Notes under the pieces: generated by a model | The model's input: the letters and a program-made list of their open reading frames with translations, nothing else | The model's database searches: none | Told to the model about the DNA's origin: nothing | Shown: positions 1-60,731 of the stretch, one piece after another | Layout of the letters: the number at the start of each line of letters is the position of its first letter | How positions within the stretch are numbered: the stretch's first letter is position 1 | Program-made: the position numbers and the translations under genes | Origin: Smithella sp. | GTDB lineage: Bacteria; Desulfobacterota; Syntrophia; Syntrophales; Smithellaceae | Direction: 5' to 3' | DNA: 60,731 nt | Assembly: GCA_049664145.1 (NCBI GenBank) | Contig: JBATES010000123.1 | Span: 1 to 60,731 of the forward strand

Positions 1-11
1 AATGTACATTT

Positions 12-76
12 GTCATGCCGGACTTGATCCGGCATCCAGGAATTTTGAACTGGTTCCCGGCCTTCGCCGGGAAGAC
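12..76. repeat. REP/MITE-like nested-palindrome element, copy 1 (two hairpins arranged as an inverted pair)
   Basis: Read directly: GTC-ATGCCGGA-cttga-TCCGGCAT-CCAGG, 9 nt, CTGG-TTCCCGGC-cttc-GCCGGGAA-GAC. The same architecture recurs at 22550-22619. Confidence 0.6.
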
Positions 77-160
77 GTCACAACATAAATGTTCTTAGTC
101 GTAAATACTATTTTGAGACCGTTAATACATTTAAAAAATTTCGTTAGAAGCGAGCATCCT

Positions 161-1279
161 ATGCATATCGCACCACAATTCCGTAGCCTGTTCAAGGAAC
201 TTGAAAAAGGCTATTTGGAGACGCGTGAAACATTGAATAGCCTCAAGGAAAAAGGCAGTGAACTTGAAGCCATCCTGACACATGAACTCTTAAAGATGGA
301 ATCCTGGCGACCCCTCATCATGGAGCAGTTGTGGGCAGTCCATTGGGAACTGTCGCATGAGGAGCGGATAAAACATGAGGAGTTGATTCGGCAATCCATG
401 TTCCGGCGTGTTCTTTATGATGAAGCGCCTTTCTATCGCCGGATCATCGACAAGCCGGAAGGTTATGCGGGGGATGCCGAAATGATGAGGATAATCTATA
501 GGAATTTATTCGAGGGCCATACGCCCTTTGGCATGTTTGCCCATAAACAGGCAACGGCATGTCTGACCGGCGAGGCGCTTCGTAATCGCCGGGAATTTCT
601 GCGGAGGCACATCCATCAGGTGAAGCAAAAAGGGGGTGGGCGAATTTTGAGCCTCGCCGCCGGCCCCGCCATGGAAATCCAGGACGTGCTCGCTGAAGAT
701 CACAGTGGCAATGCCTTGCATTTCCACGCCTTCGATCATGACATCAATACCATCCGGAGCGTTCGCCGGCAATGCGTAGATCCCCGGTTGTCTTATGTCC
801 TGGGCAATGCTTTCCACCTGATGAAGGGAAACTATCATGTAGCGATCCCCCGGAAGCCATTCCTCAACTACTGCAATCCAAAGCAAGATTTCAAGGGCAT
901 TCGCAAAGCGCTTCTGCCCGTGAAATACAGCACCATGAAATTGAAAAGAAAAGATTACAACCTGATCTATTCCGCCGGCCTTTATGATTACATCAAAACG
1001 TTTCAAGATGATCCGACAAAGGGAACCATCGCCCTGACGAAACATGTCTTTGAACTGCTTCAGCCTGACGGCGCTCTGGTTATCGGGAATTTTTCCTCCG
1101 ATACTCCAACCGACATCCGGTTCATGATGGATAACGTTTGTGAATGGAAATTAATCTATAGAACAAAAGAGGAGATGTTCGACTTTGCCCGCGGCATTCC
1201 ACCTCAGCAGATCAAAAACATAGAAGTCCTCCAGGAACCTTTGGGAATCAATTATTTCTTAAAAATCGAGAAACGATAG
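161..1279 (+). CDS. class I SAM-dependent methyltransferase (ORF opens at 89; ATG at 161 preferred)
   Basis: Motif-I-like ILSLAAGPAMEIQD, then LIYSAGLYDYI and DGALVIGNF segments typical of Rossmann-fold methyltransferases. Confidence 0.6.
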   Translation: MHIAPQFRSLFKELEKGYLETRETLNSLKEKGSELEAILTHELLKMESWRPLIMEQLWAVHWELSHEERIKHEELIRQSMFRRVLYDEAPFYRRIIDKPEGYAGDAEMMRIIYRNLFEGHTPFGMFAHKQATACLTGEALRNRREFLRRHIHQVKQKGGGRILSLAAGPAMEIQDVLAEDHSGNALHFHAFDHDINTIRSVRRQCVDPRLSYVLGNAFHLMKGNYHVAIPRKPFLNYCNPKQDFKGIRKALLPVKYSTMKLKRKDYNLIYSAGLYDYIKTFQDDPTKGTIALTKHVFELLQPDGALVIGNFSSDTPTDIRFMMDNVCEWKLIYRTKEEMFDFARGIPPQQIKNIEVLQEPLGINYFLKIEKR

Positions 1280-1301
1280 TTAAGACAGATAAAGGGCAAT
1301 C

Positions 1302-2105
1302 ATGGAAATTAGGAAATTATTTCTTGCGTCAGTGTGTACAGCGGTGATGATTGCGATGATGGCTTGGTCTGGCCATGCTGCTGGACGTTCGGAAAACATT
1401 CTGGACATGACGTATGCTTATGACGAAAATACAATCTACTGGCCGAACGCAAAATCATTTAAGTTGACGCCTGAATTTCATGGCATCACTGATGAGGGTT
1501 ACTGGTATGCGGCAAATTTTTATGCGGCTTCGGAACATGGCGGCACGCATGCTGACGCGCCGCTTCATTTTGCAAAAAATGGTCGCACCATTGATCAAAT
1601 TTCTCTGGAAGAGTGGATTGGGCTGGCGGTAAAAATCGACGTGCGAAAACAGTGTGCCGGCAATCGGGATTATCTTTTGTCGATAGCGGATATTAAAAAA
1701 TGGGAGAAGCAATACGGCCGGATTCCGGCAGGAGCGTGGGTGATTATGTACACGGGAATCGGCACGCAATTTTATCCCGACCCGAAGCGCGTTTTGGGGA
1801 CGGATAAGAAAGGTTTGTCGGCAATTCCGGATTTGAGTTTTCCAGCTTTTTCCAAGGAGGCGGCAGAATTTCTTACCACTAAACGGAATATCAGGGGCAT
1901 TGCCATCGACGCGCCGAGCATTGATTACGGCAAGTCGCAGGATTTTTGGGTTCACCGCACTATCTGCGGCGCCAATAAACTCGCGCTGGAAAATATCGCC
2001 AATCTGGACAAACTTTCCACAAAGGGTGCAACACTATACGTGATTCCCATGTCGATCAAAGGGGCAACGGGAGCTCCGGCACGAGTTTTCGCCATTGTTC
2101 CCTGA
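1302..2105 (+). CDS. secreted cyclase-family protein (kynurenine formamidase-like fold)
   Basis: N-terminal signal peptide (LFLASVCTAVMIAMMAWSGHAAG). Metal-binding signature EHGGTHADAPLHF of the putative cyclase/arylformamidase family. Confidence 0.65.
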   Translation: MEIRKLFLASVCTAVMIAMMAWSGHAAGRSENILDMTYAYDENTIYWPNAKSFKLTPEFHGITDEGYWYAANFYAASEHGGTHADAPLHFAKNGRTIDQISLEEWIGLAVKIDVRKQCAGNRDYLLSIADIKKWEKQYGRIPAGAWVIMYTGIGTQFYPDPKRVLGTDKKGLSAIPDLSFPAFSKEAAEFLTTKRNIRGIAIDAPSIDYGKSQDFWVHRTICGANKLALENIANLDKLSTKGATLYVIPMSIKGATGAPARVFAIVP

Positions 2106-2183
2106 CCGGTTATTTGTGAACACGCATTCATCATTCTCCTTTGTAAAGTGATCTGTAGCCACCGCATCCATCTAAAAGATGTA

Positions 2184-2212
2184 TTGACAAGGCTGTCTTT
2201 TTCCTCTAATTT
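2184..2212 (+). promoter_or_regulatory. candidate sigma70-type promoter upstream of tolQ
   Basis: TTGACA (2184-2189), 17-nt spacer, TAATTT (2207-2212), about 35 nt before the tolQ GTG. The -10 match is weak. Confidence 0.3.
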
Positions 2213-2247
2213 ACACAAAAAAATAATTCCTTACTGGAGAATAAATA

Positions 2248-2967
2248 GTGAAAGAGATTGGTTCTTTAGACTTGGGCGGTAGTTTCCACGGCAGTCTTTT
2301 GGGTATGGTTATCGATGCCGGGCTGATGGTACAGTTTGTTTTGCTGTTGCTCTTTGTTTTTTCCGTGGTTTCGTGGGCGATTATTTTTCTGAAATACCGC
2401 TATTACCGGAAAGTGAACAAAGAAAACGATACTTTCGCCTCCGACTATACGCGCAGCTCCAAACTCTCCGACGTGATGCCTGCGGCAAAAAAATATGAAA
2501 ATTCCACTCTCGCGGAAGTTTTTAGGGTCGGTTATACGGAACTGACCAAAATCAACAAACAAGCCAGTGAATCGGCGGGCAGCGACGAAATCAGTCTCTC
2601 TTCTCTGGATAATCTGGAACGGGCCATGAACAGGGCGTGCAATACGGAAATGACAAAACTCGAAAGCGCTCTCGGTTTCCTGGCCACGACGGGTTCGGCC
2701 AGTCCGTTTATCGGATTATTCGGTACGGTCTGGGGCATCATGGATACTTTTAAAGAAATAGGCGCACGCGGAACGGCAACGCTGGCTGTCGTGGCGCCCG
2801 GCATTTCCGAAGCGCTGATTGCCACCGCCGCCGGCCTGGCCGCGGCCATCCCCGCCGTAATTTTCTATAATTACTTTTTGAATCAGTCCAAAAATATGGT
2901 TCAGGAAATGGAAAACTTCGCCTCCGAATTATTAAATATTGTCGAACGGCATTTTGTCCGAAAGTAA
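2248..2967 (+). CDS. tolQ: Tol-Pal system protein TolQ (MotA/TolQ/ExbB proton channel)
   Basis: GTG start. Three TM segments. SPFIGLFGTVWGIM and ISEALIATAAGLAAAIPAV motifs. Followed by tolR, tolA, tolB and pal. Confidence 0.9.
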   Translation: MKEIGSLDLGGSFHGSLLGMVIDAGLMVQFVLLLLFVFSVVSWAIIFLKYRYYRKVNKENDTFASDYTRSSKLSDVMPAAKKYENSTLAEVFRVGYTELTKINKQASESAGSDEISLSSLDNLERAMNRACNTEMTKLESALGFLATTGSASPFIGLFGTVWGIMDTFKEIGARGTATLAVVAPGISEALIATAAGLAAAIPAVIFYNYFLNQSKNMVQEMENFASELLNIVERHFVRK

Positions 2968-2987
2968 AAGCCGGGAAAGTTTTTTCT

Positions 2988-3410
2988 ATGAGCAAATTTC
3001 GCAGAATCCATCATTCCGAGAAGCCGCTGGCGGAAATTAACGTGACGCCTTTAGTGGATGTCATGCTGGTGTTGCTGATTATCTTCATGGTCACGGCACC
3101 GATGCTTTCGATGGGCATTGATGTCAATCTGCCGAAGGTGCAATCAAAAAGCATCGACGTCGCCGAAGAAAAACTCGTGCTGACCATCAGCGAGTCGAAG
3201 GAAATATACCTGAACAAGACAAAGTTGCAACTGGGAGAATTAAATCCCAAACTGGAAGCCATCTTCTCCAACAGAATCGATCGTGAGTTGTTTCTTCGCG
3301 CCGATAAAAGTGTGCCTTATGGTTTTGTGGTCGAGGTTATGTCGGAAGTGCGTAAATCCGGCGTTGATAAACTGGGGATGATTACGGAACCGCCTGAGGA
3401 AACAAAATGA
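2988..3410 (+). CDS. tolR: Tol-Pal system protein TolR (ExbD/TolR family)
   Basis: EINVTPLVDVMLVLLIIFM N-terminal TM motif, 140 aa, position after tolQ. Confidence 0.9.
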   Translation: MSKFRRIHHSEKPLAEINVTPLVDVMLVLLIIFMVTAPMLSMGIDVNLPKVQSKSIDVAEEKLVLTISESKEIYLNKTKLQLGELNPKLEAIFSNRIDRELFLRADKSVPYGFVVEVMSEVRKSGVDKLGMITEPPEETK

Positions 3411-4144
3411 TGCCCCGGATGCCCGGCAAAAGCTACGGCGGACATGACGGCAACCTCAACAATATGATTTTCGTTTCTCTTATCTGCCATTTGATTGTCG
3501 TTACCATTATTCTCGTTTCCGTCCCGACAACTTCACGGCGTCTGACTTTTGGACCGATTTATTCGGTTCAGCTTGTCGGTTCCGAAGTGATAGCGCAGTC
3601 CAGCGCCACTTCCGGCACTTCCAGTATGCAGGAGATGCTGCAAACCACTAAAGCGCCAAGCGCCATTATTCTCAAGAACAAGCTGACGAGCATCGCTCCG
3701 ACGCCGATCAAAACGCAGGACACCGACAGATTCAACATTGAAAAAGCCCTCCATGACATCCGGCAAAGCCAGCGTAACCAGAATAATCCGCCAACCGCGT
3801 CCGCCCAAGCAGCCGGAACCACCGGAACAGCCATTTCGGACGCTGCCATCAACGCGCAAACCAATGAATATATCAGCGCTGTATGGTCCAGGGTCAAACA
3901 GAACTGGGCGATGCCGCAATCATTAATGCCGGCCAGAAACATCACCACGATTATCGGTGTAAAAATTGCGCGCAATGGCGCGCTGGAATACGCGGGTTTT
4001 GAAAAGCGCTCCGGCAACAGTTATTTCGACAACTCCGCTCTTCGGGCGGTAAAAAAAGCAAGCCCGTTCCCGCCGCTGCCCTCCTGGGTCAGGGACAACA
4101 GCATTGAAATCGGCATACGTTTTCATTCGGCGGAACTGCGATAG
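3407..4144 (+). CDS. tolA: TolA-like protein (TonB/TolA C-terminal domain)
   Basis: 4-nt overlap with tolR. Single N-terminal TM, low-complexity linker, C-terminal SAVWSRVKQNW...ALRAVKKASPFPPLP TonB_C-type domain. Synteny supports the call. Confidence 0.7.
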   Translation: MMPRMPGKSYGGHDGNLNNMIFVSLICHLIVVTIILVSVPTTSRRLTFGPIYSVQLVGSEVIAQSSATSGTSSMQEMLQTTKAPSAIILKNKLTSIAPTPIKTQDTDRFNIEKALHDIRQSQRNQNNPPTASAQAAGTTGTAISDAAINAQTNEYISAVWSRVKQNWAMPQSLMPARNITTIIGVKIARNGALEYAGFEKRSGNSYFDNSALRAVKKASPFPPLPSWVRDNSIEIGIRFHSAELR

Positions 4145-4172
4145 TTATTTATAAGAAAGGATACCATTGGCT

Positions 4173-5486
4173 ATGATGAAAAAAATTGTTTTTCAATTCA
4201 TTTTGCTGTGGCTTTGCTTTGCGTTCATCGATTTCAACCATTCCGCCGCTGCGAAAGTATATGTGGATATAGACTCTCCGACATTTCGTCCGATTCCCAT
4301 TGCGATTGCGGATTTTAACAACAGAGCGCCGGGAGCGGCAGGACAGACGGGCATGGGCGGCGTAATCGCCGAAGCCGTCAGACAGGATCTTGCCCTGACA
4401 GGCATATTCAATATTCTCAATCAGAAAGGATTTCTGGAAACAAACGTGGCAACTGACAAAATTAATTCTTCAGATTGGACACCGCTCGGCGCCGATTACC
4501 TTCTGAAAGGTGAGGTGGTTAAAAATGATCAGGACATTATTGCCAACGGCTACCTCTTTGATGTCAGCCGGGGAGAGTTTATTTTGGCCAGGAAATACCG
4601 CGTGGCGGCAGGCCAATCCAAGGCGCTTTCCCGCGCCATCGCTGTGGACATTATGCGAGCCCTGGTCAACGATGAAGGGGACTTTAACACGAAAATCGCG
4701 TTTGTTCCCAAGAACGGTCTGAAATCGGATATTCATTCTATCGGATATGACGGGACCGACTTAAAAAGCATGACCAGTCACAAATCCATTCTGCTGACGC
4801 CCCGCTGGTCTCCGGATGGAAATTTTCTCGCCTTCACGTCCTTTAAACGGGGGCGTCCGGAAATTTACATACGCAATTTGAAAAACGGTCTGGAAAGGAA
4901 GGTGGCCGCTTTTACGGGAATTAACCTGTGCGGTACGTTTTCTCCCGATGGCAGAAAATTATTATTAACGCTGAGCAAGGACGGCAATAACGAAATATAT
5001 TCGCTGGACATTAGTTCTTTATTGCTCCGGCGTCTGACCAATAATCATGCCATCGATGTTTCTCCTTCGTGGTCACCAGACGGGAAAAAGATAGCCTTCG
5101 TTTCGAACCGTTCCGGCTCGCCGCAAATTTATACGATGGATGCCGACGGCGGTAATGTTAAAAGAATAACGTATGAGGGAACGTATAATTCATCGCCGGT
5201 CTGGTCGCCGCGCGGTGACGCCATTGCCTACGAAGGACAAAGTCATAGCCGGTATCAAATCTTCATCATTGATGCGGAAGGCGGCAATCCCAAGCAACTG
5301 ACTTCCAATAACGCCAATAATGAATCTCCTTCATGGTCGCCTTCCGGCCGGCAAATTGTGTACGTCTCCCGCAATCAGTCCAGAAGCAAAATTGTTATTA
5401 TGAATTCGAACGGATCAAGCCCGAGGCAGCTTTATGAGACAAGCGGTAAACTGGTTACGCCGTCCTGGTCGCCCCGCTTGAGATAA
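4173..5486 (+). CDS. tolB: Tol-Pal system beta-propeller protein TolB (ORF opens with TTG at 4167; ATG 4173 preferred)
   Basis: Signal peptide. Repeated WSPDG / FSPDG / WSPSG / WSPRG propeller blades. Synteny supports the call. Confidence 0.92.
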   Translation: MMKKIVFQFILLWLCFAFIDFNHSAAAKVYVDIDSPTFRPIPIAIADFNNRAPGAAGQTGMGGVIAEAVRQDLALTGIFNILNQKGFLETNVATDKINSSDWTPLGADYLLKGEVVKNDQDIIANGYLFDVSRGEFILARKYRVAAGQSKALSRAIAVDIMRALVNDEGDFNTKIAFVPKNGLKSDIHSIGYDGTDLKSMTSHKSILLTPRWSPDGNFLAFTSFKRGRPEIYIRNLKNGLERKVAAFTGINLCGTFSPDGRKLLLTLSKDGNNEIYSLDISSLLLRRLTNNHAIDVSPSWSPDGKKIAFVSNRSGSPQIYTMDADGGNVKRITYEGTYNSSPVWSPRGDAIAYEGQSHSRYQIFIIDAEGGNPKQLTSNNANNESPSWSPSGRQIVYVSRNQSRSKIVIMNSNGSSPRQLYETSGKLVTPSWSPRLR

Positions 5487-5638
5487 CGGTATAAAATTTT
5501 TCGGGGTTGTTATTTTTGCCGCTTTGCCGTATAAGACATCAACAACACAAATTGAAAATTATCAGCAGTCGTTTGAGGAAAATATTTTATTTTGTCATCA
5601 CATGAATTGATTGAGCTTATCAAGAAAGGATTTTTATT

Positions 5639-6202
5639 ATGAAAAATTGCATAACGTTTAAAGGCATGATCGTCGTTTTGATACTGAGCCTGCTGGTATT
5701 TGCCGGCTGTTCATCCAAAAAATCTGTCGTGACCAGCGATACCGGCAGAGATCAGGGTGTCACATCTGACACTGCCCGGCAGGACGCTCTGAAAGAGCAG
5801 GCCAGAGCGGACGCGGAGCGGGAGGCGTTGAATCAATCCGTTGATCTGGAAAAAATGTCCCAGATAAAATCGCCGGTCAGTGATATTAATTTTGATTTTG
5901 ACAGTTCCAGCATTCGTCCCGACGCCCGCGCCATTCTCGAACGCAACGCGGATTATTTCATGAACAACAGGGTGTCATCCATTGTGATTGAGGGCCATTG
6001 CGATGAACAGGGAACCGCCGAATATAATATGGCTCTGGGAGAAAGACGCGCTCAGGAAACAAAAAAATATCTGGTGAACCTGGGCGTCAAAGAATCCTTG
6101 ATGGAAACCGTCAGCTTCGGCGAGGAAAATCCTTTGGATCCCGCATCCGACGATGAAGCCTGGGCCAAAAACAGACGCGCGCATTTTGTAGTCAATCCAT
6201 AA
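5639..6202 (+). CDS. pal: peptidoglycan-associated lipoprotein Pal (OmpA-like domain)
   Basis: Lipobox LVFAGC. OmpA_C motifs NFDFDSSSIRPDA, IEGHCDEQGTAEYNMALGERRA. Confidence 0.9.
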   Translation: MKNCITFKGMIVVLILSLLVFAGCSSKKSVVTSDTGRDQGVTSDTARQDALKEQARADAEREALNQSVDLEKMSQIKSPVSDINFDFDSSSIRPDARAILERNADYFMNNRVSSIVIEGHCDEQGTAEYNMALGERRAQETKKYLVNLGVKESLMETVSFGEENPLDPASDDEAWAKNRRAHFVVNP

Positions 6203-6214
6203 ATATTATCCGAG

Positions 6215-7030
6215 GTGAAAAAATTGAAAAAATATTTGTCGATTATTTTGTTGCTGGCTTTGCTATCGCTGGTCGGCTGCGCCACCACCGGTGATTTGAA
6301 AGCGCTCCGCTCGGAATTGAACCAGAAAATGGATGAGAAATATTCCATGATCGATGCCGACTTGAGCGACTTGAAGAAAAACGTTGCCTCATTGGAAGCC
6401 ATGCGCAAAGGGCAAGCCAATACGGCGGCGGATATTTCCGAATTAAGAGACAATATTCAGCAATTGCGCGGACAGATCGAATCGTTGAAAAAAGATCTGG
6501 CTACCGGCTCCAAAAAGGAAGATCAGCGTCTTGACAATATCCTTTTAAAAATTAATTTCATCGAAAATTTCCTGGAAATCGGCGGCAAAACCAACTCCAG
6601 TGATGCCGGAGGGAAAACAAGCGGCATACCTGTCTCCGCTGATCCATCCAAAACACAGGATAAGGAAAAAGCGTATTCGGCCGCTTACAAGATGTTTCAG
6701 GACGGAAGTTACGATAAAGCCAGAAAAGCCTTTCAGAGCTTTCTGGAAAATTACCCCAACAGCGAGTATTCCGATAACGCCCAGTTCTGGATCGGAGAGT
6801 GCTATTTCTTTGAGCAAAAATATGAAGCGGCCATTCTGGAATATGAAAAGGTGACTAAAAATTATCCGAACGGCAATAAGGTATCCTACGCACTGCTCAA
6901 GCAAGGACTGGCTTTCAGCAAACTGGGCGACAAGACCTCGGCCAAATTACTTTTACAGCAGGTCATTAAAAATTATCCGAACACCAGCCAGGCGCGTATC
7001 GCCCGTTCCAGTTTGCAGGAAATCAAATAG
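6215..7030 (+). CDS. cpoB: Tol-Pal system protein CpoB/YbgF (coiled coil + TPR). The start may be TTG at 6224, behind a GAGGTG RBS.
   Basis: Lipobox LSLVGC, N-terminal coiled coil, C-terminal TPR (YSAAYKMFQDGSYDKARKAFQSFLENYPNSEYSDNAQFWIGECYF). Last gene of the tol-pal cluster. Confidence 0.8.
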   Translation: MKKLKKYLSIILLLALLSLVGCATTGDLKALRSELNQKMDEKYSMIDADLSDLKKNVASLEAMRKGQANTAADISELRDNIQQLRGQIESLKKDLATGSKKEDQRLDNILLKINFIENFLEIGGKTNSSDAGGKTSGIPVSADPSKTQDKEKAYSAAYKMFQDGSYDKARKAFQSFLENYPNSEYSDNAQFWIGECYFFEQKYEAAILEYEKVTKNYPNGNKVSYALLKQGLAFSKLGDKTSAKLLLQQVIKNYPNTSQARIARSSLQEIK

Positions 7031-7052
7031 ACGCTTTTTAGAACATCCCGAA

Positions 7053-7862
7053 TTATTTCAAGGTGATTTCTTTGGTATTGGCGGGAATCTCCAGATAAAA
7101 CAGAGATAAATCAGCGGACTTTTCCATTTTCACATCCGAATATTTCACTGTTAACGAAGAAGTGCCGTCTCCCATTTTAATGATAATTTGCCGCGGTAAA
7201 TCACCGGCAGGATCCTCGTAAATATATTGTACATTGTAAAGTTCCTGACCGGCTTCATCTTTGCGCAGCATTTTGAGCGGTTTATTTTGAGTCCGCATCC
7301 AAATGATTTGCGAACGGCCCGAAGGCGCTTTCATTTCCCGGCGTGAAAGATTTTCTTCCCGGAATTCGCGATCATCAACTTTCTTTCCCGGCAAAGCAGG
7401 AAAGCTTCCGGTCAAAATCATGACCATATCTTCAATTTCCATGGGCCAGGGTAGAAATTTTTTCAGGTTATCCGCTGTGGGTTGTCCACTGTATAATTCT
7501 CCACGGGAAGGAATGAAAATCTGCAATTTGTCGCGTGTGGTGGTCAGCACAAAATCCGGCACGCCGATGATCGGCAGCAATTCTATGCGCAAATAACAGG
7601 GTCTTTTTAAAACCAGAGCGGCTTTCACCGGATAATAACCACCGGACGTCACAATATCTATTTCCGCCAGAGCGCTGAATATAGCATCCTGATGCTCAAC
7701 GCCTGTTGATAACGGGGTAATTTCGTCTGCTGACAAACCGTTGGCAATTACCGTCTGTTGCTTGACACCACAAGAAAGCAAAGGTATCGACAATAAGCCT
7801 AGCGCTGCAAAGGGGAATACGGCTCTGACGAAAATTTTAAAAAAGACACGGCATGAAACCAT
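7053..7862 (-). CDS. outer-membrane lipoprotein, LolB-like/DUF4292-type
   Basis: Lipobox IPLLSC, about 270 aa beta-rich protein immediately downstream of a TPR lipoprotein. The family assignment is from memory and tentative. Confidence 0.45.
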   Translation of the reverse strand: MVSCRVFFKIFVRAVFPFAALGLLSIPLLSCGVKQQTVIANGLSADEITPLSTGVEHQDAIFSALAEIDIVTSGGYYPVKAALVLKRPCYLRIELLPIIGVPDFVLTTTRDKLQIFIPSRGELYSGQPTADNLKKFLPWPMEIEDMVMILTGSFPALPGKKVDDREFREENLSRREMKAPSGRSQIIWMRTQNKPLKMLRKDEAGQELYNVQYIYEDPAGDLPRQIIIKMGDGTSSLTVKYSDVKMEKSADLSLFYLEIPANTKEITLK

Positions 7863-7874
7863 GATGTATTGCTA

Positions 7875-9584
7875 TTATTTTTTCCTGGTTAAGTCTTCCC
7901 GTTTCTTTTGCACGGAAACATTTTGAGGATCAATTTTCAACGCGCGTTCGTACATCGTTCGGGCTTCTTTAATCTTTTTCTGCCTGACGTACAAATCTCC
8001 CATATGTTCAATGACGTCAACTTCATTCGGCAACAGTTCCAGCGCCTGCTTTAAATACTTTTCAGCATTAGACAATTTATTTTTTTTGAAATAAACCCAG
8101 CCCAGACTATCCAGCAAATAGCCGCTACCCGGTTTAATTTCCAGCGCTTTCGTAATCATTTTTTCCGCTTCGTCAAGATTGATGTCCCGCTCGGCATAAC
8201 TGTAACCGATGAAATTAAGGGTTTCGGCGTGATTGGGATCCATGACTAAAATCTCTTGCATCGTCTTAATGCTTTCATCAAAACGCTTGGTTTTATCGTA
8301 AAAGACACCTAAGGCATAATGCAAATCGATATTTTTCGGAGCAACTTTGATTCCTTCCCGGAGAATATTTTCCGCGCTGGAGGTATCGGTGGTTTCCTCA
8401 TAAAGAGCTGATAAGAAAAGATAGAAAGGCACCTGATCATTTTTTTTCTTCAGCGCTGTTTTGATGAGATTAATGGACTCGTTGATTTTGCCTTCGTTTT
8501 TATAAAGCATGGCAGCGCGAATCTGAGAGCTGACGTACAAATCGGAGGTTCCGGCAATATCTTTATATTCTTCTATCGCGTTTTGGTTCTCTCCTTTTTG
8601 CTCATAAGTGGTTGCCAGCAAATAACGAACCTTGTCATCGCTCACATTCTGCTGCAGAATCGCCGTGAATTCCGCAATCGCCAGATCCAGTTTATTCATG
8701 TCATAGTACAATAAGCCCAGCGCCACTCGGATATCCCGGTTGCCGGGATCGATTTTTAAAACTTCCCGGAATTCTTTCTCCGCTTCCTCGTATTTTTTCT
8801 TTTTGATCAGAAGCTCGCCTGTTCTGATTCGTAAATTGATCCTCGCGGGATCAACGGCCAGATATTTACGATAAATCTCTATCGCTTTATCCAGTTTCTC
8901 CTGCTTTTCATAAAGAGCGGCTAAATCAAATAAAGCCATTTCAAAGTAAGGATTTAAGGACATGGCTTTCTTGAACATTTTTTCCGCTTCTTCAAAACGC
9001 TGCATCTTCTCAAGCACTTTGCCGTAATAATAAATGCCCATAATATTGTCGGGATCTATTTTCAGCATTTTCTTAAAAGTTTCTTCGGCCTTGTTGTATC
9101 TCTTTTCTTCAGCGAAGATTATCCCCAGATAAAGATGGGCAATCAGATTTTGGGGATCCAGTTCAATGACTTTTTTGTGCTCGCTGATCGCTTGCGCATA
9201 TTCCTGGATATTCAGGTATAAACCTCCCATGATCAGATGCAGATCAGCATTAGCGGAGTGCCGGGTCAGGGCTTCTTCGCCCAAAGCAATCGCTTTACTG
9301 AAATTGCCCTGCTCCGCGTAAAGGGAGATAAGGTCGTTGGTCAGGTAAGCAGAATCGGGATCGGCGGCGACCGCCTGATGCATCTCCTGAGTGGCCTCTT
9401 CCAGCTTTCCTTCATTCCGCAAGAGGATACTCAGGGAATAATGGTAAGACGCTTTGGACTGGACTGTTTCCTGGGAGTCCGCATCCATTTTCTGCAGATT
9501 TGCGCAGCTGGAGATATTCAGCACAGCAAAAATAAATGCTGATAGCAGCATGAGCGGAACTTGTTTCGTATTGAATGTGCGCAT
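7875..9584 (-). CDS. tetratricopeptide-repeat (TPR) lipoprotein
   Basis: Lipobox NISSC. More than 12 consecutive 34-aa TPR units (e.g. AIEIYRKYLAVDPARINLRIRTGELLIKKKKYEEAEKEFREVLKIDPGN). Confidence 0.8.
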   Translation of the reverse strand: MRTFNTKQVPLMLLSAFIFAVLNISSCANLQKMDADSQETVQSKASYHYSLSILLRNEGKLEEATQEMHQAVAADPDSAYLTNDLISLYAEQGNFSKAIALGEEALTRHSANADLHLIMGGLYLNIQEYAQAISEHKKVIELDPQNLIAHLYLGIIFAEEKRYNKAEETFKKMLKIDPDNIMGIYYYGKVLEKMQRFEEAEKMFKKAMSLNPYFEMALFDLAALYEKQEKLDKAIEIYRKYLAVDPARINLRIRTGELLIKKKKYEEAEKEFREVLKIDPGNRDIRVALGLLYYDMNKLDLAIAEFTAILQQNVSDDKVRYLLATTYEQKGENQNAIEEYKDIAGTSDLYVSSQIRAAMLYKNEGKINESINLIKTALKKKNDQVPFYLFLSALYEETTDTSSAENILREGIKVAPKNIDLHYALGVFYDKTKRFDESIKTMQEILVMDPNHAETLNFIGYSYAERDINLDEAEKMITKALEIKPGSGYLLDSLGWVYFKKNKLSNAEKYLKQALELLPNEVDVIEHMGDLYVRQKKIKEARTMYERALKIDPQNVSVQKKREDLTRKK

Positions 9585-9631
9585 TGCTTTTTATCTTTCC
9601 TTATTATCGAATAATCATGACGGGTTACTTT

Positions 9632-10492
9632 TCATTTTTTAATCAACCTGGAAACAGGAACAATCGACACACCTTTTTGACGCATTATTTTTGTCGCGTC
9701 TTTAAGTGCCCGCACCGTTTCCGGATAAGGATGGCCAATAATGATCTCCGCGGAGGTATCGGCGCCATTGGCAACATTCATTAAATTACCGTAAATTTTA
9801 TTATAATCCCGATTATTATCAATAAAAATGTTTCGTTCAACCATTTTTAAACCTGTTTTCCCGGCGACAGCAGACGTTTTGGTGTCTGCTGACGTACGCG
9901 AATCCACAAAGAACATATTACGCTTTTTCAGTTCTTTAAAAACGACAGACAGTTTTTTTTCGTCCATCATAAATTTGGAACCCATATGGTTGTTCACGCC
10001 GGACACGTAAGGTACGGCGGTAAAATTTTTTCTCAATTGCAGCGCAATCTCCTCATCGCTCATGTCCGTAAAAAGTGCTCCTTCTCCCGGTTTTTCATCA
10101 GGATAAGAAACCGGCTCCATGGGCAAGTGCAGAAGGGTCTCCTTTTTTGCTTTATGAAACATTTCTGCCGCCTCGCGGGAATGTTTCTGAAAAGGAACAA
10201 TGGCAAATGTTAAATCGGCATTAATTTTCAGTAATGCCTGAGCAGCGTTTAAATCGTAACCGATATCATCAATAATGATCGCCACTTCCCGTAACGGCGC
10301 GGTTTTTACAGATATGCTTTTTTTCGATTTTTCTTTGAGCTTAACCGTTTCTTTCGTTATTTGTTTTTTTAATCGTTGCGTCTCTTTGATCGCGGGCTCT
10401 TCCTCCTGAAACAGCACATAAAAAATGCCCGCGACGGATAATGCGATGAATAGAATGAGTGTCGCCGTAAAAAGTTTTCTCAATAACGTCAT
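9632..10492 (-). CDS. divergent polysaccharide deacetylase family protein (YibQ-like)
   Basis: N-terminal TM, VAIIIDDIGY motif, NNHMGSKF. Located next to a Ctp protease, as in envC-ctp-yibQ neighbourhoods. Confidence 0.7.
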   Translation of the reverse strand: MTLLRKLFTATLILFIALSVAGIFYVLFQEEEPAIKETQRLKKQITKETVKLKEKSKKSISVKTAPLREVAIIIDDIGYDLNAAQALLKINADLTFAIVPFQKHSREAAEMFHKAKKETLLHLPMEPVSYPDEKPGEGALFTDMSDEEIALQLRKNFTAVPYVSGVNNHMGSKFMMDEKKLSVVFKELKKRNMFFVDSRTSADTKTSAVAGKTGLKMVERNIFIDNNRDYNKIYGNLMNVANGADTSAEIIIGHPYPETVRALKDATKIMRQKGVSIVPVSRLIKK

Positions 10493-10518
10493 GACCGATT
10501 TTATTCTTAACCGGGAAT

Positions 10519-11841
10519 TTAATGGATGTTATTATTTTTCATGATATCCCAGCTTTTCAGAATATCCACCGCGGTTCTGAGTTGGTTGTCTTTGGTTAAA
10601 TCAGAAAGCTCCTTACTGTCCCTGCCTTTGATTTCCTCAATTTTGGTACCGTCCTCTTTGGTCGGCTTGATGTGTCCTTTAAGATCCTTTTCGCGGAGTC
10701 GCTCCTCTTTATCCGCAGCGGTTTCCTTATCTTCCGCAGGAATGATAAACGGAACGGTGATATCGGGCGTGATGCCTTCCGCCTGAATGGACCGTCCCTT
10801 CGGAGTGTAATAACGGGCGGTTGTTAATTTCAGAGCGGAACCGCCTTCCAGGGGAATGACGGTTTGAACCGACGCTTTGCCGAAAGTTTGCATGCCCACA
10901 ATTAAAGCGCGACCGTTATCCTGTAAGGCTCCGGCAACAATTTCCGCGGCGCTGGCTGTGCCTTCATTGACCAGCACAACGATCGGGCAACTGATTTCGT
11001 TATTGTCGTCCTTGGCCATGGACTTTGTTTCCATGCTTTTGGCACGTCCGCGAGTGGAAACAATCATGCCTGACTTCAGAAATACATCAGACACTTCAAT
11101 GGCCTGAGTCAACAATCCACCCGGATCATTTCTCAAATCCAGAACCAGGCCCTTCAGCGGATTATTTTTTTCACTGACTTCTTTCAGGGCCTTGCGTAAA
11201 TCATCAACGGTTCTCTCCTGAAAAGCAGCGAGACGAATATATCCGATGTTGTCTTCCATTTTTTTAACTTTCACGCTCTTGATTTGAATAACGGCGCGTG
11301 TCAAGGTAAAGTCTTTCAGCGTGGTCATGTTTTCCCTCAGAATGGAAATGGTGACCTTCGTATCCTTGGGACCGCGCAGTTTTTTGACAGCTTCTATTGT
11401 CGTAATATCTTTTGTGGATTTCCCGTCAATTTTCAGAATCTGGTCGCCTGATTTTATTCCGGCGTTAAACGCGGGCGTATCTTCGATGGGAGACACCACG
11501 GTCAGAACATCTTTGAGAATCATAATTTCGATGCCGATGCCGCCAAATTGTCCCTGGGTCTCCACTTCCAGTTCTTTATATAACTCCGGTGTCATAAAAG
11601 AACTGTGCGGATCAAGGGACTTCATCATGCCGTTAATGGCGCCCTGCATGAGCGAGGTTGTATCAACTTCATCAACGTAATTTTTTCTGACCATGTCTAA
11701 AACTTCGTTGAATGTTTTAATGTCTTTGTAGAAATTTTTATCTTTAGCGGCAACATTGCCATCGTTACGAAGCCCCAGCAGGGTCAATGAACCCAGACAA
11801 ATAACGGCCAGCAGAAAAAATTTCACCGATATTTTTTTCAT
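10519..11841 (-). CDS. ctpA: carboxy-terminal processing protease (peptidase S41). The ORF opens at 11907; ATG 11841 behind a GAGGA RBS is preferred.
   Basis: Signal peptide, PDZ (GIKSGDQILKIDG), S41 motifs GLVLDLRNDPGG and VLVNEGTASAAEI. Confidence 0.9.
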   Translation of the reverse strand: MKKISVKFFLLAVICLGSLTLLGLRNDGNVAAKDKNFYKDIKTFNEVLDMVRKNYVDEVDTTSLMQGAINGMMKSLDPHSSFMTPELYKELEVETQGQFGGIGIEIMILKDVLTVVSPIEDTPAFNAGIKSGDQILKIDGKSTKDITTIEAVKKLRGPKDTKVTISILRENMTTLKDFTLTRAVIQIKSVKVKKMEDNIGYIRLAAFQERTVDDLRKALKEVSEKNNPLKGLVLDLRNDPGGLLTQAIEVSDVFLKSGMIVSTRGRAKSMETKSMAKDDNNEISCPIVVLVNEGTASAAEIVAGALQDNGRALIVGMQTFGKASVQTVIPLEGGSALKLTTARYYTPKGRSIQAEGITPDITVPFIIPAEDKETAADKEERLREKDLKGHIKPTKEDGTKIEEIKGRDSKELSDLTKDNQLRTAVDILKSWDIMKNNNIH

Positions 11842-11966
11842 TCTATTCCTCACAATGTTGAATATTAGGATTGATTTTCTTATACCACTTTCTTTTATAT
11901 TTTCCATTTCTTTTCAAAGATTATCTGGAAAATACAGAACTTTTTTCCACAAAGGCTTTTGAAAAA

Positions 11967-13448
11967 TTATTCCACCGTCCACGTGGTTCCGGTGGACGTA
12001 TCTTTCAGTACAATATTCATGTCCGCCAGTTCTTTTCTGAGTTCGTCTGCTCTGCTCCAATCTTTATTTTGCCGGGCGGCCTGCCTTTGCCTGACCAAAT
12101 CCTCAATTTTGTCAACGTTCAGCCCTCTTTTGCGCAGTTCGGTTTCTTTATCGGCAAGGACAAATTGGTCGGGATCGCTGCTAAAGACTCCCAAAACACC
12201 GCTGAAATGATCAAAAACCTTTTTTGCCTCCGCGAATATGACGGCTTTTTCCGGTGCGGGCATCTTTTTTTCGTCCACAATAAAGTTATTGGTCAGTCTG
12301 ACCATTTCAAAAACATGGCCCAGGGCCTGGGCGGTGTTGAAATCATCGTCCATGGCTTCATCAAATTTTTCCGCCAGTTTTTTGAATCTGCTCACGTAAC
12401 TTTCCACCTTTTCTGAAATGGCTGACGAAGTCTGACGGGCATCTGATGATAGTTGACTTCGGACTTCTTTGAGAAGCTGTAACGTCCGGTAGCCTCTGAG
12501 CAATCCCGCCCTGGCTTCGGTCAGCGATTCATCGGAATAATCAACCGGACTACGATAGTGGCTCTGCAGCATAAAGAAGCGCAGGACTTCCGGATGGTAA
12601 TTTTTCAGGATTTCTTTCACGGGAAAGATATTGCCCAGCGATTTGGACATTTTCTCCGAATTGATTTTTACGAAACCGTTGTGCATCCAGTAATTGGCCG
12701 GCTGTTTGCCGGTGGCCGCCATCGATTGGGCAATTTCATTTTCATGATGCGGGAAAATCAAATCCTCGCCGCCGCCGTGAATATCGAATGTCTCTCCCAG
12801 ATAACGCCCGCTCATTGCGGAACATTCGATATGCCAGCCGGGACGTCCTTTCCCCCAGGGACTTTCCCAGAAAGGTTCGCCTTCCTTGCTGTTTTTCCAC
12901 AGGGCAAAATCCAGGGGATTTTTTTTCTTATCATTGACATCGACGCGGGCTCCGGCCTGCATTTCTTCCAGATTGCGTCCGGATAAACCGCCATACTGTT
13001 TGAAATCGCTTATTGAAAAATAAACGTCGCCATCCACACTGTAAGCGTACCCTTTTTCTTCAAGACTTTTGATCAGGACAATCATTTCATTCATGTGTTC
13101 GGTGGCCTTGGGCACGACCGTGGGCGTCTGAACCCCCAGCGCCGCCATATCTTCATCGTGGGCTTTAATGTAGCGCTCGGATATTTCTCTGAAATCAACG
13201 CCTTCCCGGTTGGCACGGTCGATGATCTTGTCGTCGATATCGGTAAAGTTTTTGACGTAGGTAACATCATATCCTTTTGCTTTCAGGTATCTGACCACAA
13301 CATCGAAAACCACCGCCGCGCGGGCATGACCGATGTGGCAGACATCATAAGCTGTAATGCCGCAGACGTAAATGCCGACAGCGCCTTCCTTGATGGGCGC
13401 AAAGGCTTCCTTTGTTCTCGTTTTGGTATTGAATATTTTTTGAGACAT
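11967..13448 (-). CDS. cysS: cysteine--tRNA ligase
   Basis: HIGH motif (CHIGHARA), KMSKS motif (KMSKSLGN), CysRS-type anticodon-binding C-terminus. Confidence 0.95.
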   Translation of the reverse strand: MSQKIFNTKTRTKEAFAPIKEGAVGIYVCGITAYDVCHIGHARAAVVFDVVVRYLKAKGYDVTYVKNFTDIDDKIIDRANREGVDFREISERYIKAHDEDMAALGVQTPTVVPKATEHMNEMIVLIKSLEEKGYAYSVDGDVYFSISDFKQYGGLSGRNLEEMQAGARVDVNDKKKNPLDFALWKNSKEGEPFWESPWGKGRPGWHIECSAMSGRYLGETFDIHGGGEDLIFPHHENEIAQSMAATGKQPANYWMHNGFVKINSEKMSKSLGNIFPVKEILKNYHPEVLRFFMLQSHYRSPVDYSDESLTEARAGLLRGYRTLQLLKEVRSQLSSDARQTSSAISEKVESYVSRFKKLAEKFDEAMDDDFNTAQALGHVFEMVRLTNNFIVDEKKMPAPEKAVIFAEAKKVFDHFSGVLGVFSSDPDQFVLADKETELRKRGLNVDKIEDLVRQRQAARQNKDWSRADELRKELADMNIVLKDTSTGTTWTVE

Positions 13449-13468
13449 ATTTCTTCAACCTTTATCAA

Positions 13469-14506
13469 TTATGGATAGAGAGGCGCCATTTGCAGACCGC
13501 TGTCTTCCTTAAATCCGCACATGATATTCATGTTTTGAACGGCCTGTCCCGCGGCGCCTTTCATTAAATTATCGATGGCCGCCATGATAATAACCCGTTT
13601 TGTGCGTGGATCAACCGCGAGACCTATATCGCAGAAATTCGATCCGCAAACCGATGAAATGTTGGGATAGACACCCGGGGGACAAATCCGGACAAATTTC
13701 TCTGCCGCATAAAACGAACTGTAAAGCGCGTGCAGTTCCGCCAGAGCAATATCCTTTTTCAGTTTGGCGTAAATCGTACTCAATATTCCCCGCTTCACCG
13801 GCAGCAAATGCGGCGTAAAGGAAACAGCAAACTTTTTGCCCGCCAGAGCATTCAATTCCTGCTCTATTTCCGGCAGATGCCGATGCTTGCCGACTTTGTA
13901 GGCTTTAAAACCGCCGTCCACTTCACAAAACAGCGATCCGGTCAACGGTTCCCGCCCCGCCCCGCTGACACCCGATGCGGAATCCGCGATAATCGTGGAA
14001 ACATCCAGTATTTTCTTTTTCAGCGCCGGAGCAAGACCCAGAATAATACTGGTCGGATAGCAGCCGGGATTGGCTATTAATTTTGTCTTCCTGATTTTTT
14101 GCCGGTACAATTCGGGAATGCCGTAAACAGCATCCTTGATAAATTTGGAGCTGCTGTGTTTTTGATACCAGGCTTCATAGGTTTTCAAATCTCTCAGCCG
14201 GTAATCGGCGCTTAAATCGATTACCTTCTTGCCGGCCCTGACAAATTCCGGTGCTATCTCCATAGAAACTCCGTGGGGCAGGGCCAGAAAAACAACATCA
14301 CACGAACTGCAAATTTCCTCCGGTGTTGTATTTTGATATTTTAATGAAGTAAAGCCCTGTAGAGCGGGAAAGACTTGTGCCACCGGCTGTCCGGCAAATC
14401 GCCGTGATGTAACCGCAACTAATGTAACTTCAGGATGACCCGACAATATTCTGGTCAATTCCTGCCCGGTGTATCCGCTGGCGCCAAAAATTGCTGCCTT
14501 GATCAT
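13469..14506 (-). CDS. argC: N-acetyl-gamma-glutamyl-phosphate reductase
   Basis: GASGYTGQEL NAD-binding N-terminus, active-site NPGCYPTS, 345 aa. Confidence 0.93.
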   Translation of the reverse strand: MIKAAIFGASGYTGQELTRILSGHPEVTLVAVTSRRFAGQPVAQVFPALQGFTSLKYQNTTPEEICSSCDVVFLALPHGVSMEIAPEFVRAGKKVIDLSADYRLRDLKTYEAWYQKHSSSKFIKDAVYGIPELYRQKIRKTKLIANPGCYPTSIILGLAPALKKKILDVSTIIADSASGVSGAGREPLTGSLFCEVDGGFKAYKVGKHRHLPEIEQELNALAGKKFAVSFTPHLLPVKRGILSTIYAKLKKDIALAELHALYSSFYAAEKFVRICPPGVYPNISSVCGSNFCDIGLAVDPRTKRVIIMAAIDNLMKGAAGQAVQNMNIMCGFKEDSGLQMAPLYP

Positions 14507-14518
14507 AAAAAATCTCCC

Positions 14519-14545
14519 AAAAAAAAGGGAGGCCAGAAGCCCCCC
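14519..14545 (-). terminator. Rho-independent terminator after rpsI
   Basis: On the minus strand: GGGGGGC-uucug-GCCUCCC (7-bp stem including one G-U pair) followed by an 8-U tract, 10 nt after the rpsI stop. Confidence 0.7.
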
Positions 14546-14554
14546 TGTTGGATT

Positions 14555-14947
14555 TTATCGTTTGGAGAATTGGAATCTCTTCCTTGCTCCGGGCTGACCG
14601 TATTTCTTTCGTTCTTTAACCCGGGCATCTCTGGTTAAAAAACCAGCCCTTTTCAGGACGGAGCGTAACTCCGCATCATACTCCAGCAGCGCTTTGGAAA
14701 TTCCGTGTTTTACGGCTCCGGCCTGACCGGCCATTCCGCCGCCGCACACATTGATAAATAAATCAAACTGATCCTTCTTGCCCGTGATATCCAGAGGCTG
14801 CTTAATCAGCATTTTCAGACTGGGACGAGGGAAATAATCATCAAAGGTTCTTTTGTTGACGACAAAATTACCGCTACCCGCCTTCATATAAACACGGGCG
14901 ATAGCGCTTTTTCTTTTACCTGTTGCATAAAATCTTTGTTCCGCCAT
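14555..14947 (-). CDS. rpsI: 30S ribosomal protein S9
   Basis: [19 protein letters not shown] and the C-terminal RKRFQFSKR signature. Confidence 0.95.
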
Positions 14948-14985
14948 GACTTCTCCAATAATAATCTAATTTCTTATCTTCCAAA

Positions 14986-15414
14986 TTAAATGGATAATGT
15001 TTCCGGACACTGTGCTTCATGAATATGAGCATTGCCCGCATAAACTTTCAGTTTTTTCAACATCTTGCGTCCAAGATTGTTCTTGGGCAGCATTCCCTGC
15101 ACGGCTATGCGAATAAGGTTTTCAGGTTTTTCCGCCAGCATTTTTCCGGCAGCAGTCTCCCTCAATCCACCCGGATAACCGGAATAAGAATAATAAATCT
15201 TATCGGTCAGCTTTTTGCCGGTGAGGATAATCTTTTCGGCGTTGACGACGATAATAAAATCACCCGTATCAACGTGGGGTGTATAAATAGCCTTGTGCTT
15301 GCCCCTTAACCGACTTGCTATCTCGCTCGCAAATCTTCCCAGAACTTTGCCCGACGCATCCGCGACGTACCACTTTTGATTAGCCGTTTCGGCTTTTGCC
15401 ATATATGTCTTCAT
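14986..15414 (-). CDS. rplM: 50S ribosomal protein L13 (ORF opens at 15429; ATG 15414 gives the canonical MKTY N-terminus)
   Basis: [41 protein letters not shown] matches the conserved L13 N-terminus. rplM-rpsI order is conserved. Confidence 0.95.
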
Positions 15415-15448
15415 AAAACCACCATACAAATTAAAAATTTAAAGGCGA

Positions 15449-15477
15449 ACTTTATGCAATCTCACTTTGATTGTCAA
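15449..15477 (-). promoter_or_regulatory. candidate sigma70 promoter of rplM-rpsI
   Basis: Minus strand TTGACA (15477-15472), 17-nt spacer, TAAAGT (15454-15449), about 35 nt upstream of the rplM ATG. Confidence 0.45.
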
Positions 15478-15574
15478 GAAAAATGTTTCAAATATGAGCA
15501 ACAAAGTTAAAATCGGCAAATTTGTCCTTCAGTATTCATTAAATTAGTAAAAATCGAGCATATTCAATTGCTTG

Positions 15575-16777
15575 TTACATTTTTTGTGCTGCTTGTTCGA
15601 TTCCTTTTCTGATGCCGTCCAGTTTTTCCTGGCTCATCTTGACGGATATGCCCATGACGAGCGTGCGTCCCAAGATATCTTCGGCGTGTGGAATGTTTTC
15701 CTTCTTGTACTCCACCTTGCCTTTGTAAGTCGGATTGGTGAAGGGATATTTTTGCGAGTTCGCCGTTGATTTCGCCAGAAAATGTTCCCAGTTTGGCACA
15801 TAGTGCCATAAATTTTTCTTGTAGCAGACGGTATCCACGCCTTCAGCGGCCAGCAGGTTTTGGAACTTCTGCGTCTGATCTTCACTCGGCATATTGAATG
15901 CTAAAAATGTGGCGGAATCGCCTTCGGGATCAGGCTTAACGCGGAATTTCACACCGGGCACATTCGCCAGAACGTCCATGATGAACTTCTTGTTTTTCTT
16001 CTGCTCGCCGATGAGGTAATCCAGCTTGCGTAACTGCGCCAGACCCAAGGCTCCCTGGAGTTCATTCATCCGGAAGTTGAATCCAAGAATGGTTCGGCCT
16101 TCCAGCGCGCGGCTGACTTTGGGATTATGATCATGACCGTGGTCGTGATACCATTCCGACCGCAGATAAAATTCTTTGTTATTGGTAATCACCATGCCGC
16201 CTTCGCCGGTAGTGACCGTTTTCACATAATCAAAGCTGAAGGTTCCCATATCGCCGAAACTGCCCAGCTTTTTGCCTTGGAAGCTCGCGCCGCAGCCCTG
16301 GGCATTATCTTCCAGAACCAGCAGCTTATTCTTGCGGGCGACTTCCACAATCTTATCAATGTTGGCCCCCGAGCCGCACATATGCACGGGAATGACCGCT
16401 TTGGTGTAGGGTGTCATCTTCTTTTCGATTTCCAGCGGATCGAGATTGAGCGTGTCGTCAATATCGACCATGATCGGAATCGCGCCCACTTCCATAACCG
16501 CTTCATAAGTGGCCAAAAATGTAAAGGCGGGAACCAGCACGTCGTCGCCGGGTCCGACATCCATTGCGGTGAGCGCTATCTGGAGCGCCGTGGAACCGGA
16601 GGTCACGCCCAGCGCGTAGTCGGCGCCGCAATACTTGGAGAACTCCTGCTCGAACTCTCTTACTTTGTAAATTCCTTTTCTTTCCTTATCAAAACCGTAA
16701 CGCATCAGAATGCCCGTCTCGAGAACATCCATGATTTCCTTTATTTCTTCTTTGCCGATCAGTTCTGCTCCAGCCAT
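15575..16777 (-). CDS. DegT/DnrJ/EryC1/StrS-family PLP-dependent aminotransferase
   Basis: GVTSGSTALQIAL, VLVPAFTFLATYEAV, FSFDYVKTVTTGEGG (PLP-lysine region), NFRMNELQGALGLAQL. Confidence 0.85.
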   Translation of the reverse strand: MAGAELIGKEEIKEIMDVLETGILMRYGFDKERKGIYKVREFEQEFSKYCGADYALGVTSGSTALQIALTAMDVGPGDDVLVPAFTFLATYEAVMEVGAIPIMVDIDDTLNLDPLEIEKKMTPYTKAVIPVHMCGSGANIDKIVEVARKNKLLVLEDNAQGCGASFQGKKLGSFGDMGTFSFDYVKTVTTGEGGMVITNNKEFYLRSEWYHDHGHDHNPKVSRALEGRTILGFNFRMNELQGALGLAQLRKLDYLIGEQKKNKKFIMDVLANVPGVKFRVKPDPEGDSATFLAFNMPSEDQTQKFQNLLAAEGVDTVCYKKNLWHYVPNWEHFLAKSTANSQKYPFTNPTYKGKVEYKKENIPHAEDILGRTLVMGISVKMSQEKLDGIRKGIEQAAQKM

Positions 16778-16806
16778 ATCCTTAAAACCTTCCTTTCTTA
16801 TAGAAC

Positions 16807-17973
16807 CTATAATGCCTGCGCGTAAATCGCGATCATGTCGTCTTTGGTTATTTTGCGGGGATTATTTTCCAGCGGTCTGGCCACGGTTACCGCCACATCG
16901 GCCAGCGCCGGAAAATCTTTTTCCTTGATGCCGAACTGCGCCAGCGTTTCATGAACGCCACAATCCTCAATCAACGCTTCGACAGCGTCCAGCGCCAGAA
17001 AGGCGGCTTCGCGCACGGGAAGACCTTCCACATTTTCACCCATCGCTTCGGCGATATCCGTAAATTTTTCCAGCGACGCGGATAGATTGAAAGCCATGAC
17101 CGCCGGCAGCAGCATGGTATTGGCCAGGCCGTGTCCAACGCCGTATTTTCCGCCCAACGGATAGGATAGCGAATGCACGGCTGTTACGCCGGCGTTCGCC
17201 AGACCGATTCCGGCGTACAGGCTGCCCAGCAGCATTCTCTCGCGCGCGACAATATTTTTGCCGTCATGCACACAGGAGCGCAGATTTTCAGCAATCAAAG
17301 CGATCGCTTCCAGCGAAAACATCTCGCTCATCGGTGATGAATTCACAGACGTGTATGATTCAATAGCGTGGCACAGAGCATCCAGACCGGTATGCGCCGT
17401 GGGAACAGGCGGGAGGCTCAACGTCAATTCGGGATCGAGCAGCGCCAGTTCCGGATAAAGATACGGGCTGTTCATGCCTTCCTTCTTTTTTAAATTCTTG
17501 CGCAGGAAAACCGCGGTAAAAGTTACTTCACTGCCGGTGCCGGCGGTTGTCGGAATCATGATTTTGGGCAGGCCCGGCTTGGGAACTTTATTGAGGCCGA
17601 GATAATCAGCGGCTGCGCCTTTGTTCGTCGCGATCACGGCAATGGCCTTGGCCACATCCATCGCGCTGCCCCCCCCGATGCCGATAACCAGATCGCACTT
17701 GTCTTTCACGGCAATCTTTGCGCCTTCATCAGCCAGCTCAATGGGCGGTTCGGGCACAACCTTGTCATAAACCGTAAATTTAATTCCTGCCGGAATCAAC
17801 ACATTGGCGACCTTTTCCAGCAAATCCGTTTGGGCGAGATTCTTATCAATCACCACCAGTGGATTCTGGGCATGATGCTCCTTGACATGGCCTGCTAATG
17901 TCAACAATGATCCGTTGCCAAAAACAATTTTTTTGGCGCCGGTAAAAGAAAATGTTTTTCTCATAATGTACAA
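16807..17973 (-). CDS. iron-containing (group III) alcohol dehydrogenase
   Basis: GGGSAMDVAKAIA NAD-binding motif and metal-binding histidines in HAIESY / HSLSYPLGGKYGVGHGLAN. Confidence 0.85.
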   Translation of the reverse strand: MYIMRKTFSFTGAKKIVFGNGSLLTLAGHVKEHHAQNPLVVIDKNLAQTDLLEKVANVLIPAGIKFTVYDKVVPEPPIELADEGAKIAVKDKCDLVIGIGGGSAMDVAKAIAVIATNKGAAADYLGLNKVPKPGLPKIMIPTTAGTGSEVTFTAVFLRKNLKKKEGMNSPYLYPELALLDPELTLSLPPVPTAHTGLDALCHAIESYTSVNSSPMSEMFSLEAIALIAENLRSCVHDGKNIVARERMLLGSLYAGIGLANAGVTAVHSLSYPLGGKYGVGHGLANTMLLPAVMAFNLSASLEKFTDIAEAMGENVEGLPVREAAFLALDAVEALIEDCGVHETLAQFGIKEKDFPALADVAVTVARPLENNPRKITKDDMIAIYAQAL

Positions 17974-18052
17974 CCTCCAGAGGTTTCAATTTAAATTATG
18001 TACAGGAAAACCTTACGATAGGCGCAATTCCTATGGGAACTGTCCTGTAAAG

Positions 18053-18790
18053 TCAAGTTTTTTTCTGGTGAGCGTACCACTCCAGATGGCGGCAAATACC
18101 GCGGACAATTTTTACTTCACGCGACAAAATCCCGGCGCGCGCAAAGAAACGGCGCAGATGCATCATCCAATAATCCGGGTTTTCAGGATTCAAAAATCCG
18201 ACATCGTCCAGCAATGTTTTTATTTGACCATACATCCCTTCCAGTTCCTGTGAGCGCGCCAGTTTGGGCGCAACCTCCGTAGAAGAAACCGGAGACGAGG
18301 CAACGAATATTTCGTAGCAGAGAATCATCACGGCGTGAGAAAGATTAAGAGAAGTAAATTCCCGCGATGTCGGAATGGTCACCACGGCGTGACACAAACG
18401 TAACTCCTCATTGGCCAGTCCCGTATCTTCCGGGCCGAAAAGCAGGGCAACTTTGTTCTTCTGCGAAATATCAGCGACCTCCTGAGCGGCCTGACGCGGT
18501 GTCATAAACGGCCCACGCGCCTTGCCCAGACGAGCAGTTGTTCCCACAATGTAATTGAAGCCCCCAAGCGCTTCAGCTGTGCTTTCAACGTATTGAATAT
18601 CATCTAAAACATCAGCCGCCAGGTGCGTGGAGCGCTGCCGCATCTCTTCCGGGTCAAAATCATTGGAACCCGCCACAATAATATTCCGAATCCCCATATT
18701 TTTTGCGGCGCGGCTGATAGCGCCGATATTCCCCGCATATTTCGGTTTATGCAAAACAATGCTGATATTTTTCGTTTTGGCTTTCAACAT
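18053..18790 (-). CDS. trmJ: SpoU/TrmH-class RNA 2'-O-methyltransferase, TrmJ-like
   Basis: SPOUT motifs NIGAISRAAKNMG, LLFGPEDTGL, IPTSREFTSLNLSHAVMILCYE, plus the TrmJ-type C-terminal extension. Confidence 0.7.
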   Translation of the reverse strand: MLKAKTKNISIVLHKPKYAGNIGAISRAAKNMGIRNIIVAGSNDFDPEEMRQRSTHLAADVLDDIQYVESTAEALGGFNYIVGTTARLGKARGPFMTPRQAAQEVADISQKNKVALLFGPEDTGLANEELRLCHAVVTIPTSREFTSLNLSHAVMILCYEIFVASSPVSSTEVAPKLARSQELEGMYGQIKTLLDDVGFLNPENPDYWMMHLRRFFARAGILSREVKIVRGICRHLEWYAHQKKT

Positions 18791-18894
18791 AAATGACTTT
18801 CCTTTCGAAAGAAATCCTTTGCTTAAATATACATCATGCTATTTCCAAATCAACGATGATATGGAGGTTGTAAAACTTTTGCGCAACATGAATA

Positions 18895-18923
18895 TTGACA
18901 AATAAGGTTTTTTAGCACATTAT
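18895..18923 (+). promoter_or_regulatory. candidate sigma70 promoter upstream of the M14 peptidase gene
   Basis: TTGACA (18895-18900), 17-nt spacer, CATTAT (18918-18923). Confidence 0.3.
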
Positions 18924-19041
18924 GACCGTCAATGGAAAGCTAACTTTCTTTTAAAAACTTGCAGCCATACAAAACCGCACAGAAGGGATACAAGCGTTTA
19001 TTCATTGCCCGGTCATTCATAAGCCATAGACTCCAAATCAT

Positions 19042-19986
19042 ATGCAAAAAAGTAAAATCATCCTCTGCTGTGTCGTTCTTGTATTAAGCCTGTTGTCTTT
19101 TTTATGCTTGTCTTACCACAGTTTCTCTTATGATGCTTCTTCACGATATTTGAAAAAATATTTGGATTCACTCGATGTTCAATTTTCCCGTTATGGGTGG
19201 CAAGGCTTGAATCCGCAGAAAATTTCCTGGGAGTATTACCGAACAACAAAAAACCAAAATCCTCTGATCTTTACACATTTTGGCGCCAGCTCAAAAAACT
19301 GCATATTATTTTTGGGCGGTGTGCACGGCGATGAATTGTCCTCTGTTTATCTGATGTTTAAACTTGCCGATTATATGAAAGAAAATCCTGCGCTATTCAA
19401 AGACAAATGCATTATCATCGCGCCGCTGGTTAATCCCGACGGTTTTTTTTCAGCGAATCCCACGCGAACCAATTCCAACAGCGTGGACATCAACAGAAAT
19501 TTCCCTACGAAAGACTGGTCAGGCAAAGCCATCCGACAATGGATGAGCAAGGGTAAGCAGGAGCGCTACTTCCCGGGAAGCAAACCAGCATCGGAGCAGG
19601 AAACATTGTTTCAAATGGCATTAATTAAAAGATACAGACCGCAAAAAATATTGTCGGTGCATTCCCCTCTTAATTTTTTTGATTACGACGGACCTTCGTC
19701 TGATTTGAATTCTTTTGAACAATGGATGGAACAGATTTGCCGGGAAACCAATCATCCTTTAAAAAAATTCGGGTATTTCCCCGGTTCTCTGGGTAATTAT
19801 GCCGGGCATGAACAAAATATTTTCACGCTAACCCTGGAGTTGCCTTCGTCTGATCCCCGGTACGGCAATAATTACTTTCAGAAATTTCAGCCCTCCATTG
19901 TGAAATTTATCAACCTGCCGGTTGTCGGTTATCCGCCCAACATCAGGCTGGTTCATAACAGCAGGCCAACCGGCAAGCATGATTAG
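19042..19986 (+). CDS. M14-family zinc carboxypeptidase (murein peptide amidase-like)
   Basis: Signal/anchor segment, zinc motif GGVHGDELSS, NPDGF, DINRNFP, SVHSP. Confidence 0.7.
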   Translation: MQKSKIILCCVVLVLSLLSFLCLSYHSFSYDASSRYLKKYLDSLDVQFSRYGWQGLNPQKISWEYYRTTKNQNPLIFTHFGASSKNCILFLGGVHGDELSSVYLMFKLADYMKENPALFKDKCIIIAPLVNPDGFFSANPTRTNSNSVDINRNFPTKDWSGKAIRQWMSKGKQERYFPGSKPASEQETLFQMALIKRYRPQKILSVHSPLNFFDYDGPSSDLNSFEQWMEQICRETNHPLKKFGYFPGSLGNYAGHEQNIFTLTLELPSSDPRYGNNYFQKFQPSIVKFINLPVVGYPPNIRLVHNSRPTGKHD

Positions 19987-20339
19987 TTTTCTGCCAGCAG
20001 TTTTTTTAGAAAAGATTGTGTGATGTATCTGGTCAACGTATTCAGATAATGAGGAGCGCGCGCCATCCATGCGCCGATAAAAAAAACAACGCAGGACAGA
20101 GCGTAGGCCGTGGGCCCGCCAATCACGATAAGCAGGGGTTCCTGCCACCAAACCGCGAGGAAACTCAGCGCGGCAATCGCCGGCCACCCCATCATAAAGC
20201 TCAAGGCCATCAAAATCAAACCGGCAATCAGGCGGGGTGTCGGACGCTCCTGAAATTCACTGAGGTCAGCAGGAGGATGCATGAGATTTTGGATATATTG
20301 CTTTCCCGTCAAATATTCTGCAAGTTTTTCACGAATCAT
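19983..20339 (-). CDS. small integral membrane protein, unknown function (ORF opens at 20411)
   Basis: Three hydrophobic segments (LIAGLILMALSFMMGWPAIAALSFLAVWW, LLIVIGGPTAYALSCVVFFIGAWM). No recognisable family. Confidence 0.35.
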   Translation of the reverse strand: MIREKLAEYLTGKQYIQNLMHPPADLSEFQERPTPRLIAGLILMALSFMMGWPAIAALSFLAVWWQEPLLIVIGGPTAYALSCVVFFIGAWMARAPHYLNTLTRYITQSFLKKLLAEN

Positions 20340-20477
20340 TAAACTTCCTGAAAAGAACCTCGTTTGTGCTGACGTCCGCCAACATTTTAAGATATGGGTG
20401 ATGCCATACACGAGACATATTCTTTCTGCAACGGCTTTTCTGGATAAGATATTTTCCGAGCCATTTCTTGACAGAGG

Positions 20478-21251
20478 TTGATACTAATTATAAAGGTAAA
20501 TCGTAACAAAAATACTTTTTTTGAGGACAAAGTGCAAAAGACAAGTCACGTCTGGGATTTTTTTGACCGTTTGTACTGCATTTCGCTGCGGGAAAGAGAA
20601 GATCGCCGCCAATCGGCCCTTTACGAATTTTCGAAAGTGGGACTGGCGAATAGAGTGGAGTTCATCATTGTGGAACGTGTTTCCAACGATTTTGAACGGG
20701 AGGTGTACGAATCGCACATGCTGTGCCTGCAAAAGGGATTGAAGGCCGGCGCAAACAATATTGTTATTTTTGAAGATGATGTTGAGTTTGATCGCTTCAA
20801 CCCGGAAAGTCTGAGGAAATGCACGGAATTTTTGAAACAACATCCCGCATGGAAAGTCTTTCTTCTGGGCGCTTTAATCCGTTCCAGCGCTAGAACCACT
20901 GAGTCGTTTGTTCAAAAAGTGCGTTACCAAAGTCTGACGCATGCTTATGCGGTTAATCGCCACTACGCGGAAACAATCGCCTATGTTCCGTGGAGCGGTA
21001 TCGTCAACGATACCCTTTTTCGACCGTTGAAGGATGATGTTTACGCCATGTATCCCATGTGCGCATTTCAAAAAAACTTCACATCGGACAATTATAAATA
21101 TCCCGGACTTGTTTTTTTTCGTAAATTATTAGGCGGACTAAAAAGCATTCAAAAAGCGATTGAATTTTATCAGCGTCACAAAGTCGGTGTCATTACCGCG
21201 CATATTATCATTGTTTTATTCCTGCTGATGATGGCATTATTTTTTCGCTGA
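20478..21251 (+). CDS. glycosyltransferase family 25-like (LPS-type), C-terminal TM. TTG start uncertain.
   Basis: FDRLYCISLREREDRRQSA N-terminal GT25 signature, IFEDDVEF DxD-like motif. Confidence 0.55.
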   Translation: MILIIKVNRNKNTFFEDKVQKTSHVWDFFDRLYCISLREREDRRQSALYEFSKVGLANRVEFIIVERVSNDFEREVYESHMLCLQKGLKAGANNIVIFEDDVEFDRFNPESLRKCTEFLKQHPAWKVFLLGALIRSSARTTESFVQKVRYQSLTHAYAVNRHYAETIAYVPWSGIVNDTLFRPLKDDVYAMYPMCAFQKNFTSDNYKYPGLVFFRKLLGGLKSIQKAIEFYQRHKVGVITAHIIIVLFLLMMALFFR

Positions 21252-21258
21252 TCAAAAT

Positions 21259-21630
21259 CTACTGACCGGGTTTCCCCTGCTTGTATTTCAGTTTCCATGA
21301 AATGTAATCCTTCAGTTTACGAACAGCGTCGCCCGGTGTATTAACAAATTCGATCCCAGCTTCATACGCTTCATTTTCATAAATAATTTTTATCCACTTT
21401 ATTTTGCCGATGACTGTTATCATCTGACGCACGGTTTTTAAGTTCATTTCCATCATCACCAGGGTATCAACCGGTAAATAAAAATTGGCCTGAATCCTGG
21501 CTCCGGACATTGAAATATCTTTGCTGAAATTATGGATTACTTTCTCGGGACCATCCTCGCCTCCGGAGACGACTGTTATGGTAACCTCGTTCTCTTCCTG
21601 AAGTCTCGGCTTTCTTCTTCTCTCCACCAT
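21259..21630 (-). CDS. stand-alone PilZ-domain protein (predicted c-di-GMP receptor). ATG 21630 behind a GGAGGAG RBS is preferred.
   Basis: Canonical RxxxR (RRKPR) and DxSxxG (DISMSG) motifs at PilZ spacing. Confidence 0.75.
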   Translation of the reverse strand: MVERRRKPRLQEENEVTITVVSGGEDGPEKVIHNFSKDISMSGARIQANFYLPVDTLVMMEMNLKTVRQMITVIGKIKWIKIIYENEAYEAGIEFVNTPGDAVRKLKDYISWKLKYKQGKPGQ

Positions 21631-21957
21631 AACGATCAACTCCTCCCGGATTTATTCCATACCGTTGCAGGCTATCAGTCTAAGCAATTTTAATTTTCCA
21701 GTCAATTCAATAATGGAGGCAACCGGATCAAATTTGAGACGTCTTCACTATTGACAATCATATAATATTTCATATATTATTAATGCATAAAGAACATATA
21801 TTAACGCTAATATTCATACATCCTGCACCTGTTGATAATGTGTTGTTTCGACAATGAATCAGCTTATTCCGGGAAAATCCTACGATGCCGATTGCAACCT
21901 TCGAGGTGTTAACTAACAAACCAATTGGTTTTTCACAGATCAGAAGGAGAAAAGGCT

Positions 21958-22131
21958 ATGGGAAAACTTAATTTGACACCTGAAGAGGAAGTCAAGGTCA
22001 AGGAGATCCTTGAGAGATATCTTCCGGAACTGGAAACCGAAACTGTGCACACGGACAACAAGGAACTCCGCAAGTTTTTTGTGGAACGCAAAGCCTTTAT
22101 GCGGGAGTTGCTGCGGCGCCTGAAGAACTGA
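21958..22131 (+). CDS. small (57 aa) charged helical protein, unknown function
   Basis: Strong RBS GAAGGAG 9 nt before the ATG. Coding-like Lys/Glu-rich helical sequence. No family recognised. Confidence 0.45.
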   Translation: MGKLNLTPEEEVKVKEILERYLPELETETVHTDNKELRKFFVERKAFMRELLRRLKN

Positions 22132-22366
22132 CCGAATTGCCTCGATGACAATCTTATTATTCTGGTTAGAAATTACAGGGTTCTTCCTGTAATAATTTCT
22201 ATGAACAGGTTAGTTTGTGCCTTCAATGCCCGATAAATATTTATCACCCTGTAAGGTATTCGATCAGCCATCATCATTTCATGGTAGATTTCTAATTTCA
22301 ATTATGATAGTGAATTATAAAGTAATTTCATTACGATAATTAAAAAAACTGAGATGTGATTTGAAG

Positions 22367-22496
22367 ATGAGTACGAATGCAGAATTAAAACTTTACAAGA
22401 CTTTGGCAGATGCAGGCAGAGGTATGGTATAGTGAGGCTGCCGAGCAAGGTCACGAAGAGGCTAAAAAAAGGCTGGAAATGTTGCAAGCCCAATAA
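22367..22496 (+). pseudogene. remnant of a Sel1-repeat protein gene (two frames, internal stop)
   Basis: Frame 1 reads MSTNAELKLYKTLADAGRGMV*. The next frame continues WYSEAAEQGHEEAKKRLEMLQAQ*, a typical terminal Sel1 repeat (WY..AAEQGH.EA...L). Confidence 0.35.
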
Positions 22497-22549
22497 CGTA
22501 AGCAGTTAATGCAAAGGAAAAGGAAACCTTTGCACAATTCTTTTTTTGG

Positions 22550-22619
22550 TCATTCCGGTGAAAACCGGAATCCAGAAAGTACTTAAAAATACTGGATACC
22601 GGCCTAAGCCGGTATGACT
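22550..22619. repeat. REP/MITE-like nested-palindrome element, copy 2
   Basis: GTC-ATTCCGGT-gaaa-ACCGGAAT-CCAG, 16 nt, CTGG-ATACCGGC-ctaa-GCCGGTAT-GAC. Same frame as copy 1, with stems kept by compensatory changes. Confidence 0.6.
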
Positions 22620-22712
22620 AAATTGATGAATTGGTTTGGTTATGCAAAGCAAAAGGCATTTCATCAAAAATATTCATCCCCGGAAACTTAATCCAAAAGA
22701 ACAAAAAAATCT

Positions 22713-24029
22713 TTACTGAGAATCATAACTGGAGATCAGTCCCAGAAACACCCAAAAAATATAGGCGACTGATGCGACGCTGATATTAAAAAAAGCTTGC
22801 GCCAGGTAGCCCAGTACCGCTGCCGCAAACGGGACATATACAGGGCTTTGCCTCATTTTGACCAGACTTCTTTTCAGCACGAGCATAATAAAAATAAAAT
22901 ATATAATTAATGAGGGAATGCCCGTCGATACAGCAATGTTCAGGTATTCGTTATGAGCTTTATCAGGATGGGATGCTCTACCGAAGCCCAATTTCTGAGC
23001 CACAGATTCCTTGCCGAATTTCTGACCAAAAGGTTCCAGAAGATTTTCTATTCCATACCCGGTCCATGGTTTTTCTTTGATAAGTTCGATGACTTTCTCC
23101 CAGATATAAAACCGGGCAAGGCCGGATTCCGTTGCGCCACTCCTGTTGATGGCATCTTCGGTCACTTTTTGATCACTTTTGATCACTTCCCGGGCATCTT
23201 TCGAAATGGAATGCAATCTACTGGAAAAAATGTTGCCTGTCGTCATGTTGAAAATAAAGACAGCCAGGACAGTCATCAGCAGGGCATAGATTATTCTTCG
23301 CCGGTCTTGCCTGAAATTGCCATAAAAATATAGATTCATGAAGATATAAATGCTGATGGCCACCCCGATGCCGATCCACGGCCCCCTGGAGAGTGTACAA
23401 ACAAGGGCATAAATCATTACAGCGCAACAGATGCCCGATAAAACCTGCCTGTGCGCGATACAATTATATAGCACAACCGGGATAACGAGTACCAAATAGC
23501 TGCCGAAGAAATTCGGATTGCCGAATGTGGCGAAAGCGGTTTTCCAGCCCCCTCGGATAAAGTCTCGGGGAAACGGATCGAATCCATAGAATTGCGCAAT
23601 CCCGTATATGGATAATATCGTCGCCGAAATGGTTATCCTAATGAAGAGCTTTTTGCCAGGCAGTGTCACGGTGCGGGCAGCTAAAAACAAAAGAAAATAA
23701 CTCAGTAAAGTCATTAAACCTTCAGATCTGTATTGCCTCCCCACAATAGCCATTTTGATATTGTGAGCAAAAAACAGGGATATTATTAAAAGCAAAGCAT
23801 AAAAGAGAAGAAAGAGATTGATAAGATCAAACTTAATCAAAGAACGTATGTTTTTCCCGCTCAGGATCAGGATAAAAAGAAACATCGCGGCAATAACAAC
23901 CAGTGCATATGCCTTGGGCGCATAAAAAAAATCGCCGTTTTTTCCAACAGGGAAAAATATAAAGGGGACTAATGCAACGGCTGCAAAAATCAGATATTCT
24001 ATTCTTTGTTTCGCGGTTGTGAGATCCAC
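22713..24029 (-). CDS. O-antigen ligase/polymerase family membrane protein (Wzy_C/WaaL-type)
   Basis: About 11 TM segments with a periplasmic loop carrying HPDKAHNEYLNIAVSTGIPSLIIY (the AHN.YL....G signature of the O-antigen ligase family). Confidence 0.75.
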   Translation of the reverse strand: MDLTTAKQRIEYLIFAAVALVPFIFFPVGKNGDFFYAPKAYALVVIAAMFLFILILSGKNIRSLIKFDLINLFLLFYALLLIISLFFAHNIKMAIVGRQYRSEGLMTLLSYFLLFLAARTVTLPGKKLFIRITISATILSIYGIAQFYGFDPFPRDFIRGGWKTAFATFGNPNFFGSYLVLVIPVVLYNCIAHRQVLSGICCAVMIYALVCTLSRGPWIGIGVAISIYIFMNLYFYGNFRQDRRRIIYALLMTVLAVFIFNMTTGNIFSSRLHSISKDAREVIKSDQKVTEDAINRSGATESGLARFYIWEKVIELIKEKPWTGYGIENLLEPFGQKFGKESVAQKLGFGRASHPDKAHNEYLNIAVSTGIPSLIIYFIFIMLVLKRSLVKMRQSPVYVPFAAAVLGYLAQAFFNISVASVAYIFWVFLGLISSYDSQ

Positions 24030-24078
24030 TTACTTATTCCGTTTTTTCTAAAATAGTTTGTGTCTTATTATAAACAAA

Positions 24079-24987
24079 TCAATTCTTCGGCAAATCATTT
24101 TTATCGAGCTGAAATTTACGAGGACGAAAATTAAGATCACGGTTTGCCTCGCTATGATCAAAAACCATATCCTGATTCATTCTTTCCGCCATGGCAAAAG
24201 ACCAGTGACGAAACGGCGGGAAAACCCGCAGGATGGCCATAGCCGCACGAAATAGCCACAGGGGAAATTGAATAAAGCGACGTGTTTTGCCCAGCGCAGA
24301 AAAAATGCGACAAACCATTTCCCGATAAGTTAACACCTCTCCTCCGGAAATATGATAAAAGCGATTATGAGCCGCACGCGTCTTCAAAGCTTGCACACAG
24401 GCAAACGCCACATCGTTGGCGTGCAGGGGCTGGCGCAGTCCGCGGGCATCACCGAAAACACAAAAGAAAGAAAATCGACGTATGAAAGAGGCTATCACAC
24501 TGATATTTCCATCACGTCCCAGGCCGTAAATCATTGTCGCGCTCAGTATGGTAAAACTTATTTTTTCTTTTTCAGCCCACCCGGTTAAACTTGCTTCCGC
24601 CGTTTTCAGACGTTCCGCCAGTTTTTTTTCAGCCGGATCATCAGAGGTGCTTTTGGTAAATTTACTGGTTGAAGAAACCGTCACGATATGTCTGGCTCCA
24701 TAAGCCAAAAGCATCGGAAAGTATTCCGGCAAGACCCAGATTGGCGCCAGATTAATCCAGTACGATATTTTGTTTTCTGCCGGAGAAATATTGTTGATGT
24801 CCGATAAAGAGGATTTTGTCAGTCGCTTCCAGATAATAGAATTATTTTTCGATGTCGATTGAAAGCACTGTTCCTGACGTGAAAAAGCCACGACATCATA
24901 TCCCTCTTGAACCAATAAGGGCAAAAGAAATTCGCCCACAATGCTTGTCGCGCCAATGACGCCAACGCATCTTTTATAAGTAGCCAT
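24079..24987 (-). CDS. NAD(P)-dependent epimerase/dehydratase-family (SDR) protein
   Basis: Rossmann motif VIGATSIVGEFLLPLL, about 300 aa extended-SDR length, glycan-operon context. Confidence 0.65.
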   Translation of the reverse strand: MATYKRCVGVIGATSIVGEFLLPLLVQEGYDVVAFSRQEQCFQSTSKNNSIIWKRLTKSSLSDINNISPAENKISYWINLAPIWVLPEYFPMLLAYGARHIVTVSSTSKFTKSTSDDPAEKKLAERLKTAEASLTGWAEKEKISFTILSATMIYGLGRDGNISVIASFIRRFSFFCVFGDARGLRQPLHANDVAFACVQALKTRAAHNRFYHISGGEVLTYREMVCRIFSALGKTRRFIQFPLWLFRAAMAILRVFPPFRHWSFAMAERMNQDMVFDHSEANRDLNFRPRKFQLDKNDLPKN

Positions 24988-24991
24988 TTGT

Positions 24992-25879
24992 TTATCTTTT
25001 CATTAAGTTTCTTGCGCTATGGAAAACAGCTACGGCACCGAATCTCAACCAAACACCTATTCCAACAATCCACAACAACAAGCCCGGATATTGATGCCGG
25101 AAAAATTTACGATAGAAACGCATCATGCCTTTATGCTTATGCCATTCCACAAAAACAGGCCTTGCTTGGCTGCAAGTGCCCTGATGATGAACTACCCGGG
25201 CATCCGGGACAAACATTATTTTCCAACCCTTCTGACGAAAACGCATACACCAGTCCAGATCTTCACAGTGCATGAAATAATTCTCATCCAACAAGCCGAC
25301 ATCCGACAAAGCTTCACGCCGGACCAACATACAGGAACCGGAAATGGCCTCCACTTCCGCCGGACTATCCGGCAGCGGTTGTTGATGCAGTAAAAAATCA
25401 GTAAAGAGACGTGGAAATCTTTGACCGAGCTTTGACAATCCAAACGCACGAATAAAAGAACGCCACGGCGTCGGTACGGATCTTCTTCCCCCGGACTGTT
25501 CTGTTCCATCCGGATTGAGCAACAGCGGCCCGGCCATACCTGTTTCCGGCGATGACTTCATAAACGCCAACAACAGCTCCAGGGCATTTCCGTCAATCAA
25601 ACAATCCGGATTCAGAAAAAGCAGATATTCGCAATTGCCGGCAGCTTCAACACCGATATTACATGCCCTCGCAAAACCTAAATTTTTACTATTACGAATG
25701 CAAATCAAACGAGATTGCAAAGCGGCCAGCTGGTCCATTTCATCCATGCTGTGATCTGTAGATCCATTATCAACAACAAACACCTTAGCAACAGACGCCG
25801 AACCCAACAGCATATTGAAAGACTCTTTCAACAAAGGACCGGCATTATAATTGACAATTATTGCTGATACGTTTCGCAT
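24992..25879 (-). CDS. glycosyltransferase family 2
   Basis: VSAIIVNYNAGPLL, VFVVDNGSTDHS, LFLNPDC, CEDLDWCMRFRQKGWKI (rhamnosyltransferase-like GT2 motifs). Confidence 0.85.
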   Translation of the reverse strand: MRNVSAIIVNYNAGPLLKESFNMLLGSASVAKVFVVDNGSTDHSMDEMDQLAALQSRLICIRNSKNLGFARACNIGVEAAGNCEYLLFLNPDCLIDGNALELLLAFMKSSPETGMAGPLLLNPDGTEQSGGRRSVPTPWRSFIRAFGLSKLGQRFPRLFTDFLLHQQPLPDSPAEVEAISGSCMLVRREALSDVGLLDENYFMHCEDLDWCMRFRQKGWKIMFVPDARVVHHQGTCSQARPVFVEWHKHKGMMRFYRKFFRHQYPGLLLWIVGIGVWLRFGAVAVFHSARNLMKR

Positions 25880-26869
25880 TTAGAACCACCTCTGCCGGAT
25901 TTGCTTTAATCCAGGAAGAAACCGCTTATCCAATATTTTCCAGATATCTCCTGAAGATACTTTTCGATTTTTTTGAATTTCGCGCCGTTTCTGCCACATG
26001 CGGGGGATACCATAAAGAGCATCTCTTTTGGCCTTCAATATTACCTTACCCTGACCTCGCACAGTAAACCAGACGATGGTTATGAGATTAAGTGCTATAT
26101 GCGCTGGAAGCAACAGCCAAAACAGCGCACCCGGCATATTTTTTATATACGTCCAAACCAAATTACGGTGGCCGTGATATACGGCAAAATCACTGCGTCG
26201 CCCTCCTGCGGTCGCCGATCCGACATGATAGGCCACAGCCTCGGGTACCAGAAGACAGCGATGACCGGCAAGACGCAGACGGAATCCAAGATCAACATCC
26301 TCAAAATAGCAAAAGAATGCTTCATCAAATCCATTCACTGCTTCCAGGGCATCGCGCCGATATAGCGCGGCCGCCGCGCAGGGAGAAAATATTTCCCTGG
26401 ATTCTATAGAGGCCCTGGATACTGGTTGACCATATCCTGTCCGCCAAGCCAGACCGCTTGCATGCATCGTATCGCCATCACCATCGAGTATTTCTTGATT
26501 TTCAGCCTGTACAAGACGTGATGCAAAAAAGGAATATTCAGGATGGGCCAGTGCCGCTTTTAACATTTTGCTTAGCCACTCCGGCTCCAGAAACGCATCC
26601 GGATTCACCAGCGCTATCCAATCATATCCTTTTGTTTTTTGAAACAGCAGATTGTTCCCGGCCGCAAAACCAATATTATTTTCGCTTTTGAAAAATTTTA
26701 CAGAAGGAAATCTGATTGAGTAATCTTCCGGTATTGGATCCTCGCTGCCATTATCCAAAACAAGTATATCGGAAGTAATGAATTTCTGACCGATAAAGCA
26801 TTCCAGACAACGGACAAGCATGGCGTTTGAGTTATAATTGACAATAAAAATTGCAATTTTATTTTGCAT
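25880..26869 (-). CDS. glycosyltransferase family 2 with C-terminal TM
   Basis: IAIFIVNYNS, ILVLDNGSED, LVNPDAF, FEDVDLGFRLRLAGH. Confidence 0.85.
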   Translation of the reverse strand: MQNKIAIFIVNYNSNAMLVRCLECFIGQKFITSDILVLDNGSEDPIPEDYSIRFPSVKFFKSENNIGFAAGNNLLFQKTKGYDWIALVNPDAFLEPEWLSKMLKAALAHPEYSFFASRLVQAENQEILDGDGDTMHASGLAWRTGYGQPVSRASIESREIFSPCAAAALYRRDALEAVNGFDEAFFCYFEDVDLGFRLRLAGHRCLLVPEAVAYHVGSATAGGRRSDFAVYHGHRNLVWTYIKNMPGALFWLLLPAHIALNLITIVWFTVRGQGKVILKAKRDALYGIPRMWQKRREIQKNRKVSSGDIWKILDKRFLPGLKQIRQRWF

Positions 26870-26980
26870 AAGAACAAATCTGACCTACACTAATAAACTA
26901 TCCTTCAGATAAAAGCATTCATCATAATCGAATAGTGTTTATTGTCATTTGCGATTTGCAGCCCGGAGATTTATTAAAAT

Positions 26981-27046
26981 GTAACTTATCGAAGAAACTG
27001 TCATTTACTACTAAAATCATATTGTAGTGTCAATGGATTAGTTGGA
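26981..27046 (-). promoter_or_regulatory. conserved promoter/leader element, copy A (heads the GT2-GT2-SDR-ligase operon)
   Basis: Minus strand TTGACA, 17 nt, TAGTAA, plus about 25 nt of conserved leader. About 55/66 positions match 58958-59023 by hand alignment. Confidence 0.55.
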
Positions 27047-27323
27047 CTGTTTTTGCCTTTTCGGTGCTGTGCTAGCGAATGAGTTTTTTTTCATAACGAA
27101 ACGATATTCAAAGGCCGGAAATATTTACCCCTCACAAGCCAAAGGACCAATAGAGGATCAACCACTAAACGGAATCAAAACCAGGAACGTTACGGGACAG
27201 TGCCGAAAGCGTTATGGGAAGCGCTTTGGCTTCATTGAAGCACGGTATTTGGATGATTAATTTCAATGCTTTTGTCCGCTTTTTGTCTAAATGCGTTTCA
27301 CTTAAATCTTTAACGATAAACAT

Positions 27324-28754
27324 TCAGTTGCGACTGTGTAAATATTTGACGGAAATCTGTGCGGGTTGTAGGGGAGCAAGATAATATCTCTCAATTAGCA
27401 ACTTTGGAGTGCTAAAAATTGTAAATATTCCTAAAAGGATAACCAGACATAGCGCGATTTTCCGAAATATACCCCCGTAGAATTTTAATCCCCCTGAAAT
27501 GGCATAAGCAATCATAATCATTGGAATTAAAAAATATCGACCTTGAACACTTTGGATCAGGCTGGCAGGATGCTGATTATCTTTTATCAATATTGCAAAG
27601 AATATCAAAAGAATAGAAGTAAGCGCACTGAAAAAAAGGATCGACCGCGCAACCCACTCCTTCTTAAAGTTTTTAGCTGACACGGATAGCAGACCAATCA
27701 AGATAGTGCATGTGAAAAAAAACTTATATGCTTTTGGGCTGAATGGCGTATCCAGCCATCCGAGGTATCCAAAGAAAGACGCTCCATAGAATTGAGCAAG
27801 GCCAATATTCGAAAGTGTCGCCCACAGAACATTGAAGAATTGTAGGGGATTTTTAATGTAAAAGACAGTGGCATTTGATGTTGAATGTCCTACAACAAAT
27901 CTGGAATCAATGGTTGTATGCATTGTAAAACCAAGCCACGCAATAATAAAAAACGCTGCAGCAGTAAAAACACAAAAAAACTTCTTGTTCTTGGTGTAAA
28001 AACAAGCCGCCAAAACAAGGATTACTAAGGGCAGCAAAAAAGGTCTGCTCGTCGTTACCAGAGCGACAGAAAATGTAAGTATATAAAAGAACCAGGGGCT
28101 TGTATTGTCTTTTTCAGTTGTCATTCGTAAAAACGTCGCAATGGCAAGAATTCCCAGGGCGGTTGAAATACCATCCTGACTGGCAGATGAGATTTGAAAT
28201 ACACTCATCGGTATAATGAGCAGAGCGATTGTTAGGGGGTTCACAGGGTATATGTTAAATGTGACGAACAAAATTATTGCGATGGACACAAGAGCTATGA
28301 ATCTGGCCAAACGGTAGGATGTATCGACCGACAGCTTTAATTTTTCACCTAACGCAAGCCCCACTGCTTGAGGCGTGTATATTATCGGAAAATAGTAACT
28401 GATTCCCGGCAAGGAACGGAATTCTTTAGTACCTGTCCATTTAATGCGGTTTGCAGAATATACTTCGTCAGCGGATAACTTTCTTTCTGGTTTGCGTGGC
28501 AGAACTTCATAGGAGGACATGTAGGCCATAAGCCCGGAGTCTATCCTGCCGCCCGAATCCTTCCCTTTGGGCGCATCCAAAACAATCTTACCCTTGCTTA
28601 ATAAATAAGCGCGACTAATATGGTCAAACTCATCCGGAGATTGAAAGGGAGGGATGATTGCTGAAAAAAAAGATCCGGCAACAAGAATAAATAATATCAT
28701 CCACAAACTTACTTTATTTGATGAACCCATGGAGATTTGTTTCTCAAAATCCAT
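27324..28754 (-). CDS. polytopic membrane protein, DUF2142-like (GT-C-type glycosyltransferase candidate)
   Basis: About 12 TM segments. First periplasmic loop has the PDEFDHISRAY motif typical of DUF2142 proteins. Family recalled from memory. Confidence 0.5.
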   Translation of the reverse strand: MDFEKQISMGSSNKVSLWMILFILVAGSFFSAIIPPFQSPDEFDHISRAYLLSKGKIVLDAPKGKDSGGRIDSGLMAYMSSYEVLPRKPERKLSADEVYSANRIKWTGTKEFRSLPGISYYFPIIYTPQAVGLALGEKLKLSVDTSYRLARFIALVSIAIILFVTFNIYPVNPLTIALLIIPMSVFQISSASQDGISTALGILAIATFLRMTTEKDNTSPWFFYILTFSVALVTTSRPFLLPLVILVLAACFYTKNKKFFCVFTAAAFFIIAWLGFTMHTTIDSRFVVGHSTSNATVFYIKNPLQFFNVLWATLSNIGLAQFYGASFFGYLGWLDTPFSPKAYKFFFTCTILIGLLSVSAKNFKKEWVARSILFFSALTSILLIFFAILIKDNQHPASLIQSVQGRYFLIPMIMIAYAISGGLKFYGGIFRKIALCLVILLGIFTIFSTPKLLIERYYLAPLQPAQISVKYLHSRN

Positions 28755-28804
28755 AAAATAAAACCGGTCTCGAGTACCCTATTGCAGCCTGATCCTCGTT
28801 TTGA

Positions 28805-30016
28805 TTAATGACTTTTTTCCACTATAATTCTTCTTATTTTACGAAGCCATTGTCCCGTTGCTGTAGAAGGGGGGAACAAGAAGTTGAGTGCTTTCTTATA
28901 AGTGATTTTCTGTGCAATCTGATCTCTGCGACTTTTTTCAACATCGCGCCTGTATGTTTCTCTGACCCACTTATAATAACATGCGCCCTCTGTAACAACA
29001 AATGGGTTAGGGAAAAGGCCATATAGGTCTCTTCTCACATGCAATATTTTACGTTCAGCTTTTGAAATTAACTTGCCATTCGAATAATCTTTGTATTTAT
29101 ACGGAATTTTTTCTACCAGCTTCTGTCCGTTCTCTATTAACTGTTTCTCGTATATGGCGGATAGAATAGTTACCTCTCGATTCTTATCGTTATAATTCAA
29201 AGCTCTTTGCATCTCGTTATGGTGCCCTCCTGTATCAAAACCGGAAAAATGAAAAAATCTTAATGGCTTCCCATTGACGGTGTACGAACCATCTTCTTTC
29301 CGTTTGATATGCCTTCGAGTCATGTTCCATGTGCAAACATTATATCCCGGGTCTTTCAAGATATGATATCCATCAAAATAAGCCGGGACAAGATCAATCC
29401 ATTTTTGATCCGTAAACATACCAAGAAGACCATCCGGTTCAAGAATATTTAATAATTCATAATCATCATCAAAACAATAAAGCATCAGGCGATTATTCCA
29501 CCACTTTAAAAACTTAAGGCCGGTTTCGTCAGCCTTTACGCCAAAAAAACCCAAATTGTAAGTGCCACGTTTGAGAAATAAGATCTCGTTGGATACGACA
29601 TATGAATCATCTTCTTCAAAGTCAAGTTGATGGGGTGTAAAGATCATACTGTACTTATCAAGCAGAAGATCGATTTCTTGCATTTCCGCAAAAACCATAA
29701 TGTCCGGATCCAGGTACACAACCTTCTCAGCATTGTATTCTTGGATCAACGTGAGGGCAATGGCGGGCTTAACGGCTGTGCATACTTCGGTGACTGTATG
29801 CTTGAAGAAAAATAAATCTTTCTGCGTAATCAATTCAAGCTCATGTGTCAGTAAAATCCCGTCAAAGGGCTCCATGGCCGGATTAAAGTCGAAGGGTAGA
29901 TCACCGGTCAATCCCACGTAAAACTTGCTGTGAGGATTGTACTTCTTCAAAGTTTTGCACAATACCCTTGCCTTGGCGAGATAGTTTTCTGTGATGCTTG
30001 TAAAATAATGGATCAT
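28805..30016 (-). CDS. putative GT-A-fold glycosyltransferase (GT8-like). ATG 30016 behind an AGGTGA RBS is preferred to GTG 30028.
   Basis: N-terminal MIHYFTSITENYLAKARVL, CTAVKPAIALTL and VVYLDPDIMVF (DxD) resemble nucleotide-diphospho-sugar transferases. Strongly A+T-rich. Confidence 0.45.
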   Translation of the reverse strand: MIHYFTSITENYLAKARVLCKTLKKYNPHSKFYVGLTGDLPFDFNPAMEPFDGILLTHELELITQKDLFFFKHTVTEVCTAVKPAIALTLIQEYNAEKVVYLDPDIMVFAEMQEIDLLLDKYSMIFTPHQLDFEEDDSYVVSNEILFLKRGTYNLGFFGVKADETGLKFLKWWNNRLMLYCFDDDYELLNILEPDGLLGMFTDQKWIDLVPAYFDGYHILKDPGYNVCTWNMTRRHIKRKEDGSYTVNGKPLRFFHFSGFDTGGHHNEMQRALNYNDKNREVTILSAIYEKQLIENGQKLVEKIPYKYKDYSNGKLISKAERKILHVRRDLYGLFPNPFVVTEGACYYKWVRETYRRDVEKSRRDQIAQKITYKKALNFLFPPSTATGQWLRKIRRIIVEKSH

Positions 30017-30071
30017 AATGAATGTCACCTTCGTATCGTATATATTCAGCTCAATAAATGATGCATCCTGT

Positions 30072-32966
30072 CTAACAGACTATGCCCGCGTTATGATACG
30101 GGTCTCCCTGCTCAAAATATAATTTCCATTTGTTTCTAAAGAACAGACTTTCGGATTGTAATCTGGCAGATTTTTCCGGCGTCTTATCAAGACCCCTCGA
30201 TACGCTTTCATAATGATAAAGCTCTGCATAGGGTGTCCATACATTTATCTTTCCTGTTTCCCGCAACTTCAGGCAAAAATCAACATCATTCAAGCCAATT
30301 TTGAAGTTGATCTCATCCATGCCACCAACTTCAAGGTACAGACGCTTCTTCACCATTAAACATGCACCAGTCACTGCACAATAATTTTGTGGCATTGTCA
30401 ACCTGTGCATATAACCGGTATGTCTTCGGTCATTCCCATGATGATAATGCGAAGCAATATCTCTCGTAAGGCCTATCACCAGCCCGGCATGTTGTATCCG
30501 GTTATCGGCATAATAAAGTTTGGCACCCACTGCGCCAACGTCTTCACGTTGAGAAAATGCCAGCATTTCTTCAATCCAATGCGGAGTAATCACTTCCGTA
30601 TCATTATTGAGTAACAGGACATGCTCCCCTTCCGCACACTGAACTGCATAATTATTGATGGCGGAAAAGTTGAATTCTTTTCCAGTGATTTTGATGATCT
30701 TAATCTCTTTTACATTCTTTAATGCATCGTAATATTCGAAGATATCATCCGTTTCACTGTTGTTTTCAACGATAATAATCTCATAATTCCTATAGGTCGA
30801 TCCTGTCATGATGGAGTCGATACATTTTTTTAAATCCTGCTTATGGTCCTTATTGGGAATAATAATGGAAACGAGCGGATTTCCCTTGATTTTGTAATGA
30901 ATTCTGAAGGAGTAGGTTGCCCTCATAAATTCAACATCACCTTCATATCCGATCCGCTTGATATGTTCCTCTATCGCTTTTCTTCCAGCTTCATACGCAT
31001 ACATTTTACTTTCAGGATTCAGGGCAACAGACCCCTGACCAGCCCGGCTGAAATAAAGCACTTTAGGGATATTTAAAATCTTTCGTGCTTTCTCGATTAC
31101 TCTTAATTCAAATTCATAATCCTGGCTGCCATCATACCCTTGTTTGAGGAATCCGACTTCGTCAATGATGAATCGGGAAAACGCAGTAAGATGACTCGCA
31201 TAGTTACAGGAACGGAGCAAATCCGGGCTGAAGCCGGGAAGGCAATGGTAGGCAAGAATCTCTTTTGTTTCATCTGAAAAAACTGCCTTATCCGAATATA
31301 TAAAATCGGCTTCGCTATTTTTATTGATACAAAGAACCACTTCCATCAGAGCATCTCTGCTCAAGCAATCATCATGGTCTAACAAGATGATGTAATCACC
31401 GTGGGCAATGGCATAGGCTTCGATGGAATTGCCGGCGATCCCTTTGTTTTCTTCCAGAAATACAACCTTAATCCTTTGATCCAGTTTCTGCCATTGCAAC
31501 AGACAATCTTTCGTTTCCTTTCCACTGCCGCCATCAGCTATGCACAATTCCCAGTATGGATAGACTTGGTTGCGTACTGTTTCGATGGTTTCATTCAACC
31601 ATTCCGGTTTAGTGTTATACGTGGGCATCACCACCGAGATCAACGGCTTATGTTCAAAACTATCAATTAAAGCTTTCATTTGGGCGAGTGATTCTTCCGA
31701 GTATGTGTCATTCTGAGGAATCCGATAGGGCACAGAGGTGGCAAGCATCCGGAAACCCCGCTTGATACCAGGCAGGCCTTCATGACGGTATAGACGCATT
31801 GCTTTCGTAATCGTGCTTTTCAGACCGCCCCCTCGCTGAATAGCAGGTCCGGCAAGATCAACAGCGCGTTGGAATCTTTTTAGCTGTTGGCCGACAATGC
31901 GCAGCGGCAGCGTAATCTGCCAACTGGTTGACGATATGAGTTCAGAAATCTGACCATCACGTTCAGCCACGGATCGATGGAGATTGACGATCTGCGCATC
32001 GCGTTTGGCTACCGATTGACGAAGGTCGGCAATCTGACTGTCACGTTCTATAGCGATTTGGTTGAGATCGTCAATCTGGCGCTTGAGATCAAGGGATGTT
32101 TTATGGATTATGGATGCCTTTCTAATATCCTGATTATAAAATAAAGAACTTAATCTTTTATATTCAGCCCTGATTTTATCTATATCCGTTAAAACATTCT
32201 CATCCATTTCTGTACTATTGTGAGCATGCAACAGGATTTCATAAAAACGATCAATCAATGAGAGTGTGTCGCTAGCGAAGTTTAGCTCTTTTATATTATG
32301 ATGTTTCAACTTTGGATCTAATAATTCTTTGGCTATAACATCGAACGGTGATCCCGCATTCGGAAAATCGATGTTGAATTGATTAAAAATACAATGAAGG
32401 GTATCGGTCGGATATGTTAAAAAATCGTCAAATTTCAGGAAGATTCTTTTTGATGGCCGGCTGTAATACTCAATCGACAGCATGTTGTTCATCCACAGAA
32501 GAAGCCCCTTCTGAATGGAAAATCCATCCCTTGTTTTCAGTGATTCAGCCACTTCCAACGGATGTCTCAGCGGAATGATAAAGAATGGCTCAATATTGAG
32601 TTCCTGCAATATGCTGATCCAAAAGGGCAGGAGAATGGATATTCTCGGATCTTTAATACAAAACAATCGACTGGTAGAAAATTCCTGCTGGATAATTTTT
32701 TTAACAGCGTCGATATGGGGTATTAATTGCGGCATCCGCCACCATTCGTCTTCAAATAAAAACAGGTCATCCCACGATGAACCTAGTGTTTGCAGAATAT
32801 GATCATTCGCTTTGACAATGTAATCATTCTCAAAATATCCTTTTTCATTATATTCATTGGGCAACATCAGTTTCGATCCTAACGATATACCCAATTTGCT
32901 TAAATATCCGGTAACGGCTGACGTGCCGCTTCGGTGCATTCCTAATACGATTATACATTGCTGCAT
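30072..32966 (-). CDS. multidomain protein: N-terminal sulfotransferase - coiled coil - GT2 - GT2 (964 aa)
   Basis: aa 1-250: PAPS 5'-PSB loop VLGMHRSGTS, CIKDPRISILLPFW, 3'-PB-like RHPLEVAES. aa about 291-348: heptad-rich repeats. aa 441-690: VVMPTYNTKPEWL, LLDHDD. aa 705-964: IIIPNKDH, LLLNNDTE, GLNDVDFCLKL. Confidence 0.8.
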   Translation of the reverse strand: MQQCIIVLGMHRSGTSAVTGYLSKLGISLGSKLMLPNEYNEKGYFENDYIVKANDHILQTLGSSWDDLFLFEDEWWRMPQLIPHIDAVKKIIQQEFSTSRLFCIKDPRISILLPFWISILQELNIEPFFIIPLRHPLEVAESLKTRDGFSIQKGLLLWMNNMLSIEYYSRPSKRIFLKFDDFLTYPTDTLHCIFNQFNIDFPNAGSPFDVIAKELLDPKLKHHNIKELNFASDTLSLIDRFYEILLHAHNSTEMDENVLTDIDKIRAEYKRLSSLFYNQDIRKASIIHKTSLDLKRQIDDLNQIAIERDSQIADLRQSVAKRDAQIVNLHRSVAERDGQISELISSTSWQITLPLRIVGQQLKRFQRAVDLAGPAIQRGGGLKSTITKAMRLYRHEGLPGIKRGFRMLATSVPYRIPQNDTYSEESLAQMKALIDSFEHKPLISVVMPTYNTKPEWLNETIETVRNQVYPYWELCIADGGSGKETKDCLLQWQKLDQRIKVVFLEENKGIAGNSIEAYAIAHGDYIILLDHDDCLSRDALMEVVLCINKNSEADFIYSDKAVFSDETKEILAYHCLPGFSPDLLRSCNYASHLTAFSRFIIDEVGFLKQGYDGSQDYEFELRVIEKARKILNIPKVLYFSRAGQGSVALNPESKMYAYEAGRKAIEEHIKRIGYEGDVEFMRATYSFRIHYKIKGNPLVSIIIPNKDHKQDLKKCIDSIMTGSTYRNYEIIIVENNSETDDIFEYYDALKNVKEIKIIKITGKEFNFSAINNYAVQCAEGEHVLLLNNDTEVITPHWIEEMLAFSQREDVGAVGAKLYYADNRIQHAGLVIGLTRDIASHYHHGNDRRHTGYMHRLTMPQNYCAVTGACLMVKKRLYLEVGGMDEINFKIGLNDVDFCLKLRETGKINVWTPYAELYHYESVSRGLDKTPEKSARLQSESLFFRNKWKLYFEQGDPYHNAGIVC
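31923..32048 (-). repeat. 3 x 42-nt in-frame tandem repeat encoding the coiled-coil core
   Basis: ERDSQIADLRQSVA / KRDAQIVNLHRSVA / ERDGQISELISSTS (aa 307-348 of the 964-aa protein). Confidence 0.7.
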
Positions 32967-33288
32967 TTTTTACTCACACAACATCTGTTACTAAAATCTT
33001 TGTGATAGCTGACGACCACTTGACAATTTCATACTTGTTTCAAATATCCAGAATAAAGGCAATGCTTTCTTCCACCGTCAGTAAATCTGTTTTTTAACAA
33101 AATCCTCTGATTTTATAGCCCTTCATTCTGAATAGCACTTTTTTTCAAAAGCCTTTTCCTTCCGGCGGCAAGGATTTTTATTTAGTGCGGGCTTGCCTCT
33201 GACACCATGATGAATTGGAAAATTAGAAAAGATTTGAACTTACCCTAATCAACTTCTATTCGCAGCATCGACACTTTGGATCAATACT

Positions 33289-34230
33289 TTAATCATTTCG
33301 TGAAAGAACTTTTAAATTGTAACGCAAATCTTCCAATAATTTACGGTTCGCTGAGAGCAAATCAGCGACAACGGCAATGAGAAGTGTCTGAAAGCCCATA
33401 CCAATCAGCACACTGGTGAGAATCAGCGATTGTATGTGGCCGTCACCTTGCCCATTGATATAAAACCACATAAAACGCAATCCAATCAAAGTACCGGCCC
33501 CGAACAATACAATTCCAATCGAGAAAAAAAACCGAAAGGGCCTATAAATGATAAAGATGCGAACAATCGTAACGATGCTGTGGATAATATATGATGGAAT
33601 ACTTTTCACAAGCCTTGAGGGGCGCATATCCTGATTCACGCGGATGGGTATCGAAGTAATCGCCATGTTTTTTTGACCAGCCTGAATGATGGTTTCCAGC
33701 GTATAGGTATAATTATTAAAGACGATCAGTTGCTGGGCGGCATTACGAGTCATGGCACGAAAACCGCTTGCCGCATCAGGAATGTCTGTCCGGCTCGCCG
33801 TTCTGACAACCCAGCTTCCTATTTTCTGGAGCATCTTTTTAACCGGAGAAAAATGATTAATATTGTCGATCGGCCTTTCGCCCACAACAATATCCGCCTG
33901 TCCATTGATAATCGGCTGAATTAAAGACGGAATATCGTCCGCGTTATACTGATTATCAGCATCCGTATTGACAATGATATCAGCGCCAAGACGAACAGCT
34001 TCCCGGACGCCCGTCATAAAAGCGCGGGCTAGCCCCTGATTTCGGGTATGCCTCACAATGTGATCCGCACCATTTTCCTGCGCAACTTTTACAGTCGCAT
34101 CCATACTGCCATCATCAATAACCAGCCATTCGACTTTATCAAAACCCGGCACTGTGCGCGGAAGCGCAGAAAGTGTTATAGTAAGAGTATCCGCTTCATT
34201 GTAACACGGAATTTGTATAATGAGTTTCAT
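33289..34230 (-). CDS. polyprenyl-phosphate glycosyltransferase (GT2; GtrB/ArnC/DPM1-like)
   Basis: IQIPCYNEADTL, VIDDGSMDAT, NTDADNQY, and two C-terminal TM helices characteristic of GtrB/ArnC-type enzymes. Confidence 0.8.
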   Translation of the reverse strand: MKLIIQIPCYNEADTLTITLSALPRTVPGFDKVEWLVIDDGSMDATVKVAQENGADHIVRHTRNQGLARAFMTGVREAVRLGADIIVNTDADNQYNADDIPSLIQPIINGQADIVVGERPIDNINHFSPVKKMLQKIGSWVVRTASRTDIPDAASGFRAMTRNAAQQLIVFNNYTYTLETIIQAGQKNMAITSIPIRVNQDMRPSRLVKSIPSYIIHSIVTIVRIFIIYRPFRFFFSIGIVLFGAGTLIGLRFMWFYINGQGDGHIQSLILTSVLIGMGFQTLLIAVVADLLSANRKLLEDLRYNLKVLSRND

Positions 34231-36032
34231 TTTCCATCCTTTCCCGAAATCGAAATAAGCGGGCGGAGTACCTTGGGGTCAAGGCCATCGATGCGATAGA
34301 TATAATATTTATCTTCATTCACGCTGTATTCTCGGAGGGGTTTAAGATTAAAGAGCATACTGGAAACAAGAAGTGATGGGGATTGAATTGAAGCGAATTG
34401 AAAACCAGCCTGCGTTGAAACATCTTGTATCAAAATCTGCTTTTGCTTCACTCCCCAGAATGCAAGCCTTCGCTGGTTCATTTTCATGGCCCAATCTTTA
34501 CCACGGAAACTTTGACTCATCAATGGTGACAAGTCTTTACTGTCTGTATAGATATTAAATGTATCACCATGATCATTAAGGTTTGCTATGGCATAGGCCA
34601 TTTGCCGATAATGAAGACCATTCTGATAGGCAGACATTCTTTTGGCATCCACCATTATGGATACCAGCATAAACACAATCATGGGCAATACAAACAATCG
34701 AATATCAGTTTTTCGAAAGCGCAAAAATATCAAAGGCAGTAGAACACTGGCGATAGCTGTTAAATACACCGATGACGAAACCATGGCTATAACATCAACT
34801 CCACCGGATTCGCTTATGGGAATAGATATAGCATATTTTCCAATAGCTTTATTAAAAAGGATCTCCCAAGCTAAGAAGGAAAACCCGACCAACACGCCTA
34901 TACCGATGCATGCTTTCATATCTCGAAATGGCGCCTTTCTTTCAACAATCCTTTCCAGAAACCATAAGCCAACAACTAACATAATCGGCGATAAATGCAT
35001 CAGGTAGCGCCCGATCAAACGCTGCGGCACAGGGTAGTTATAACCTGCTCCAAAAGAGTGCTGGACGGCGAGGAGCCAATAACAACCCAAAAGTAGCAGG
35101 GCAAGAACAAGAAACAGTCTCTGTTGTGTGTCCAAGCGAATCCGCAAGGCTTTATCACTGAATTGAGACGCCCAGATTACGATCATCCCCCAGATAGGAA
35201 GCCAGGCCAGAATGACGTAGGAACTATAAGCCGCAACCCACATTAATAAAGAACCGCCTGTGGCTGCCTGTGCTATCCCTCCAGAGATGCCTAAACCAAA
35301 TAGCTGCCTTAAGTAAAAATCACTGGCCAAACCGTAAATCAGCCAAGCCCCCATAACCACACCGTAGCTTGCTAATACTAAAAATGCAGGCCTGTATCGG
35401 CGGAGCAGACTTTCGGATCTGGTATCCGGCATATTCATGCTGCGAGAGTACAACCATGCACCGAAAAGCAGTGGCAACGCTGGAAGAAACAGGTATTTCG
35501 TAAGATGGGTAATTCCTAAAACGAAGCCGAAGCCCAACGCTTCAACATTTCCGCGCTTGTCTCCCCGTAGTGCCAATGCCACGGCTATAACAAAAAGCGG
35601 CACAAATAAATTTTCACTTAATAGAAGATTTGTATATACAATGTGCATCGGCAATAAACCCGCAAGCAACGCTGCAAGTAATGGATGCCGCACATTGGCT
35701 GCACGCGCAAGGAACCAGGTAGCCGGAACGACGAGGCTTGACCAAAAAGCGTTTTGAACGAGCATAACCTCATACCAATGCTTAAAAAAAAGAGCGGGGG
35801 CAAGCACTAAGGGATATAAAGGCGGGTAATGCGCGGTCGCGTATTTTTGAAGAGCAAAAATTGCGCAAGCATTTAATTTATAGGTTAATTCATCAGGATA
35901 CGCTGGCCCGGAAGAAATGAGGACAGCCCATATCGCCTTAAAGGCAAACAGGACAAGGGTCATCAAGGCCAAAACGGGCAGGTCTTTATATGGTGAATCA
36001 TTCACGTTCGATATTTGGTTATTTATGTTCAA
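34227..36032 (-). CDS. GT-C-fold membrane glycosyltransferase (ArnT/PMT, GT39/GT83-like)
   Basis: About 12 TM segments. First-loop acidic motif AYPDELTY. 4-nt overlap with the downstream GtrB-like gene. Confidence 0.7.
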   Translation of the reverse strand: MNINNQISNVNDSPYKDLPVLALMTLVLFAFKAIWAVLISSGPAYPDELTYKLNACAIFALQKYATAHYPPLYPLVLAPALFFKHWYEVMLVQNAFWSSLVVPATWFLARAANVRHPLLAALLAGLLPMHIVYTNLLLSENLFVPLFVIAVALALRGDKRGNVEALGFGFVLGITHLTKYLFLPALPLLFGAWLYSRSMNMPDTRSESLLRRYRPAFLVLASYGVVMGAWLIYGLASDFYLRQLFGLGISGGIAQAATGGSLLMWVAAYSSYVILAWLPIWGMIVIWASQFSDKALRIRLDTQQRLFLVLALLLLGCYWLLAVQHSFGAGYNYPVPQRLIGRYLMHLSPIMLVVGLWFLERIVERKAPFRDMKACIGIGVLVGFSFLAWEILFNKAIGKYAISIPISESGGVDVIAMVSSSVYLTAIASVLLPLIFLRFRKTDIRLFVLPMIVFMLVSIMVDAKRMSAYQNGLHYRQMAYAIANLNDHGDTFNIYTDSKDLSPLMSQSFRGKDWAMKMNQRRLAFWGVKQKQILIQDVSTQAGFQFASIQSPSLLVSSMLFNLKPLREYSVNEDKYYIYRIDGLDPKVLRPLISISGKDGK

Positions 36033-36134
36033 TTGAGGTAAGATCTATATTTGATGCGCGATTGATATTTCAGTCACCGCATTTAATTTTATTCTTGTGC
36101 CACACTATTCGAGGGCTTGCCGTGGGTGGCGCCC

Positions 36135-37168
36135 TTAATCATCTGCAACACCTGCCGACGAATCGGCGCTTCCGTCCAATGGGAATTTGCGCGCAAAGTA
36201 TTTTCCACTACAGGTAAGGCGTTCCAGGTAACTTTCATCCAGAGTATTCGGTCCGCTATTTCCGTACGTCCAGAATAAGGCGTGATTACTGGCGGCAACG
36301 CGTAGTGCTTTCATATTACCAATAAGAGTATGAAAGTAGGATTCGTCAGGGATAAAGCACCGGGAAAAATGTTCGGCAATTTGCGGATGATCCTCTGGCA
36401 CCTTTAACAACAACTCGGCAACGCGACGCGATATGCCGAACCATTGTCCGCCAACGTAACAGTTCTCATAATCAAACAATGGAAAGCAGCCTTTCCCATT
36501 CGCTATTGTCATTTTAAAAATCAGCTTTCCCAACCGTTGCCGCAGTCGCCCTGTCAAAGTGGCCTCCGGCCTAGACAGGGCGCAATTCAACACGAGTCCA
36601 TCTGCTGAGCCGTCTTTTCGCTGCCTAGCCACCATGAGCGCGACGTCATGGCTATTCGCATGGCACGCCGGGAGCGCGTAAGATAACGCCATCCGTGGCT
36701 AAGCAGGATATCTGATCCTGGGTTGGTAAGTAGTTCCAGGTCGATCATCGCGTCAGGTTGCGTCGCCGCCAAATATGATTCAAAGTCCTTAATCGAGCGA
36801 ATCGGCAGACAGCTTTCAGACAATAGTTGGAAATGGGTACACTGCGGATCGCGCATCTCCTCCTGCATTAGCAGAGCGCAGGCCTCGACCAAAGACCATC
36901 CGGCCCACGCCGTATTTAGCGGTTGCGGCAGTATGATAACATTAGGCCGTTCAATGTCAAAATCGTAATGCTTTGAAAAATCATGATGTACTATAACCCT
37001 GTGCGGATAGACGGCGTTCGCAAGCTGTGTAACAGCAGCGGCAGAATCCCTGCATGAAAGGACACCGAAGGCGATTTTTGGATACTGCATTTTGTCCTGT
37101 TCTTGTATCATGATGGCAATCAGCTCTGTTTGTCTTCGGTTAGAAAATCGTATAGCATGATTTTTCAA
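36135..37168 (-). pseudogene. GT14 (core-2/I-branching 'Branch' family) glycosyltransferase gene split by a frameshift
   Basis: Two overlapping ORFs in different frames (36587-37168 and 36135-36692). The N-part reads KIAFGVLSCRD...VIVHHD; the C-part reads GGQWFGISRR...YFARKF. Total length 1034 nt is not a multiple of 3. Confidence 0.6.
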
Positions 37169-37197
37169 AAAACTTGTTTCGGTTCAACTTCAAGGTT

Positions 37198-37739
37198 TCA
37201 ACTGCCAGCATTGGACAGCGAACACAACCGGGTATATATTTTTTCGGCTTTCCGGAACGAAAGTGAACCGGGAAGAGTTCTTTTCAGACTAGCATCTACA
37301 AAACTTAAGCTGATATCAGCTTGCAGAAAATCTGATATACGAGAAATTCCCCGGCCATCAATAATGTCGTCATAATTTATAAAAAGAAAGACTGTATCTT
37401 TTTTTAAATACTTTTCCCAAACAGGCAATGTATAGGAAAAATGGGGATCTTTATAACAGAAAGGCACTTTATTTATTTCTTTAGTGAATTTTCTCCAATA
37501 TTTCAATTGATTCATTTCCAATATCGATTTGTGGTGTGATAGAGGACAGCCAGTTTCCGCGCTTTTTTACCTTGTTCATGCATCTTCAGATGCAAGTTAG
37601 TGCTCAATGGGGGCATATATTTCTCTAAAAGTTTAAAAATATACAATTCAAACTGTTTGCTTATTATACTCTTTTCATAAAGCTTTTCAAAAGGCTCAAA
37701 CATACCAGTTTGAAAGTAATAAATACTACCCAACAGCAA
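37198..37739 (-). pseudogene. probable eroded sulfotransferase remnant (two short A+T-rich ORFs of 75 and 107 aa)
   Basis: PFCYKDPHFSYTLPVWEKYL resembles CIKDPRISILLPFW of the 964-aa sulfotransferase domain, and FLFINYDDII resembles its IFLKFDDFL. There is no PAPS P-loop, and the roughly 55 aa between the motifs are missing. Confidence 0.3.
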
Positions 37740-37748
37740 ACAATTTAA

Positions 37749-39818
37749 TTATGAAGCATCTCCATTGCCTAAAAAAGTATGCTTTGCCCATGGCTGAGAT
37801 CGATCCCAGCCATTTGCAGATATTGTTTTGAGTTCACGTTTGCTTGGAAGAACAAGCCTGTCTGCACTGAATGTAGCACGCGTGCCATGCCAACCGCGCT
37901 GCTCCACTTCCTCGCGGGAATAAATGCGTTCGTTTCCATATTTTGCGATGGCATGGGCACGGCTTAAGACAATATAGTGACGCAGAATGAAATTATCCGG
38001 ATATATCTTCCTGCCTTCAAAGTTAGCGCTGTGCCCGCCGGAAGAGACGATATCGACGGTCTGGCCGGTATTTTTCCATGCTTTGATCTGCCGTAAAGGT
38101 ATTGGTTCGAAAAAATAATAATACTGCATTTTTTCAACATAATCCGTTCCTTCAAAAGACTCATCGTCTGATGTGGGCAGAAAAATAAATTCATCAAAGT
38201 TGATGGCATTGTAGCCTTCCTGATCGGCTTGCAGGATACCTTCATACAGAGATTTAAAAGGCGTGGGCGCTTCGCGGATTTCGTCGGCATCCAAATGAAT
38301 AAACCAATCAGCATCAATTTCTCTTGATAGTTGTGCTTTGTAAGATAGCAAATTCGTCCAATCATAAAAACCCGGGAAGGGTTGTGTTTCAATTCGAAAT
38401 ACAGCGTGGCCAAGATATTTATGCGCAATTTCCAAAGTGGAATCAGTCGATTCATTATCAATCACACATGTCTCAATGCCTTGTTCATACAAATGTCTCA
38501 AGCATCGATCAAGATACAACGCCTCGTTCCGAACCGTGAGCAGGGCAACGATGCGAATCTTTGATCGTGTATGAATACCCAGGTCAACTGTACCAAGAAA
38601 TGTTTTATTCTTTTCTATTACCTCGAATGACAACAGCCCCGCCTGTTTGTCAATGGGCTGAAAGACTGTCTCTGAAGCCCGGTCTTCGAGTCTGACCGTG
38701 ATGTGATAACGCCCGGCGGCCAGGTTCGCGCTGAAACGCGCAATAATCGCTCCCTTTTTCCATCCTTCACCGTCTAAAATACCATTAAGAGGGAAAAAAC
38801 TGCCTCCCACATCCATCATTCTGCGATCGTGGATGATTAAACTAATATAAGGGTTGGGCAACGACGTAAGGTGTTTAGCTTCGATACGTACTTCAATTTC
38901 TTCTCCTTTCATATAGCTGGAGAACAAGCCTTGTGAATTCGTAAAACTTGCCGATAGAATCTGGCCTTCTTCCGTGCCGAAGGCGATGCCGTTTTTTTCA
39001 CCCAGAAAAGGCTTGACCGTAATATGCTTGCCGGCGGCGGCATAACGGCGCTGCTCATCACGCATATCCATGTAATACCGTTCCGCCATTTCTTCCGGAG
39101 CGCCCCGAGCCCTCTCCCGCCCCTCCTGAAGATATAAAACTTGATGACAAAAATTCTTCATCATACTTACATCATGGGAAACAAAAAGGACGGTGGTGCC
39201 GCCGGATGTCAGAATCCGCAATCTGTCCAGACATTTAAACTGAAAGGCTGCATCGCCAACCGCCAGCGCCTCATCAATGATGAGAATATCCGGGTCCACG
39301 CAAACGGAAACCGCGAAAGCAAGCCTTACCAGCATTCCGCTCGAATATGTTTTCACAGGCTGTTCGATGAAATCGCCAATATCCGCAAACGCTGCAATAT
39401 CCTCAAAGCGGGCATTGATTTCCTCCTGGCTCAACCCCAGAATGGCGCCGTTCATAAAAACATTCTCGCGGCCGGTGAAATCAGGATTGAAACCGGAGCC
39501 CAGTTCCAGTAAGGCAGCAACGCGGCCGTGGGTTTCCACGCTCCCCGTGGTTGGCGAAATGGTGCCGCAGATCAATTGCAAAAGAGTGGATTTTCCAGAA
39601 CCATTGCGGCCAATGATGCCAACCGTCCTGCCCTTGATCACCTCGAATGAAATATCCCTGAGCGCCCAGAATTCGCGATAGTATTGTCCCGGTGTCATAC
39701 CCATAAGGCGTCGAATCCGGGGATAAATAGACTGTTTGAGCCGGTCGTTGGGCTGGTCGTAGATCTGATAGCATTTGCTGAGATTGTTAACCCGTATGGC
39801 AATATTTTCAGAGGACAT
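37749..39818 (-). CDS. wzt: O-antigen ABC exporter ATPase Wzt with a C-terminal carbohydrate-binding-type domain and an additional GT2-like domain
   Basis: Walker A GRNGSGKST, signature YSSGMLVRL, Walker B ILIIDEAL, H-loop SHD. aa about 295-420 form a beta-rich Wzt_C-like module. aa 437-706 have LTVRNEALYL, VIDNESTDST, HLDADE (GT-A). The ATG at 39818 overlaps the wzm stop. Confidence 0.8.
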   Translation of the reverse strand: MSSENIAIRVNNLSKCYQIYDQPNDRLKQSIYPRIRRLMGMTPGQYYREFWALRDISFEVIKGRTVGIIGRNGSGKSTLLQLICGTISPTTGSVETHGRVAALLELGSGFNPDFTGRENVFMNGAILGLSQEEINARFEDIAAFADIGDFIEQPVKTYSSGMLVRLAFAVSVCVDPDILIIDEALAVGDAAFQFKCLDRLRILTSGGTTVLFVSHDVSMMKNFCHQVLYLQEGRERARGAPEEMAERYYMDMRDEQRRYAAAGKHITVKPFLGEKNGIAFGTEEGQILSASFTNSQGLFSSYMKGEEIEVRIEAKHLTSLPNPYISLIIHDRRMMDVGGSFFPLNGILDGEGWKKGAIIARFSANLAAGRYHITVRLEDRASETVFQPIDKQAGLLSFEVIEKNKTFLGTVDLGIHTRSKIRIVALLTVRNEALYLDRCLRHLYEQGIETCVIDNESTDSTLEIAHKYLGHAVFRIETQPFPGFYDWTNLLSYKAQLSREIDADWFIHLDADEIREAPTPFKSLYEGILQADQEGYNAINFDEFIFLPTSDDESFEGTDYVEKMQYYYFFEPIPLRQIKAWKNTGQTVDIVSSGGHSANFEGRKIYPDNFILRHYIVLSRAHAIAKYGNERIYSREEVEQRGWHGTRATFSADRLVLPSKRELKTISANGWDRSQPWAKHTFLGNGDAS

Positions 39819-40659
39819 CGGCAAATCCCTTTCGTGTCTTTTGAAACCAGGCAAATCCGGCCCAGGCAATGATCAGCCCAACCACCATCATAATGCACCA
39901 GGTAACCGGATCAGGCAGTTTCCCGAGGATCAATACGTTTCTCCCCTCTTCGATAATCACGGCCAGGGGATTGAGTCTCATCCATATTCGGTAGGTCTCC
40001 GGTAGAGAGCTAATCGGAAAAAACACACCGGATATAAATAAAAGCACGGTCGTTATGATGCCGGTTATTTGACCGATATCGCGCATAAATACGCCCAGTG
40101 ACGACAGAAACCACGCGAATCCGATTGTTGCAAATACAAGCGGAAGCATAACGACGGGAAAAAGCAGCGCCGTAAAAGGGATATGCCCCATAAAGATTAG
40201 TTGGGCGACGATCAGGACGACCAGGCTTATGACCGCGTGAAAAAGCGCGGACCCGAATGCGATCCACGGCAGTATATCCAACGGGAAGACCACCTTTTTA
40301 ACGTAGTTGACGTTGGAAAGAATAAGTCCCGGCGCGCGATTAACACATTCAGCAAATAATCCATGAATAATCATGCCGACAAAAAGCATCATAGCGAAAT
40401 CCATTTTACCTTCCTGCACGTTAATGCCCCAGCGTGTCTTGAAGACAACTGAAAAAACAAAGGTATAAATAACCAGCATCAGCAGGGGATTGAAAAACGA
40501 CCACGCCATTCCCATCAATGAGCCCTTGTAGCGGCCTACCACTTCGCGCTTGGCCATCTGCACAATGAGCTGGCGGTTATGCCACAGGTTTCTGACCAGC
40601 GCCGCGGGCGATGTGGGATGGGCGGCATGGGGATTGACTTCTATGAGGGAATTAGTCAT
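39808..40659 (-). CDS. wzm: O-antigen ABC exporter permease (ABC-2 type, Wzm)
   Basis: Six TM segments. REVVGRYKGSLMGMAWSFFNPLL N-terminal ABC-2 motif. Paired with wzt. Confidence 0.85.
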   Translation of the reverse strand: MTNSLIEVNPHAAHPTSPAALVRNLWHNRQLIVQMAKREVVGRYKGSLMGMAWSFFNPLLMLVIYTFVFSVVFKTRWGINVQEGKMDFAMMLFVGMIIHGLFAECVNRAPGLILSNVNYVKKVVFPLDILPWIAFGSALFHAVISLVVLIVAQLIFMGHIPFTALLFPVVMLPLVFATIGFAWFLSSLGVFMRDIGQITGIITTVLLFISGVFFPISSLPETYRIWMRLNPLAVIIEEGRNVLILGKLPDPVTWCIMMVVGLIIAWAGFAWFQKTRKGFADVL

Positions 40660-40770
40660 GTGAAGTACTCTGCTTATTCCAATCGTTTGGCTGATTGATC
40701 TTTTACATGCATAAGTGTTTGTCTAATTGCTTGATTCCTCTGAGCCGGCGAAGGACAAAGCGGTATCTGA

Positions 40771-42675
40771 TCATCGTCTGATAATCTCTTTCTCTTTGAG
40801 CATATTCAGAATACAGGCAACGCTGTCTTCCACGCTTTGCAAATCCGTATGCAGCAGAATTTCCGGATGATCGGGGGCTTCATACGGCGACGATACACCG
40901 GTAAAATTTTTAATTTCTCCACGCATGGCCTTCTGATACAGCCCATTGGGATCACGCCGCTTGCACACATCCAGATCGCAGGAGACGTGAATTTCAAAAA
41001 AATGCCCTTCCGGAATTAAGGAACGGGCGATGGCTCTGTCTTTAGCAAACGGAGAAATAAATGTGCAAATGACCAGGTGACCGGATTCAAAAAACAGTCT
41101 CGCCACCTGAGCCGCTCTCCTTATATTTTCCTGCCGGTCTTTTTCGGAAAAGCCGAGGTCAGCGCACAAACCGTGGCGCAGCTGGTCACCATCCAGAAGT
41201 ATGGTCTGGTGGCCAAGATCAAAAAGTTTCTTTTCCAGCGCCATGGCGACGGTTGATTTTCCCGCTCCGGATAATCCGGTCAGCCATATAACCGCAGCCT
41301 GATGATTGCTGCGAGCTTCTCGGGTCTGACGATCAATGTTCCAATCCCGCCAAACCGTGTCCGGGGATTTGTTCTGATTGGACATGGCCGTTTCATCTTT
41401 TGGAATAATATCTTCAATCGTTCGGGATAATCCCCGGATCATCCCCGCCGCCACCGTATGATGGGTCAGGGGATCAATCAGGATAAAACACCCCGTACTG
41501 CGGTTCATTTTATAAGGGTCGGAAAAGATCGGCGATGTCGCTTGAAGCTCGACCCGACCGATGTCGTTCAGATTGAGGATATCCGCCTGATGACGATGAA
41601 GGTTATTGACATCCACTTTATAAATAATTCTGGAAACAAACGCTTTAACCGTCCGCGTGGTATGCAGTAAAAGATACGTTTTGTTGAGGGACATGGGCAC
41701 ATCATCCATCCAGCAGATCATGCCTTCAAAATTCGACCCGACATAAGGAAGATTATTCTTCCTGACGATCATATCACCCCGGCTGACATCAATCTCGTCT
41801 TCAAGGGTCAGGACGACGGACTGCGGTACGAAAGCTTCCGTGAGTTCTCCCTCATAGGTGACGATCGATCGGACGCGTGTCGTTTTGCCCGAAGGAAGAA
41901 TGACTATTTCCTCTCCCGGACTCAGTGTGCCGGAAACAATCCTGCCGGCAAAGCCCCTGAAATCCTGATGCGGCCGGATGACATACTGAACCGGAAAACG
42001 AAAGTCCACCAGATTCCTGTCGGCGGAAACGTGCACCGTCTCCAGATAATGGAGCAATGAAGCGCCCTCGTACCAGGGCATGTTCGCGCTTTTTTCCACC
42101 ACGTTGTCACCCTTGAGAGCGGAAACCGGGATGAAGACAAGATCATGGATATCCAGTTTTTCGGAAAATTCGGTATATTGCTCAACGATCATGTTATAAA
42201 CGTCTTCAGAATAATCCACCAGGTCCATCTTGTTGATGGCGACCACCAAATGAGGAATCCGCAAGAGGGATACAAGAAATCCATGGCGTTTGGATTGTGT
42301 AAGCACCCCGTTGCGGGCGTCAATCAGAATGATGGCGCAGTCGGCGGTCGATGCTCCGGTGATCATATTCCGGGTATATTGCTCGTGGCCGGGACTATCC
42401 GTGATAATAAACTTTCTGTTGGCTGTCTCGAAATAACGATGTGCAACATCAATGGTAATGCCCTGTTCCCGTTCCGCGGATAAGCCGTCCAAAAGGAGCG
42501 CCAGATCGACTTCCGCCATTCCCCGCTTGCGGGAGGTTTTTTCTATAGCGGCATACTGATCTTCAAAAATGGTCTTTGTTTCATATAGCAACCGTCCGAT
42601 CAACGTCGATTTGCCGTCGTCCACGCTGCCCGTCGTTGAAAACCGCAGCAGGGTATGTTCTTTACTGGTTGTCAA
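40771..42675 (-). CDS. cysNC: bifunctional sulfate adenylyltransferase subunit 1 / adenylyl-sulfate kinase (CysN-CysC fusion, NodQ-like)
   Basis: GTPase motifs GSVDDGKSTLIGRLL, DSPGHEQY, NKMD. C-terminal APS kinase P-loop LTGLSGAGKSTVA. Confidence 0.93.
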   Translation of the reverse strand: MTTSKEHTLLRFSTTGSVDDGKSTLIGRLLYETKTIFEDQYAAIEKTSRKRGMAEVDLALLLDGLSAEREQGITIDVAHRYFETANRKFIITDSPGHEQYTRNMITGASTADCAIILIDARNGVLTQSKRHGFLVSLLRIPHLVVAINKMDLVDYSEDVYNMIVEQYTEFSEKLDIHDLVFIPVSALKGDNVVEKSANMPWYEGASLLHYLETVHVSADRNLVDFRFPVQYVIRPHQDFRGFAGRIVSGTLSPGEEIVILPSGKTTRVRSIVTYEGELTEAFVPQSVVLTLEDEIDVSRGDMIVRKNNLPYVGSNFEGMICWMDDVPMSLNKTYLLLHTTRTVKAFVSRIIYKVDVNNLHRHQADILNLNDIGRVELQATSPIFSDPYKMNRSTGCFILIDPLTHHTVAAGMIRGLSRTIEDIIPKDETAMSNQNKSPDTVWRDWNIDRQTREARSNHQAAVIWLTGLSGAGKSTVAMALEKKLFDLGHQTILLDGDQLRHGLCADLGFSEKDRQENIRRAAQVARLFFESGHLVICTFISPFAKDRAIARSLIPEGHFFEIHVSCDLDVCKRRDPNGLYQKAMRGEIKNFTGVSSPYEAPDHPEILLHTDLQSVEDSVACILNMLKEKEIIRR

Positions 42676-43598
42676 AAGTATCCCTCTTTTTTCTTCTTCT
42701 CCATGGAAGCATCACTGGTCAAATCAATAACACGGTTTTCCCGTTCCGATTTTTTGGCCACGATCACTTCGGTTATGATTTCGTCAATACTGACCGCCGT
42801 TGACGCAATCGCGCCGGTGCAGGGAATGCATCCCAGACTCCGGAAGCGGCATCGCACGGTCTCAACGATTTCCTTTTCCGTCGGGCCGTCCTTCTCCGCG
42901 GCAACCACAGATGCCGACGACAGCGGAATCAAAATGCCGTTGCGCCGGACAACCTTCCGTTCCATGGCAAAGTAGATTGGCACCACCGGAATATTTTCCA
43001 TTTTAATATACTGCCAGATATCCTTTTCCGTCCAGTTGCTGAGCGGGAAAACCCTTACGGTCTCCCCTTCATTAATATGTGTATTATAAAGATCCCAGAC
43101 TTCCGGCCGCTGATTCTTGGGGTCCCACTGACCAAAGGCATCCCGCAGAGAAAAGACGCGCTCCTTGGCCCGTGACTTCTCCTCTTCCCTTCTGGCCCCG
43201 CCGATGGCCGCGTCAAAACCGTGTTTTTTGATGGCGGTGAGCAATGCCCCGGTTTTGAGATGACTGCAACATTTATCAACACCGGTCTTCAGGGGGTGAC
43301 ATCCCCTGGCAATCCACTCTTCGTTGCGTTCCACAATAAGCCGGACATCCAGCTTTTTGCAGAAAGCGTCCCTGAAGGCATACATTTCCGGAAACTTGAA
43401 GCCGGTATCCACATGCATCAGAGGGAAAGGAATCGGGCCTGGATAAAACGCCTTCAGTGCCAGGCGCACCAGTACGCTGGAATCCTTACCCACGGAATAG
43501 AGCAAAACGGGGTTCTTAAATTCCGCCGCTACCTCCCGCAGAACATGAATGGATTCAGATTCGAGCTGTTTCAGATACGGCATGCTGTATGAGGACAT
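42672..43598 (-). CDS. cysD: sulfate adenylyltransferase subunit 2
   Basis: PP-loop LLYSVGKDSSVL, CysD-type C-terminus (RFRSLGCIPCTG). 4-nt overlap with cysNC. Confidence 0.93.
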   Translation of the reverse strand: MSSYSMPYLKQLESESIHVLREVAAEFKNPVLLYSVGKDSSVLVRLALKAFYPGPIPFPLMHVDTGFKFPEMYAFRDAFCKKLDVRLIVERNEEWIARGCHPLKTGVDKCCSHLKTGALLTAIKKHGFDAAIGGARREEEKSRAKERVFSLRDAFGQWDPKNQRPEVWDLYNTHINEGETVRVFPLSNWTEKDIWQYIKMENIPVVPIYFAMERKVVRRNGILIPLSSASVVAAEKDGPTEKEIVETVRCRFRSLGCIPCTGAIASTAVSIDEIITEVIVAKKSERENRVIDLTSDASMEKKKKEGYF

Positions 43599-44395
43599 CA
43601 GCTGATTTCTCCTGACAAATAGGCCCGCGTCCGTTCATCTTTCGGAGCATTGAATAGTTCTTCGGCGGGGCCGTATTCCACCACTTCGCCCATGTACATA
43701 AAGACCACATAATCGGCCAGACGCCTTGCCTGACGAAGGATGTGGGTCACAACCACCAGAGTGTAGTCTTGTTTTAAAATCTTAAAACGGGATTCGACAA
43801 TCTTGGAGGAAACGGGATCCAGTGCCGACGTGGGTTCGTCGGCAAGAATAACCTCCGGTTCCACAGCCAGCGTTCTGGCCAAGGCCAGGCGCTGCAGCTG
43901 TCCGATGGAAAGTTTCGCCGCGGGGCTATGCAAGCGGTCTTTCACCTCGTCCCAGAGACCGGCCAGCTGCAAATAGTGTTCAACACAATGATCCATGGCG
44001 GAACGTGCATTTTGGGAAGCTACCTTGGCTGCCTTTTTCGGAATCCCCTCCCCGTTCAATCCGTGAATCTTCGGTCCGAACGCAACATTATTGTAAATTG
44101 ACATGGGAAGCGGATAAGGCCGCTGGGAAAGAAATCCGACCTTTTTCCGCAAAGCCAGAAGGTCGGCATCCTGATCATAAATATTGATCCCATCAATGAC
44201 AACCGATCCGGTCAGTGATACTTCATCGTAAAGATCCAGAAGCCGGTTCATGCTTTTAAGCAACGTTGTTTTACCACAGCCGGATGGACCGATAATCGCG
44301 ACAATCTGACGGTCGGGGATATCCAGGGTAACCTGTTTGAGTACCTCGAAATCTCCGTAGTGAACTGATAGATCATGTATTTGTATATGGGACAT
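43598..44395 (-). CDS. pstB: PstB-family ABC transporter ATPase (atypical signature motif)
   Basis: PstB-like N-terminus with GPSGCGKTTLLKSMNRL, LWDEVKDRLH. Signature LSIGQLQR instead of LSGGQQQR. Walker B ILADEP. The stop shares 1 nt with the cysD ATG. Confidence 0.8.
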   Translation of the reverse strand: MSHIQIHDLSVHYGDFEVLKQVTLDIPDRQIVAIIGPSGCGKTTLLKSMNRLLDLYDEVSLTGSVVIDGINIYDQDADLLALRKKVGFLSQRPYPLPMSIYNNVAFGPKIHGLNGEGIPKKAAKVASQNARSAMDHCVEHYLQLAGLWDEVKDRLHSPAAKLSIGQLQRLALARTLAVEPEVILADEPTSALDPVSSKIVESRFKILKQDYTLVVVTHILRQARRLADYVVFMYMGEVVEYGPAEELFNAPKDERTRAYLSGEIS

Positions 44396-44407
44396 CGTTT
44401 TTATTCC

Positions 44408-45253
44408 TTAACGGATTACATTTCTTGAGAAACGTTCCCCCAGTATTCTTGCCGCAATATTGACCACAAGCACAATCAAAAGCAGAACCAGAGCGGCGGC
44501 ATAAGCCCGTTCCTGCACTTCCGGAATGGGCGTCCCGATCTGAAAAAAAATGGCCAGAGGCAAAGATGCAACAGGATCCATCAATGACCGCGGCATATGA
44601 TCGGTATATCCGGCCGTAAAAAGAATGGAGGCCGCATCCCCGATCGCCCGGCCGAAAGCGAGAATAACTGCCGTAACAATACCGGGAATAACCTGCCTGA
44701 AAACGATCCATGTTGTTTCCAGCCGTGTTGTGCCCAGAGAGACGGCAATCTCTCTTAATTCCGCGGGAACCATGCGCAGGATCTCTTCCATCAACCGGAC
44801 CATAATGGGCATCGTCAGAAGTGTCAACACAAAGATGCCCCCCAAAAGAGATGCGCGAATGCCGAAATAAACCATCACCACAAAGCCGACGGCGCCATAA
44901 ACAATGGAAGGGGTCCCCCACAGCACTTCCAGGACAACCCGGCTAATACGGGCAAGGCGGGAACTGGCATATTCCTTCTGCAGCGCAAAAGCGACCGGGA
45001 GACTGAAAAACAACGCGCAAAGGGATGCGCCAAAAGCAAGATACAGGGAGCCGGCAATGGCATTGGCAATACCTCCTTCACCTCCCAGATAATATCCGCC
45101 TTTCGGGATATCGATGAGCATGGAGAGACTCAGTGCGGAAGCGCCCCTGACCAATATAACAAGAATCACACCGGCAAGCATGCCGAGCAGTAAAATCAGG
45201 GATAACTGCATTAATCGCTTAAAAAAAATCTCCTGCTGCTTGCGGTTCAGCAT
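44408..45253 (-). CDS. pstA: PstA-like ABC permease
   Basis: Six TM segments. EAA loop ELREIAVSLGTTRLETTWIVFRQV. Position pstS-pstC-pstA-pstB. Confidence 0.8.
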   Translation of the reverse strand: MLNRKQQEIFFKRLMQLSLILLLGMLAGVILVILVRGASALSLSMLIDIPKGGYYLGGEGGIANAIAGSLYLAFGASLCALFFSLPVAFALQKEYASSRLARISRVVLEVLWGTPSIVYGAVGFVVMVYFGIRASLLGGIFVLTLLTMPIMVRLMEEILRMVPAELREIAVSLGTTRLETTWIVFRQVIPGIVTAVILAFGRAIGDAASILFTAGYTDHMPRSLMDPVASLPLAIFFQIGTPIPEVQERAYAAALVLLLIVLVVNIAARILGERFSRNVIR

Positions 45254-46144
45254 TTAAAAAGAATACCTCCTGTGCATCCGGGAAAGAACCGCATGGGCGG
45301 CAATACTGAAACCCGCAACAATCACCATCAGGATCAGAGCGGCAAACAGCAGGGCCGAATCATATTTCGGTATCGACATCATCTCTCCGTAGTTGTTGGC
45401 AATCAGCGCCGGCAAGGGATAGACTGGGTCCAGGAGATGGCCGGGGATTTTAGCAACGTTGCCCGCGACCATCATGACGGCCATGGTTTCCCCAACGGCC
45501 CTGGCCAGACCGAGCACGATGGCGGCGATAATGCCAGGCCGTGATATTTTTAACAGCACATACCAAATAACTTCCCATCTTGTAGCGCCCAGAGAAATGG
45601 CGCTCTCCCTGACCTCCCGCGGAACATTGATCAGCACTTCAACCGTTAAAGAAATGATAAAAGGGCTGATCATTAATGCCAGGATAATCCCTGCTGCCAG
45701 GAGGCTATATCCGGTGCTGGGTCTGCCGGTCAATTCGCCAAGCAACCGCACCGCCGGGACCACCGTCAACACACCGAAGAGACCGAATATCACGGAAGGA
45801 ATACCTGCCAGAATATCAATCGACAAACGAATCCATTTGCGCAGGCGATGATTCATGTACTCTGTTATATACACGGAGCTCATCAAACAGACGGGCAACG
45901 CAAAAATCATGGCCAGCGCCGTGACAGCCAGCGACCCCGCGATAAAAGGGAGAAAGCCGAATTGGCCTTGTTGAGGGGACCAGACCGAGGTGAACAGGAG
46001 TTCTCCCAAAGAAATCGAGGATAGAATCGGTGCGGCTTTGACCGCAATAATCCCCAGAATCAGAAAGGCAATCCCGTATAGCAGCAAATGGGAAAAACGG
46101 ATCAGCGCACCGGCAACAGCGCTTTTGGCTTTTCGGTAAAACAT
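45254..46144 (-). CDS. pstC: PstC-like ABC permease
   Basis: Six TM segments. EAA loop EVRESAISLGATRWEVIWYVLL. Confidence 0.8.
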   Translation of the reverse strand: MFYRKAKSAVAGALIRFSHLLLYGIAFLILGIIAVKAAPILSSISLGELLFTSVWSPQQGQFGFLPFIAGSLAVTALAMIFALPVCLMSSVYITEYMNHRLRKWIRLSIDILAGIPSVIFGLFGVLTVVPAVRLLGELTGRPSTGYSLLAAGIILALMISPFIISLTVEVLINVPREVRESAISLGATRWEVIWYVLLKISRPGIIAAIVLGLARAVGETMAVMMVAGNVAKIPGHLLDPVYPLPALIANNYGEMMSIPKYDSALLFAALILMVIVAGFSIAAHAVLSRMHRRYSF

Positions 46145-46149
46145 CTTCT

Positions 46150-47121
46150 TTAGTTTTTCACCTTCCCGACGGCTTCCTGAATTTGCGAATCGGGAAGCCT
46201 GATATATCCCACCTCATCCACGAATTTTTGCCCATCCGTCAAGATCCAGAGGACGAATTCACGCACAGCTCCCGAAAATTGTCCTTTAACAACAATATAC
46301 AAATCACGCGCCGGGGGCGAAGGGTAAAGGCCTTTACGCACGGCGTCCATCGCTTTTTCTTTGGTGCTTAAATCTTCTTCCGGATCAACGTGTCCGTTTT
46401 CATTAATATCCACGGGGATGACCCGGATGCCTTCCTGTGGGATACCGGTTTTCATATCATAAGCATAATTGAGATTGTTATATCCAATGCCCCGTGTGTT
46501 TTTTTTCACTGCCTCCGTGATACCGGGATCGCCATAAACACCGACGCCCTTGAGATTCTCCTGGTGCTTGCCCAGATAAGCCGCCCAGGTTTCTGACGCC
46601 CCGCAGGAATCAGAACGTGTGAAAAGATGAACAGCATCATTATTCTTGCCGCCGGTTAACTGCCCCCACGTCAAGGATTGACCATCGATCCACAACGCCA
46701 CGAACTGCTTTTTCGTAAGCCCCTTGGCTGCAACTTCCCGCATGACGGGATTGTTTGCATTCATAACGGGAAAAACCGCGTCTTTGACGACCGGAATGTA
46801 TTTTGCCCCACGCTGTATTTCCTCCGGCTTAATATTTCGGGAAACCATCCCGATATCTACCAGACCGGTAAGTGCTTCAGCAATTCCTTTACCGGCACCG
46901 CCCGCAGCAACATCAATCTGACAACCGGGGTGCGTCTTTTTGTATTCGTCAGCCCACCGAATCATCATGGGGTAGAGCGCCCAGGCTCCAGAAATACGGA
47001 TCGTACCCTGAGAGCCGTTGCGGGGCACATCTTTCCCGCCTTCCGAATTACATGCGCAGAGGGTAGCGGCCATGACCACAACAATCATTAGCCTTACAAC
47101 TTTATTTTTTAAATAATGCAT
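46150..47121 (-). CDS. pstS: PstS-family (PBP2) periplasmic oxyanion-binding lipoprotein
   Basis: Lipobox TLCAC. GAWALYPMM, AAGGAGKGIAEALTGLVDIGMVSR, TRSDSCGASETW segments of the PstS/PhoT fold. Confidence 0.75.
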   Translation of the reverse strand: MHYLKNKVVRLMIVVVMAATLCACNSEGGKDVPRNGSQGTIRISGAWALYPMMIRWADEYKKTHPGCQIDVAAGGAGKGIAEALTGLVDIGMVSRNIKPEEIQRGAKYIPVVKDAVFPVMNANNPVMREVAAKGLTKKQFVALWIDGQSLTWGQLTGGKNNDAVHLFTRSDSCGASETWAAYLGKHQENLKGVGVYGDPGITEAVKKNTRGIGYNNLNYAYDMKTGIPQEGIRVIPVDINENGHVDPEEDLSTKEKAMDAVRKGLYPSPPARDLYIVVKGQFSGAVREFVLWILTDGQKFVDEVGYIRLPDSQIQEAVGKVKN

Positions 47122-47189
47122 TTGCTTCTCCTTTTCAATAGGGAATGATCATTAACATAATCGTAGCCGTTATCCTTTTGCGTGGCAAC

Positions 47190-48638
47190 CTATCTGAAGG
47201 AATGCCTCAGCCAAATCATGTCCTGTATCGTCAGGCACTTAAGCAGGTAACCTCCGACGGATAAAGTAACCAAAGAGCCCGCAAGAGCCAAAACCGGACC
47301 GGTGTAATACAGGATATGAAATGTTACCATAGTCAGCAAAAGCGCCAGTCCTGGTTTGATCACGGAAGAGCGTAAATCGAGCGTCATGCGTTTATGCACT
47401 ACGGTTATCAAACAAATTGATGTCAGAGTCATTGCAGCTGTCGCTGTCCAAATCGCGCCAACGGCATGATACATCAACACAGCTTTCGAAATGACTAAAA
47501 GGAAAAATAACGCGCCCAGCGCAGCGCAAAGCAGAACACGTCCGTCTTGTTTGCCGGCTATCAAAATACCGGTCATAGCGTGATTGGCCGCCAAGGGGAT
47601 CAACAGCCACAGCACTGGCCCAATCAAGGCTCCGGCCTGAGTGTAGCGATCGCCAAAGATTTGAACCGTCATCCAGGGACCGAAAGCTGTCCCCAGGAGA
47701 ATCAGGACCGTTCCGGAAAGCAGTGAAAAGCGAAGCGCCGTTTCCGCAAACAAACGGTCTTTTCCGTCCTCCCTGGCCACCGACCGGCTCAGAGCCGGCA
47801 GCATAACACTCCCGAGGGCCATTGGAATATAAGAGAGAATGATAAACGCCTGCATGGCCAGCGCCAGTTGTCCCAGAGTATCACTGGCAGAAGCCACGTG
47901 GCGAAAAAATATCAAGGGCCCTTGGTTCGGAAAAGCCATTAAAAGCATCGCTACTCCCAGGGGAACACCCTGAAGGAAAATCCGGCTCAGCTCCGCAAAA
48001 TTCATTCCCAACCTTAAAGGAAATACCCGGCGATGAATCATGAACAATCCGTAGAAGGCTTCAAGACACCAGACCAGTCCATGGATCAGAACCACCGGCA
48101 GCGCCTCTTGCCAGAGGATAAGGACCAAAAGGCCCAGAACCACTTCCAGCGGTCTGAAGATGGACTGCTGCCGGAAGGAATATTGATTGACTTCATAAGC
48201 CGTATAAACCGTTTCAGTCCAAGCAGCCATGGAACGACCGATCAGCGCGAAGGCGAAAAAAAATACCAGCAACCGGGACGCAGGATCGTCCTCTATAAAA
48301 AGAGAGAGAGAAAGATAGACCGCCGTGGCCATGAGGATGGACACAATCCGCAGAGTGAGGGTGAGTGACGCTGTGTGATTGCCCTTACGCCGGTCTTTAC
48401 CAACCTCCCTGCTCAAAACAACAGCCAGCCCCATACTGGTCAAGGGCATGAATAATAGGTACCAGGCGATTCCATAACTGATCATCCCGTAAACCTTGGG
48501 TCCCAAAACCCGAGCCAGGATCACCACATAAATAAACCGCGTGATGAAGTAAACACCGCGGCCTGCCAGCAAGTAGGTTAAATTTCTGGCGAGAGAGGCA
48601 ACACCTCTTCCTTCAATAACCGGCTTTAAGCTGGGCAA
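47190..48638 (-). CDS. wzx: polysaccharide flippase (MOP superfamily, Wzx-like)
   Basis: About 14 TM segments. N-terminal LARNLTYLLAGRGVYFITRFIYVVILARVLGPKVYG typical of oligosaccharide flippases. Confidence 0.75.
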   Translation of the reverse strand: MPSLKPVIEGRGVASLARNLTYLLAGRGVYFITRFIYVVILARVLGPKVYGMISYGIAWYLLFMPLTSMGLAVVLSREVGKDRRKGNHTASLTLTLRIVSILMATAVYLSLSLFIEDDPASRLLVFFFAFALIGRSMAAWTETVYTAYEVNQYSFRQQSIFRPLEVVLGLLVLILWQEALPVVLIHGLVWCLEAFYGLFMIHRRVFPLRLGMNFAELSRIFLQGVPLGVAMLLMAFPNQGPLIFFRHVASASDTLGQLALAMQAFIILSYIPMALGSVMLPALSRSVAREDGKDRLFAETALRFSLLSGTVLILLGTAFGPWMTVQIFGDRYTQAGALIGPVLWLLIPLAANHAMTGILIAGKQDGRVLLCAALGALFFLLVISKAVLMYHAVGAIWTATAAMTLTSICLITVVHKRMTLDLRSSVIKPGLALLLTMVTFHILYYTGPVLALAGSLVTLSVGGYLLKCLTIQDMIWLRHSFR

Positions 48639-48744
48639 TTCAAAATCGTCCTGTTTCCTGCAATATTTTCATTATGACCATTTACACCTATTCTGCAATG
48701 TGGCCTGGATGGGCACATAATAATGCCGGGGAAGGCTAAAGGCA

Positions 48745-49680
48745 TTAATTCGTCGCGGGATCATTCAGCCAATGAGTCAAATCCCGATCGATTAAGACTT
48801 GGAGCCTGGAGACGTCATCCCGATATAGGCTTTCCAGGATGCGCCTGGTCTCCGGCTTCATGATTTTTGTTTTGGCTAACAACCTGGATTTCAGTTTCTC
48901 CCGTAAACGGGTCCATCCATCCTCGGTGAAGATATTTTTACCCAGAAAGCTAACGACACTCTGCAATGGTGGCTTCCTGCTAAACAAGCTCTTAAGCAGC
49001 TTTGATTTGGGAACACCGGAGATATTATAGTCGGTCGTCATATCCGGAATGAAAGTGGCATCAACTTCCAGGAAGCGATACAGCTCTTGTATCAGAGAGA
49101 CCGGCTGGCGTTTCAAATCATCAAACAGACATACTTTTACCCTGCTGAAATGATCGAAGTAAGCCTTAACCTGGTGCGTATAGAATCCCAAATCCTGGTA
49201 ATACCAGGTTGGCCTCCACCCCTCCTTGATTCTTTTCGCTTCTTGTTGAAGAGCTTCCTCGAACGGCAGATTTTCCCGTCCTTCCAGGGTGAGCTCCGCG
49301 TGGGCTGCAAATGCTCTTTCAACAGGATTTCTGAGGATAATAATAATTTTGGGGTCACCCAAATACTGCCTGATCAGAGGAATGGTCTTCCGGTAATAAT
49401 AAAGATTCGTGTGACTGGCTTCGCCAATGACTTTCTTGCCGTCCGTGTATTCAAAAAGCCGGCGGTACTCGTCAAAATTTTGCACGATATTCAGGCAGTC
49501 ATCGCCGATGCCACCTGTCGGAATTTTGGAAAATTGTGCAAAAAAGAAATCCGGTTCTTTGGGGATACTCATGAAAACGTCGGGATGCTGTTTTAAGGCG
49601 TGATACAGGGACGTCATCCCGCATTTGGCTGCACCAACCAACAAGAAGTTGGGCAAGATGGGTTTTAAAATTTTAGTCAT
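48745..49680 (-). CDS. sulfotransferase-domain protein (paralogue 1)
   Basis: 5'-PSB loop FLLVGAAKCGMTSLY, 3'-PB IIILRNPVERAFA. Collinear similarity to 55175-56119. Confidence 0.85.
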   Translation of the reverse strand: MTKILKPILPNFLLVGAAKCGMTSLYHALKQHPDVFMSIPKEPDFFFAQFSKIPTGGIGDDCLNIVQNFDEYRRLFEYTDGKKVIGEASHTNLYYYRKTIPLIRQYLGDPKIIIILRNPVERAFAAHAELTLEGRENLPFEEALQQEAKRIKEGWRPTWYYQDLGFYTHQVKAYFDHFSRVKVCLFDDLKRQPVSLIQELYRFLEVDATFIPDMTTDYNISGVPKSKLLKSLFSRKPPLQSVVSFLGKNIFTEDGWTRLREKLKSRLLAKTKIMKPETRRILESLYRDDVSRLQVLIDRDLTHWLNDPATN

Positions 49681-49715
49681 ACATCAGCGCGCCCATTGAA
49701 CAACTTGATAACTTT

Positions 49716-50678
49716 TCAGTAATAGATTCTCCCGGATAATGTTTCTATTTTGCCAACTGATTCCTTCGTGATGCATGATCTGGTTTTCATTGCTTTCGGC
49801 AGCTCAATAATTGTATCCTTTATCCCCTGCAGGAAATAGATGATATGTCGGTTTCTGACCCCTGCAATAAAAAAATAGCCCCACCACAGTAACGTATGTG
49901 ACAAAACATTGATCCAAGGCAAATTTCTTATCGCCACCCAGCATCGACTTCTTACACCGTAATATATCCACTTCCCCGGCACCCTTGCTTGCTGCGTTTC
50001 ATAATGAATAACGGTTATCGCGGAGGAACGCATAATTTTATATCCTTCGTTCACCAGTCGATAGCTGAAGTCCAGTTCTTCGCCAATAAAAAACAGGGGC
50101 TCCCAAAACATTTCCATCTCCAGAAAGATGCTGCGTCTGACGGCAAAACCGGCGCCGCAGAAATAGGAGCATTCATAGTCCGCATCGATTCTTTTTTTGT
50201 CCGCCCGGGGAATGCTCTTATATTCTTCGCAACCGTCGCCTGGCTGCACAATCCGAAAGGCAAGGCACCCCAAGCCATTGTCTGAACGAAAACACGAAAC
50301 GACTTGGTCAAGAGCATTGTTCTCGGCAAACACAGCGTCATCATCTATGAAAACGCAGCATTCACCCCGTGCCATGCGGATACCGTGATTTCTTCCTCCC
50401 GGGACTCCCGAATTCGTGTTGAGAAAAAAATATCTGACGTGAGGAAACACTTGCCGAATCATATCGCCCGTGCCATCAGATGACGCGTTGTCCACAACGA
50501 TAACCTCGTAATCTTTGTATAGCTGAAGTGAAAAGGATTCCAGACAGCGCTTCAGGATTTCTTTGCGGTTCATCGTTACAACGATCAGACTCACCCGGGG
50601 CGGCCGTTCCGAGACGCTACTGTTTTTCATAGGATTGACTGCTTTCAGGCCGTACAACTTCCAACAGGAGATCAGCAT
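49716..50678 (-). CDS. glycosyltransferase family 2 (start possibly ATG 50630)
   Basis: VSLIVVTMNRKEIL, VIVVDNASSDGT, VFIDDDAVF. Confidence 0.85.
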   Translation of the reverse strand: MLISCWKLYGLKAVNPMKNSSVSERPPRVSLIVVTMNRKEILKRCLESFSLQLYKDYEVIVVDNASSDGTGDMIRQVFPHVRYFFLNTNSGVPGGRNHGIRMARGECCVFIDDDAVFAENNALDQVVSCFRSDNGLGCLAFRIVQPGDGCEEYKSIPRADKKRIDADYECSYFCGAGFAVRRSIFLEMEMFWEPLFFIGEELDFSYRLVNEGYKIMRSSAITVIHYETQQARVPGKWIYYGVRSRCWVAIRNLPWINVLSHTLLWWGYFFIAGVRNRHIIYFLQGIKDTIIELPKAMKTRSCITKESVGKIETLSGRIYY

Positions 50679-51801
50679 ACCGCTCCCAGCTAAACCGCTG
50701 TCGGAAACGCCTCACTTTTTCACCGCTGACGGGTGTTTTAAAGAACCATTCTATTTTTTTCGCAAGATCATCGGGATTACCCGTTTCGAACAGATAGCCG
50801 CTTTCGCCAACGCCAACACATTCCCGGAAAGCAGGCAGGTCACTGGCAATAATCGGCTTATTAAAGGCATAGGCAATATTAAGAGGCCCGGACTGCGTCA
50901 CCGACAGATAGGGAGCGACAAACACGTCGGCTACGGCAAAGTAGCCGCCAACTTCCTCATTGGAGACATAGCGGTCAATCCAGACAATCTGCGACCGGAG
51001 AGGGTCATCCTTGGACAGGCTCTGCAGAAATAGATCCTTCGTGCCCATCTCGCCGACATGAGCATAGAAGGATTCGCCAACAATCAGCAGGGAGATATCC
51101 GGATATTCCCGGGCAACGGTTTGAAATGCCGAAAGCAGAATATCCAATCCTTTGTACGGCCGAATGAAGCCAAAAAAAAGTAGAACCTTTTTTCGCAAAC
51201 CAAGCCTGCGGCGGATGCCCTCATACGATTCAGACGGGGGCTTAAACTGATCATAAACAGGATGAAATGTTCTAATCATTTTTTGATGATTAACTCCAAT
51301 GTGTCGAGCCAGATTGACCTCTGCCTGACCATGCATCACCAGCCGGTGCGCCATATTTAAAACACCGCGTGTCATGGCCTTATCGCCGAGAAAACGCTCA
51401 TGGGGAAGGCTGTTGTGAACAATCAGATAGATTTTTATTCTTGTCAGAAGCTTCAAGGCCGCAAACAAAACTTTAAACACCGGAAAATGGACCGGATGCA
51501 CCCAGTGAGTAATGAACATATCGTATCGGCCCCGGCGCAGGTGCTTGATCAGTCGCACCCAGGTCAGGGGATTGGTGTAACTCAAAATTTGCAAGCCTTG
51601 CCGGTGAAAAGTCAGACTGCTGTCTTCATCAAGACAAACCCGAGATGGCCCCGGCTGCAGGAATTCCGGATAGGGTTTAGACCAGTAGAACAGATCAACT
51701 GTCAGATCACGTCTGTCTTGAAGCTCTGCAGCCAAACGGCTGTTAAAATGAATAATCCCGCCACGGAAAGGATGCGACGGGCCAAGCAGGGCGATTTTCA
51801 T
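50617..51801 (-). CDS. GT-B glycosyltransferase (GT4/'group 1'). The ORF opens at 52089 but the true start is ATG 51801.
   Basis: MKIALLGPSHPFRGGI N-terminus. The ATGA overlap with the upstream stop at 51798-51801 was read directly. C-terminal VAPYLSVTQSGPLNIAYAFNKPIIASD...GYLFETGNPDDLA. Confidence 0.85.
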   Translation of the reverse strand: MKIALLGPSHPFRGGIIHFNSRLAAELQDRRDLTVDLFYWSKPYPEFLQPGPSRVCLDEDSSLTFHRQGLQILSYTNPLTWVRLIKHLRRGRYDMFITHWVHPVHFPVFKVLFAALKLLTRIKIYLIVHNSLPHERFLGDKAMTRGVLNMAHRLVMHGQAEVNLARHIGVNHQKMIRTFHPVYDQFKPPSESYEGIRRRLGLRKKVLLFFGFIRPYKGLDILLSAFQTVAREYPDISLLIVGESFYAHVGEMGTKDLFLQSLSKDDPLRSQIVWIDRYVSNEEVGGYFAVADVFVAPYLSVTQSGPLNIAYAFNKPIIASDLPAFRECVGVGESGYLFETGNPDDLAKKIEWFFKTPVSGEKVRRFRQRFSWERYADLLLEVVRPESSQSYEKQ

Positions 51802-52796
51802 GGATGGACCTCTCTGCCGATGCGCGCGAAAAAGACATACCCAAATGTTCTGGCCAGATGCAGGGAAATTAACAAAACCGGAACCACCATCAAGACCGAG
51901 AGGCTTTTCTTCCACCAGGCTCCACAAATTGCGGTCAGGACAACAGCCGCCAGATAGGATCCGGCCATGAAAAGAAGCACCGGTGTGATCCACGGAGAAA
52001 AAATTGAGGCGATCCCCAGCAGCGCGAGGCCTGCAAAGAAGAGGGCCATCGTGAAATGCGGCAGGCGGTGGATGCCCGCTTTCCTGCAAACGGCAGCCAT
52101 GGCCGCATTGCGGGCCAAGAAAGCTTTAAAATTTGTGTCACGGCTGTGTTCGACCCAGACTGATGGCGCATAGACTACTTTGCCATTTTGCGCCTCGATT
52201 CGGTCGATGAGATCGACATCCTCGTGAACCTGCAGGCCAGGATCAAAAATCAACCGGCCTTCCGGTCCGTCCAGCGCCACTTGCCTGGCAAGGGTTGCCC
52301 GAACGCACATATTCCAGAGCTTGGGATAATACCCCCCCGCCTTGAACGACCGGTCGGATCGAGTTCCCCCTGTGGCGAACCACGAATTCAAAACAACGTC
52401 CAGTGCATTATCAAAATCTGATGCGTCCTGAGCCAGAACATCCGAGCCACCGATAACAGCCACTCCTGGATTGTCGACAAAAACGCGCTCAATCTTTAAT
52501 AGCCAGTCCGCAGGCAATACACAATCATCATCAGAAAACACCCAATATTGACTGCGTGCCGCTTCGCAGGCCTCGTTAAGCGCGTTTGAACGATGGCCTT
52601 GCGATTCTATCAGAGACCAGTCCGGTTTGGCATACCGGTCAAAAATATCCCGAGCAATCTTTGACTCCCCCGAGACAATCACTTCATAGCCATCCGCGGG
52701 CGCAGTCACGTTTTGCAGGGAAGACAAAGCGCTTTCCAGAAACCGGCCGCCGTGACAAACAGGCAGGATAACGCTGAACATCGGCTGTTTATCCAT
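51798..52796 (-). CDS. glycosyltransferase family 2-like with C-terminal TM helices
   Basis: FSVILPVCHGGRFLESAL, WVFSDDDCVLPADW (DxD), three C-terminal TM segments. Confidence 0.75.
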   Translation of the reverse strand: MDKQPMFSVILPVCHGGRFLESALSSLQNVTAPADGYEVIVSGESKIARDIFDRYAKPDWSLIESQGHRSNALNEACEAARSQYWVFSDDDCVLPADWLLKIERVFVDNPGVAVIGGSDVLAQDASDFDNALDVVLNSWFATGGTRSDRSFKAGGYYPKLWNMCVRATLARQVALDGPEGRLIFDPGLQVHEDVDLIDRIEAQNGKVVYAPSVWVEHSRDTNFKAFLARNAAMAAVCRKAGIHRLPHFTMALFFAGLALLGIASIFSPWITPVLLFMAGSYLAAVVLTAICGAWWKKSLSVLMVVPVLLISLHLARTFGYVFFARIGREVHP

Positions 52797-52874
52797 CCAA
52801 CCTCGACACGGACCGGAAGGCTCTCCTTCGCACTTTATCCGTTTGCCGCATGAGCGGGAAAGAAGATAATATTT

Positions 52875-53927
52875 TCACAACGCTTTCCCGACAAAAATAA
52901 GATTTTTAAGGCTTTCAAGATGTCCCCTGCTTTCTCGCTGGATATTATCGAGCATTGGAATCTCAAAGTCGTCGGCAAAATGACGAAGGCGGCGAGCACT
53001 CATCAGTAAGGTGCATAATCGGGGAACATCCTGATGTTCATAGTAAAGAGAGGATAATTGAAGATTATTCAGCATCATTTTTGTTTTGGGATGTCCGAAA
53101 AGCGAAATAAACGGAATTCCATAACTCATGCAGACAACGCCTGTATGCATTTGCGTTGAACAGAGGAGATCCAGAGAGCTCAAAACGTCCAAATCGGCTG
53201 CAAGCTCATTGAAGGAATAATACTCAATATTCTGTCCGCGACCAAACCATTTCTTCAATCGGGCCACATTTTCCTTTTTTCCGGTGATATCGATTAGCAC
53301 AAAGTCGATATGCTTCTGCGAACGGGTAATAGCCGCTAACAGAATCGGGAGGTATGCTGCTCGCCGCCTGATCAAAGGCGTTGCGTGCAAATGAATTCCT
53401 ACGCGAAATCTCTTGTTTAGCGGGCGCTTCCTTGGAAAACAAGATGATGTTTGCCAGACAATGTCCGGGAAATATTCCAGCTTGGGAGGTTTGGGCAATT
53501 GTCCAAGCCAATCCAGATCCTGCCTGTTTCTGACGCTTATATACTTTACATTCTGCAAAAACATTTTCTGACAATTCCACAGGGGTTCGGGATACGCACC
53601 GTTTCCACCCAGTGAAAAACCATACAGAGGAATACCTCTGCGCCGGGCAAGTTCAATCAGTCGATCGCGGACAGATGAATATCGCAGTGCGAATTGCATA
53701 TGGCCGCACAAGAAGCCGCCTCCCCCGTAAACAATCGCATCCTTTTCCTCCAATAATTCTTCCAGGGAATGCGCGACGGAAAAATCATATGGTTGGGCGT
53801 ACTCGGAACGCAGTTTATAAACGGAAAAGGGAACTTTGCCGGTCTTAAGAAAACGGCTGAAAATAACGCCCATCAAATCATCGCCAAAGTTATGATCGTC
53901 ATAGTTACCGAATAACGCTATCTTCAT
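52875..53927 (-). CDS. polysaccharide pyruvyl transferase family protein (ATG 53927 preferred; ORF opens at 53954)
   Basis: MKIALFGNYDDHNFGDDLMG N-terminus and YGGGGFL motif, typical of CsaB/WcaK-type pyruvyl transferases. Confidence 0.6.
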   Translation of the reverse strand: MKIALFGNYDDHNFGDDLMGVIFSRFLKTGKVPFSVYKLRSEYAQPYDFSVAHSLEELLEEKDAIVYGGGGFLCGHMQFALRYSSVRDRLIELARRRGIPLYGFSLGGNGAYPEPLWNCQKMFLQNVKYISVRNRQDLDWLGQLPKPPKLEYFPDIVWQTSSCFPRKRPLNKRFRVGIHLHATPLIRRRAAYLPILLAAITRSQKHIDFVLIDITGKKENVARLKKWFGRGQNIEYYSFNELAADLDVLSSLDLLCSTQMHTGVVCMSYGIPFISLFGHPKTKMMLNNLQLSSLYYEHQDVPRLCTLLMSARRLRHFADDFEIPMLDNIQRESRGHLESLKNLIFVGKAL

Positions 53928-54033
53928 CAAAGTCCCCTCCCGGCCGGATGACATTACTGAGCGACCTCAGTGCCTTTTCCAGAAAAGATCCTCCGTGACA
54001 CACGGGCAGGATTATACTAAACTTCGGTGTCAT
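53905..54033 (-). pseudogene. 42-codon relic of a GT2 gene N-terminus
   Basis: Hand translation: MTPKFSIILPVCHGGSFLEKALRSLSNVIRPGGDFDEDSVIR*. It parallels MDKQPMFSVILPVCHGGRFLESALSSLQNVTAPADGYE of 51798-52796. It has an ATGA overlap with the radical SAM stop and overlaps the pyruvyl transferase start. Confidence 0.6.
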
Positions 54034-55178
54034 ACAACCTCTTTGTTATGGCCTGGAATCATCCATCTGTCAGCGATCGCAAAACATTGAACAGTGCAAT
54101 CCTCAGCAATCCGGTTTTTGTACGTGCAATTGCGGCATAAATAGAAGTCATTGTGCCCGGAGTTGAAGGCCTTTCGAAAGTCCGCAGCCACACGGCTCTT
54201 CCAGACGCTTAGAACATTCCTGTCTTTGATGTTGCCGAATGAGTGTTTGTTCTTATACTCGAATTCGCAGGGAATTATCTCGCCTGTCGCATCCATGGTG
54301 ATGCGCTTCCACGGCCGCATGCAAACAAAAGGCTTTTCTTTTCGTGTGAACGTGCCCGCATTATACTCATACCTGCGATAATCGGATTTTTCCGGCGCAT
54401 AGGATTGATCCAGATCACTTCCCAGAACCGGGGGCATATCCACGGTTTTCAATGTAAAATAATCAACGCCAAGTTTTTTCGCCAGGTCCCGTGCTGCCGG
54501 CACCTCAGATTCATTGTGGCGCATGACGACAAAACGCATGTTGATTCTCGGTGTGTCCACGCCTTTCATGGAGCGCACGCGCAGAATCTTCTGTATGTTG
54601 GAAACCACAATATCAAGGCGGCCGCCCTGACGATACTGTTCATAGGTCTTTTGCGTAGCGCCGTCTACCGCAACAACCAGAGAGTCGAGGCCTGAATCCA
54701 CCAGGGCTTCGGCCTGTGCCTCATCGAGCGGCACATTGCCGTTGGTGCTGGTATGCACAATGATGCCCTTCGCTTTGGCATAGGCAATCATTCGAATCAG
54801 ATCCGGATTGAGGAAGGGCTCACCCCAGTTCCAGAAAATGAGGTGCAACAGATAGTCGCCGCAATCATCAATAAACTGTTTGAAAGTCTGAAAGGGCAAT
54901 AAACTGGGCCTTCTGGATTTGGTAATGGATGACGTCAGGCACAATGGGCAGGACAAATTGCAGAAATTAGCCGGCTCGACCTGGGCGATGACCGGATAGC
55001 CCAGCGGTCGTGACGGCAACAGGTATTGATTTAATCCGGCCAGAAAAAAATTGGCCGCTTTGCGCAGGCCGATCTTTCTGGCGGAATAGGGAAGCAGTTC
55101 AAATTCAAAATCGAATTGACCTTTGAAAAACAGAGCCGGTATTTGAAATGCAACATCACGCAGTTGAAATATTTTCAT
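54030..55178 (-). CDS. radical SAM enzyme with C-terminal SPASM-type Cys-rich domain
   Basis: CNLSCPLC (CxxxCxxC) cluster motif, GEPFLNP. C-terminal cysteines CMRPW...CEFEY...CRNCTYKN. Confidence 0.85.
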   Translation of the reverse strand: MKIFQLRDVAFQIPALFFKGQFDFEFELLPYSARKIGLRKAANFFLAGLNQYLLPSRPLGYPVIAQVEPANFCNLSCPLCLTSSITKSRRPSLLPFQTFKQFIDDCGDYLLHLIFWNWGEPFLNPDLIRMIAYAKAKGIIVHTSTNGNVPLDEAQAEALVDSGLDSLVVAVDGATQKTYEQYRQGGRLDIVVSNIQKILRVRSMKGVDTPRINMRFVVMRHNESEVPAARDLAKKLGVDYFTLKTVDMPPVLGSDLDQSYAPEKSDYRRYEYNAGTFTRKEKPFVCMRPWKRITMDATGEIIPCEFEYKNKHSFGNIKDRNVLSVWKSRVAADFRKAFNSGHNDFYLCRNCTYKNRIAEDCTVQCFAIADRWMIPGHNKEVV

Positions 55179-56119
55179 ATTGGGTCCTTCCCCAGCCAGG
55201 CGCTCAGCTCTCTTCCGATGAGATCCTGTAGCTTCAAAATGTCCTCTCTGTAATAGCTCCGCAGACTGCGCTCTATATCATACGGCATCGCCTCTGGTTT
55301 GTCCATGTTGATGAACCGGACGCGGTCGCGCAGGCGGATCCACCTATCTGCTCCCAGGATCGAACCGCCGATGGTTCGGGCAATCTTGTGCAGCCTTTTA
55401 GGCTTAAAGAAAAGATCGTTGAAAAGACTCCAACGTGGAATACCTGAGACATTGTGATTGTGGTTTCTATCCGGAATAAAATTTGGCTCAACGTCGAGAA
55501 AAGCATATACGGAATGAATCAGCGTAATGGGATCGCGCAGGAGATCATCATGGAGAAGAACCTTCACTCGGCTGAATTGCTTTTGAAAGGCATGCACCCT
55601 TGGAGCATACAAGCCACCTTGCAGATAGTGCCACATACACGCATACCCATCCTGTATACGTTCTTCCTCCGCGGCCAAAGCGTCTTTAAAACAAAGCTTT
55701 TCACGGCCATCCCGTACATGATAATTATAGGCGGAATAGGCGCGTTTTACCGGATCCCTCAGAATAATAATGATCCTGGGATCGCCAAGATATCGTTGAA
55801 TGGCCGGTATCGTCTTTTCAAAAAGAAACAGAGTGTCCACGCTGGCCTCACCTATCGCCTTCTTGCCAACACTTTTTTTAAACAAGCCAAGGTAATCGTC
55901 AAACAAGCCTATGCTGCTTTGTGCAACTATATTGTCGCCGGGGCCTCTGCCCGGATTGGCCGCGCGACCGCTCAAATATCGCGGTTCCTTGACCGGGCTC
56001 ATAAAGACATCCGGATGCTGCCGGAGATAATGATAAAGCGATGTCGTGCCGCATTTGGCCGCACCTGCAATCAGAAAGTTCGGCAGAATCGGTTGGACTA
56101 TTTTTGACATTCCCATCAC
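55175..56119 (-). CDS. sulfotransferase-domain protein (paralogue 2)
   Basis: 5'-PSB loop FLIAGAAKCGTTSLY, 3'-PB IIILRDPVKRAYS. 4-nt overlap with the radical SAM gene. Confidence 0.85.
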   Translation of the reverse strand: MMGMSKIVQPILPNFLIAGAAKCGTTSLYHYLRQHPDVFMSPVKEPRYLSGRAANPGRGPGDNIVAQSSIGLFDDYLGLFKKSVGKKAIGEASVDTLFLFEKTIPAIQRYLGDPRIIIILRDPVKRAYSAYNYHVRDGREKLCFKDALAAEEERIQDGYACMWHYLQGGLYAPRVHAFQKQFSRVKVLLHDDLLRDPITLIHSVYAFLDVEPNFIPDRNHNHNVSGIPRWSLFNDLFFKPKRLHKIARTIGGSILGADRWIRLRDRVRFINMDKPEAMPYDIERSLRSYYREDILKLQDLIGRELSAWLGKDPI

Positions 56120-56219
56120 TTTAATCTAAAATGTAAGTTATTCAAAGCTCTCATGAAGTTGACTAGAAAATCGCGGATAATATTTTCATGATCTTCAACA
56201 GTTTAGGCAAGTTGGGTGA

Positions 56220-56930
56220 TCAGCTCTGCGTCGAAACCAAAGCGCCGCGATCCAAACGGATGGTTCGGTTGCAGATTGTCGCAACAAGTTCCGGTGAATG
56301 CGTGGCGATAATCAGAATGCTGGATTTCTGAACAATCTCATGAAGCCGCTGCTGCGCTTTTTCCTTAAAATCAGCATCCCCGACGGTCAGCCATTCGTCC
56401 ATCAAGAGAATTTCGGGCTGGACAAGGGTGGCGATGGAAAAGGCCAACCGCATCTGCATGCCGGTAGAATAAGTCCGCAGCGGCATGCGGATGAAATCAC
56501 CAAGACCGGCGAAATCTACAATGTCACTTATTTTTGAGGATAACCATTGCCGGTGGAAACCGAGCAGCGCTCCACGAAGGTAAATGTTTTCAACCCCGGT
56601 TGCCTCACCATCCATCCCGAGACTCAGATCAATCATACTGGTAATTTTTCCCTGGACTTCGATAGCACCTTCTATCGGCTCATAAACTCCGGAAATGACG
56701 CGCAGCAATGTGCTTTTCCCCGCGCCATTATGACCAACTAAACCCACCCGGTCCCCTTCTTTGAATTCAAGACAAATGCTTTGCAAAGCCCTCACGACCA
56801 CACGCCCCTGTTCGTTGGAACCCATACGGCCGCCGGTTGCTGCCTGCATCAGCTGATTTTTCAGCGAACGCCCGGTGGTATTATAAATCGGAAAATCAAC
56901 GCATACATTATTCATACGAATGTGTGTCAT
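56220..56930 (-). CDS. polysaccharide ABC exporter ATPase, short form (no C-terminal binding domain; Wzt/KpsT/TagH-like)
   Basis: Walker A GHNGAGKSTLL, signature YSTGMQMRLAFS, Walker B ILLMDEWL, 236 aa. Confidence 0.85.
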   Translation of the reverse strand: MTHIRMNNVCVDFPIYNTTGRSLKNQLMQAATGGRMGSNEQGRVVVRALQSICLEFKEGDRVGLVGHNGAGKSTLLRVISGVYEPIEGAIEVQGKITSMIDLSLGMDGEATGVENIYLRGALLGFHRQWLSSKISDIVDFAGLGDFIRMPLRTYSTGMQMRLAFSIATLVQPEILLMDEWLTVGDADFKEKAQQRLHEIVQKSSILIIATHSPELVATICNRTIRLDRGALVSTQS

Positions 56931-56939
56931 AAACCAGTC

Positions 56940-57764
56940 CTATAACCAGTAAGCTATGCGCGAGCGAAAGCGTCCGTAAAATAAAATGGTGATGCCCCAC
57001 CCTGCCAAAGCGAGCATAATACAGACCAGCCAGTTCAAAGCGGATGGTAATGTCCCCATTAAGGGAGCGCGGACAATTTCGATTAAATGGAAAAACGGAT
57101 TGGCATCCAGCAAAAGAAAACTGGCGCGTTTCGGTAACAGATGCGGCATCCAGATGATCGGTGTCAGGTAAAAGAAAACCTGCAACAGATTGGAAACGAT
57201 CTGAGGAATGTCGCGATAACGGGTGCATAAAACGCCAAGCAGTAGAGCCATCCAGGACAGGTTGATCATCAACAGCACAAGGCCCACGACAGACAAAGCA
57301 GCGGACGGACGCAAAGGCAACCAAAAGACGAGCAACACCAAAGGATAGATGACGATATTGTGGCCAAAAATAACCAGGTTGCGCCATATCACCCGCAGAA
57401 TGTGGGTAAACAGAGGCAAAGAAATTTGCTTGATGATGGCTTCAGCCACGGTGAAGCCCGTGCAGCCTTCGGTCAGTATCGTCGTGATCAGCGTCCATAA
57501 AATCAACCCGACCGTCAGAAAAGGGAGAAACTCTTTCATGGAGGTGTCAAAAAGATTACCGAAGACCAGACCGAGCGCTCCAATTAAAACGCCCATGCTG
57601 ATGGTAATCCAAAACGGTCCCAGCGATGAACGCCGGTAGCGCTGGCGAATATCCTGCCAGCCCAGCACACCGGCGAGTTCATATCTTTTCAACGCCGCGA
57701 AGATATCCTGCCAACCGGATTTAAAAATTCTTAATAAAAATCCCTGACTATTTATACTCATCAA
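56940..57764 (-). CDS. polysaccharide ABC exporter permease (ABC-2 type, Wzm/KpsM-like)
   Basis: Six TM segments. GWQDIRQRYRRSSLGPFW N-terminal ABC-2 motif. Paired with the ATPase downstream. Confidence 0.85.
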   Translation of the reverse strand: MMSINSQGFLLRIFKSGWQDIFAALKRYELAGVLGWQDIRQRYRRSSLGPFWITISMGVLIGALGLVFGNLFDTSMKEFLPFLTVGLILWTLITTILTEGCTGFTVAEAIIKQISLPLFTHILRVIWRNLVIFGHNIVIYPLVLLVFWLPLRPSAALSVVGLVLLMINLSWMALLLGVLCTRYRDIPQIVSNLLQVFFYLTPIIWMPHLLPKRASFLLLDANPFFHLIEIVRAPLMGTLPSALNWLVCIMLALAGWGITILFYGRFRSRIAYWL

Positions 57765-57789
57765 TCATCACTTGGTAATAATTATTCTT

Positions 57790-58863
57790 TTACAAACTTA
57801 CCGCCATTTTTGTGCGAATGTACCAGCTTATGAAAGCAAAAACAAGAAAGCAGGTTGTGAGAAACAGCACGACCGTTCGCGCCCCATAAGCGTAAAGCAT
57901 TAGAACGCCACCGCCAATGGCGAGCTGTACCATGCCATACAGCAGCGTTACTTTCCAGTGAGCGATTCCCCGTTCATTGGCCAGAATCTGGTACAGGTGA
58001 CGTCGATGCGGTTTTGTTAGATTTTCTTGATCCTGAAGACGGATGGCCATCGTCGTGAGTTCATCAGCGTAAAAGGGAAAAAGCAGCGCTGCAAAACAGA
58101 CCATCTCGAGGTAATTCCTGGCCAAAGTAACAACCAGCGCGGCAAAGACAAATCCCAGCAGGATGCTGCCGACATCCCCCATGAAAACCCTGGCACGAAA
58201 CATATTCAATGGAAGATAGCCAAGACACGCCAGGCCAAGACAGATGGAAAAAAGAGACAAGGCTGTTTGGAAGGCCTCTGCCGGCATGCGGTCAAGGGTA
58301 TAAATGCCCAGCAAGCCGAAGGCGATGACGCCACTGAGACCGGCAATGCCGTTGATGCCGTCCATAAAATTATAAAAGTTCGCCGTGCCGATCAGAAAAA
58401 TAAAAATCAGCGGCAGAAGCAGCAGGAAAATAAACGGAGAAAAGCCGAAAGTGGAAATGTCGTAATGGGCACTGAGTCCGGGCAACAGGGGAAACAGAAA
58501 AATCAAAGCGCAAATAAGTTGAACAATAAGCCGGAATTTGACCGAGATTCGAAAGTAATCTCCATAGAAACTGACGGCAGAAATGAGAATCGCGGCAAAA
58601 AGAAAGGTTGTCGGAATGCGCAATGTCAGTCCCGCCACGATGAAAGCCGCCAGAATACCCACGCCGCCACCCCGCGGGGTCGGTTCCGTATGCGAACTGC
58701 GCTCTTTGGGCACATCCAGCAGATGTTCCCGGAACGGAATGCCGGCAATCAGCCAGGCGCCGGCAAAACCGAGACCGGTACAGGTCAAAAACAGCAGGAA
58801 GATCCTGTGCTGTGTCACCCCGGCGACAAGTTGATTAAAAATGTTGGTTATCTCTTGAATCAT
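57790..58863 (-). CDS. polyprenyl-phosphate N-acetylhexosamine-1-phosphate transferase (MraY/WecA family), initiating enzyme
   Basis: About 10 TM segments. NFYNFMDGINGIAG and VFMGDVGSILLGF motifs of the glycosyl transferase 4 (MraY/WecA) family. First gene after the promoter element. Confidence 0.85.
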   Translation of the reverse strand: MIQEITNIFNQLVAGVTQHRIFLLFLTCTGLGFAGAWLIAGIPFREHLLDVPKERSSHTEPTPRGGGVGILAAFIVAGLTLRIPTTFLFAAILISAVSFYGDYFRISVKFRLIVQLICALIFLFPLLPGLSAHYDISTFGFSPFIFLLLLPLIFIFLIGTANFYNFMDGINGIAGLSGVIAFGLLGIYTLDRMPAEAFQTALSLFSICLGLACLGYLPLNMFRARVFMGDVGSILLGFVFAALVVTLARNYLEMVCFAALLFPFYADELTTMAIRLQDQENLTKPHRRHLYQILANERGIAHWKVTLLYGMVQLAIGGGVLMLYAYGARTVVLFLTTCFLVFAFISWYIRTKMAVSL

Positions 58864-58957
58864 GCCTGAAACAAAATCAATAATTCTGTTTAATACACTT
58901 GACGACTCATGTGATTAATCACAGCTCCGCCCTCTGAGTTACATAAGTCTGAGCATC

Positions 58958-59023
58958 GTAACTTTGCGAAGAGATTGTTTTTTACTACTAAAATCATCAT
59001 ATAGTGTCAATGTATTCGTTGGA
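58958..59023 (-). promoter_or_regulatory. conserved promoter/leader element, copy B (heads the wecA-like ... operon)
   Basis: Minus strand TTGACA, 17 nt, TAGTAA, plus conserved leader. About 55/66 positions match 26981-27046 by hand alignment. Confidence 0.55.
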
Positions 59024-59040
59024 ATTTTCCGACGATATTG

Positions 59041-59949
59041 TCAAGATTTGCCTTGCTTGCTTTGGTGCAGTTTGAGGTTTAAAAAAATTTCCGCGCGAAG
59101 GGCCGGATCCTGACGATAATATTCTTTCAGAACCTTGTACAGATCAGGCGCGTTTTGCATCATGACTAAAGGCTGATCAAAAAACTGTTCCGTGGCCACC
59201 GCAAAGAATTCCGCTTCACTGTATGCGCCGTAATCATTCAAAAATGTTTTGTTGCCCTGTTCGGCATCATGTCTCAGGCGCAAATATTCGCGGGAACAAA
59301 TGCTAACCCAGTTGCGATATTCTTTCCTGTCTTTCAGCGGTGGCGTACCGTCGGCAGCGCCGTCGAGCATATCCAGCTTATGCGCGAATTCATGATAAAC
59401 GACGTTATGACCCAATTCAGGGTGACGCCCGCCATGCAACGCGGCATCCCAGATGATAATAACCGGTCCGTGTTGCATCGCCTGACCGACAATGGGATAT
59501 TCATTTTCTACAGGTTCCATAACCGTTTCAAAAAAACCCGGATTACGCTGCGGCGGCATCACCGTGGAAGGATAGACAAGGATCGTTTCCACATTCTGAT
59601 AATAATTATGAGGGAGGCCCAGAAGCAGCAAACATGCCTGAGCGGCGATGGTCACTCTGATTTCGTCCGTCAGCACCAGTCCGCCGCATCCTTCCCAATT
59701 TTTCTCGGCAATAAATACCTGAATCAACCGGTATAAATGAGCGCGTTCAAAATTTTCCAACATGCCGTAATGCGCGATATTGCGTTTTATAATGTCATCC
59801 CAGGCCTGCGGAAATGGTTCTTTCAGGAGTTTTGCCCGACGGCGGTTAGTCAACCAGCGAAAAATATGATCCACCTCCCTCAATGAATGTTGGAATATTT
59901 TTTTAACATTGCGCATACGCCGTGTCAAAAGAATTGTATCCTTTATCAT
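59041..59949 (-). CDS. mtfA: zinc-dependent peptidase, MtfA/M90 family
   Basis: HEFAHKLD zinc motif and EFFAVATEQFF segment typical of MtfA-type peptidases. Confidence 0.75.
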   Translation of the reverse strand: MIKDTILLTRRMRNVKKIFQHSLREVDHIFRWLTNRRRAKLLKEPFPQAWDDIIKRNIAHYGMLENFERAHLYRLIQVFIAEKNWEGCGGLVLTDEIRVTIAAQACLLLLGLPHNYYQNVETILVYPSTVMPPQRNPGFFETVMEPVENEYPIVGQAMQHGPVIIIWDAALHGGRHPELGHNVVYHEFAHKLDMLDGAADGTPPLKDRKEYRNWVSICSREYLRLRHDAEQGNKTFLNDYGAYSEAEFFAVATEQFFDQPLVMMQNAPDLYKVLKEYYRQDPALRAEIFLNLKLHQSKQGKS

Positions 59950-59991
59950 TTATCATTTGCGGCACTGGCTTTTTTTTGTTATTTTTTCCAT

Positions 59992-60657
59992 ATGGATCAG
60001 GAAATGGTACAGCTCGGCAAACACGCAAGGCTTTTGGGCATCGATTTAAACAATCAGCAATTGTCTCAGTTTGCGTTTTATAAAAATGAACTTCTGGAGT
60101 GGAATGCCAGAACAAATTTGATTTCCGAAAGTTCCGCTGGGGAAATTATCACGCGCCATTTTCTGGATTCGCTCACCGCGTTACAATTTATCACCAAACC
60201 CCGGGCGCTGATCATTGATATAGGCTCCGGAGCCGGTTTCCCCGGTCTTCCCCTGAAAATAGCACGGCCGGATCTTAAAATTTACCTGCTGGAGGCCAAT
60301 CGTAAAAAGGTTTCTTTCTTAAAGCATGTCATGCGTGTTTTGCAACTTGAATCGGCAAATGTTCTTCACGACCGTGTTGAAAACATCCTCAAGTCGGATT
60401 TGTGGAAGGAAAAATTTGATATTCTCATTTCCCGCGCTACTTTTAAAATGGATGAGCTCTTGACTCTGGGTGATTTTTTTCTCGCACCGGCAGGTCAATT
60501 GATCGCCTGGAAAGGTCCCAGCGTTGAACAGGAATTAAGTCAATGCCTGAAAACAACCCATCAGCACAAAATATCTCAATTGATTCAACATGATATACAG
60601 GTTGATTTTCAGGCCGCGCCGCTGAAAATTATTATCGGAAAAAATAATGCCAAGTAA
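59992..60657 (+). CDS. rsmG: 16S rRNA (guanine527-N7)-methyltransferase RsmG/GidB (ORF opens at 59887; ATG 59992 preferred)
   Basis: NARTNLISESSAGEIITRHFLDSL, IDIGSGAGFPGLPLKI (SAM motif I), about 220 aa. Confidence 0.88.
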   Translation: MDQEMVQLGKHARLLGIDLNNQQLSQFAFYKNELLEWNARTNLISESSAGEIITRHFLDSLTALQFITKPRALIIDIGSGAGFPGLPLKIARPDLKIYLLEANRKKVSFLKHVMRVLQLESANVLHDRVENILKSDLWKEKFDILISRATFKMDELLTLGDFFLAPAGQLIAWKGPSVEQELSQCLKTTHQHKISQLIQHDIQVDFQAAPLKIIIGKNNAK

Positions 60658-60731
60658 ACCAACCTTTTAATGTCCGATAGCTAATTGGTATAAAAAATCC
60701 TTCTAAAAAACAATTTTTTATGCTAGGGCTA

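Follow-up and report, generated by a model that had tools for sequence, protein, structure and literature searches.

The question raised by the locus at 22713-58863 of the window (the whole 60,731-nt stretch of DNA analysed) is whether it encodes the synthesis of a sulfated surface glycan together with its own supply of PAPS. The host belongs to Smithella (Smithellaceae) and is an uncultured syntroph with a diderm envelope. Its CysNC protein is 94-96% identical to copies in Smithella MAGs, and the same contig was recovered in Logan run SRR16297629 (locus L001). The 36-kb block comprises 30 genes and pseudogenes, all of which (30/30) are encoded on the minus strand, in agreement with the co-directional island described in the first-pass annotation. 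The stretch at 7053-18790, outside the island, is likewise minus-strand, and the island is therefore not defined by strand bias alone. Housekeeping genes (TolB/CpoB, cysS, rpsI/rplM, asd, rsmG) flank the island, and a hairpin with a T-run is located at 22615-22596, about 100 nt downstream of the last island gene. The many start/stop overlaps of 1-4 nt reported earlier are represented by five pairs read from the gene coordinates, namely ST2/rSAM (55175-55178), GT2e/GT4 (51798-51801, with GT4 starting as called in L001), PstB/CysD (43598), CysD/CysNC (42672-42675) and unk601/GT2c (34227-34230). Two further pairs, PstC/PstA and GT2b/GT2a, abut without a gap.

Nearly all functional calls of the first-pass annotation were recovered with Pfam and NCBIfam, including the WecA/MraY-family enzyme, two Wzm/Wzt pairs, Wzx, the pyruvyl transferase, the radical SAM/SPASM enzyme, DUF2142, a GtrB-like GT2 and Wzy_C. 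The glycosyltransferase domains, put at about ten, number approximately 11 if a pseudogene and a weak match of GT-A type are included. The locus is organised in a right block, a central cassette and a left block. The right block starts with a WecA-like initiating enzyme, a polyprenol-phosphate sugar-1-phosphate transferase (57790-58863; PF00953, E 2e-28; about 11 predicted membrane spans) with a weak, below-cutoff match to TIGR02380 (WecA). Exporter 2 consists of the ABC-2 permease Wzm2 (56940-57764; PF01061, E 4.7e-16) and the 236-aa ATPase Wzt2 (56220-56930), which matches PF00005 only; Wzt_C, and with it a cap-binding domain, was not found in the Pfam search. The carbohydrate-type sulfotransferase ST2 (55175-56119) shares its 4-nt overlap with the radical SAM/SPASM enzyme (54030-55178; PF04055 and PF13186), for which every NCBIfam match is far under its cutoff. 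The remainder of the block encodes a polysaccharide pyruvyl transferase (52875-53954; PF04230, E 1.8e-15; weak CsaB match), the glycosyltransferases GT2e (51798-52796), GT4 (50617-51801) and GT2d (49716-50678), to which PF00535/PF00534 were assigned jointly over 49716-52796, the ST2 paralogue ST1 (48745-49680; 46% identity) and a Wzx-type flippase of the MOP family (47190-48638; PF01943, E 1e-16; many predicted membrane spans). Six genes form the central cassette, a PstSCAB-like importer (43598-47121), CysD (42672-43598) and a CysN/CysC fusion (40771-42675).

The left block opens with exporter 1. Its permease Wzm1 (39808-40659; PF01061, E 2.2e-27) is paired with Wzt1 (37749-39869), which carries an ATPase domain (PF00005) and, at residues 296-430, a Wzt_C cap-binding domain (PF14524, E 1.4e-13); a GT2-like domain (PF13704) is added at its C-terminus. 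In the PDB, Wzt1 is matched best, over its residues 24-396, by the full-length Wzt of Aquifex (8DKU/7K2T, E 1e-67). An eroded sulfotransferase remnant (37198-37521) is followed by a GT14 (Branch) pseudogene (36135-37168), split by a frameshift such that PF02485 is matched in two overlapping ORFs, its N-terminal half in one and its C-terminal half in the other. The same split is present in L001; the first-pass annotation had passed over this pseudogene. The periplasmic glycosylation genes include unk601 (34227-36032), GT2c (33289-34230; PF00535) and a DUF2142 polytopic membrane protein (27324-28754; PF09913, E 3.4e-42; predicted membrane spans), a candidate periplasmic glycosyltransferase. GT2c is a GtrB-like polyprenyl-phosphate sugar synthase whose best NCBIfam matches, AglJ, PpgS and ArnC-type enzymes, are all under cutoff. 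The GT-C label given earlier to unk601 has its only basis in about 11 predicted spans of this 601-aa protein and in a PDE motif that follows the first of them; neither a family nor a PDB match was found. The block further encodes a 964-aa fusion protein (30072-32966), a 407-aa soluble protein with a DPD motif and weak GT-A (GT8/nucleotide-sugar transferase) similarity (28805-30028; below-cutoff matches to PF03407, E 0.011, and PF01501, E 0.023), two GT2 glycosyltransferases (25880-26869 and 24992-25879; both PF00535), an NAD-dependent epimerase/dehydratase-family protein (24079-24987; PF01370) and, as the last gene, a Wzy_C-family membrane protein of the O-antigen ligase/polymerase family (22713-24029; PF04932, E 2.6e-25).

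The 964-aa protein has the domain order sulfotransferase–coiled coil–GT2–GT2. Its N-terminus fails the Pfam sulfotransferase model (E 0.04). The domain is nevertheless upheld as the third intact sulfotransferase of the island by a family alignment, in which GMHRSGTS, KDPR, R134 and S142 are invariant, and by a fold search. The four top Foldseek matches of the N-domain model (pLDDT 88.8) are sulfotransferases, with polyketide (CurM, OLS) and tyrosylprotein sulfotransferases ranking highest; the match is moderate (TM about 0.5, E 6e-5) and P-loop kinases follow close behind. An 89-residue helix spans positions 256-344 in the full-length model (pLDDT 86.5), and the similarity of the C-terminal half to K4CP and PmHS2, both dual-GT polymerases, reaches E 1e-19. 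Full-length homologues of 950-1070 aa are widespread and number in the dozens. WbbB and Klebsiella O7 ORF6 share this terminator–ruler–polymerase arrangement, the place of the terminator being taken here by a sulfotransferase. In sister proteins such as P0160, an N-terminal methyltransferase replaces the sulfotransferase, which is the arrangement of WsaE and Klebsiella O7 ORF6, where the N-terminal methyltransferase modules are proven terminators (PMC2943079 and PMC11231755, respectively). Judged by this architecture, the sulfotransferase domain is possibly a terminator that adds a sulfate cap.

Alternatively, the domain could sulfate internal residues of each repeat during growth, with a coiled coil that only oligomerises or scaffolds and a Wzt domain that reads another feature or the sulfated backbone. 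The homologous loci bear on both readings. A Wzt with Wzt_C is encoded nearby in five of the seven loci examined (the window and 4/6 others), which argues for a cap, and 5/7 likewise encode CysNC or a dedicated APS kinase. Two of the seven lack a cap-binding Wzt, Wzt without this domain being encoded in L167 and L173, and L169 (Smithellaceae) combines a Wzt of the same reduced type with a free-standing sulfotransferase/coiled-coil protein. Separate methyltransferases, possibly the real cappers, are present in L170, L172 and L173, and the terminal pyruvate of Klebsiella O1 diversifies the chain without control of length or export (PMC11231755). Within the island, by contrast, the Pfam annotation contains neither a methyltransferase nor a Kdo transferase as another source of the cap, which leaves ST1, ST2 and the pyruvyl transferase as the only other candidates for exporter 1. 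Internal sulfation is kept as a tentative alternative, of less than even probability, to the sulfate cap.

An initiator at one end, a ligase-family gene at the other and Wzm/Wzt in between correspond to the layout of an O-polysaccharide locus, the cell has a diderm envelope and the window encodes Tol-Pal components, and Wza/Wzc or Kps outer-membrane export genes were not found in the island. These features speak against a capsule, EPS or S-layer/protein-linked glycan, for which the Wzy_C protein would be a polymerase or O-oligosaccharyltransferase instead of a WaaL ligase. The Wzy_C family takes in ligases, polymerases and PglL-type transferases, and the protein at 22713-24029 is assigned by its family match. 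A Wzx is also present, P0126, which among full-length homologues is nearest to the fusion protein, is encoded beside SLH-domain proteins, and WsaE-type enzymes make S-layer glycans (PMC2943079). On balance, a product other than an LPS O-polysaccharide appears less likely.

The PAPS-supply module proposed earlier is confirmed at the family level. CysD, the ATP sulfurylase small subunit (TIGR02039, 449 bits, cutoff 396.6), and the fusion of the ATP sulfurylase GTPase subunit with APS kinase (NF004035, 926 bits, cutoff 715) both exceed curated NCBIfam cutoffs, and the locus is predicted to encode everything needed for PAPS synthesis. The adjacent importer belongs to the Pst family, as had been stated, but a role in phosphate uptake is unlikely. 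Only PstC exceeds its NCBIfam cutoff; PstS (118 vs 206.6 bits), PstA (180.7 vs 193.45) and PstB (310.7 vs 343.2) do not. The anion pocket is remodelled, with four phosphate-ligand hydroxyls of E. coli PstS replaced (T10W, S38A, S139C, T141A), and these replacements are invariant across 30 diverse subfamily members. The position after 'SR', aligned with an Asp of Clostridium PstS (4GD5), is D/E in most members and N only in the Smithella group. CysD/N is located within 7 kb of the importer in 7/16 unbiased metagenome loci whose flanks each extend for 3.5 kb or more, and it directly adjoins the importer in L082 and L085 as well; in about half of the subfamily loci no cysDN is within reach. PstS-C-A-B-CysD-CysNC is contiguous in five Smithellaceae loci (L003, L005, L007, L008, L024) with differing glycan and sulfotransferase neighbours, and in L169 PstS-C-A-B leads into the beginning of CysD, where the sequence ends. 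The six-gene uptake and activation cassette is a conserved core in Smithellaceae, while the surrounding glycan genes vary between species. Gene neighbourhood and lost phosphate ligands make the Pst-like system a probable sulfate importer. It is improbable that the cassette serves ordinary phosphate uptake and assimilatory sulfate activation and merely lies inside a glycan locus. CysDN is used for sulfur assimilation in many bacteria, the binding protein is named 'PstS family phosphate ABC transporter substrate-binding protein' in databases, and the PstC score fits this view. Against it, CysN is fused to APS kinase, and the predicted product is therefore PAPS; cysH and sulfite reductase were not found in the window; and PhoU was absent next to the cassette wherever neighbours were listed or scanned. 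In at least six loci of the Smithellaceae, the cassette also remains surrounded by sulfotransferase genes and glycan genes, and the association of the transporter subfamily with cysDN is far beyond chance in unrelated metagenome contigs.

ST1 and ST2 are clear members of their family (PF13469 and PF00685), with matches to PDB 3RNL at E 7.7e-61 and 1.2e-58, respectively, and to heparan sulfate 3-O-sulfotransferases. Both PAPS-binding motifs are present in each (GAAKCGTTS and RDPVKRAYS in ST2). On proper alignment, the PAPS-binding residues, whose loss would have spoken against sulfation, are intact in all three domains. The eroded copy noted earlier corresponds to 37198-37521; it is of the type of the fusion's N-terminal domain, lacks the N-terminal P-loop and is recognised by weak but recurring tblastn matches from many family members ('FCYKDPHFSYTLPVW' aligned against 'FCIKDPRISILLPFW'). 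Sequence does not reveal acceptor specificity and the fold matches of the fusion's N-domain include polyketide and tyrosylprotein enzymes, but sulfation of lipids, peptides or small molecules with an unsulfated glycan is very improbable, given the heparan-type similarity of ST1 and ST2, the covalent fusion of one domain to a dual glycosyltransferase and the position of all three within tightly packed glycan operons, some with stop/start codon overlap.

The locus is best read as encoding a sulfated, probably pyruvylated surface glycan: the PAPS module and three intact sulfotransferase domains have as neighbours the genes that would assemble a polyprenol-linked glycan, export it, add pyruvate and ligate the product. 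The single pathway of the first-pass annotation is unlikely, since Wzx occurs beside two Wzm/Wzt exporters that differ in type (a cap-binding domain is present in exporter 1 and lacking in exporter 2) and relatives keep only the Pst-like/CysDNC cassette while surrounding glycan genes vary; the island likely contains more than one glycan pathway. With a probability of roughly 0.7, the locus is a surface-glycan super-locus that most likely yields a glycan of LPS O-polysaccharide type and is equipped for its sulfation. Sulfate would be taken up by the PstSCAB-derived importer and converted via APS to PAPS in the cytoplasm by CysD and CysN/CysC. The WecA-like enzyme would prime undecaprenyl phosphate, and cytoplasmic glycosyltransferases would build polyprenol-linked glycans. 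As PAPS is cytoplasmic, sulfation must precede export, and the two heparan-3-OST-like enzymes and the pyruvyl transferase would decorate the glycans at this stage. Export would use both Wzm/Wzt systems, exporter 2 without a cap-reading domain. In the left block, exporter 1 would be paired with the 964-aa protein: its GT2 modules may polymerise a disaccharide repeat, its distal sulfotransferase may place a sulfate on the chain end as soon as the polymer reaches the full length of the coiled-coil ruler, and the Wzt domain may read this cap. Periplasmic side branches would be added by the GtrB-like/GT-C-like pair and DUF2142, and the Wzy_C protein would ligate the chain to its acceptor.

The earlier statement that no such locus had been described is overstated. 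In the sulfated-capsule cluster published in 2024 for Vibrio sp. KMM 8419, cysC, cysN and cysD are present as second copies beside three sulfotransferase genes and an ABC exporter, a combination termed a hallmark of sulfated polysaccharide synthesis by its authors (PMC11641403). Pseudomonas and several MAGs encode a dedicated APS kinase beside Wzm/Wzt and sulfotransferase-fused polymerases. The general idea of a sulfated-glycan locus with its own PAPS supply is already published; two predicted parts of the Smithella locus, the sulfate importer and the sulfate cap, may be new.

The island at 22713-58863 comprises 30 genes or pseudogenes (ORF listing, Pfam/NCBIfam), all encoded on the minus strand as the first-pass annotation had claimed. 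The 1-4 nt start/stop overlaps it described are found at 55175-55178, 51798-51801, 43598, 42672-42675 and 34227-34230, and two more gene pairs abut with a gap of zero. Pfam and NCBIfam also bear out the WecA/MraY-family initiator (PF00953, 57790-58863), which is the polyprenol-phosphate initiator of the island, two Wzm/Wzt pairs, Wzx (PF01943), a pyruvyl transferase (PF04230), a radical SAM/SPASM enzyme, a four-gene Pst-family importer, DUF2142, a GtrB-like GT2 and a Wzy_C protein. Glycosyltransferase (GT) domains number about eleven, where about ten had been claimed. The locus probably (roughly 80%) directs the synthesis of a sulfated surface glycan and itself supplies the PAPS for it.

The proposed PAPS supply is upheld by the family models. 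CysD scores 448.8 bits with TIGR02039 (cutoff 396.6), the CysN/CysC fusion (CysNC) scores 926.5 bits with the CysN/APS kinase model NF004035 (cutoff 715), and the APS kinase domain of CysNC matches PF01583 (E 1.2e-63). The sulfotransferases ST1 (48745-49680) and ST2 (55175-56119) are paralogues with 46% identity, both above cutoff for PF13469 and PF00685. Along their entire length both align with the solved sulfotransferase 3RNL (E 8e-61 and 1e-58); their match to heparan sulfate 3-O-sulfotransferases is more distant. Aligned with 3RNL and heparan 3-OST-3, the 5'-phosphosulfate loop is intact in both, GAAKCG(T/M)TS, as is the 3'-phosphate Arg...Ser motif, R-(D/N)-P-V-x-R-A-(Y/F)-(S/A). By motifs and homology, ST1 and ST2 are assigned as PAPS-dependent sulfotransferases, with a glycan as the predicted sulfuryl acceptor. 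Loss of the PAPS-binding residues had been named beforehand as an observation that would speak against the proposal; since the motifs were found by alignment, this objection falls.

Three intact sulfotransferase domains had been counted. Two of them, ST1 and ST2, are clear; the third, at the N-terminus of a 964-aa fusion protein (30072-32966), is not seen by Pfam (E 0.04 across 26 residues only). Sequence and profile searches of the PDB with this domain gave nothing significant. Its 285 residues have more than 1,300 homologues, some with PF13469 and some named sulfotransferase family protein by NCBI. Across 49 full-length and 48 domain homologues, G9, H11, R12, G14, T15, S16, K105, P107, R108, R134 and S142 are invariant. 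The loop is of the type that we take to be 'xRSGT(T/S)' of TPST and CurM, and the spacing of 8 between R134 and S142 is presumably that of R130 and S138 in the cytosolic sulfotransferase SULT1E1. The AF2 model of the domain has a pLDDT of 88.8. Foldseek against the PDB places CurM, olefin synthase sulfotransferase domains, human TPST2 and tick TPST as the top four (E 6e-5 to 5e-4, with TM only about 0.5), and P-loop kinases come next in the list. The domain is treated here as a divergent sulfotransferase, as the motifs are present and the modelled fold is compatible; its catalysis is predicted.

The full-length AF2 model of the fusion (pLDDT 86.5) contains the sulfotransferase-like domain, an unbroken helix at residues 256-344, further helices up to about residue 407 and two GT-A domains. 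Heptad-like repeats are visible in the sequence, and the coiled coil itself is predicted. The GT-A portion shows similarity to the bifunctional polymerases K4CP and PmHS2 (E 1e-19). The full architecture is found in dozens of proteins of 950-1070 aa with 33-54% identity, and one relative (P0160) has a methyltransferase as its N-terminal module. The homologue P0122, from a related Smithella (contigs of up to 156 kb), is 87% identical in its residues 819-1473 to residues 316-964 of the fusion, and its N-terminus has a pyruvyl transferase with two additional GT2 modules where the fusion has the sulfotransferase and the coiled coil. Modules appear to have been swapped recently, the breakpoint being where the coiled coil ends. 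The database gene call P0121 (931 aa) covers 97% of the fusion ORF and is shorter by its first 33 codons (32868-32966). Its start is presumably Met34, which would drop the invariant GMHRSGTS loop. Given the N-terminal conservation in the 49 homologues, the fusion in fact starts at the upstream ATG (32966); automated gene calls in this family may conceal the sulfotransferase motif.

Exporter 1 is encoded by Wzm1 (PF01061) and Wzt1, which carries a Wzt_C module (PF14524, E 1.4e-13). Residues 24-396 of Wzt1 align to the full-length Aquifex Wzt 8DKU, the C-terminal module of which reads a methyl cap (PMC9445017). By analogy, the sulfotransferase domain of the fusion would add sulfate as a chain-terminating cap, and the carbohydrate-binding module of Wzt would read it. 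Pfam scans of the island found no methyltransferase or Kdo transferase for another cap; from this, the terminator-type architecture and Wzt_C, we tentatively infer that sulfate may be the chain-terminating cap. Seven loci with the fused architecture, the window included, were compared. A Wzt with Wzt_C is found nearby in five of the seven, immediately upstream in L168 (Pseudomonas sp. SP16.1) and L172, and a dedicated APS kinase or CysNC is likewise present in 5/7. The Wzt1 binding domain is clearly similar to that of the Wzt in L170. Sulfate could also be placed on every repeat, as an internal decoration rather than a terminal cap. This alternative, to which we give limited probability, draws on the loci L167 and L173, in which Wzt lacks the binding domain, on the Smithellaceae locus L169, in which a stand-alone sulfotransferase/coiled-coil protein is encoded beside a Wzt without binding domain, and on the methyltransferases also present in several loci with fusion homologues.

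As to the terminal cap, we know of no system in which termination by sulfate has been shown. Full-text literature searches gave nothing relevant that ties a sulfotransferase to chain termination or to Wzt; the census of Mann et al. 2019 may predict such terminators. In the wb cluster of Aeromonas salmonicida, a 216-aa ORF with a sulfotransferase domain lies between wzt and wbbB and was left unexplained by the authors, the published O-antigen structure being without sulfate (PMC4483657). A single sulfate per chain end in this O-antigen would easily be missed.

The right block of the island encodes, in this order, the WecA-like initiator, Wzm2, Wzt2 without binding domain, ST2, the radical SAM/SPASM enzyme, the pyruvyl transferase, three GTs, ST1 and Wzx. 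This block resembles a second assembly line, the polymer of which would be sulfated and pyruvylated internally. A role of the radical SAM enzyme as an anaerobic sulfatase maturase was discarded, as no such family is among the best 25 of its 42 NCBIfam matches. In the left block, the fusion is followed by a weak GT-A-like protein, DUF2142, two GT2 enzymes, an epimerase-family protein and the Wzy_C protein, which could be a polymerase or a ligase. Pfam gave no match to Wzz/PCP or Wza types in the island, and Wzx is present. The GT-C assignment proposed for 34227-36032 is tentative and based on topology: roughly 11 membrane spans are predicted for the protein, the first of them followed by 'YPDE', and no match was found in Pfam, NCBIfam or the PDB. 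Its gene overlaps the GtrB-like gene by 4 nt. In Klebsiella O2, gmlABC adds side branches in the periplasm after export; the GtrB-like/GT-C-like pair and DUF2142 would fit an analogous periplasmic side-branch addition. In the locus L171, DUF2142, GtrA and a GT2 are found together with a sulfotransferase-fused polymerase.

The C-terminal ~260 residues of Wzt1 (37749-38580) form an extra GT2-like domain (PF13704/PF00535) after the cap-binding domain. The extra domain is absent from the L168 and L170 Wzt; to our knowledge, no Wzt-GT fusion has been described. Just downstream of Wzt1 lies a decayed stretch. It contains the eroded sulfotransferase copy noted earlier, located at 37198-37521, which keeps 'FCYKDPHFSYTLPVW' (cf. 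'FCIKDPRISILLPFW') and has its P-loop missing, and a GT14 gene (Core-2/I-branching family, 36135-37168) that is frameshift-split into two overlapping ORFs and was missed by the first-pass annotation. A contig near-identical to the window is present in the Logan assembly SRR16297629 (L001). As the GT14 split is also found there, it marks a pseudogene and not a sequencing error. Identity between L001 and the window is 99% in the decayed stretch and 100% for most other genes.

The window proteins were compared by tblastn with 80 genomic loci found through CysNC, a search for syntenic loci having been suggested by the first-pass annotation. PstS-PstC-PstA-PstB-CysD-CysNC is a contiguous six-gene unit in the Smithellaceae loci L003, L005, L007, L008 and L024; the flanking glycan and sulfotransferase genes differ by species. 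In L169, the Pst-like genes are all four present, and the sequence ends shortly after CysD begins. Outside Smithellaceae, close CysD-CysNC pairs have no Pst-like neighbour. The four Pst-like genes of the island (43598-47121) score unevenly with NCBIfam. PstC is the sole component above cutoff (244.2 vs 196.45); PstS (118.4 vs 206.6), PstA (180.7 vs 193.45) and PstB (310.7 vs 343.2) are below. The SulT models CysT, CysW and CysA reach 31-127 bits against cutoffs of 240-502, all below, and NCBIfam gave no Sbp match for the binding protein.

In E. coli PstS, hydroxyl residues hydrogen-bond the phosphate; we take the ligands to be T10, S38, D56, R135, S139 and T141. Compared with this protein (reference sequence identical to PDB 1IXH), the binding protein of the island carries T10W, S38A, S139C and T141A and keeps R135, and the equivalent of D56 is ambiguous (S/N). 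The same changes are seen against Clostridium PstS 4GD5 (STS to AWA, SS to AG, GSGT to SCGA). The replacement residues are invariant in 30 diverse members of the subfamily with 57-86% identity. The residue after 'SR' is mostly D or E in the subfamily, and N only in the Smithella group. At least 7,987 database matches belong to this binding-protein subfamily.

Metagenome contigs were scanned with the subfamily's own motifs. CysD/CysN is within reach in 7 of the 16 metagenome loci flanked on either side by at least 3.5 kb, and in 19 of 28 loci in a looser count that includes L082 and L085; about half of the subfamily loci have no cysDN nearby. Where CysDN is found, the activation genes follow PstB directly or after one intervening gene (PF01663), and two distant subfamily members are encoded directly upstream of CysD/CysN. 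The second arrangement, with a gap of about 1.4-1.8 kb between the pstB-like gene and a more distant CysD (~40% identity), was seen in L085, L101, L102, L107, L109, L113, L116, L117, L130, L131 and L140; in L085, the gap gene belongs to the phosphodiesterase/nucleotide pyrophosphatase family (PF01663). Listed or scanned neighbours of related Pst-like loci are cysDN, glycan genes and assorted others. PhoU is absent from these neighbours and from the window. Beside the Pst-like loci without cysDN, the scanned neighbours (MFS, Fe-S/CCG, radical SAM and others) include no Sat-type ATP sulfurylase. There are hints that some Pst-like members occur in sulfate-respiring organisms. Next to one locus without cysDN (L119, 11652-14860), the genes that follow encode HdrD/DsrK-type CCG/4Fe-4S proteins.

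Judged by its pocket residues and gene neighbours, the Pst-like system is best read, with a modest preference, as a Pst-derived sulfate importer. On balance, the PstSCAB-like system would represent a previously unrecognised family of Pst-derived high-affinity sulfate ABC importers that occurs widely among bacteria of anaerobic sediment and sludge and is annotated as phosphate transporter.

The same-strand run of the island extends into the left flank (7053-18790), so strand bias alone cannot delimit the island; it is delimited by gene content. The flanks encode housekeeping functions, namely TolB, a CpoB-like protein, cysS, rpsI/rplM, asd, an Fe-alcohol dehydrogenase, a SpoU methylase and rsmG, and the Tol-Pal genes among them indicate a diderm cell. 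GC content ranges from 0.40 to 0.45 in the left block and from 0.47 to 0.515 in the right block; the flanks have 0.42-0.52. As there is no sharp foreign island, recent horizontal transfer is not claimed. Scans of the whole window for tRNA and Rfam families were empty, giving no tRNA-linked island boundary. CysNC is 96% and 94% identical to the copies in two uncultured Smithella MAGs and 84-89% identical to those in other Smithellaceae and Thermodesulfobacteriota MAGs. A cyanobacterial origin, hinted at by weak HpsN/HpsE matches, is ruled out by these Smithella and Smithellaceae relatives.

Consensus scans for promoters and terminators gave counts near those of shuffled sequence in the left half. 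In the right half, 35 promoter-like sites (shuffle mean 23.1) and 42 terminator-like sites (24.5) were found; they are mostly intragenic and do not define transcription units. About 100 nt downstream of Wzy_C, the minus strand carries a strong terminator-like hairpin with a T-run (22615-22596). The 1.07 kb between the PilZ gene and the island end (21640-22712) contain no ORF of at least 100 aa and one 57-aa ORF on the plus strand (21959-22131). The small ORFs of this stretch were considered as an eroded gene and rejected, as they have no family match. Just outside the island are a GT25-family (LPS glycosyltransferase) gene (20478-21251, plus strand) and a PilZ-domain gene (21259-21639, minus strand); an M14 carboxypeptidase-like gene is also found in 19042-21639. 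The PilZ protein could tie the locus to c-di-GMP control.

Methanogenic communities of sludge and sediment typically include Smithella. Measurements on granular sludge, both anaerobic and aerobic, have shown sulfated glycoconjugates in the extracellular matrix, with producers and pathways left open, and BLAST with reference sulfotransferases gave few matches in the dominant sludge genera (PMC10483923, PMC7356697). The locus is a concrete candidate gene set for these compounds. That the Pst-derived sulfate importer and the sulfate cap are both true is unlikely; if so, Smithella would be a genetically defined source of the sulfated glycoconjugates of anaerobic granular sludge. Sulfate as a chain-length cap would be new chemistry for the molecular-ruler model of O-antigens, and orphan sulfotransferase genes beside wzt, such as that of Aeromonas salmonicida (PMC4483657), might then be explained. 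The Pst-like cassette suggests that, of the proteins catalogued as phosphate ABC transporter, thousands may move sulfate, which would bear on sulfur and phosphorus cycling as read from metagenomes.

In synechan synthesis (xss, Synechocystis) and in the rhizobial NodPQ/NodH and LpsS systems, PAPS-dependent sulfotransferases encoded with glycan genes sulfate extracellular glycans or glycolipids. NodPQ is a dedicated CysDN/C copy; synechan relies on Wzx/Wzy and an outer-membrane export apparatus and is not known to have dedicated PAPS genes, and Nod factors are lipochitooligosaccharides and not Wzm/Wzt-exported polymers. The island resembles these systems in that sulfotransferases are encoded alongside glycan genes, and differs in its Wzm/Wzt export.

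A precedent for the putative importer is CysP of B. subtilis, in which a phosphate-transporter family (PiT) was recruited for sulfate. CysP is recognised by sulfate-activation gene neighbours and by lost phosphate-specific residues (PMC5840216), and the Pst-like system shares both traits. CysP is a secondary PiT-type carrier in a cys operon, whereas the system here is a four-component ABC system of the PstSCAB type; the five families of sulfate transporters (SulT, SulP, CysP/PiT, DASS and CysZ) include none derived from Pst (PMC5840216).

In its predicted module order, the fusion resembles WbbB (O12) and ORF6 (O7) of Klebsiella, in which an N-terminal modifying domain is followed by a long coiled coil and a C-terminal pair of GT modules (PMC11231755); all three are paired with a cap-binding Wzt. 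WsaE of Geobacillus stearothermophilus similarly combines an N-terminal modifying domain with two GT2-type domains and is encoded beside wzm/wzt (PMC2943079). The N-terminal module is a proven chain terminator in WbbB and ORF6 (PMC11231755) and in WsaE, where it makes the chain-ending cap (PMC2943079). In the terminator position, the fusion has a PAPS-sulfotransferase-like domain, in contrast to the Kdo transferase or methyltransferase-kinase of WbbB/ORF6 and to the methyltransferase of WsaE, which belongs to a Gram-positive S-layer glycan system. The caps listed so far are methyl, methyl-phosphate, Kdo and pyruvate (PMC9445017, PMC11231755).

The general design of the island is already published for the capsule of Vibrio sp. 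KMM 8419, a polymer chemically shown to be sulfated (PMC11641403), so the first-pass statement that such a locus had not been described was overstated. The Vibrio cluster likewise contains its own second cysD/cysN/cysC copies, several sulfotransferases and an ABC exporter, and its authors regarded PAPS genes that occur together with sulfotransferases within a glycan cluster as a hallmark of sulfated polysaccharide synthesis (PMC11641403). Its export is Kps-type (group 3 capsule) and not Wzm/Wzt, neither a linked anion importer nor a sulfotransferase-fused polymerase nor a cap-binding Wzt was reported (PMC11641403), and its host is an aerobic marine gammaproteobacterium, in contrast to Smithella, a syntroph of methanogenic habitats. 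What sets the island apart from the Vibrio cluster is thus the Wzm/Wzt (O-polysaccharide-type) context, the syntrophic host from methanogenic habitats, the putative Pst-derived importer and the predicted sulfotransferase in the terminator position.

Follow-up and report, generated by a model that had tools for sequence, protein, structure and literature searches.

A single open reading frame, read from ATG to stop on the minus strand at 30072..32966 of the Smithella contig analysed here (the window, 60,731 nucleotides in all), encodes a 964-residue protein in which a sulfotransferase-fold head, a coiled coil, a joint motif, a linker and two GT2 glycosyltransferase modules follow one another, as established from the sequence, Pfam matches, alignment and an AlphaFold (AF2) model. 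We incline, on little more than an even chance, to reading it as a terminator–ruler–polymerase of the WbbB/WsaE/Klebsiella-O7-ORF6 type that ends its chain with a sulfate cap. The frame and its extent had been proposed in the original prediction, which left the strand unstated, and both are borne out here, as is every structural element of its interpretation that could be checked. The public gene call for the contig (P0121, 931 residues) starts 33 residues downstream of the 964-residue start, which would put it at Met34 and cost the protein its PAPS loop; as homologues align from residue 1, the 964-residue frame is taken to be the right gene call. The closest full-length homologue of the window protein (L001) is 54% identical to it.

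The head (aa 1–278; 32133..32966, minus strand) is a PAPS-type sulfotransferase fold, assigned from invariant alignment columns, the AF2 model, Foldseek and PF13469 matches in homologues; sulfate transfer from PAPS is inferred, with only indirect support, from the CysD and CysN/C genes of the window and from an APS kinase in five of six other fused loci. The motifs on which the original prediction had relied were located in this domain: the 5′-PSB loop GMHRSGTS (aa 9–16), KDPR..LLPFW (aa 105–116, with K105, P107 and R108) and RHPLEVAES (aa 134–142), which spans the 3′-phosphate motif R134-x7-S142. These PAPS-binding elements (as GxHRSGTS, K105-x-P107-R108 and R134-x7-S142), together with E46, are invariant in alignments of 34 and of 44 homologues, and the R-x7-S motif of the window protein aligns in register with the SULT motif RNPKDxxVS. 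Pfam gives no sulfotransferase call in the window protein itself (Sulfotransfer_3 scores 14.6 bits, where 27 is the cut-off, and covers aa 5–30 only), and a PDB profile search was not significant. Among the 44 full-length homologues, 19 match PF13469 (Sulfotransfer_3) at E ≤ 1e-3 (best 1.9e-7) and three match Sulfotransfer_1 (PF00685); some relatives are named 'sulfotransferase family protein' by NCBI. With the AF2 model of the head (pLDDT 88), the top five Foldseek matches are all sulfotransferases (E 6.5e-5 to 7.9e-4, TM 0.44–0.51), the best from the PDB being the CurM ST (4gbm, E 6.5e-5), TPST2 (3ap3) and TPST1 (5wri), and P-loop kinases stand directly below them in the list. The fold, the 5′-PSB loop and the R-x7-S motif are common to the head and to CurM ST, TPST1/2, Stf0 and NodH (PF13469, PF00685). 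The head falls into a separate subfamily, very large at 12,520 clusters (50% identity, E ≤ 1e-30), that is mostly missed by Pfam, is spread over Proteobacteria, Desulfobacterota, Nitrospirota, Firmicutes, Bacteroidota and others, and for which no characterised member was found. A helical extension at the C-terminus is a nearly constant feature of its members, and 74 of 80 family members have a C-terminal extension.

A coiled coil of about 55 residues had been predicted to follow the head; a coiled coil is indeed present, with a length of about 62 residues instead (aa 284–345; 31932..32117, minus strand). It comprises nine unbroken heptads in which 14 of 18 a/d positions are hydrophobic (a = ASIAIVIVI, d = ILLRLRLRL), a pattern equalled by only 1 of 5000 shuffles, and it carries the 14-residue repeat ERDxQIxxLxxSVA. 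The heptads sit inside one predicted AF2 helix of 89 residues (aa 256–344), and the spacer would measure about 9 nm if extended; it is short beside the coiled coil of WbdD. Among homologues, spacer length runs from 88 to 198 residues, a range of 110 residues. Oligomerization of this segment and its function as a ruler are inferred. The helix breaks at the joint motif STSWQITLPLR (aa 346–356; 31899..31931, minus strand), which alignment and blastn also place at a recombination breakpoint. The conserved joint has the 11-residue consensus STSWxxTxPLR, with W349 invariant in 44 homologues, and it lies 14–48 residues from the C-terminus in 55 of 179 stand-alone sulfotransferase–coiled-coil (ST-CC) proteins. 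A helical linker follows (aa 357–440; 31647..31898, minus strand; from AF2 and homologue comparison), fairly constant in length (56–130 residues over 44 homologues, most 87–117), and the stand-alone 605-residue polymerases P0123 and P0124 start within the linker region.

Both C-terminal GT2 domains are complete, as the original prediction had held: Pfam finds the two of them and their catalytic residues are intact. The first GT-A/GT2 module (aa 441–690; 30897..31646, minus strand), assigned from PF00535 and invariant residues, contains the DxD motif D530-H-D532-D533, in which D530, D532 and D533 are invariant in 44 homologues; the second (aa 691–964 and the stop codon; 30072..30896, minus strand) is assigned from PF13641/PF13632 and from its N787-N-D789 and H918/E920, invariant in the same 44. 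PF00535 matches the protein with an E value of 1.1e-43 over two stretches, aa 444–573 and 699–926. The chondroitin polymerase K4CP gives a sequence match to the first module (E 2.9e-16), and the top Foldseek matches of the GT part are K4CP, PmHS2 and LARGE1, all dual-GT-A polymerases, of which K4CP and PmHS2 are bifunctional polymerases of alternating sugars; no PDB sequence match was found outside the GT2 region of the window protein. Homologues of the same GT2–GT2 pair have methyltransferases (many) or a pyruvyltransferase at the position of the head, which strengthens the case for the head slot as a cap site; in WsaE and Klebsiella O7 ORF6, methyltransferases are the enzymes established as forming the cap.

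A Wzt with a binding-type C-terminal domain, placed 5 kb away by the original prediction, is encoded at a distance of 4.8 kb (37749..39869, minus strand); it combines an ABC ATPase with Wzt_C (aa 296–430; Pfam E 1.4e-13) and a GT2-like domain (aa 445–706), and its true start is probably at Met18. The ABC-2 permease Wzm was identified from profile matches at 39808..40659 (minus strand). The genes for PAPS synthesis (40771..43598, minus strand; NF004035 at 926 bits, PF01583 and PF01507) consist of a CysN/CysC fusion (40771–42675) and CysD (42672–43598), and domain matches identify a sulfate-type ABC importer with an ATPase, two permeases and a periplasmic binding protein (43598..47121, minus strand). 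The occurrence of PAPS synthesis and a sulfate importer in the same cluster strengthens the cap interpretation; NodH clusters with NodPQ, and the window head likewise lies with dedicated PAPS synthesis genes. Two further sulfotransferases are encoded at 48745–49680 and 55175–56119. A second Wzm/Wzt pair (56220..57764, minus strand), whose Wzt is without a binding module, is part of a conserved Smithella backbone and, as the window thus holds two such pairs, the export partner of the fused protein is unsettled. Further domain matches reveal a WecA-like initiating transferase (Glycos_transf_4; 57790..58863, minus strand) and a membrane protein of the Wzy_C/O-antigen-ligase family (22713..24029, minus strand). 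A soluble 407-residue protein without a Pfam match (28805..30028, minus strand) is one that always follows the GT2–GT2 polymerase in relatives (L001, L005, L093) and, on its LDPD motif, is possibly a further glycosyltransferase. The Branch family gene of the window (36135–37168) is broken into two overlapping ORFs. By eye only, and without quantification, the CBM of the window looks unlike those encoded next to sulfotransferase genes in other genomes.

Proteins of the same four-part architecture occur across many phyla, in dozens of clusters that include complete genomes and mostly with wzm/wzt as neighbors; this recurrence also strengthens the cap interpretation. The eight fused loci counted here are those of the window, L001 and L087–L092. 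A Wzt with Wzt_C is present in six of the eight (the window and five of the six loci L087–L092), and six of the eight have an APS-kinase or CysNC gene within 10 kb (five of the six in L087–L092). The CBM-bearing Wzt directly adjoins the fused gene in four of the eight loci and is about 5–7 kb away in the window and in L089; since the Wzt of L001 and L088 has no binding module, the family as a whole does not depend on CBM-gated export. In Pseudomonas sp. SP16.1 (L087) the order is rmlBDAC-wzm-wzt(Wzt_C)-[ST-CC-GT2-GT2] and an APS kinase is encoded close by; in L003/L004 the wzt gene is co-inherited with the ST-CC gene. More widely, 24 of 80 genome loci with the sulfotransferase domain have a Wzt within 10 kb, and of eight C-terminal extensions of Wzt that were tested, every one matches Wzt_C with E < 1e-5 (seven of them above the Pfam cut-off).

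On these grounds we propose a route in which a lipid carrier would be primed by the WecA-type enzyme and the two C-terminal GT-A modules would alternate, so that a disaccharide-type repeat grows at the non-reducing end. The oligomerized coiled coil would hold head and polymerase about 9 nm apart; once the chain was long enough to reach the head, sulfate would be moved from PAPS (which CysD and CysN/C of the same cluster would make from the sulfate taken up) onto the terminal sugar and would block further extension, both the terminal sulfation and the termination being inferences. The capped chain would then be exported by Wzm/Wzt, probably after recognition of the cap by Wzt_C, and ligated to an acceptor; cap-dependent export and recognition by the CBM are likewise inferred. 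The product would be an undecaprenyl-diphosphate-linked, ABC-transporter-exported glycan, probably an O antigen and probably rhamnose-containing, the identity of its sugars again resting on inference. No biochemical or structural-chemistry evidence was found for any family member, and the literature searched yielded no demonstration of a sulfate-capped glycan (note that a 2019 bioinformatic census may already list the architecture).

Judged from sequence comparison, the window gene is a natural recombinant chimera in which heads were swapped at the joint motif, a feature that the original prediction did not include. Parentage switches at codon 345/346: before this point the gene resembles stand-alone ST-CC genes, and after it the gene has about 90% DNA identity (87% protein identity) to the polymerase of another Smithella strain, in which the head contains a pyruvyltransferase. 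In blastn, the match with the Smithella polymerase locus extends to 31931 and that with the stand-alone ST-CC gene sets in at 31944, with 13 identical bases shared at the junction; the polymerase half derives from the backbone that uses the CBM-less Wzm/Wzt pair. The same switch might be attributed to misassembly of a metagenome, or to a recent non-functional recombination, so that the protein does nothing coherent: the contig comes from a MAG, no database relative of the ST-CC half exceeds 73% identity, and the neighboring Branch family gene is split. We consider this very improbable, as the ORF is uninterrupted and stays in frame, its junction coincides exactly with the natural joint between domains at which split and fused forms also part in nature, and the fused architecture is found independently in dozens of clusters, complete genomes included. 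Furthermore, gene order and orientation in both arms of the 24-kb replacement are those of the Smithella backbone, and the 13 shared bases are judged too short for a k-mer misjoin (an inference from typical assembler k values).

Granted a functional protein, the computation does not separate terminal capping from internal sulfation. A tethered sulfotransferase might sulfate internal residues, per repeat or at random, to give a polyanionic polysaccharide, with the coiled coil serving only for oligomerization or as a scaffold; we regard this as unlikely, without dismissing it. The known bacterial sulfated polysaccharides carry sulfate inside their repeats, to our knowledge, and the heavy investment in sulfate import and PAPS, along with two more sulfotransferases, seems out of proportion to a single sulfate per chain (these two may, though, serve another glycan); some fused loci, moreover, have a CBM-less Wzt. 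Internal decoration, however, has no obvious need for the C-terminal extension found in 74 of 80 members or for the joint motif found in 55 of 179 stand-alone proteins, and it sits poorly with the CBM-bearing Wzt of six of the eight fused loci, with the cap-forming methyltransferases in the same slot of homologues, and with a domain order and variable-length helix that match those of proven terminators (PMC11231755). Hardly any credence is given to a head that phosphorylates the terminus in the manner of WbdD, whether as a P-loop kinase or as some other nucleotide-dependent transferase. Sulfotransferases and P-loop kinases do have a common fold, PFKFB, guanylate and adenylate kinases come next in the Foldseek list at similar TM (0.33–0.40), and there is a weak Pfam match to AAA_18 (E 0.045); against these stand a GxHRSGTS loop without the Walker-A lysine before Thr/Ser, the invariant R-x7-S 3′-phosphate motif in SULT register, the five best structural matches (all to sulfotransferases), the PF13469/PF00685 matches among homologues, and the APS-kinase or CysNC genes co-localised in six of the eight fused loci.

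The sulfate-capping interpretation can be taken further, to a proposition that we hold tentatively and at slightly less than an even chance: that sulfate is a genuine chain-terminating cap, a fourth such chemistry, installed by the very large, uncharacterised ST-CC family and read by Wzt binding modules, with STSWxxTxPLR as a plug-and-play seam where bacteria, as in the Smithella contig, keep the polymerase and exchange its head (one for sulfate in place of one for pyruvate or methyl). Capping-based control of chain length is known from a few enterobacterial and Geobacillus prototypes, with methyl, methyl-phosphate and Kdo caps. If true, a sulfate cap would be a new chemistry that gives a charged, antigenically distinctive chain end, and it appears to be widespread, the head alone accounting for more than 12,000 clusters at 50% identity. 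The head swap is a natural experiment, its seam marking a cut-and-paste site for terminator modules in the engineering of glycans whose length and end-group are defined. For experiments, the locus of Pseudomonas sp. SP16.1 (an NCBI assembly, from a genus that is generally culturable) would serve better as a starting point than an uncultured Smithella MAG.

The parallel with WbbB and WbdD drawn in the original prediction holds for the architecture, with nearer precedents in Klebsiella O7 ORF6 and Geobacillus WsaE. ORF6 of Klebsiella pneumoniae O7 joins methyltransferase/kinase, coiled coil, GT2 and GT2 in one polypeptide and works with Wzm/Wzt-CBM, export requiring termination (PMC11231755). 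It has the module order of the window protein (terminator head, coiled-coil ruler, two C-terminal GT2s) and differs in its head, which forms a methyl-phosphate cap from SAM and ATP, whereas the window head has a sulfotransferase fold without methyltransferase/kinase. WsaE of Geobacillus stearothermophilus (S-layer glycan) is a soluble, trifunctional enzyme with an N-terminal cap-forming domain and two rhamnosyl-GT domains, encoded directly after wzm-wzt; its cap is 2-O-methyl, and as methylation in vitro is independent of chain length, ruler behaviour is not established for it (PMC2943079). Its layout is that of the Pseudomonas sp. SP16.1 locus. WbbB (Klebsiella O12/Raoultella terrigena) polymerises, terminates and measures by means of a terminator at the N-terminus, a coiled coil and a pair of GTs at the C-terminus (PMC11231755). 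The WbbB terminator is a GT99 beta-Kdo transferase, a domain the window protein does not have; membership of WbbB was ruled out on the sulfotransferase fold and the lack of any GT99/WbbB chain among the PDB sequence and fold matches. Membership of WbdD was also ruled out, because no Pfam, NCBIfam or PDB match to a kinase or SAM-methyltransferase domain was found in the window protein; a WbdD-like mode of working is possible. In WbdD, the kinase and methyltransferase domains are accompanied by a membrane-binding helix at the C-terminus, and WbdA uses GT4-type mannosyltransferases; neither has homology to the window protein. In these WbdD/WbdA systems (E. coli O9a and O8, Klebsiella O3 and O5), the terminator on its coiled-coil ruler recruits a separate multi-GT polymerase, a split form that is mirrored by P0005 and by the stand-alone ST-CC genes that adjoin GT2–GT2 genes in L086, L036, L027 and L044.

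The open reading frame at 30072-32966 (minus strand) runs from ATG to stop over 964 codons. The three motifs quoted in the original prediction (GMHRSGTS at residues 9-16, KDPR..LLPFW at 105-116 and RHPLEVAES at 134-142) were confirmed, as were its two GT2 domains, which Pfam places at residues 444-573 and 699-926 (PF00535, E 1.1e-43). The public gene call for the same protein (P0121, 931 aa) is 33 residues shorter and would start at Met34; the 33 codons that it omits (window 32868-32966, minus strand) include the PAPS-binding loop GMHRSGTS. Because homologues align from residue 1, the 964-aa frame has the correct start, and with P0121 lacking the loop, automated annotation would therefore see a 'glycosyltransferase' only.

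Sequence searches did not identify the N-terminal domain. Sulfotransfer_3 scored 14.6 bits in Pfam against a cut-off of 27, and the domain is not called; the domain sequence gave no significant match when compared directly with Pfam, NCBIfam and the PDB; and a PDB search with a 34-sequence profile returned SULT matches that were only sub-threshold, though in register. What supports the assignment is therefore Foldseek comparison of the predicted structure, together with the evidence from homologues. For the AlphaFold model of residues 1-279 (mean pLDDT 88), the five best PDB fold matches are the CurM ST, TPST2, a tick TPST, a second TPST2 chain and TPST1 (E 6.5e-5 to 7.9e-4), followed directly by P-loop kinases, the fold being common to both. 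Invariant in 34 relatives are G9, M10, R12, S13, G14, T15, S16, E46, W65 and D66, together with K105, D106, P107, R108, R134, S142, R146, W158, E166, R170 and R174. Read in the light of established knowledge of sulfotransferases, xxRSGTS, without the Walker-A lysine of kinases, is the 5'-phosphosulfate loop of PAPS enzymes, and the spacing of R134-x7-S142 is that of the 3'-phosphate motif; in the sub-threshold profile match it falls in register with the SULT sequence RNPKDxxVS. PF13469 is matched by 19 of 44 full-length homologues and PF00685 by 3 of 44. Residues 1-279 have 1322 relatives, mostly stand-alone proteins of 280-490 aa; NCBI names some of the relatives 'sulfotransferase family protein', and PF13469 is matched by a minority. 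The head family is very large: profile searching against 1.84 billion representatives gave 12,520 clusters at E <= 1e-30. From model and sequence comparison together, the N-terminal domain is assigned as a sulfotransferase, for which PAPS-dependent activity is inferred.

The head is followed by nine unbroken, proline-free heptads at residues 284-345 (a = ASIAIVIVI, d = ILLRLRLRL), a periodicity equalled by only 1 of 5000 shuffles. In the full-length model (pLDDT 87), a single helix spans residues 256-344 and breaks at 345-346; past the break, three shorter, less confident helices extend to residue 408, before two confident GT-A domains. The break adjoins a joint motif, STSWQITLPLR, in which W349 is invariant in 44/44 fused homologues. 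In these 44 proteins, H222 of the sulfotransferase and W349 lie 88-198 residues apart, and W349 and the first GT2 56-130 (87-117 in most). The spacer is thus predicted to be a rod of variable length on a linker that is of similar length in most homologues. Spacer lengths modulo 7 are unevenly but not cleanly distributed; the only clear whole-heptad difference is the coiled coil of P0005, a stand-alone relative comprising sulfotransferase and coiled coil (ST-CC), which is 14 residues (two heptads) longer than that of the target. The joint motif is also found in 55 of 179 stand-alone relatives, 14-48 residues before the C-terminus, and so marks the distal end of the rod whether the protein is fused or split.

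Both polymerase modules have invariant GT-A residues (D530/D532/D533 of the DxD motif, N787/D789 and H918/E920). The best solved sequence relative is the E. coli K4 chondroitin polymerase, K4CP (E 2.9e-16, two stretches), and the top fold matches are K4CP, Pasteurella heparosan synthase 2 and LARGE1, each of them a two-GT-A enzyme adding two sugars in alternation. In relatives, rmlBAC ends the conserved block around the polymerase, and rml genes also adjoin fused homologues (in L087, L088 and L089); one of the polymer's sugars can therefore reasonably be guessed to be rhamnose, by inference only.

The GT2-GT2 polymerase also has homologues headed by SAM-methyltransferases (PF13489, PF08241, PF08242, PF13578), and relatives that consist of it alone, as a 605-aa protein beginning just past the joint motif. 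The polymerase half is most closely related to P0122 of Smithella (87% identity over residues 316-964), whose cluster-mates carry the name Smithella sp.; in P0122, a pyruvyltransferase, two additional GT2 domains and a short coiled coil precede the joint motif, STSWRITMPLR. These comparisons show, at the level of sequence, a head slot in which predicted cap-forming enzymes are exchangeable on one GT2-GT2 polymerase. Four homologues (P0127, P0142, P0174 and P0193) have both a SAM-methyltransferase and a sulfotransferase head before GT2-GT2, which recalls the kinase and methyltransferase pair of WbdD and, by that analogy, suggests doubly modified chain ends.

The target itself has two parents. 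In blastn comparisons, window 20811-31931 and 56242-60645 are 85-90% identical to the P0122 locus, whereas window 31944-32973 is 70% identical to a stand-alone ST-CC gene in another neighbourhood (L003), and window 33140-42797 is 72-87% identical to the rest of L003 (GT2, membrane protein, Wzt-CBM, Wzm and CysNC; CBM, carbohydrate-binding module). The parentage switches at codon 345/346, the start of the joint motif, where TCAACCAGTTGGC is common to the window and the Smithella polymerase gene, and homology between the two exists only downstream. At the cluster centre, ~24 kb (31944-56242) stand in place of ~6.3 kb (6226-12545) of Smithella locus L005, which is collinear elsewhere and whose flanks are 85-90% identical in DNA; of the two breakpoints, one falls within the coiled-coil gene and one at the short wzt's 3' end. 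The two-parent pattern and the switch at 345/346 therefore indicate that a ~24-kb segment has displaced the central part of a Smithella glycan cluster. This segment carries sulfate import, PAPS synthesis, the CBM transporter and the ST-CC gene; the last is now joined in frame to the polymerase already there, making the target a natural chimera. The replacement is a cassette exchange, as known from O-antigen loci.

The surrounding genes, all on the minus strand, begin with a WecA-like initiating transferase (57790-58863) and a Wzm/Wzt pair whose Wzt has no binding module (56220-57764). Next come, within 47190-56119, a Wzx-type flippase (47190-48638), two further sulfotransferases, glycosyltransferases and a pyruvyltransferase, and then a sulfate-type ABC importer (43598-47121), CysD with a CysN/CysC fusion (40771-43598; NF004035, 926 bits) and a second Wzm/Wzt pair (37749-40659), in which Wzt carries Wzt_C (E 1.4e-13) followed by a GT2-like domain. 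Closer to the target lie a 601-aa multi-pass membrane protein (34227-36032; ~8 predicted membrane helices, no Pfam match) and a GtrB-like GT2 with C-terminal membrane helices (33289-34230). Beyond it are a conserved soluble 407-aa protein (28805-30028; no Pfam or NCBIfam match), DUF2142 (27324-28754), two GT2 genes (24992-26869), an RmlD-like reductase (24079-24987) and an O-antigen-ligase-family protein (22713-24029). Tol-Pal genes elsewhere in the window show that the organism is diderm.

Several of these genes merit description in their own right. With two Wzm/Wzt pairs in one cluster, one without (56220-57764) and one with (37749-40659) a binding module, plus a Wzx-type flippase, the glycan island may make more than one glycan. 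The stand-alone sulfotransferases (48745-49680 and 55175-56119, minus strand; PF13469/PF00685) lie among GT1/GT2 genes, near a polysaccharide pyruvyltransferase (52875-53954) and a radical-SAM/SPASM protein (54030-55178), and the 48745-56119 gene set suggests a second polymer, internally sulfated and pyruvylated. In the Wzt at 37749-39869 (minus), the GT2-like domain (residues 445-706, PF13704, E 1e-9) is the third, after the ABC ATPase and Wzt_C; it is a separate 266-274-aa gene beside wzm/wzt in L001 (3903-4727) and L007 (3677-4477) and is again fused to Wzt in L003. To our knowledge, no transporter-CBM-glycosyltransferase fusion has been described. At 36135-37168 (minus), overlapping frames (36135-36692 and 36587-37168) match the C- and N-terminal halves, respectively, of Pfam Branch (PF02485, core-2/I-branching enzyme) and are probably one gene split by frameshift or sequencing error; the equivalent position in L003 holds a 267-aa sulfotransferase. 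The pair formed by the 601-aa membrane protein and the GtrB-like GT2, kept in L003 and L004 (one version there matches DUF6077), looks like a periplasmic, post-export glycosylation system. Finally, the 407-aa protein, with a YLDPD motif, follows the GT2-GT2 polymerase in every case (408 aa in L001, 403 aa in L005, 407 aa in L093) and may be an unrecognised glycosyltransferase partnering the polymerase.

The full-length search returned dozens of proteins of 950-1100 aa at 98-100% query coverage and 33-54% identity, and our own profile scan found a sulfotransferase head in about 95 of the 120 best full-length matches. Six further fused loci were inspected (L087-L092), giving eight with the window and L001 added. 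In Pseudomonas sp. SP16.1 (L087) the order is rmlBDAC-wzm-wzt(Wzt_C)-fusion, with an APS kinase 9 kb downstream, and in L092 it is APS kinase-wzt(Wzt_C)-fusion; a divergent wzt(Wzt_C) adjoins the fusion in L090 and L091, the former with an APS kinase ~7 kb downstream and the latter with none within 10 kb. L089 has both Wzt(Wzt_C) and an APS kinase within 10 kb, L088 an APS kinase and a short Wzt, and L001 a short Wzt and no cys genes, so that a CBM-bearing Wzt and an APS-kinase gene are each present in 6 of the 8. L090 additionally contains a gene with a weak sulfatase match (7379-8185), adjoining its CBM-bearing wzt and a BNR/sialidase-like gene. When a single genome per species was scanned by pattern, the head domain turned up in at least 568 loci. 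Among the 80 fetched, the head is N-terminal in 70, a C-terminal extension of >= 40 aa is present in 74, fusion to the target-type GT2 occurs in 18, Wzt lies within 10 kb in 24 (13 of those within 1.5 kb) and cysN/C/D-type genes occur in 11. Of the Wzt C-terminal extensions, eight were tested; each matches Wzt_C at E < 1e-5, and seven exceed the Pfam cut-off. Only these eight, confirmed with Pfam, are counted, as phmmer domain splitting mis-measured some extensions (L074, L081). Split forms also exist, for example wzm-wzt(CBM)-ST-CC(596 aa)-GT2-GT2(829 aa) in L086.

The original prediction proposed a single-protein polymerase and terminator with a sulfate cap. The domains, conserved catalytic residues, heptad rod, PAPS genes and CBM transporter are all present, and the gene set recurs across phyla; the best-supported reading, by analogy, is that the target would be a terminator-ruler-polymerase with a PAPS-dependent sulfotransferase as terminator. 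How it would work is inferred: sulfate would be placed at the non-reducing end only, where it would halt chain extension, the length of the chain would be set by that of the rod, and the sulfate would be read by the CBM of Wzt. The main rival is that the tethered sulfotransferase decorates the chain internally, with no capping. The rod and joint motif speak against internal sulfation, as does the equivalence of the head slot with that of methyltransferases, but the cluster's heavy investment in sulfate supply fits it, as does the existence of fused loci whose Wzt has no CBM. Either of the window's two Wzm/Wzt transporters may export the product.

Full-text literature searches, which did not cover a 2019 census by Mann, Kimber and Whitfield (Glycobiology), found no sulfotransferase terminator and no sulfate-capped O antigen or ABC-pathway glycan, and the main text of a 2024 review of polysaccharide sulfotransferases contains none of the terms 'coiled', 'O-antigen', 'lipopolysaccharide' and 'ABC transporter'. 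The abstract of the census reportedly refers to 'predicted new chemistries', and the census may already list sulfotransferase heads. The capping principle is established, and the sulfate chemistry is, as far as could be checked, undemonstrated. A sulfotransferase-domain gene lies beside WbbB in Aeromonas salmonicida (PMC4483657), where it encodes a separate 216-aa protein of unknown role, a different architecture from that of the target. The precedents for the terminator-ruler-polymerase kind are WbbB, Klebsiella O7 ORF6 and WsaE (PMC11231755, PMC2943079), to which the target adds, beyond its proposed cap chemistry, a head swap captured at a defined seam.

What the first reader, a model, noticed from the sequence alone, without database searches (positions are those of the whole stretch)
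37749..39818. Three-module Wzt: ABC ATPase + carbohydrate-binding-type domain + extra GT2-like domain
Classical Wzt proteins are either short (NBD only) or NBD plus a roughly 150-aa C-terminal module that recognises the glycan cap. Here the NBD (aa about 20-260) and a beta-rich Wzt_C-like segment (aa about 295-420) are followed by a further 270 aa. That extension carries GT-A hallmarks (LTVRNEALYL, VIDNESTDST, HLDADE). I do not recall a glycosyltransferase fused to the exporter ATPase being described. It would physically couple a final glycosylation or editing step to export.
Basis: partly seen in the sequence, partly recalled or inferred. Interest (0 to 1): 0.7.

Follow-up and report, generated by a model that had tools for sequence, protein, structure and literature searches.

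The report
Glycan exporter ATPase fused to glycosyltransferase
The ATPase subunit of a sugar-polymer export pump carries both the usual sugar-cap-reading module and a complete, apparently active sugar-adding enzyme, a rare but conserved gene fusion that suggests a finishing step is done on the pump itself.

Summary
One uninterrupted 689-aa gene on the minus strand (ATG 39818, stop 37749-37751) encodes three modules:
- a Wzt ABC ATPase;
- a Wzt_C carbohydrate-binding module (CBM);
- a 270-aa GT-A glycosyltransferase. It has a high-confidence model (pLDDT 96), a conserved DxD motif (D510/D512) and every residue that is invariant in its family.

It is not an assembly artefact. 41 protein clusters (46-83% identity) from independent assemblies keep the same reading frame, and all three modules are under purifying selection (dN/dS 0.13-0.21).

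The architecture is rare, with about 4-5 representatives among 1.84 billion clusters at 50% identity. It is also evolutionarily labile. The GT is usually a stand-alone gene, sometimes overlapping the stop codon of a CBM-type wzt. It is very often fused to, or followed by, sulfotransferases.

The window places sulfate-import and PAPS-synthesis genes directly upstream of wzm. It also encodes a sulfotransferase / coiled-coil / GT2 / GT2 protein that resembles a terminator-ruler-polymerase.

My best reading is that a finishing or capping glycosyltransferase is tethered next to the cap reader in a sulfated-glycan pathway. The function is inferred, not shown. I rate it a new variant of a known kind, of moderate interest.

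The parts
37749..39818 (-). wzt fusion gene, 689 aa plus stop: NBD, CBM and GT-A in one reading frame
   Evidence: ORF and translation; Pfam; 41 fused homologue clusters
39024..39818 (-). ABC nucleotide-binding domain, aa 1 to about 265. Walker A is GRNGSGKST, the signature is YSSGM, and Walker B is ILIIDEA.
   Evidence: ABC_tran at 83 bits; aligned to A. aeolicus Wzt 8dku/7k2t with E=1e-67; motifs read
38580..38984 (-). Wzt_C carbohydrate-binding module, aa 279-413
   Evidence: PF14524 at 51.6 bits against a cut-off of 30.4. The alignment to A. aeolicus Wzt runs on into its CBD, to query residue 379.
38559..38579 (-). Very short linker (about HTRSK) between the last CBM strand and the first GT strand. 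This is the fusion junction.
   Evidence: In the split relative L010 the wzt stop codon and the GT start codon overlap at this point (ATGCGTGTAG).
37752..38558 (-). GT-A (GT2-type) glycosyltransferase domain, aa 421-689
   Evidence: PF13704 and PF00535 above cut-off; AF2 pLDDT 96.2; Foldseek hits are all GT-A GT2 enzymes; 693 homologues, mostly stand-alone
38283..38291 (-). DxD motif, D510-A-D512, within HLDADE
   Evidence: D94 is at least 90% conserved and D96 and E97 are invariant or nearly so in alignment A1. The motif aligns with the DADE of GmaR.
39808..40659 (-). wzm, the ABC-2 permease partner. Its stop codon overlaps the wzt start by 11 nt.
   Evidence: ABC2_membrane at 96 bits; 91% identical to the L001 and L004 wzm
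40771..47121 (-). Sulfate import and activation genes directly upstream of wzm: sulfate-binding protein, two permeases, the ATPase, cysD, and a cysN-cysC fusion (PAPS synthesis)
   Evidence: Pfam PBP_like_2, BPD_transp_1 (twice), ABC_tran, PAPS_reduct, and GTP_EFTU plus APS_kinase. Syntenic with L001 at 95-96% identity.
30072..32966 (-). 964-aa protein made of an N-terminal sulfotransferase, about 120 aa of long helices (coiled-coil-like) and two GT2 modules. It is a candidate terminator-ruler-polymerase of the same pathway.
   Evidence: Two GT2 domains. The PAPS motifs GMHRSGTS and R134..S142 are invariant in 73 homologues. The AF2 model has helices spanning aa 256-377. Foldseek top hits are sulfotransferases: CurM ST, OLS ST and TPST2.
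33289..36032 (-). 601-aa polytopic membrane protein with no Pfam match, plus a 313-aa GT2. The pair is conserved downstream of the fusion in relatives.
   Evidence: 66-73% identical to the pair in L001 and L004.
36135..37168 (-). GT14 ('Branch') gene split into two overlapping frames. It occupies the slot that holds two sulfotransferase genes in the closest relative, L001.

Best explanation
Shown. The gene encodes a genuine Wzt export ATPase. After its cap-reading CBM, and a linker of only about 5 residues, comes a complete and apparently catalytically competent GT-A glycosyltransferase.

The fusion looks like the product of merging two neighbouring, translationally coupled genes (wzt, then GT). 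In split relatives the stop and start codons overlap.

Inferred. The GT is a finishing enzyme of an ABC-transporter-dependent pathway for a sulfated glycan. It most likely adds a non-reducing-end residue to the undecaprenyl-linked polymer. In most relatives that residue would then be sulfated by the sulfotransferases fused to, or encoded just after, the GT.

Tethering the GT to the CBM dimer would place the 'writer' next to the 'reader' under the Wzm channel. A chain would then be finished and captured for export at one site, with the two activities in 1:1 stoichiometry.

In this window the dedicated downstream sulfotransferases are missing. The sulfotransferase / coiled-coil / GT2 / GT2 protein (30072-32966) and the PAPS genes upstream of wzm would supply polymerisation, chain-length control and sulfation.
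For: Architecture and integrity:
- ORF, domains and motifs.
- GT-A fold and catalytic motifs: the AF2 model has pLDDT 96.2, all Foldseek top hits are GT2 enzymes, and the window copy keeps every family-invariant residue, including D454/N455/S457/D459 and D510/D512/E513.
- Purifying selection against L001: dN/dS is 0.13 for the NBD, 0.21 for the CBM and 0.18 for the GT.

Conservation of the fusion:
- 37 NBD-CBM-GT and 4 NBD-CBM-GT-sulfotransferase clusters, at 46-83% identity.
- Linker lengths differ between lineages, about 5 aa versus about 20 aa.

Links seen in different gene arrangements:
- wzt and GT are adjacent or overlapping in L010, L004, L036 and L051 and separated by one sulfotransferase gene in L033; every one of these Wzt proteins carries Wzt_C.
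- GT-sulfotransferase fusions occur in cyanobacteria, deltaproteobacterial MAGs and Cloacimonadota.
- 39 of 80 species genomes that carry this GT have a sulfotransferase within 6 kb. In about 30 of them it is fused to the GT or lies immediately downstream.
- All six other fused loci examined have sulfotransferases directly after, or fused to, the gene.

Position and context:
- The GT(-ST-ST) block sits directly after wzt and before the large polymerase. That is where the terminator wbdD sits in the P. syringae wzm-wzt-wbdD-wbdA operon.
- PAPS genes lie next to wzm.
- A neighbouring protein combines a sulfotransferase, a coiled coil and polymerase GTs.
- In the A. aeolicus transporter the cap is bound between the CBD and the NBD and released on ATP binding. 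This gives a structural rationale for placing a writer there.
Against: - No biochemical data exist for any member of this GT subfamily. The donor, acceptor and glycan structure are all unknown.
- The same GT-sulfotransferase module also occurs with ABC transporters that have only an NBD and no CBM (L002; the capsule-like P0122 locus). Most GT-family loci have no wzt within 6 kb. The GT is therefore not intrinsically a cap writer and could add an internal, side-chain or adaptor residue.
- In this window the two sulfotransferase genes that follow the fusion in the closest relative are replaced by a split GT14 gene. The GT-to-sulfotransferase logic is not directly visible here.
- The candidate terminator with a coiled coil is on a different protein. 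This argues that termination as such may not be the GT's job.
- The closest sequence and structure matches (GmaR, SunS, ThuS) are protein or peptide glycosyltransferases, and TM-scores are only about 0.5.
- I could not model the geometry of the three domains together.
Confidence: 0.45

Rival explanations
1. The fused GT is an ordinary pathway glycosyltransferase that builds an adaptor, a repeat-unit residue or a side branch. It happens to be fused to Wzt because the two genes overlapped. The fusion gives at most co-localisation or stoichiometric coupling of synthesis and export, with no link to cap recognition.
For: - The same GT (with its sulfotransferases) is found with CBM-less ABC transporters and in loci with no nearby wzt.
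- The fusion is rare and labile. There are about 4-5 representatives at 50% identity, and fused forms fall into 12 clades interleaved with stand-alone forms. A single-base change at the overlapping stop/start would create it.
- A separate protein combining a sulfotransferase and a coiled coil looks like the real terminator.
Against: - The fusion has persisted from 83% down to 46% identity, with both parts under purifying selection.
- Wherever wzt lies next to this GT, it carries a CBM (8 of 8 cases).
- The GT sits in the gene slot held by terminators in prototype operons.
- The repeated further fusion to sulfotransferases suggests a decorating or finishing module rather than a backbone polymerase.
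Confidence: 0.35
2. The GT domain glycosylates something other than the exported polymer, such as a protein or peptide, or it acts mainly as a regulatory or scaffolding appendage of the transporter.
For: The best PDB sequence hit is the flagellin O-GlcNAc transferase and anti-repressor GmaR (E=1.7e-4). The best structural hits are the S-glycosyltransferases SunS and ThuS, which act on peptides.
Against: - These matches cover the generic nucleotide-binding half of the GT-A fold, at 14-17% identity and TM-score of about 0.5.
- All genomic contexts examined are polysaccharide loci with wzm/wzt, polymerase GTs and sulfotransferases.
- All catalytic-type invariant residues are retained, which argues against a purely structural role.
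Confidence: 0.08
3. The fusion is an artefact: a sequencing or assembly frameshift has joined two separate genes.
For: In split relatives the wzt stop and the GT start overlap, so a single-base indel would fuse them. The window also contains an apparently frameshifted GT14 gene nearby.
Against: The same continuous frame is present in many independent assemblies, with different linker sequences and lengths: L001, L021, L031, L081, L083, L086 and 41 protein clusters. Selection acts on both sides of the junction.
Confidence: 0.03

Closest known systems
CBM-containing WzmWzt O-antigen ABC transporters (E. coli O9a, K. pneumoniae O12 / R. terrigena, Aquifex aeolicus; PDB 7k2t, 8dku)
   Same: The NBD and the Wzt_C jelly-roll CBM align over residues 7-379 with A. 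aeolicus Wzt (E=1e-67). An ABC-2 permease gene, wzm, lies upstream and overlaps it. The pathway logic would also be shared: the cap is read by the CBD before export (paper text).
   Different: The solved A. aeolicus Wzt chain that matches best is 404 aa and ends with its CBD. This protein continues for a further 270 aa into a GT-A enzyme. The cap chemistry is unknown, and context suggests a sulfated terminus. That is not among the caps listed in the paper text (methyl, methylphosphate, Kdo, candidate pyruvate).
Chain terminators of ABC-transporter-dependent O-antigen synthesis: WbdD (kinase and methyltransferase plus coiled coil), the N-terminal GT99 Kdo transferase of WbbB, and K. pneumoniae O4 ORF7
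   Same: The GT occupies the gene position directly after wzt, as wbdD does in the P. syringae operon. A glycosyltransferase acting as a terminator has precedent in Kdo capping in O12 and O4 (paper text).
   Different: There is no sequence relationship; this is a GT2-type GT-A domain with no coiled coil. Known terminators are separate proteins or are fused to the polymerase, not to the exporter ATPase. The coiled coil in this locus is on the 964-aa sulfotransferase-GT2-GT2 protein.
Other database-only Wzt-CBM-enzyme fusions, such as the roughly 900-aa Pseudomonas chlororaphis-group 'ABC transporter ATP-binding protein' with ABC_tran, Wzt_C and PS_pyruv_trans
   Same: The design is the same: NBD, then CBM, then a modifying enzyme in one polypeptide. 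Pyruvate has been proposed as a candidate terminator in P. protegens (paper text).
   Different: The appended enzyme differs, a pyruvyl transferase rather than a GT2. None of these fusions has been characterised biochemically, as far as I could find.
Stand-alone and sulfotransferase-fused members of the same uncharacterised GT2 subfamily (260-300 aa; Nostocales GT-sulfotransferase proteins of about 545 aa)
   Same: They are 55-80% identical to the window's GT domain and share the same invariant residues.
   Different: They are not attached to an ABC ATPase, and most are not within 6 kb of a wzt.

Membership tests
Wzt (glycan-export ABC transporter ATPase with CBM) | ABC nucleotide-binding domain with Walker A, signature and Walker B motifs, homologous to Wzt/TagH | tested here: met
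   ABC_tran at 83 bits; TagH and Wzt NCBIfam models are the top hits but score below their equivalog cut-offs; E=1e-67 to A. aeolicus Wzt; the motifs GRNGSGKST, YSSGM and ILIIDEA are visible
Wzt (glycan-export ABC transporter ATPase with CBM) | Partner ABC-2 permease (Wzm) encoded next to it | tested here: met
   ABC2_membrane at 96 bits at 39808-40659, overlapping the wzt start
Wzt (glycan-export ABC transporter ATPase with CBM) | Wzt_C carbohydrate-binding module C-terminal to the NBD | tested here: met
   PF14524 at 51.6 bits against a cut-off of 30.4, aa 279-413; the alignment extends into the A. aeolicus CBD
Wzt (glycan-export ABC transporter ATPase with CBM) | Binds a terminal cap and exports the lipid-linked glycan | not testable with these tools
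   Needs binding and export assays
GT-A fold glycosyltransferase, GT2-type (Pfam clan GT-A; PF13704/PF00535) | Sequence membership above the curated thresholds | tested here: met
   PF13704 at 39.3 bits (cut-off 27.5) and PF00535 at 30.7 bits (cut-off 23.3). Only the N-terminal 85 residues or so match the profiles.
GT-A fold glycosyltransferase, GT2-type (Pfam clan GT-A; PF13704/PF00535) | GT-A three-dimensional fold | tested here: met
   AF2 pLDDT 96.2 and pTM 0.93. There are 157 PDB matches at E<=1e-3, and the top ones are all GT2 GT-A enzymes, with TM-scores of about 0.45-0.53.
GT-A fold glycosyltransferase, GT2-type (Pfam clan GT-A; PF13704/PF00535) | DxD metal and nucleotide-sugar binding motif, plus the upstream D/N-x-S-x-D nucleotide-binding motif | tested here: met
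   D510-A-D512-E513 and D454-N455-x-S457-x-D459 are invariant or at least 90% conserved in 117 homologues. The DADE motif aligns with that of GmaR.
GT-A fold glycosyltransferase, GT2-type (Pfam clan GT-A; PF13704/PF00535) | Glycosyl-transfer activity, donor and acceptor | not testable with these tools
   No characterised close homologue was found
Known O-antigen chain terminators (WbdD; WbbB GT99 domain; O4 ORF7) | Homology to a kinase/methyltransferase or to a GT99-type Kdo transferase | tested here: not met
   No such Pfam, NCBIfam or PDB hits were found. The hits are GT2 enzymes.
Known O-antigen chain terminators (WbdD; WbbB GT99 domain; O4 ORF7) | Coiled-coil molecular ruler in the same polypeptide | tested here: not met
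   The GT-domain model has no long helix. Long helices are found instead in the neighbouring 964-aa protein.
Known O-antigen chain terminators (WbdD; WbbB GT99 domain; O4 ORF7) | Adds the non-reducing terminal group that stops polymerisation and is read by the CBM | not testable with these tools
   Only context supports this: gene position, association with CBM-type Wzt, and linkage to sulfotransferases

The most novel reading that the evidence does not exclude
The transporter carries its own cap writer. The Wzt-tethered GT would add a dedicated terminal sugar, which is sulfated using PAPS made by the adjacent cys genes. The sulfating enzyme would be the sulfotransferase / coiled-coil / polymerase protein here, or the sulfotransferases fused to or following the GT in relatives. 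The CBM in the same polypeptide would read this sulfo-sugar cap. That would amount to a previously undescribed cap chemistry (sulfate) and a write-then-read hand-off on a single polypeptide of an ABC exporter.
Probability: 0.25. Interest if true: 0.75.

Novelty: new variant of a known kind. Interest (0 to 1): 0.5.

Why it matters
In the prototype capped-glycan systems, the terminator, the ruler, the polymerase and the cap-reading exporter are separate proteins or polymerase fusions. How a finished chain end is handed from the enzymes to the transporter remains open.

A natural polypeptide that joins a glycosyltransferase to the cap reader and the ATPase offers two things. It is a ready-made construct for structural work, such as cryo-EM of a Wzm/Wzt-GT complex. 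It is also a direct test of whether finishing and export are spatially coupled.

The strong genomic link between this GT subfamily and sulfotransferases, the PAPS-synthesis genes embedded in the locus, and the sulfotransferase / coiled-coil / polymerase protein all point the same way. Sulfation may be a chain-end or chain-length signal in ABC-transporter-dependent glycan assembly. It is not among the cap chemistries listed in the literature I could read (methyl, methylphosphate, Kdo, candidate pyruvate).

The organisms concerned are uncultured or poorly studied anaerobes (Smithella and other Desulfobacterota), so experimental follow-up would need heterologous expression.

Tried and rejected
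- Plus-strand reading of the stated coordinates: only stops, so the gene is on the minus strand.
- The upstream TTG start at 39869: rejected in favour of the ATG at 39818, on homologue alignment and the overlap with wzm.
- Assembly artefact: rejected.
- Remnants of the sulfotransferase genes that follow the fusion in relatives: tblastn with the stand-alone sulfotransferases of L083 and L081 found nothing anywhere in the window at E<=1e-3, so nothing in 36033-37748. Only the N-terminus of the 964-aa protein matched sulfotransferase-like relatives.
- The 601-aa ORF (34227-36032) and the 107-aa ORF (37198-37521): no Pfam hit, even at E<=5 for the 601-aa ORF and E<=0.1 for the 107-aa ORF.
- Literature: the 2019 census by Mann, Kimber & Whitfield and the 2020 Whitfield review could not be opened. 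Full-text searches for Wzt together with fused/glycosyltransferase, sulfotransferase, C-terminal extension or pyruvyltransferase gave no description of this fusion. One search call failed on a format error.
- Full-length three-domain model: I spent the second structure job on the neighbouring sulfotransferase domain instead. The tool returns no coordinates or PAE, so inter-domain geometry could not have been read anyway.
- Monophyly of the fused forms: a neighbour-joining tree gave 12 interleaved fused clades. I treat this only as evidence that the fusion is labile. Some 'stand-alone' proteins on short contigs may be truncated, and neighbour-joining on a single 270-aa domain is weak.
Full report
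**1. The observation**

The stated coordinates hold a gene, but on the minus strand. The plus-strand translation is broken by many stops. The minus strand is open from 39869 to 37749.

The biologically sensible start is the ATG at 39818. It is preceded by a GGGA-type ribosome-binding site (read by eye from the sequence) and overlaps the stop of the upstream gene by 11 nt. It matches the N-terminus of homologues (MSSENIAIR here, MSSEDIAIR in L001) and aligns from residue 2 of A. aeolicus Wzt. The product is 689 aa.

Pfam gives four matches above the curated thresholds:

| Family | Residues | Bits | Cut-off |
|---|---|---|---|
| ABC_tran | 53-185 | 83 | 25 |
| Wzt_C | 279-413 | 51.6 | 30.4 |
| Glyco_tranf_2_4 | 430-514 | 39.3 | 27.5 |
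| Glycos_transf_2 | 428-470 | 30.7 | 23.3 |

The three-module description is therefore correct.

**2. Each module is orthodox**

The NBD and CBM align continuously over query residues 7-379 with the solved full-length A. aeolicus Wzt (8dku/7k2t, E=1e-67). Walker A (GRNGSGKST), the signature (YSSGM) and Walker B (ILIIDEA) are intact. The upstream gene (39808-40659) is an ABC-2 permease, that is Wzm.

For the C-terminal 273 aa I aligned 116 homologues (A1) and obtained an AlphaFold2 model with mean pLDDT 96.2 and pTM 0.93. A Foldseek search of the PDB returns 157 matches at E<=1e-3. The top ones are all GT-A GT2 enzymes: SunS/ThuS, WrtF, SpsA, K4CP and TarS. TM-scores are about 0.45-0.53, which reflects a divergent C-terminal half.

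The nucleotide-binding motif D454-N455-x-S457-x-D459 and the DxD motif D510-A-D512(-E513) are invariant or at least 90% conserved across the family. The window copy retains every invariant residue.

**3. The fusion is real, rare and labile**

A search with the full protein found relatives covering 99-100% of the query at 83% down to 46% identity. Classifying all proteins fetched with domain HMMs gave these counts of clusters at 90% identity:
- 37 NBD-CBM-GT clusters;
- 4 NBD-CBM-GT-sulfotransferase clusters;
- 119 stand-alone GTs;
- 4 GT-sulfotransferase fusions.

The same continuous frame is present in independent assemblies: a Smithella MAG (L001), a Desulfocapsaceae MAG (L021), a deltaproteobacterial MAG (L031), Desulfonatronum (L081), L083 and L086. 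Linkers differ between them, about 5 aa here and in L001 and about 20 aa in L021 and L031. This excludes an assembly artefact.

Against L001, dN/dS is 0.13 for the NBD, 0.21 for the CBM and 0.18 for the GT, so all three parts are under purifying selection. dS rises from 0.30 in the NBD to 1.07 in the GT. The upstream genes are 91-96% identical and the downstream genes only 66-73%. This indicates a recombination breakpoint inside the gene. The CBM-GT end belongs to the variable, probably serotype-specific, half of the locus, as reported for the P. syringae wzt-wbdD-wbdA operon.

The architecture is rare. An exhaustive HMMER scan of 1.84 billion representatives at 50% identity shows only about 4-5 that span the whole query: P0024, P0361 (with an added sulfotransferase), P0038, the partial P0363 and perhaps P0371.

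The GT is much more often a separate protein. There are 693 homologues, and the top 120 are proteins of 246-348 aa at 55-80% identity. Of 80 species genomes that carry it, 3 have the fusion. In 4 the GT lies directly downstream of a separate wzt, and in one more (L033) a sulfotransferase gene sits between wzt and the GT. Most have no wzt within 6 kb.

Split versions exist in the same genus (L004, Smithella) and in a relative whose NBD-CBM is 78% identical (L085). In Methylotenera (L010) the wzt stop and the GT start overlap (ATGCGTGTAG), so a single-base change would fuse the genes. In a neighbour-joining tree of GT domains, the fused forms fall into 12 clades interleaved with stand-alone forms. 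This suggests repeated fusion and fission, with caveats about truncated gene calls.

**4. What the GT is associated with**

Two associations stand out.

The first is with CBM-type Wzt. Whenever this GT lies next to a wzt (3 fused and 5 split cases), that Wzt carries a Wzt_C CBM.

The second is a very strong link to sulfotransferases.
- The GT is fused C-terminally to Sulfotransfer_3/_1 domains in Nostocales, Laspinema (two sulfotransferase domains), deltaproteobacterial MAGs and Cloacimonadota.
- With a sulfotransferase HMM of my own, 39 of 80 loci have a sulfotransferase within 6 kb. In about 30 it is fused or lies immediately downstream.
- All six other fused loci I inspected have sulfotransferases directly after the gene or as a fourth domain.

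The recurring order is wzm, wzt(CBM), GT, sulfotransferase, sulfotransferase, large multi-GT polymerase. That puts the GT-sulfotransferase block where the terminator wbdD sits in the P. syringae wzm-wzt-wbdD-wbdA operon (E. coli O9a has the same order, from my own knowledge).

There are counter-examples. In L002 and in the capsule-like P0122 locus, the same GT-sulfotransferase block accompanies an ABC ATPase with only an NBD and no CBM.

**5. Context in the window**

The window looks like a Smithella-type genome, since cysD, cysNC and wzm are 91-96% identical to those of a Smithella MAG.

Directly upstream of wzm lie a sulfate ABC importer, cysD and a cysN-cysC fusion. Together these form a PAPS-supply operon embedded in the glycan locus, and the cysD, cysNC and wzm part is syntenic with L001.

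Downstream, the two sulfotransferase genes of L001 are replaced by a 107-aa ORF and a GT14 'Branch' gene split over two frames. A conserved 601-aa polytopic membrane protein and a GT2 follow.

Next comes a 964-aa protein whose N-terminal 440 aa I examined further.
- The sulfotransferase PAPS motifs (GMHRSGTS, and R134...S142) are invariant in 73 homologues.
- The model (pLDDT 87) shows an alpha/beta domain followed by about 120 residues of long helices.
- The best PDB matches are sulfotransferases: CurM ST, OLS ST and TPST2.
- Two GT2 modules follow.

This layout (sulfotransferase, coiled coil, GT2, GT2) mirrors the terminator-ruler-polymerase layout of K. pneumoniae WbbB described in the text retrieved. 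The pathway served by this transporter therefore probably makes a sulfated glycan, perhaps with a sulfate-containing chain end.

**6. How it most likely works**

Shown: an intact ATPase, CBM and GT-A in one polypeptide; conservation; selection; and genomic linkage to CBM-type Wzt, sulfotransferases and PAPS genes.

Inferred: the GT acts on the undecaprenyl-linked polymer at the cytoplasmic face and most likely adds a finishing, non-reducing-end residue. That residue would be sulfated in most relatives. Tethering the GT about 5 residues after the last CBM strand would put this 'writer' next to the 'reader' under the channel.

In A. aeolicus the cap is bound between the CBD and the NBD in the nucleotide-free state and released on ATP binding, and CBDs dimerise by swapping their C-terminal strands. 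The GT would therefore hang from the distal face of the CBD dimer, two copies per transporter.

I give this reading about 0.45. The main rival, at about 0.35, is that the GT is an ordinary pathway enzyme (adaptor, branch or repeat residue) and the fusion only co-localises synthesis with export. The CBM-less contexts support this rival, as does the fact that the coiled-coil terminator candidate is a different protein. A protein- or peptide-glycosylating or purely structural role (about 0.08) and an artefact (about 0.03) are unlikely.

**7. Comparison with what is known, and novelty**

As a transporter, this is a member of the CBM-type Wzt family; all testable defining features are met. As an enzyme, it is a GT2-type GT-A member of an uncharacterised subfamily.

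It is not a member of any known terminator family. It has no homology to WbdD or GT99 and no coiled coil.

The papers I could read list cap chemistries as methyl, methylphosphate, Kdo and candidate pyruvate. They state that CBMs had not been seen in terminator enzymes until K. pneumoniae O7 ORF6. None describes a GT2 fused to Wzt or a sulfate cap. The 2019 census most likely to have catalogued such architectures could not be opened, so prior mention cannot be excluded.

Database proteins show that the general design recurs with other enzymes. Examples are the Wzt-CBM-pyruvyl-transferase proteins of about 900 aa in Pseudomonas, and a 1169-aa protein with a methyltransferase and a GT1.

I therefore class this as a new variant of a known kind, of moderate interest (0.5). 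The most novel reading not excluded is a self-capping exporter with a sulfo-sugar cap. I give it a probability of about 0.25 and an interest of about 0.75 if true.

Noticed in passing
window 30072-32966 (-): A 964-aa protein combines an N-terminal sulfotransferase (invariant PAPS motifs, sulfotransferase fold), about 120 aa of long helices and two GT2 modules. This is a WbbB-like 'terminator / coiled-coil ruler / polymerase' layout, but with a sulfotransferase. Homologous sulfotransferase-helix modules occur alone or fused to GT2, GT4 or methyltransferase domains in many bacteria. I found no description of a sulfotransferase chain terminator.
   Followed up: partly
window 40771-47121 (-): A complete set of sulfate-uptake and PAPS-synthesis genes (sulfate-binding protein, two permeases, the ATPase, cysD, and a cysN-cysC fusion) lies inside the polysaccharide locus directly upstream of wzm. 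The cysD, cysNC and wzm part is conserved at 91-96% identity in a Smithella MAG (L001). It looks like a dedicated PAPS supply for glycan sulfation.
   Followed up: partly
window 36135-37168 (-): A GT14 'Branch' family glycosyltransferase is split into two overlapping reading frames (36587-37168 and 36135-36692). It is either a frameshifted pseudogene or a sequencing error. It occupies the slot that holds two sulfotransferase genes in the closest relative, L001.
   Followed up: partly
window 37749-39818, compared with L001: Synonymous divergence jumps within the gene, from dS 0.30 in the NBD to 0.48 in the CBM and 1.07 in the GT. The upstream genes are 91-96% identical and the downstream genes 66-73%. 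This points to a recombination breakpoint inside wzt that separates a conserved half of the locus from a variable half.
   Followed up: yes
window 33289-36032 (-): A 601-aa polytopic membrane protein with no Pfam match (GT-C-like by eye) is paired with a 313-aa GT2. The pair is conserved downstream of the wzt/GT genes in L001, L004 and L085. It may be an extracytoplasmic glycan-modification pair.
   Followed up: no
window 47190-58863 (-): A second glycan gene set lies in the same window. It comprises a WecA-type initiating transferase (57790-58863), a second wzm/wzt pair with an NBD-only ATPase (56220-57764), two sulfotransferases (55175-56119 and 48745-49680), a radical-SAM/SPASM enzyme (54030-55178), a pyruvyl transferase (52875-53954), several GTs and a Wzx-type flippase (47190-48638).
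   Followed up: no
window 22713-28754 (-): An O-antigen ligase-type protein (Wzy_C, 22713-24029) and a DUF2142 membrane protein (27324-28754) lie with further GT2 genes and an epimerase at the far end of the locus. This is consistent with the exported polymer being ligated to a lipid or core acceptor.
   Followed up: no
proteins P0080-P0120, e.g. P0086 from Pseudomonas chlororaphis: Wzt proteins of about 900 aa carry ABC_tran, Wzt_C and a PS_pyruv_trans domain and are common in Pseudomonas genomes. They use the same exporter-plus-reader-plus-enzyme design with a different enzyme. P0047 (1169 aa) adds a methyltransferase and GT1 domains.
   Followed up: no
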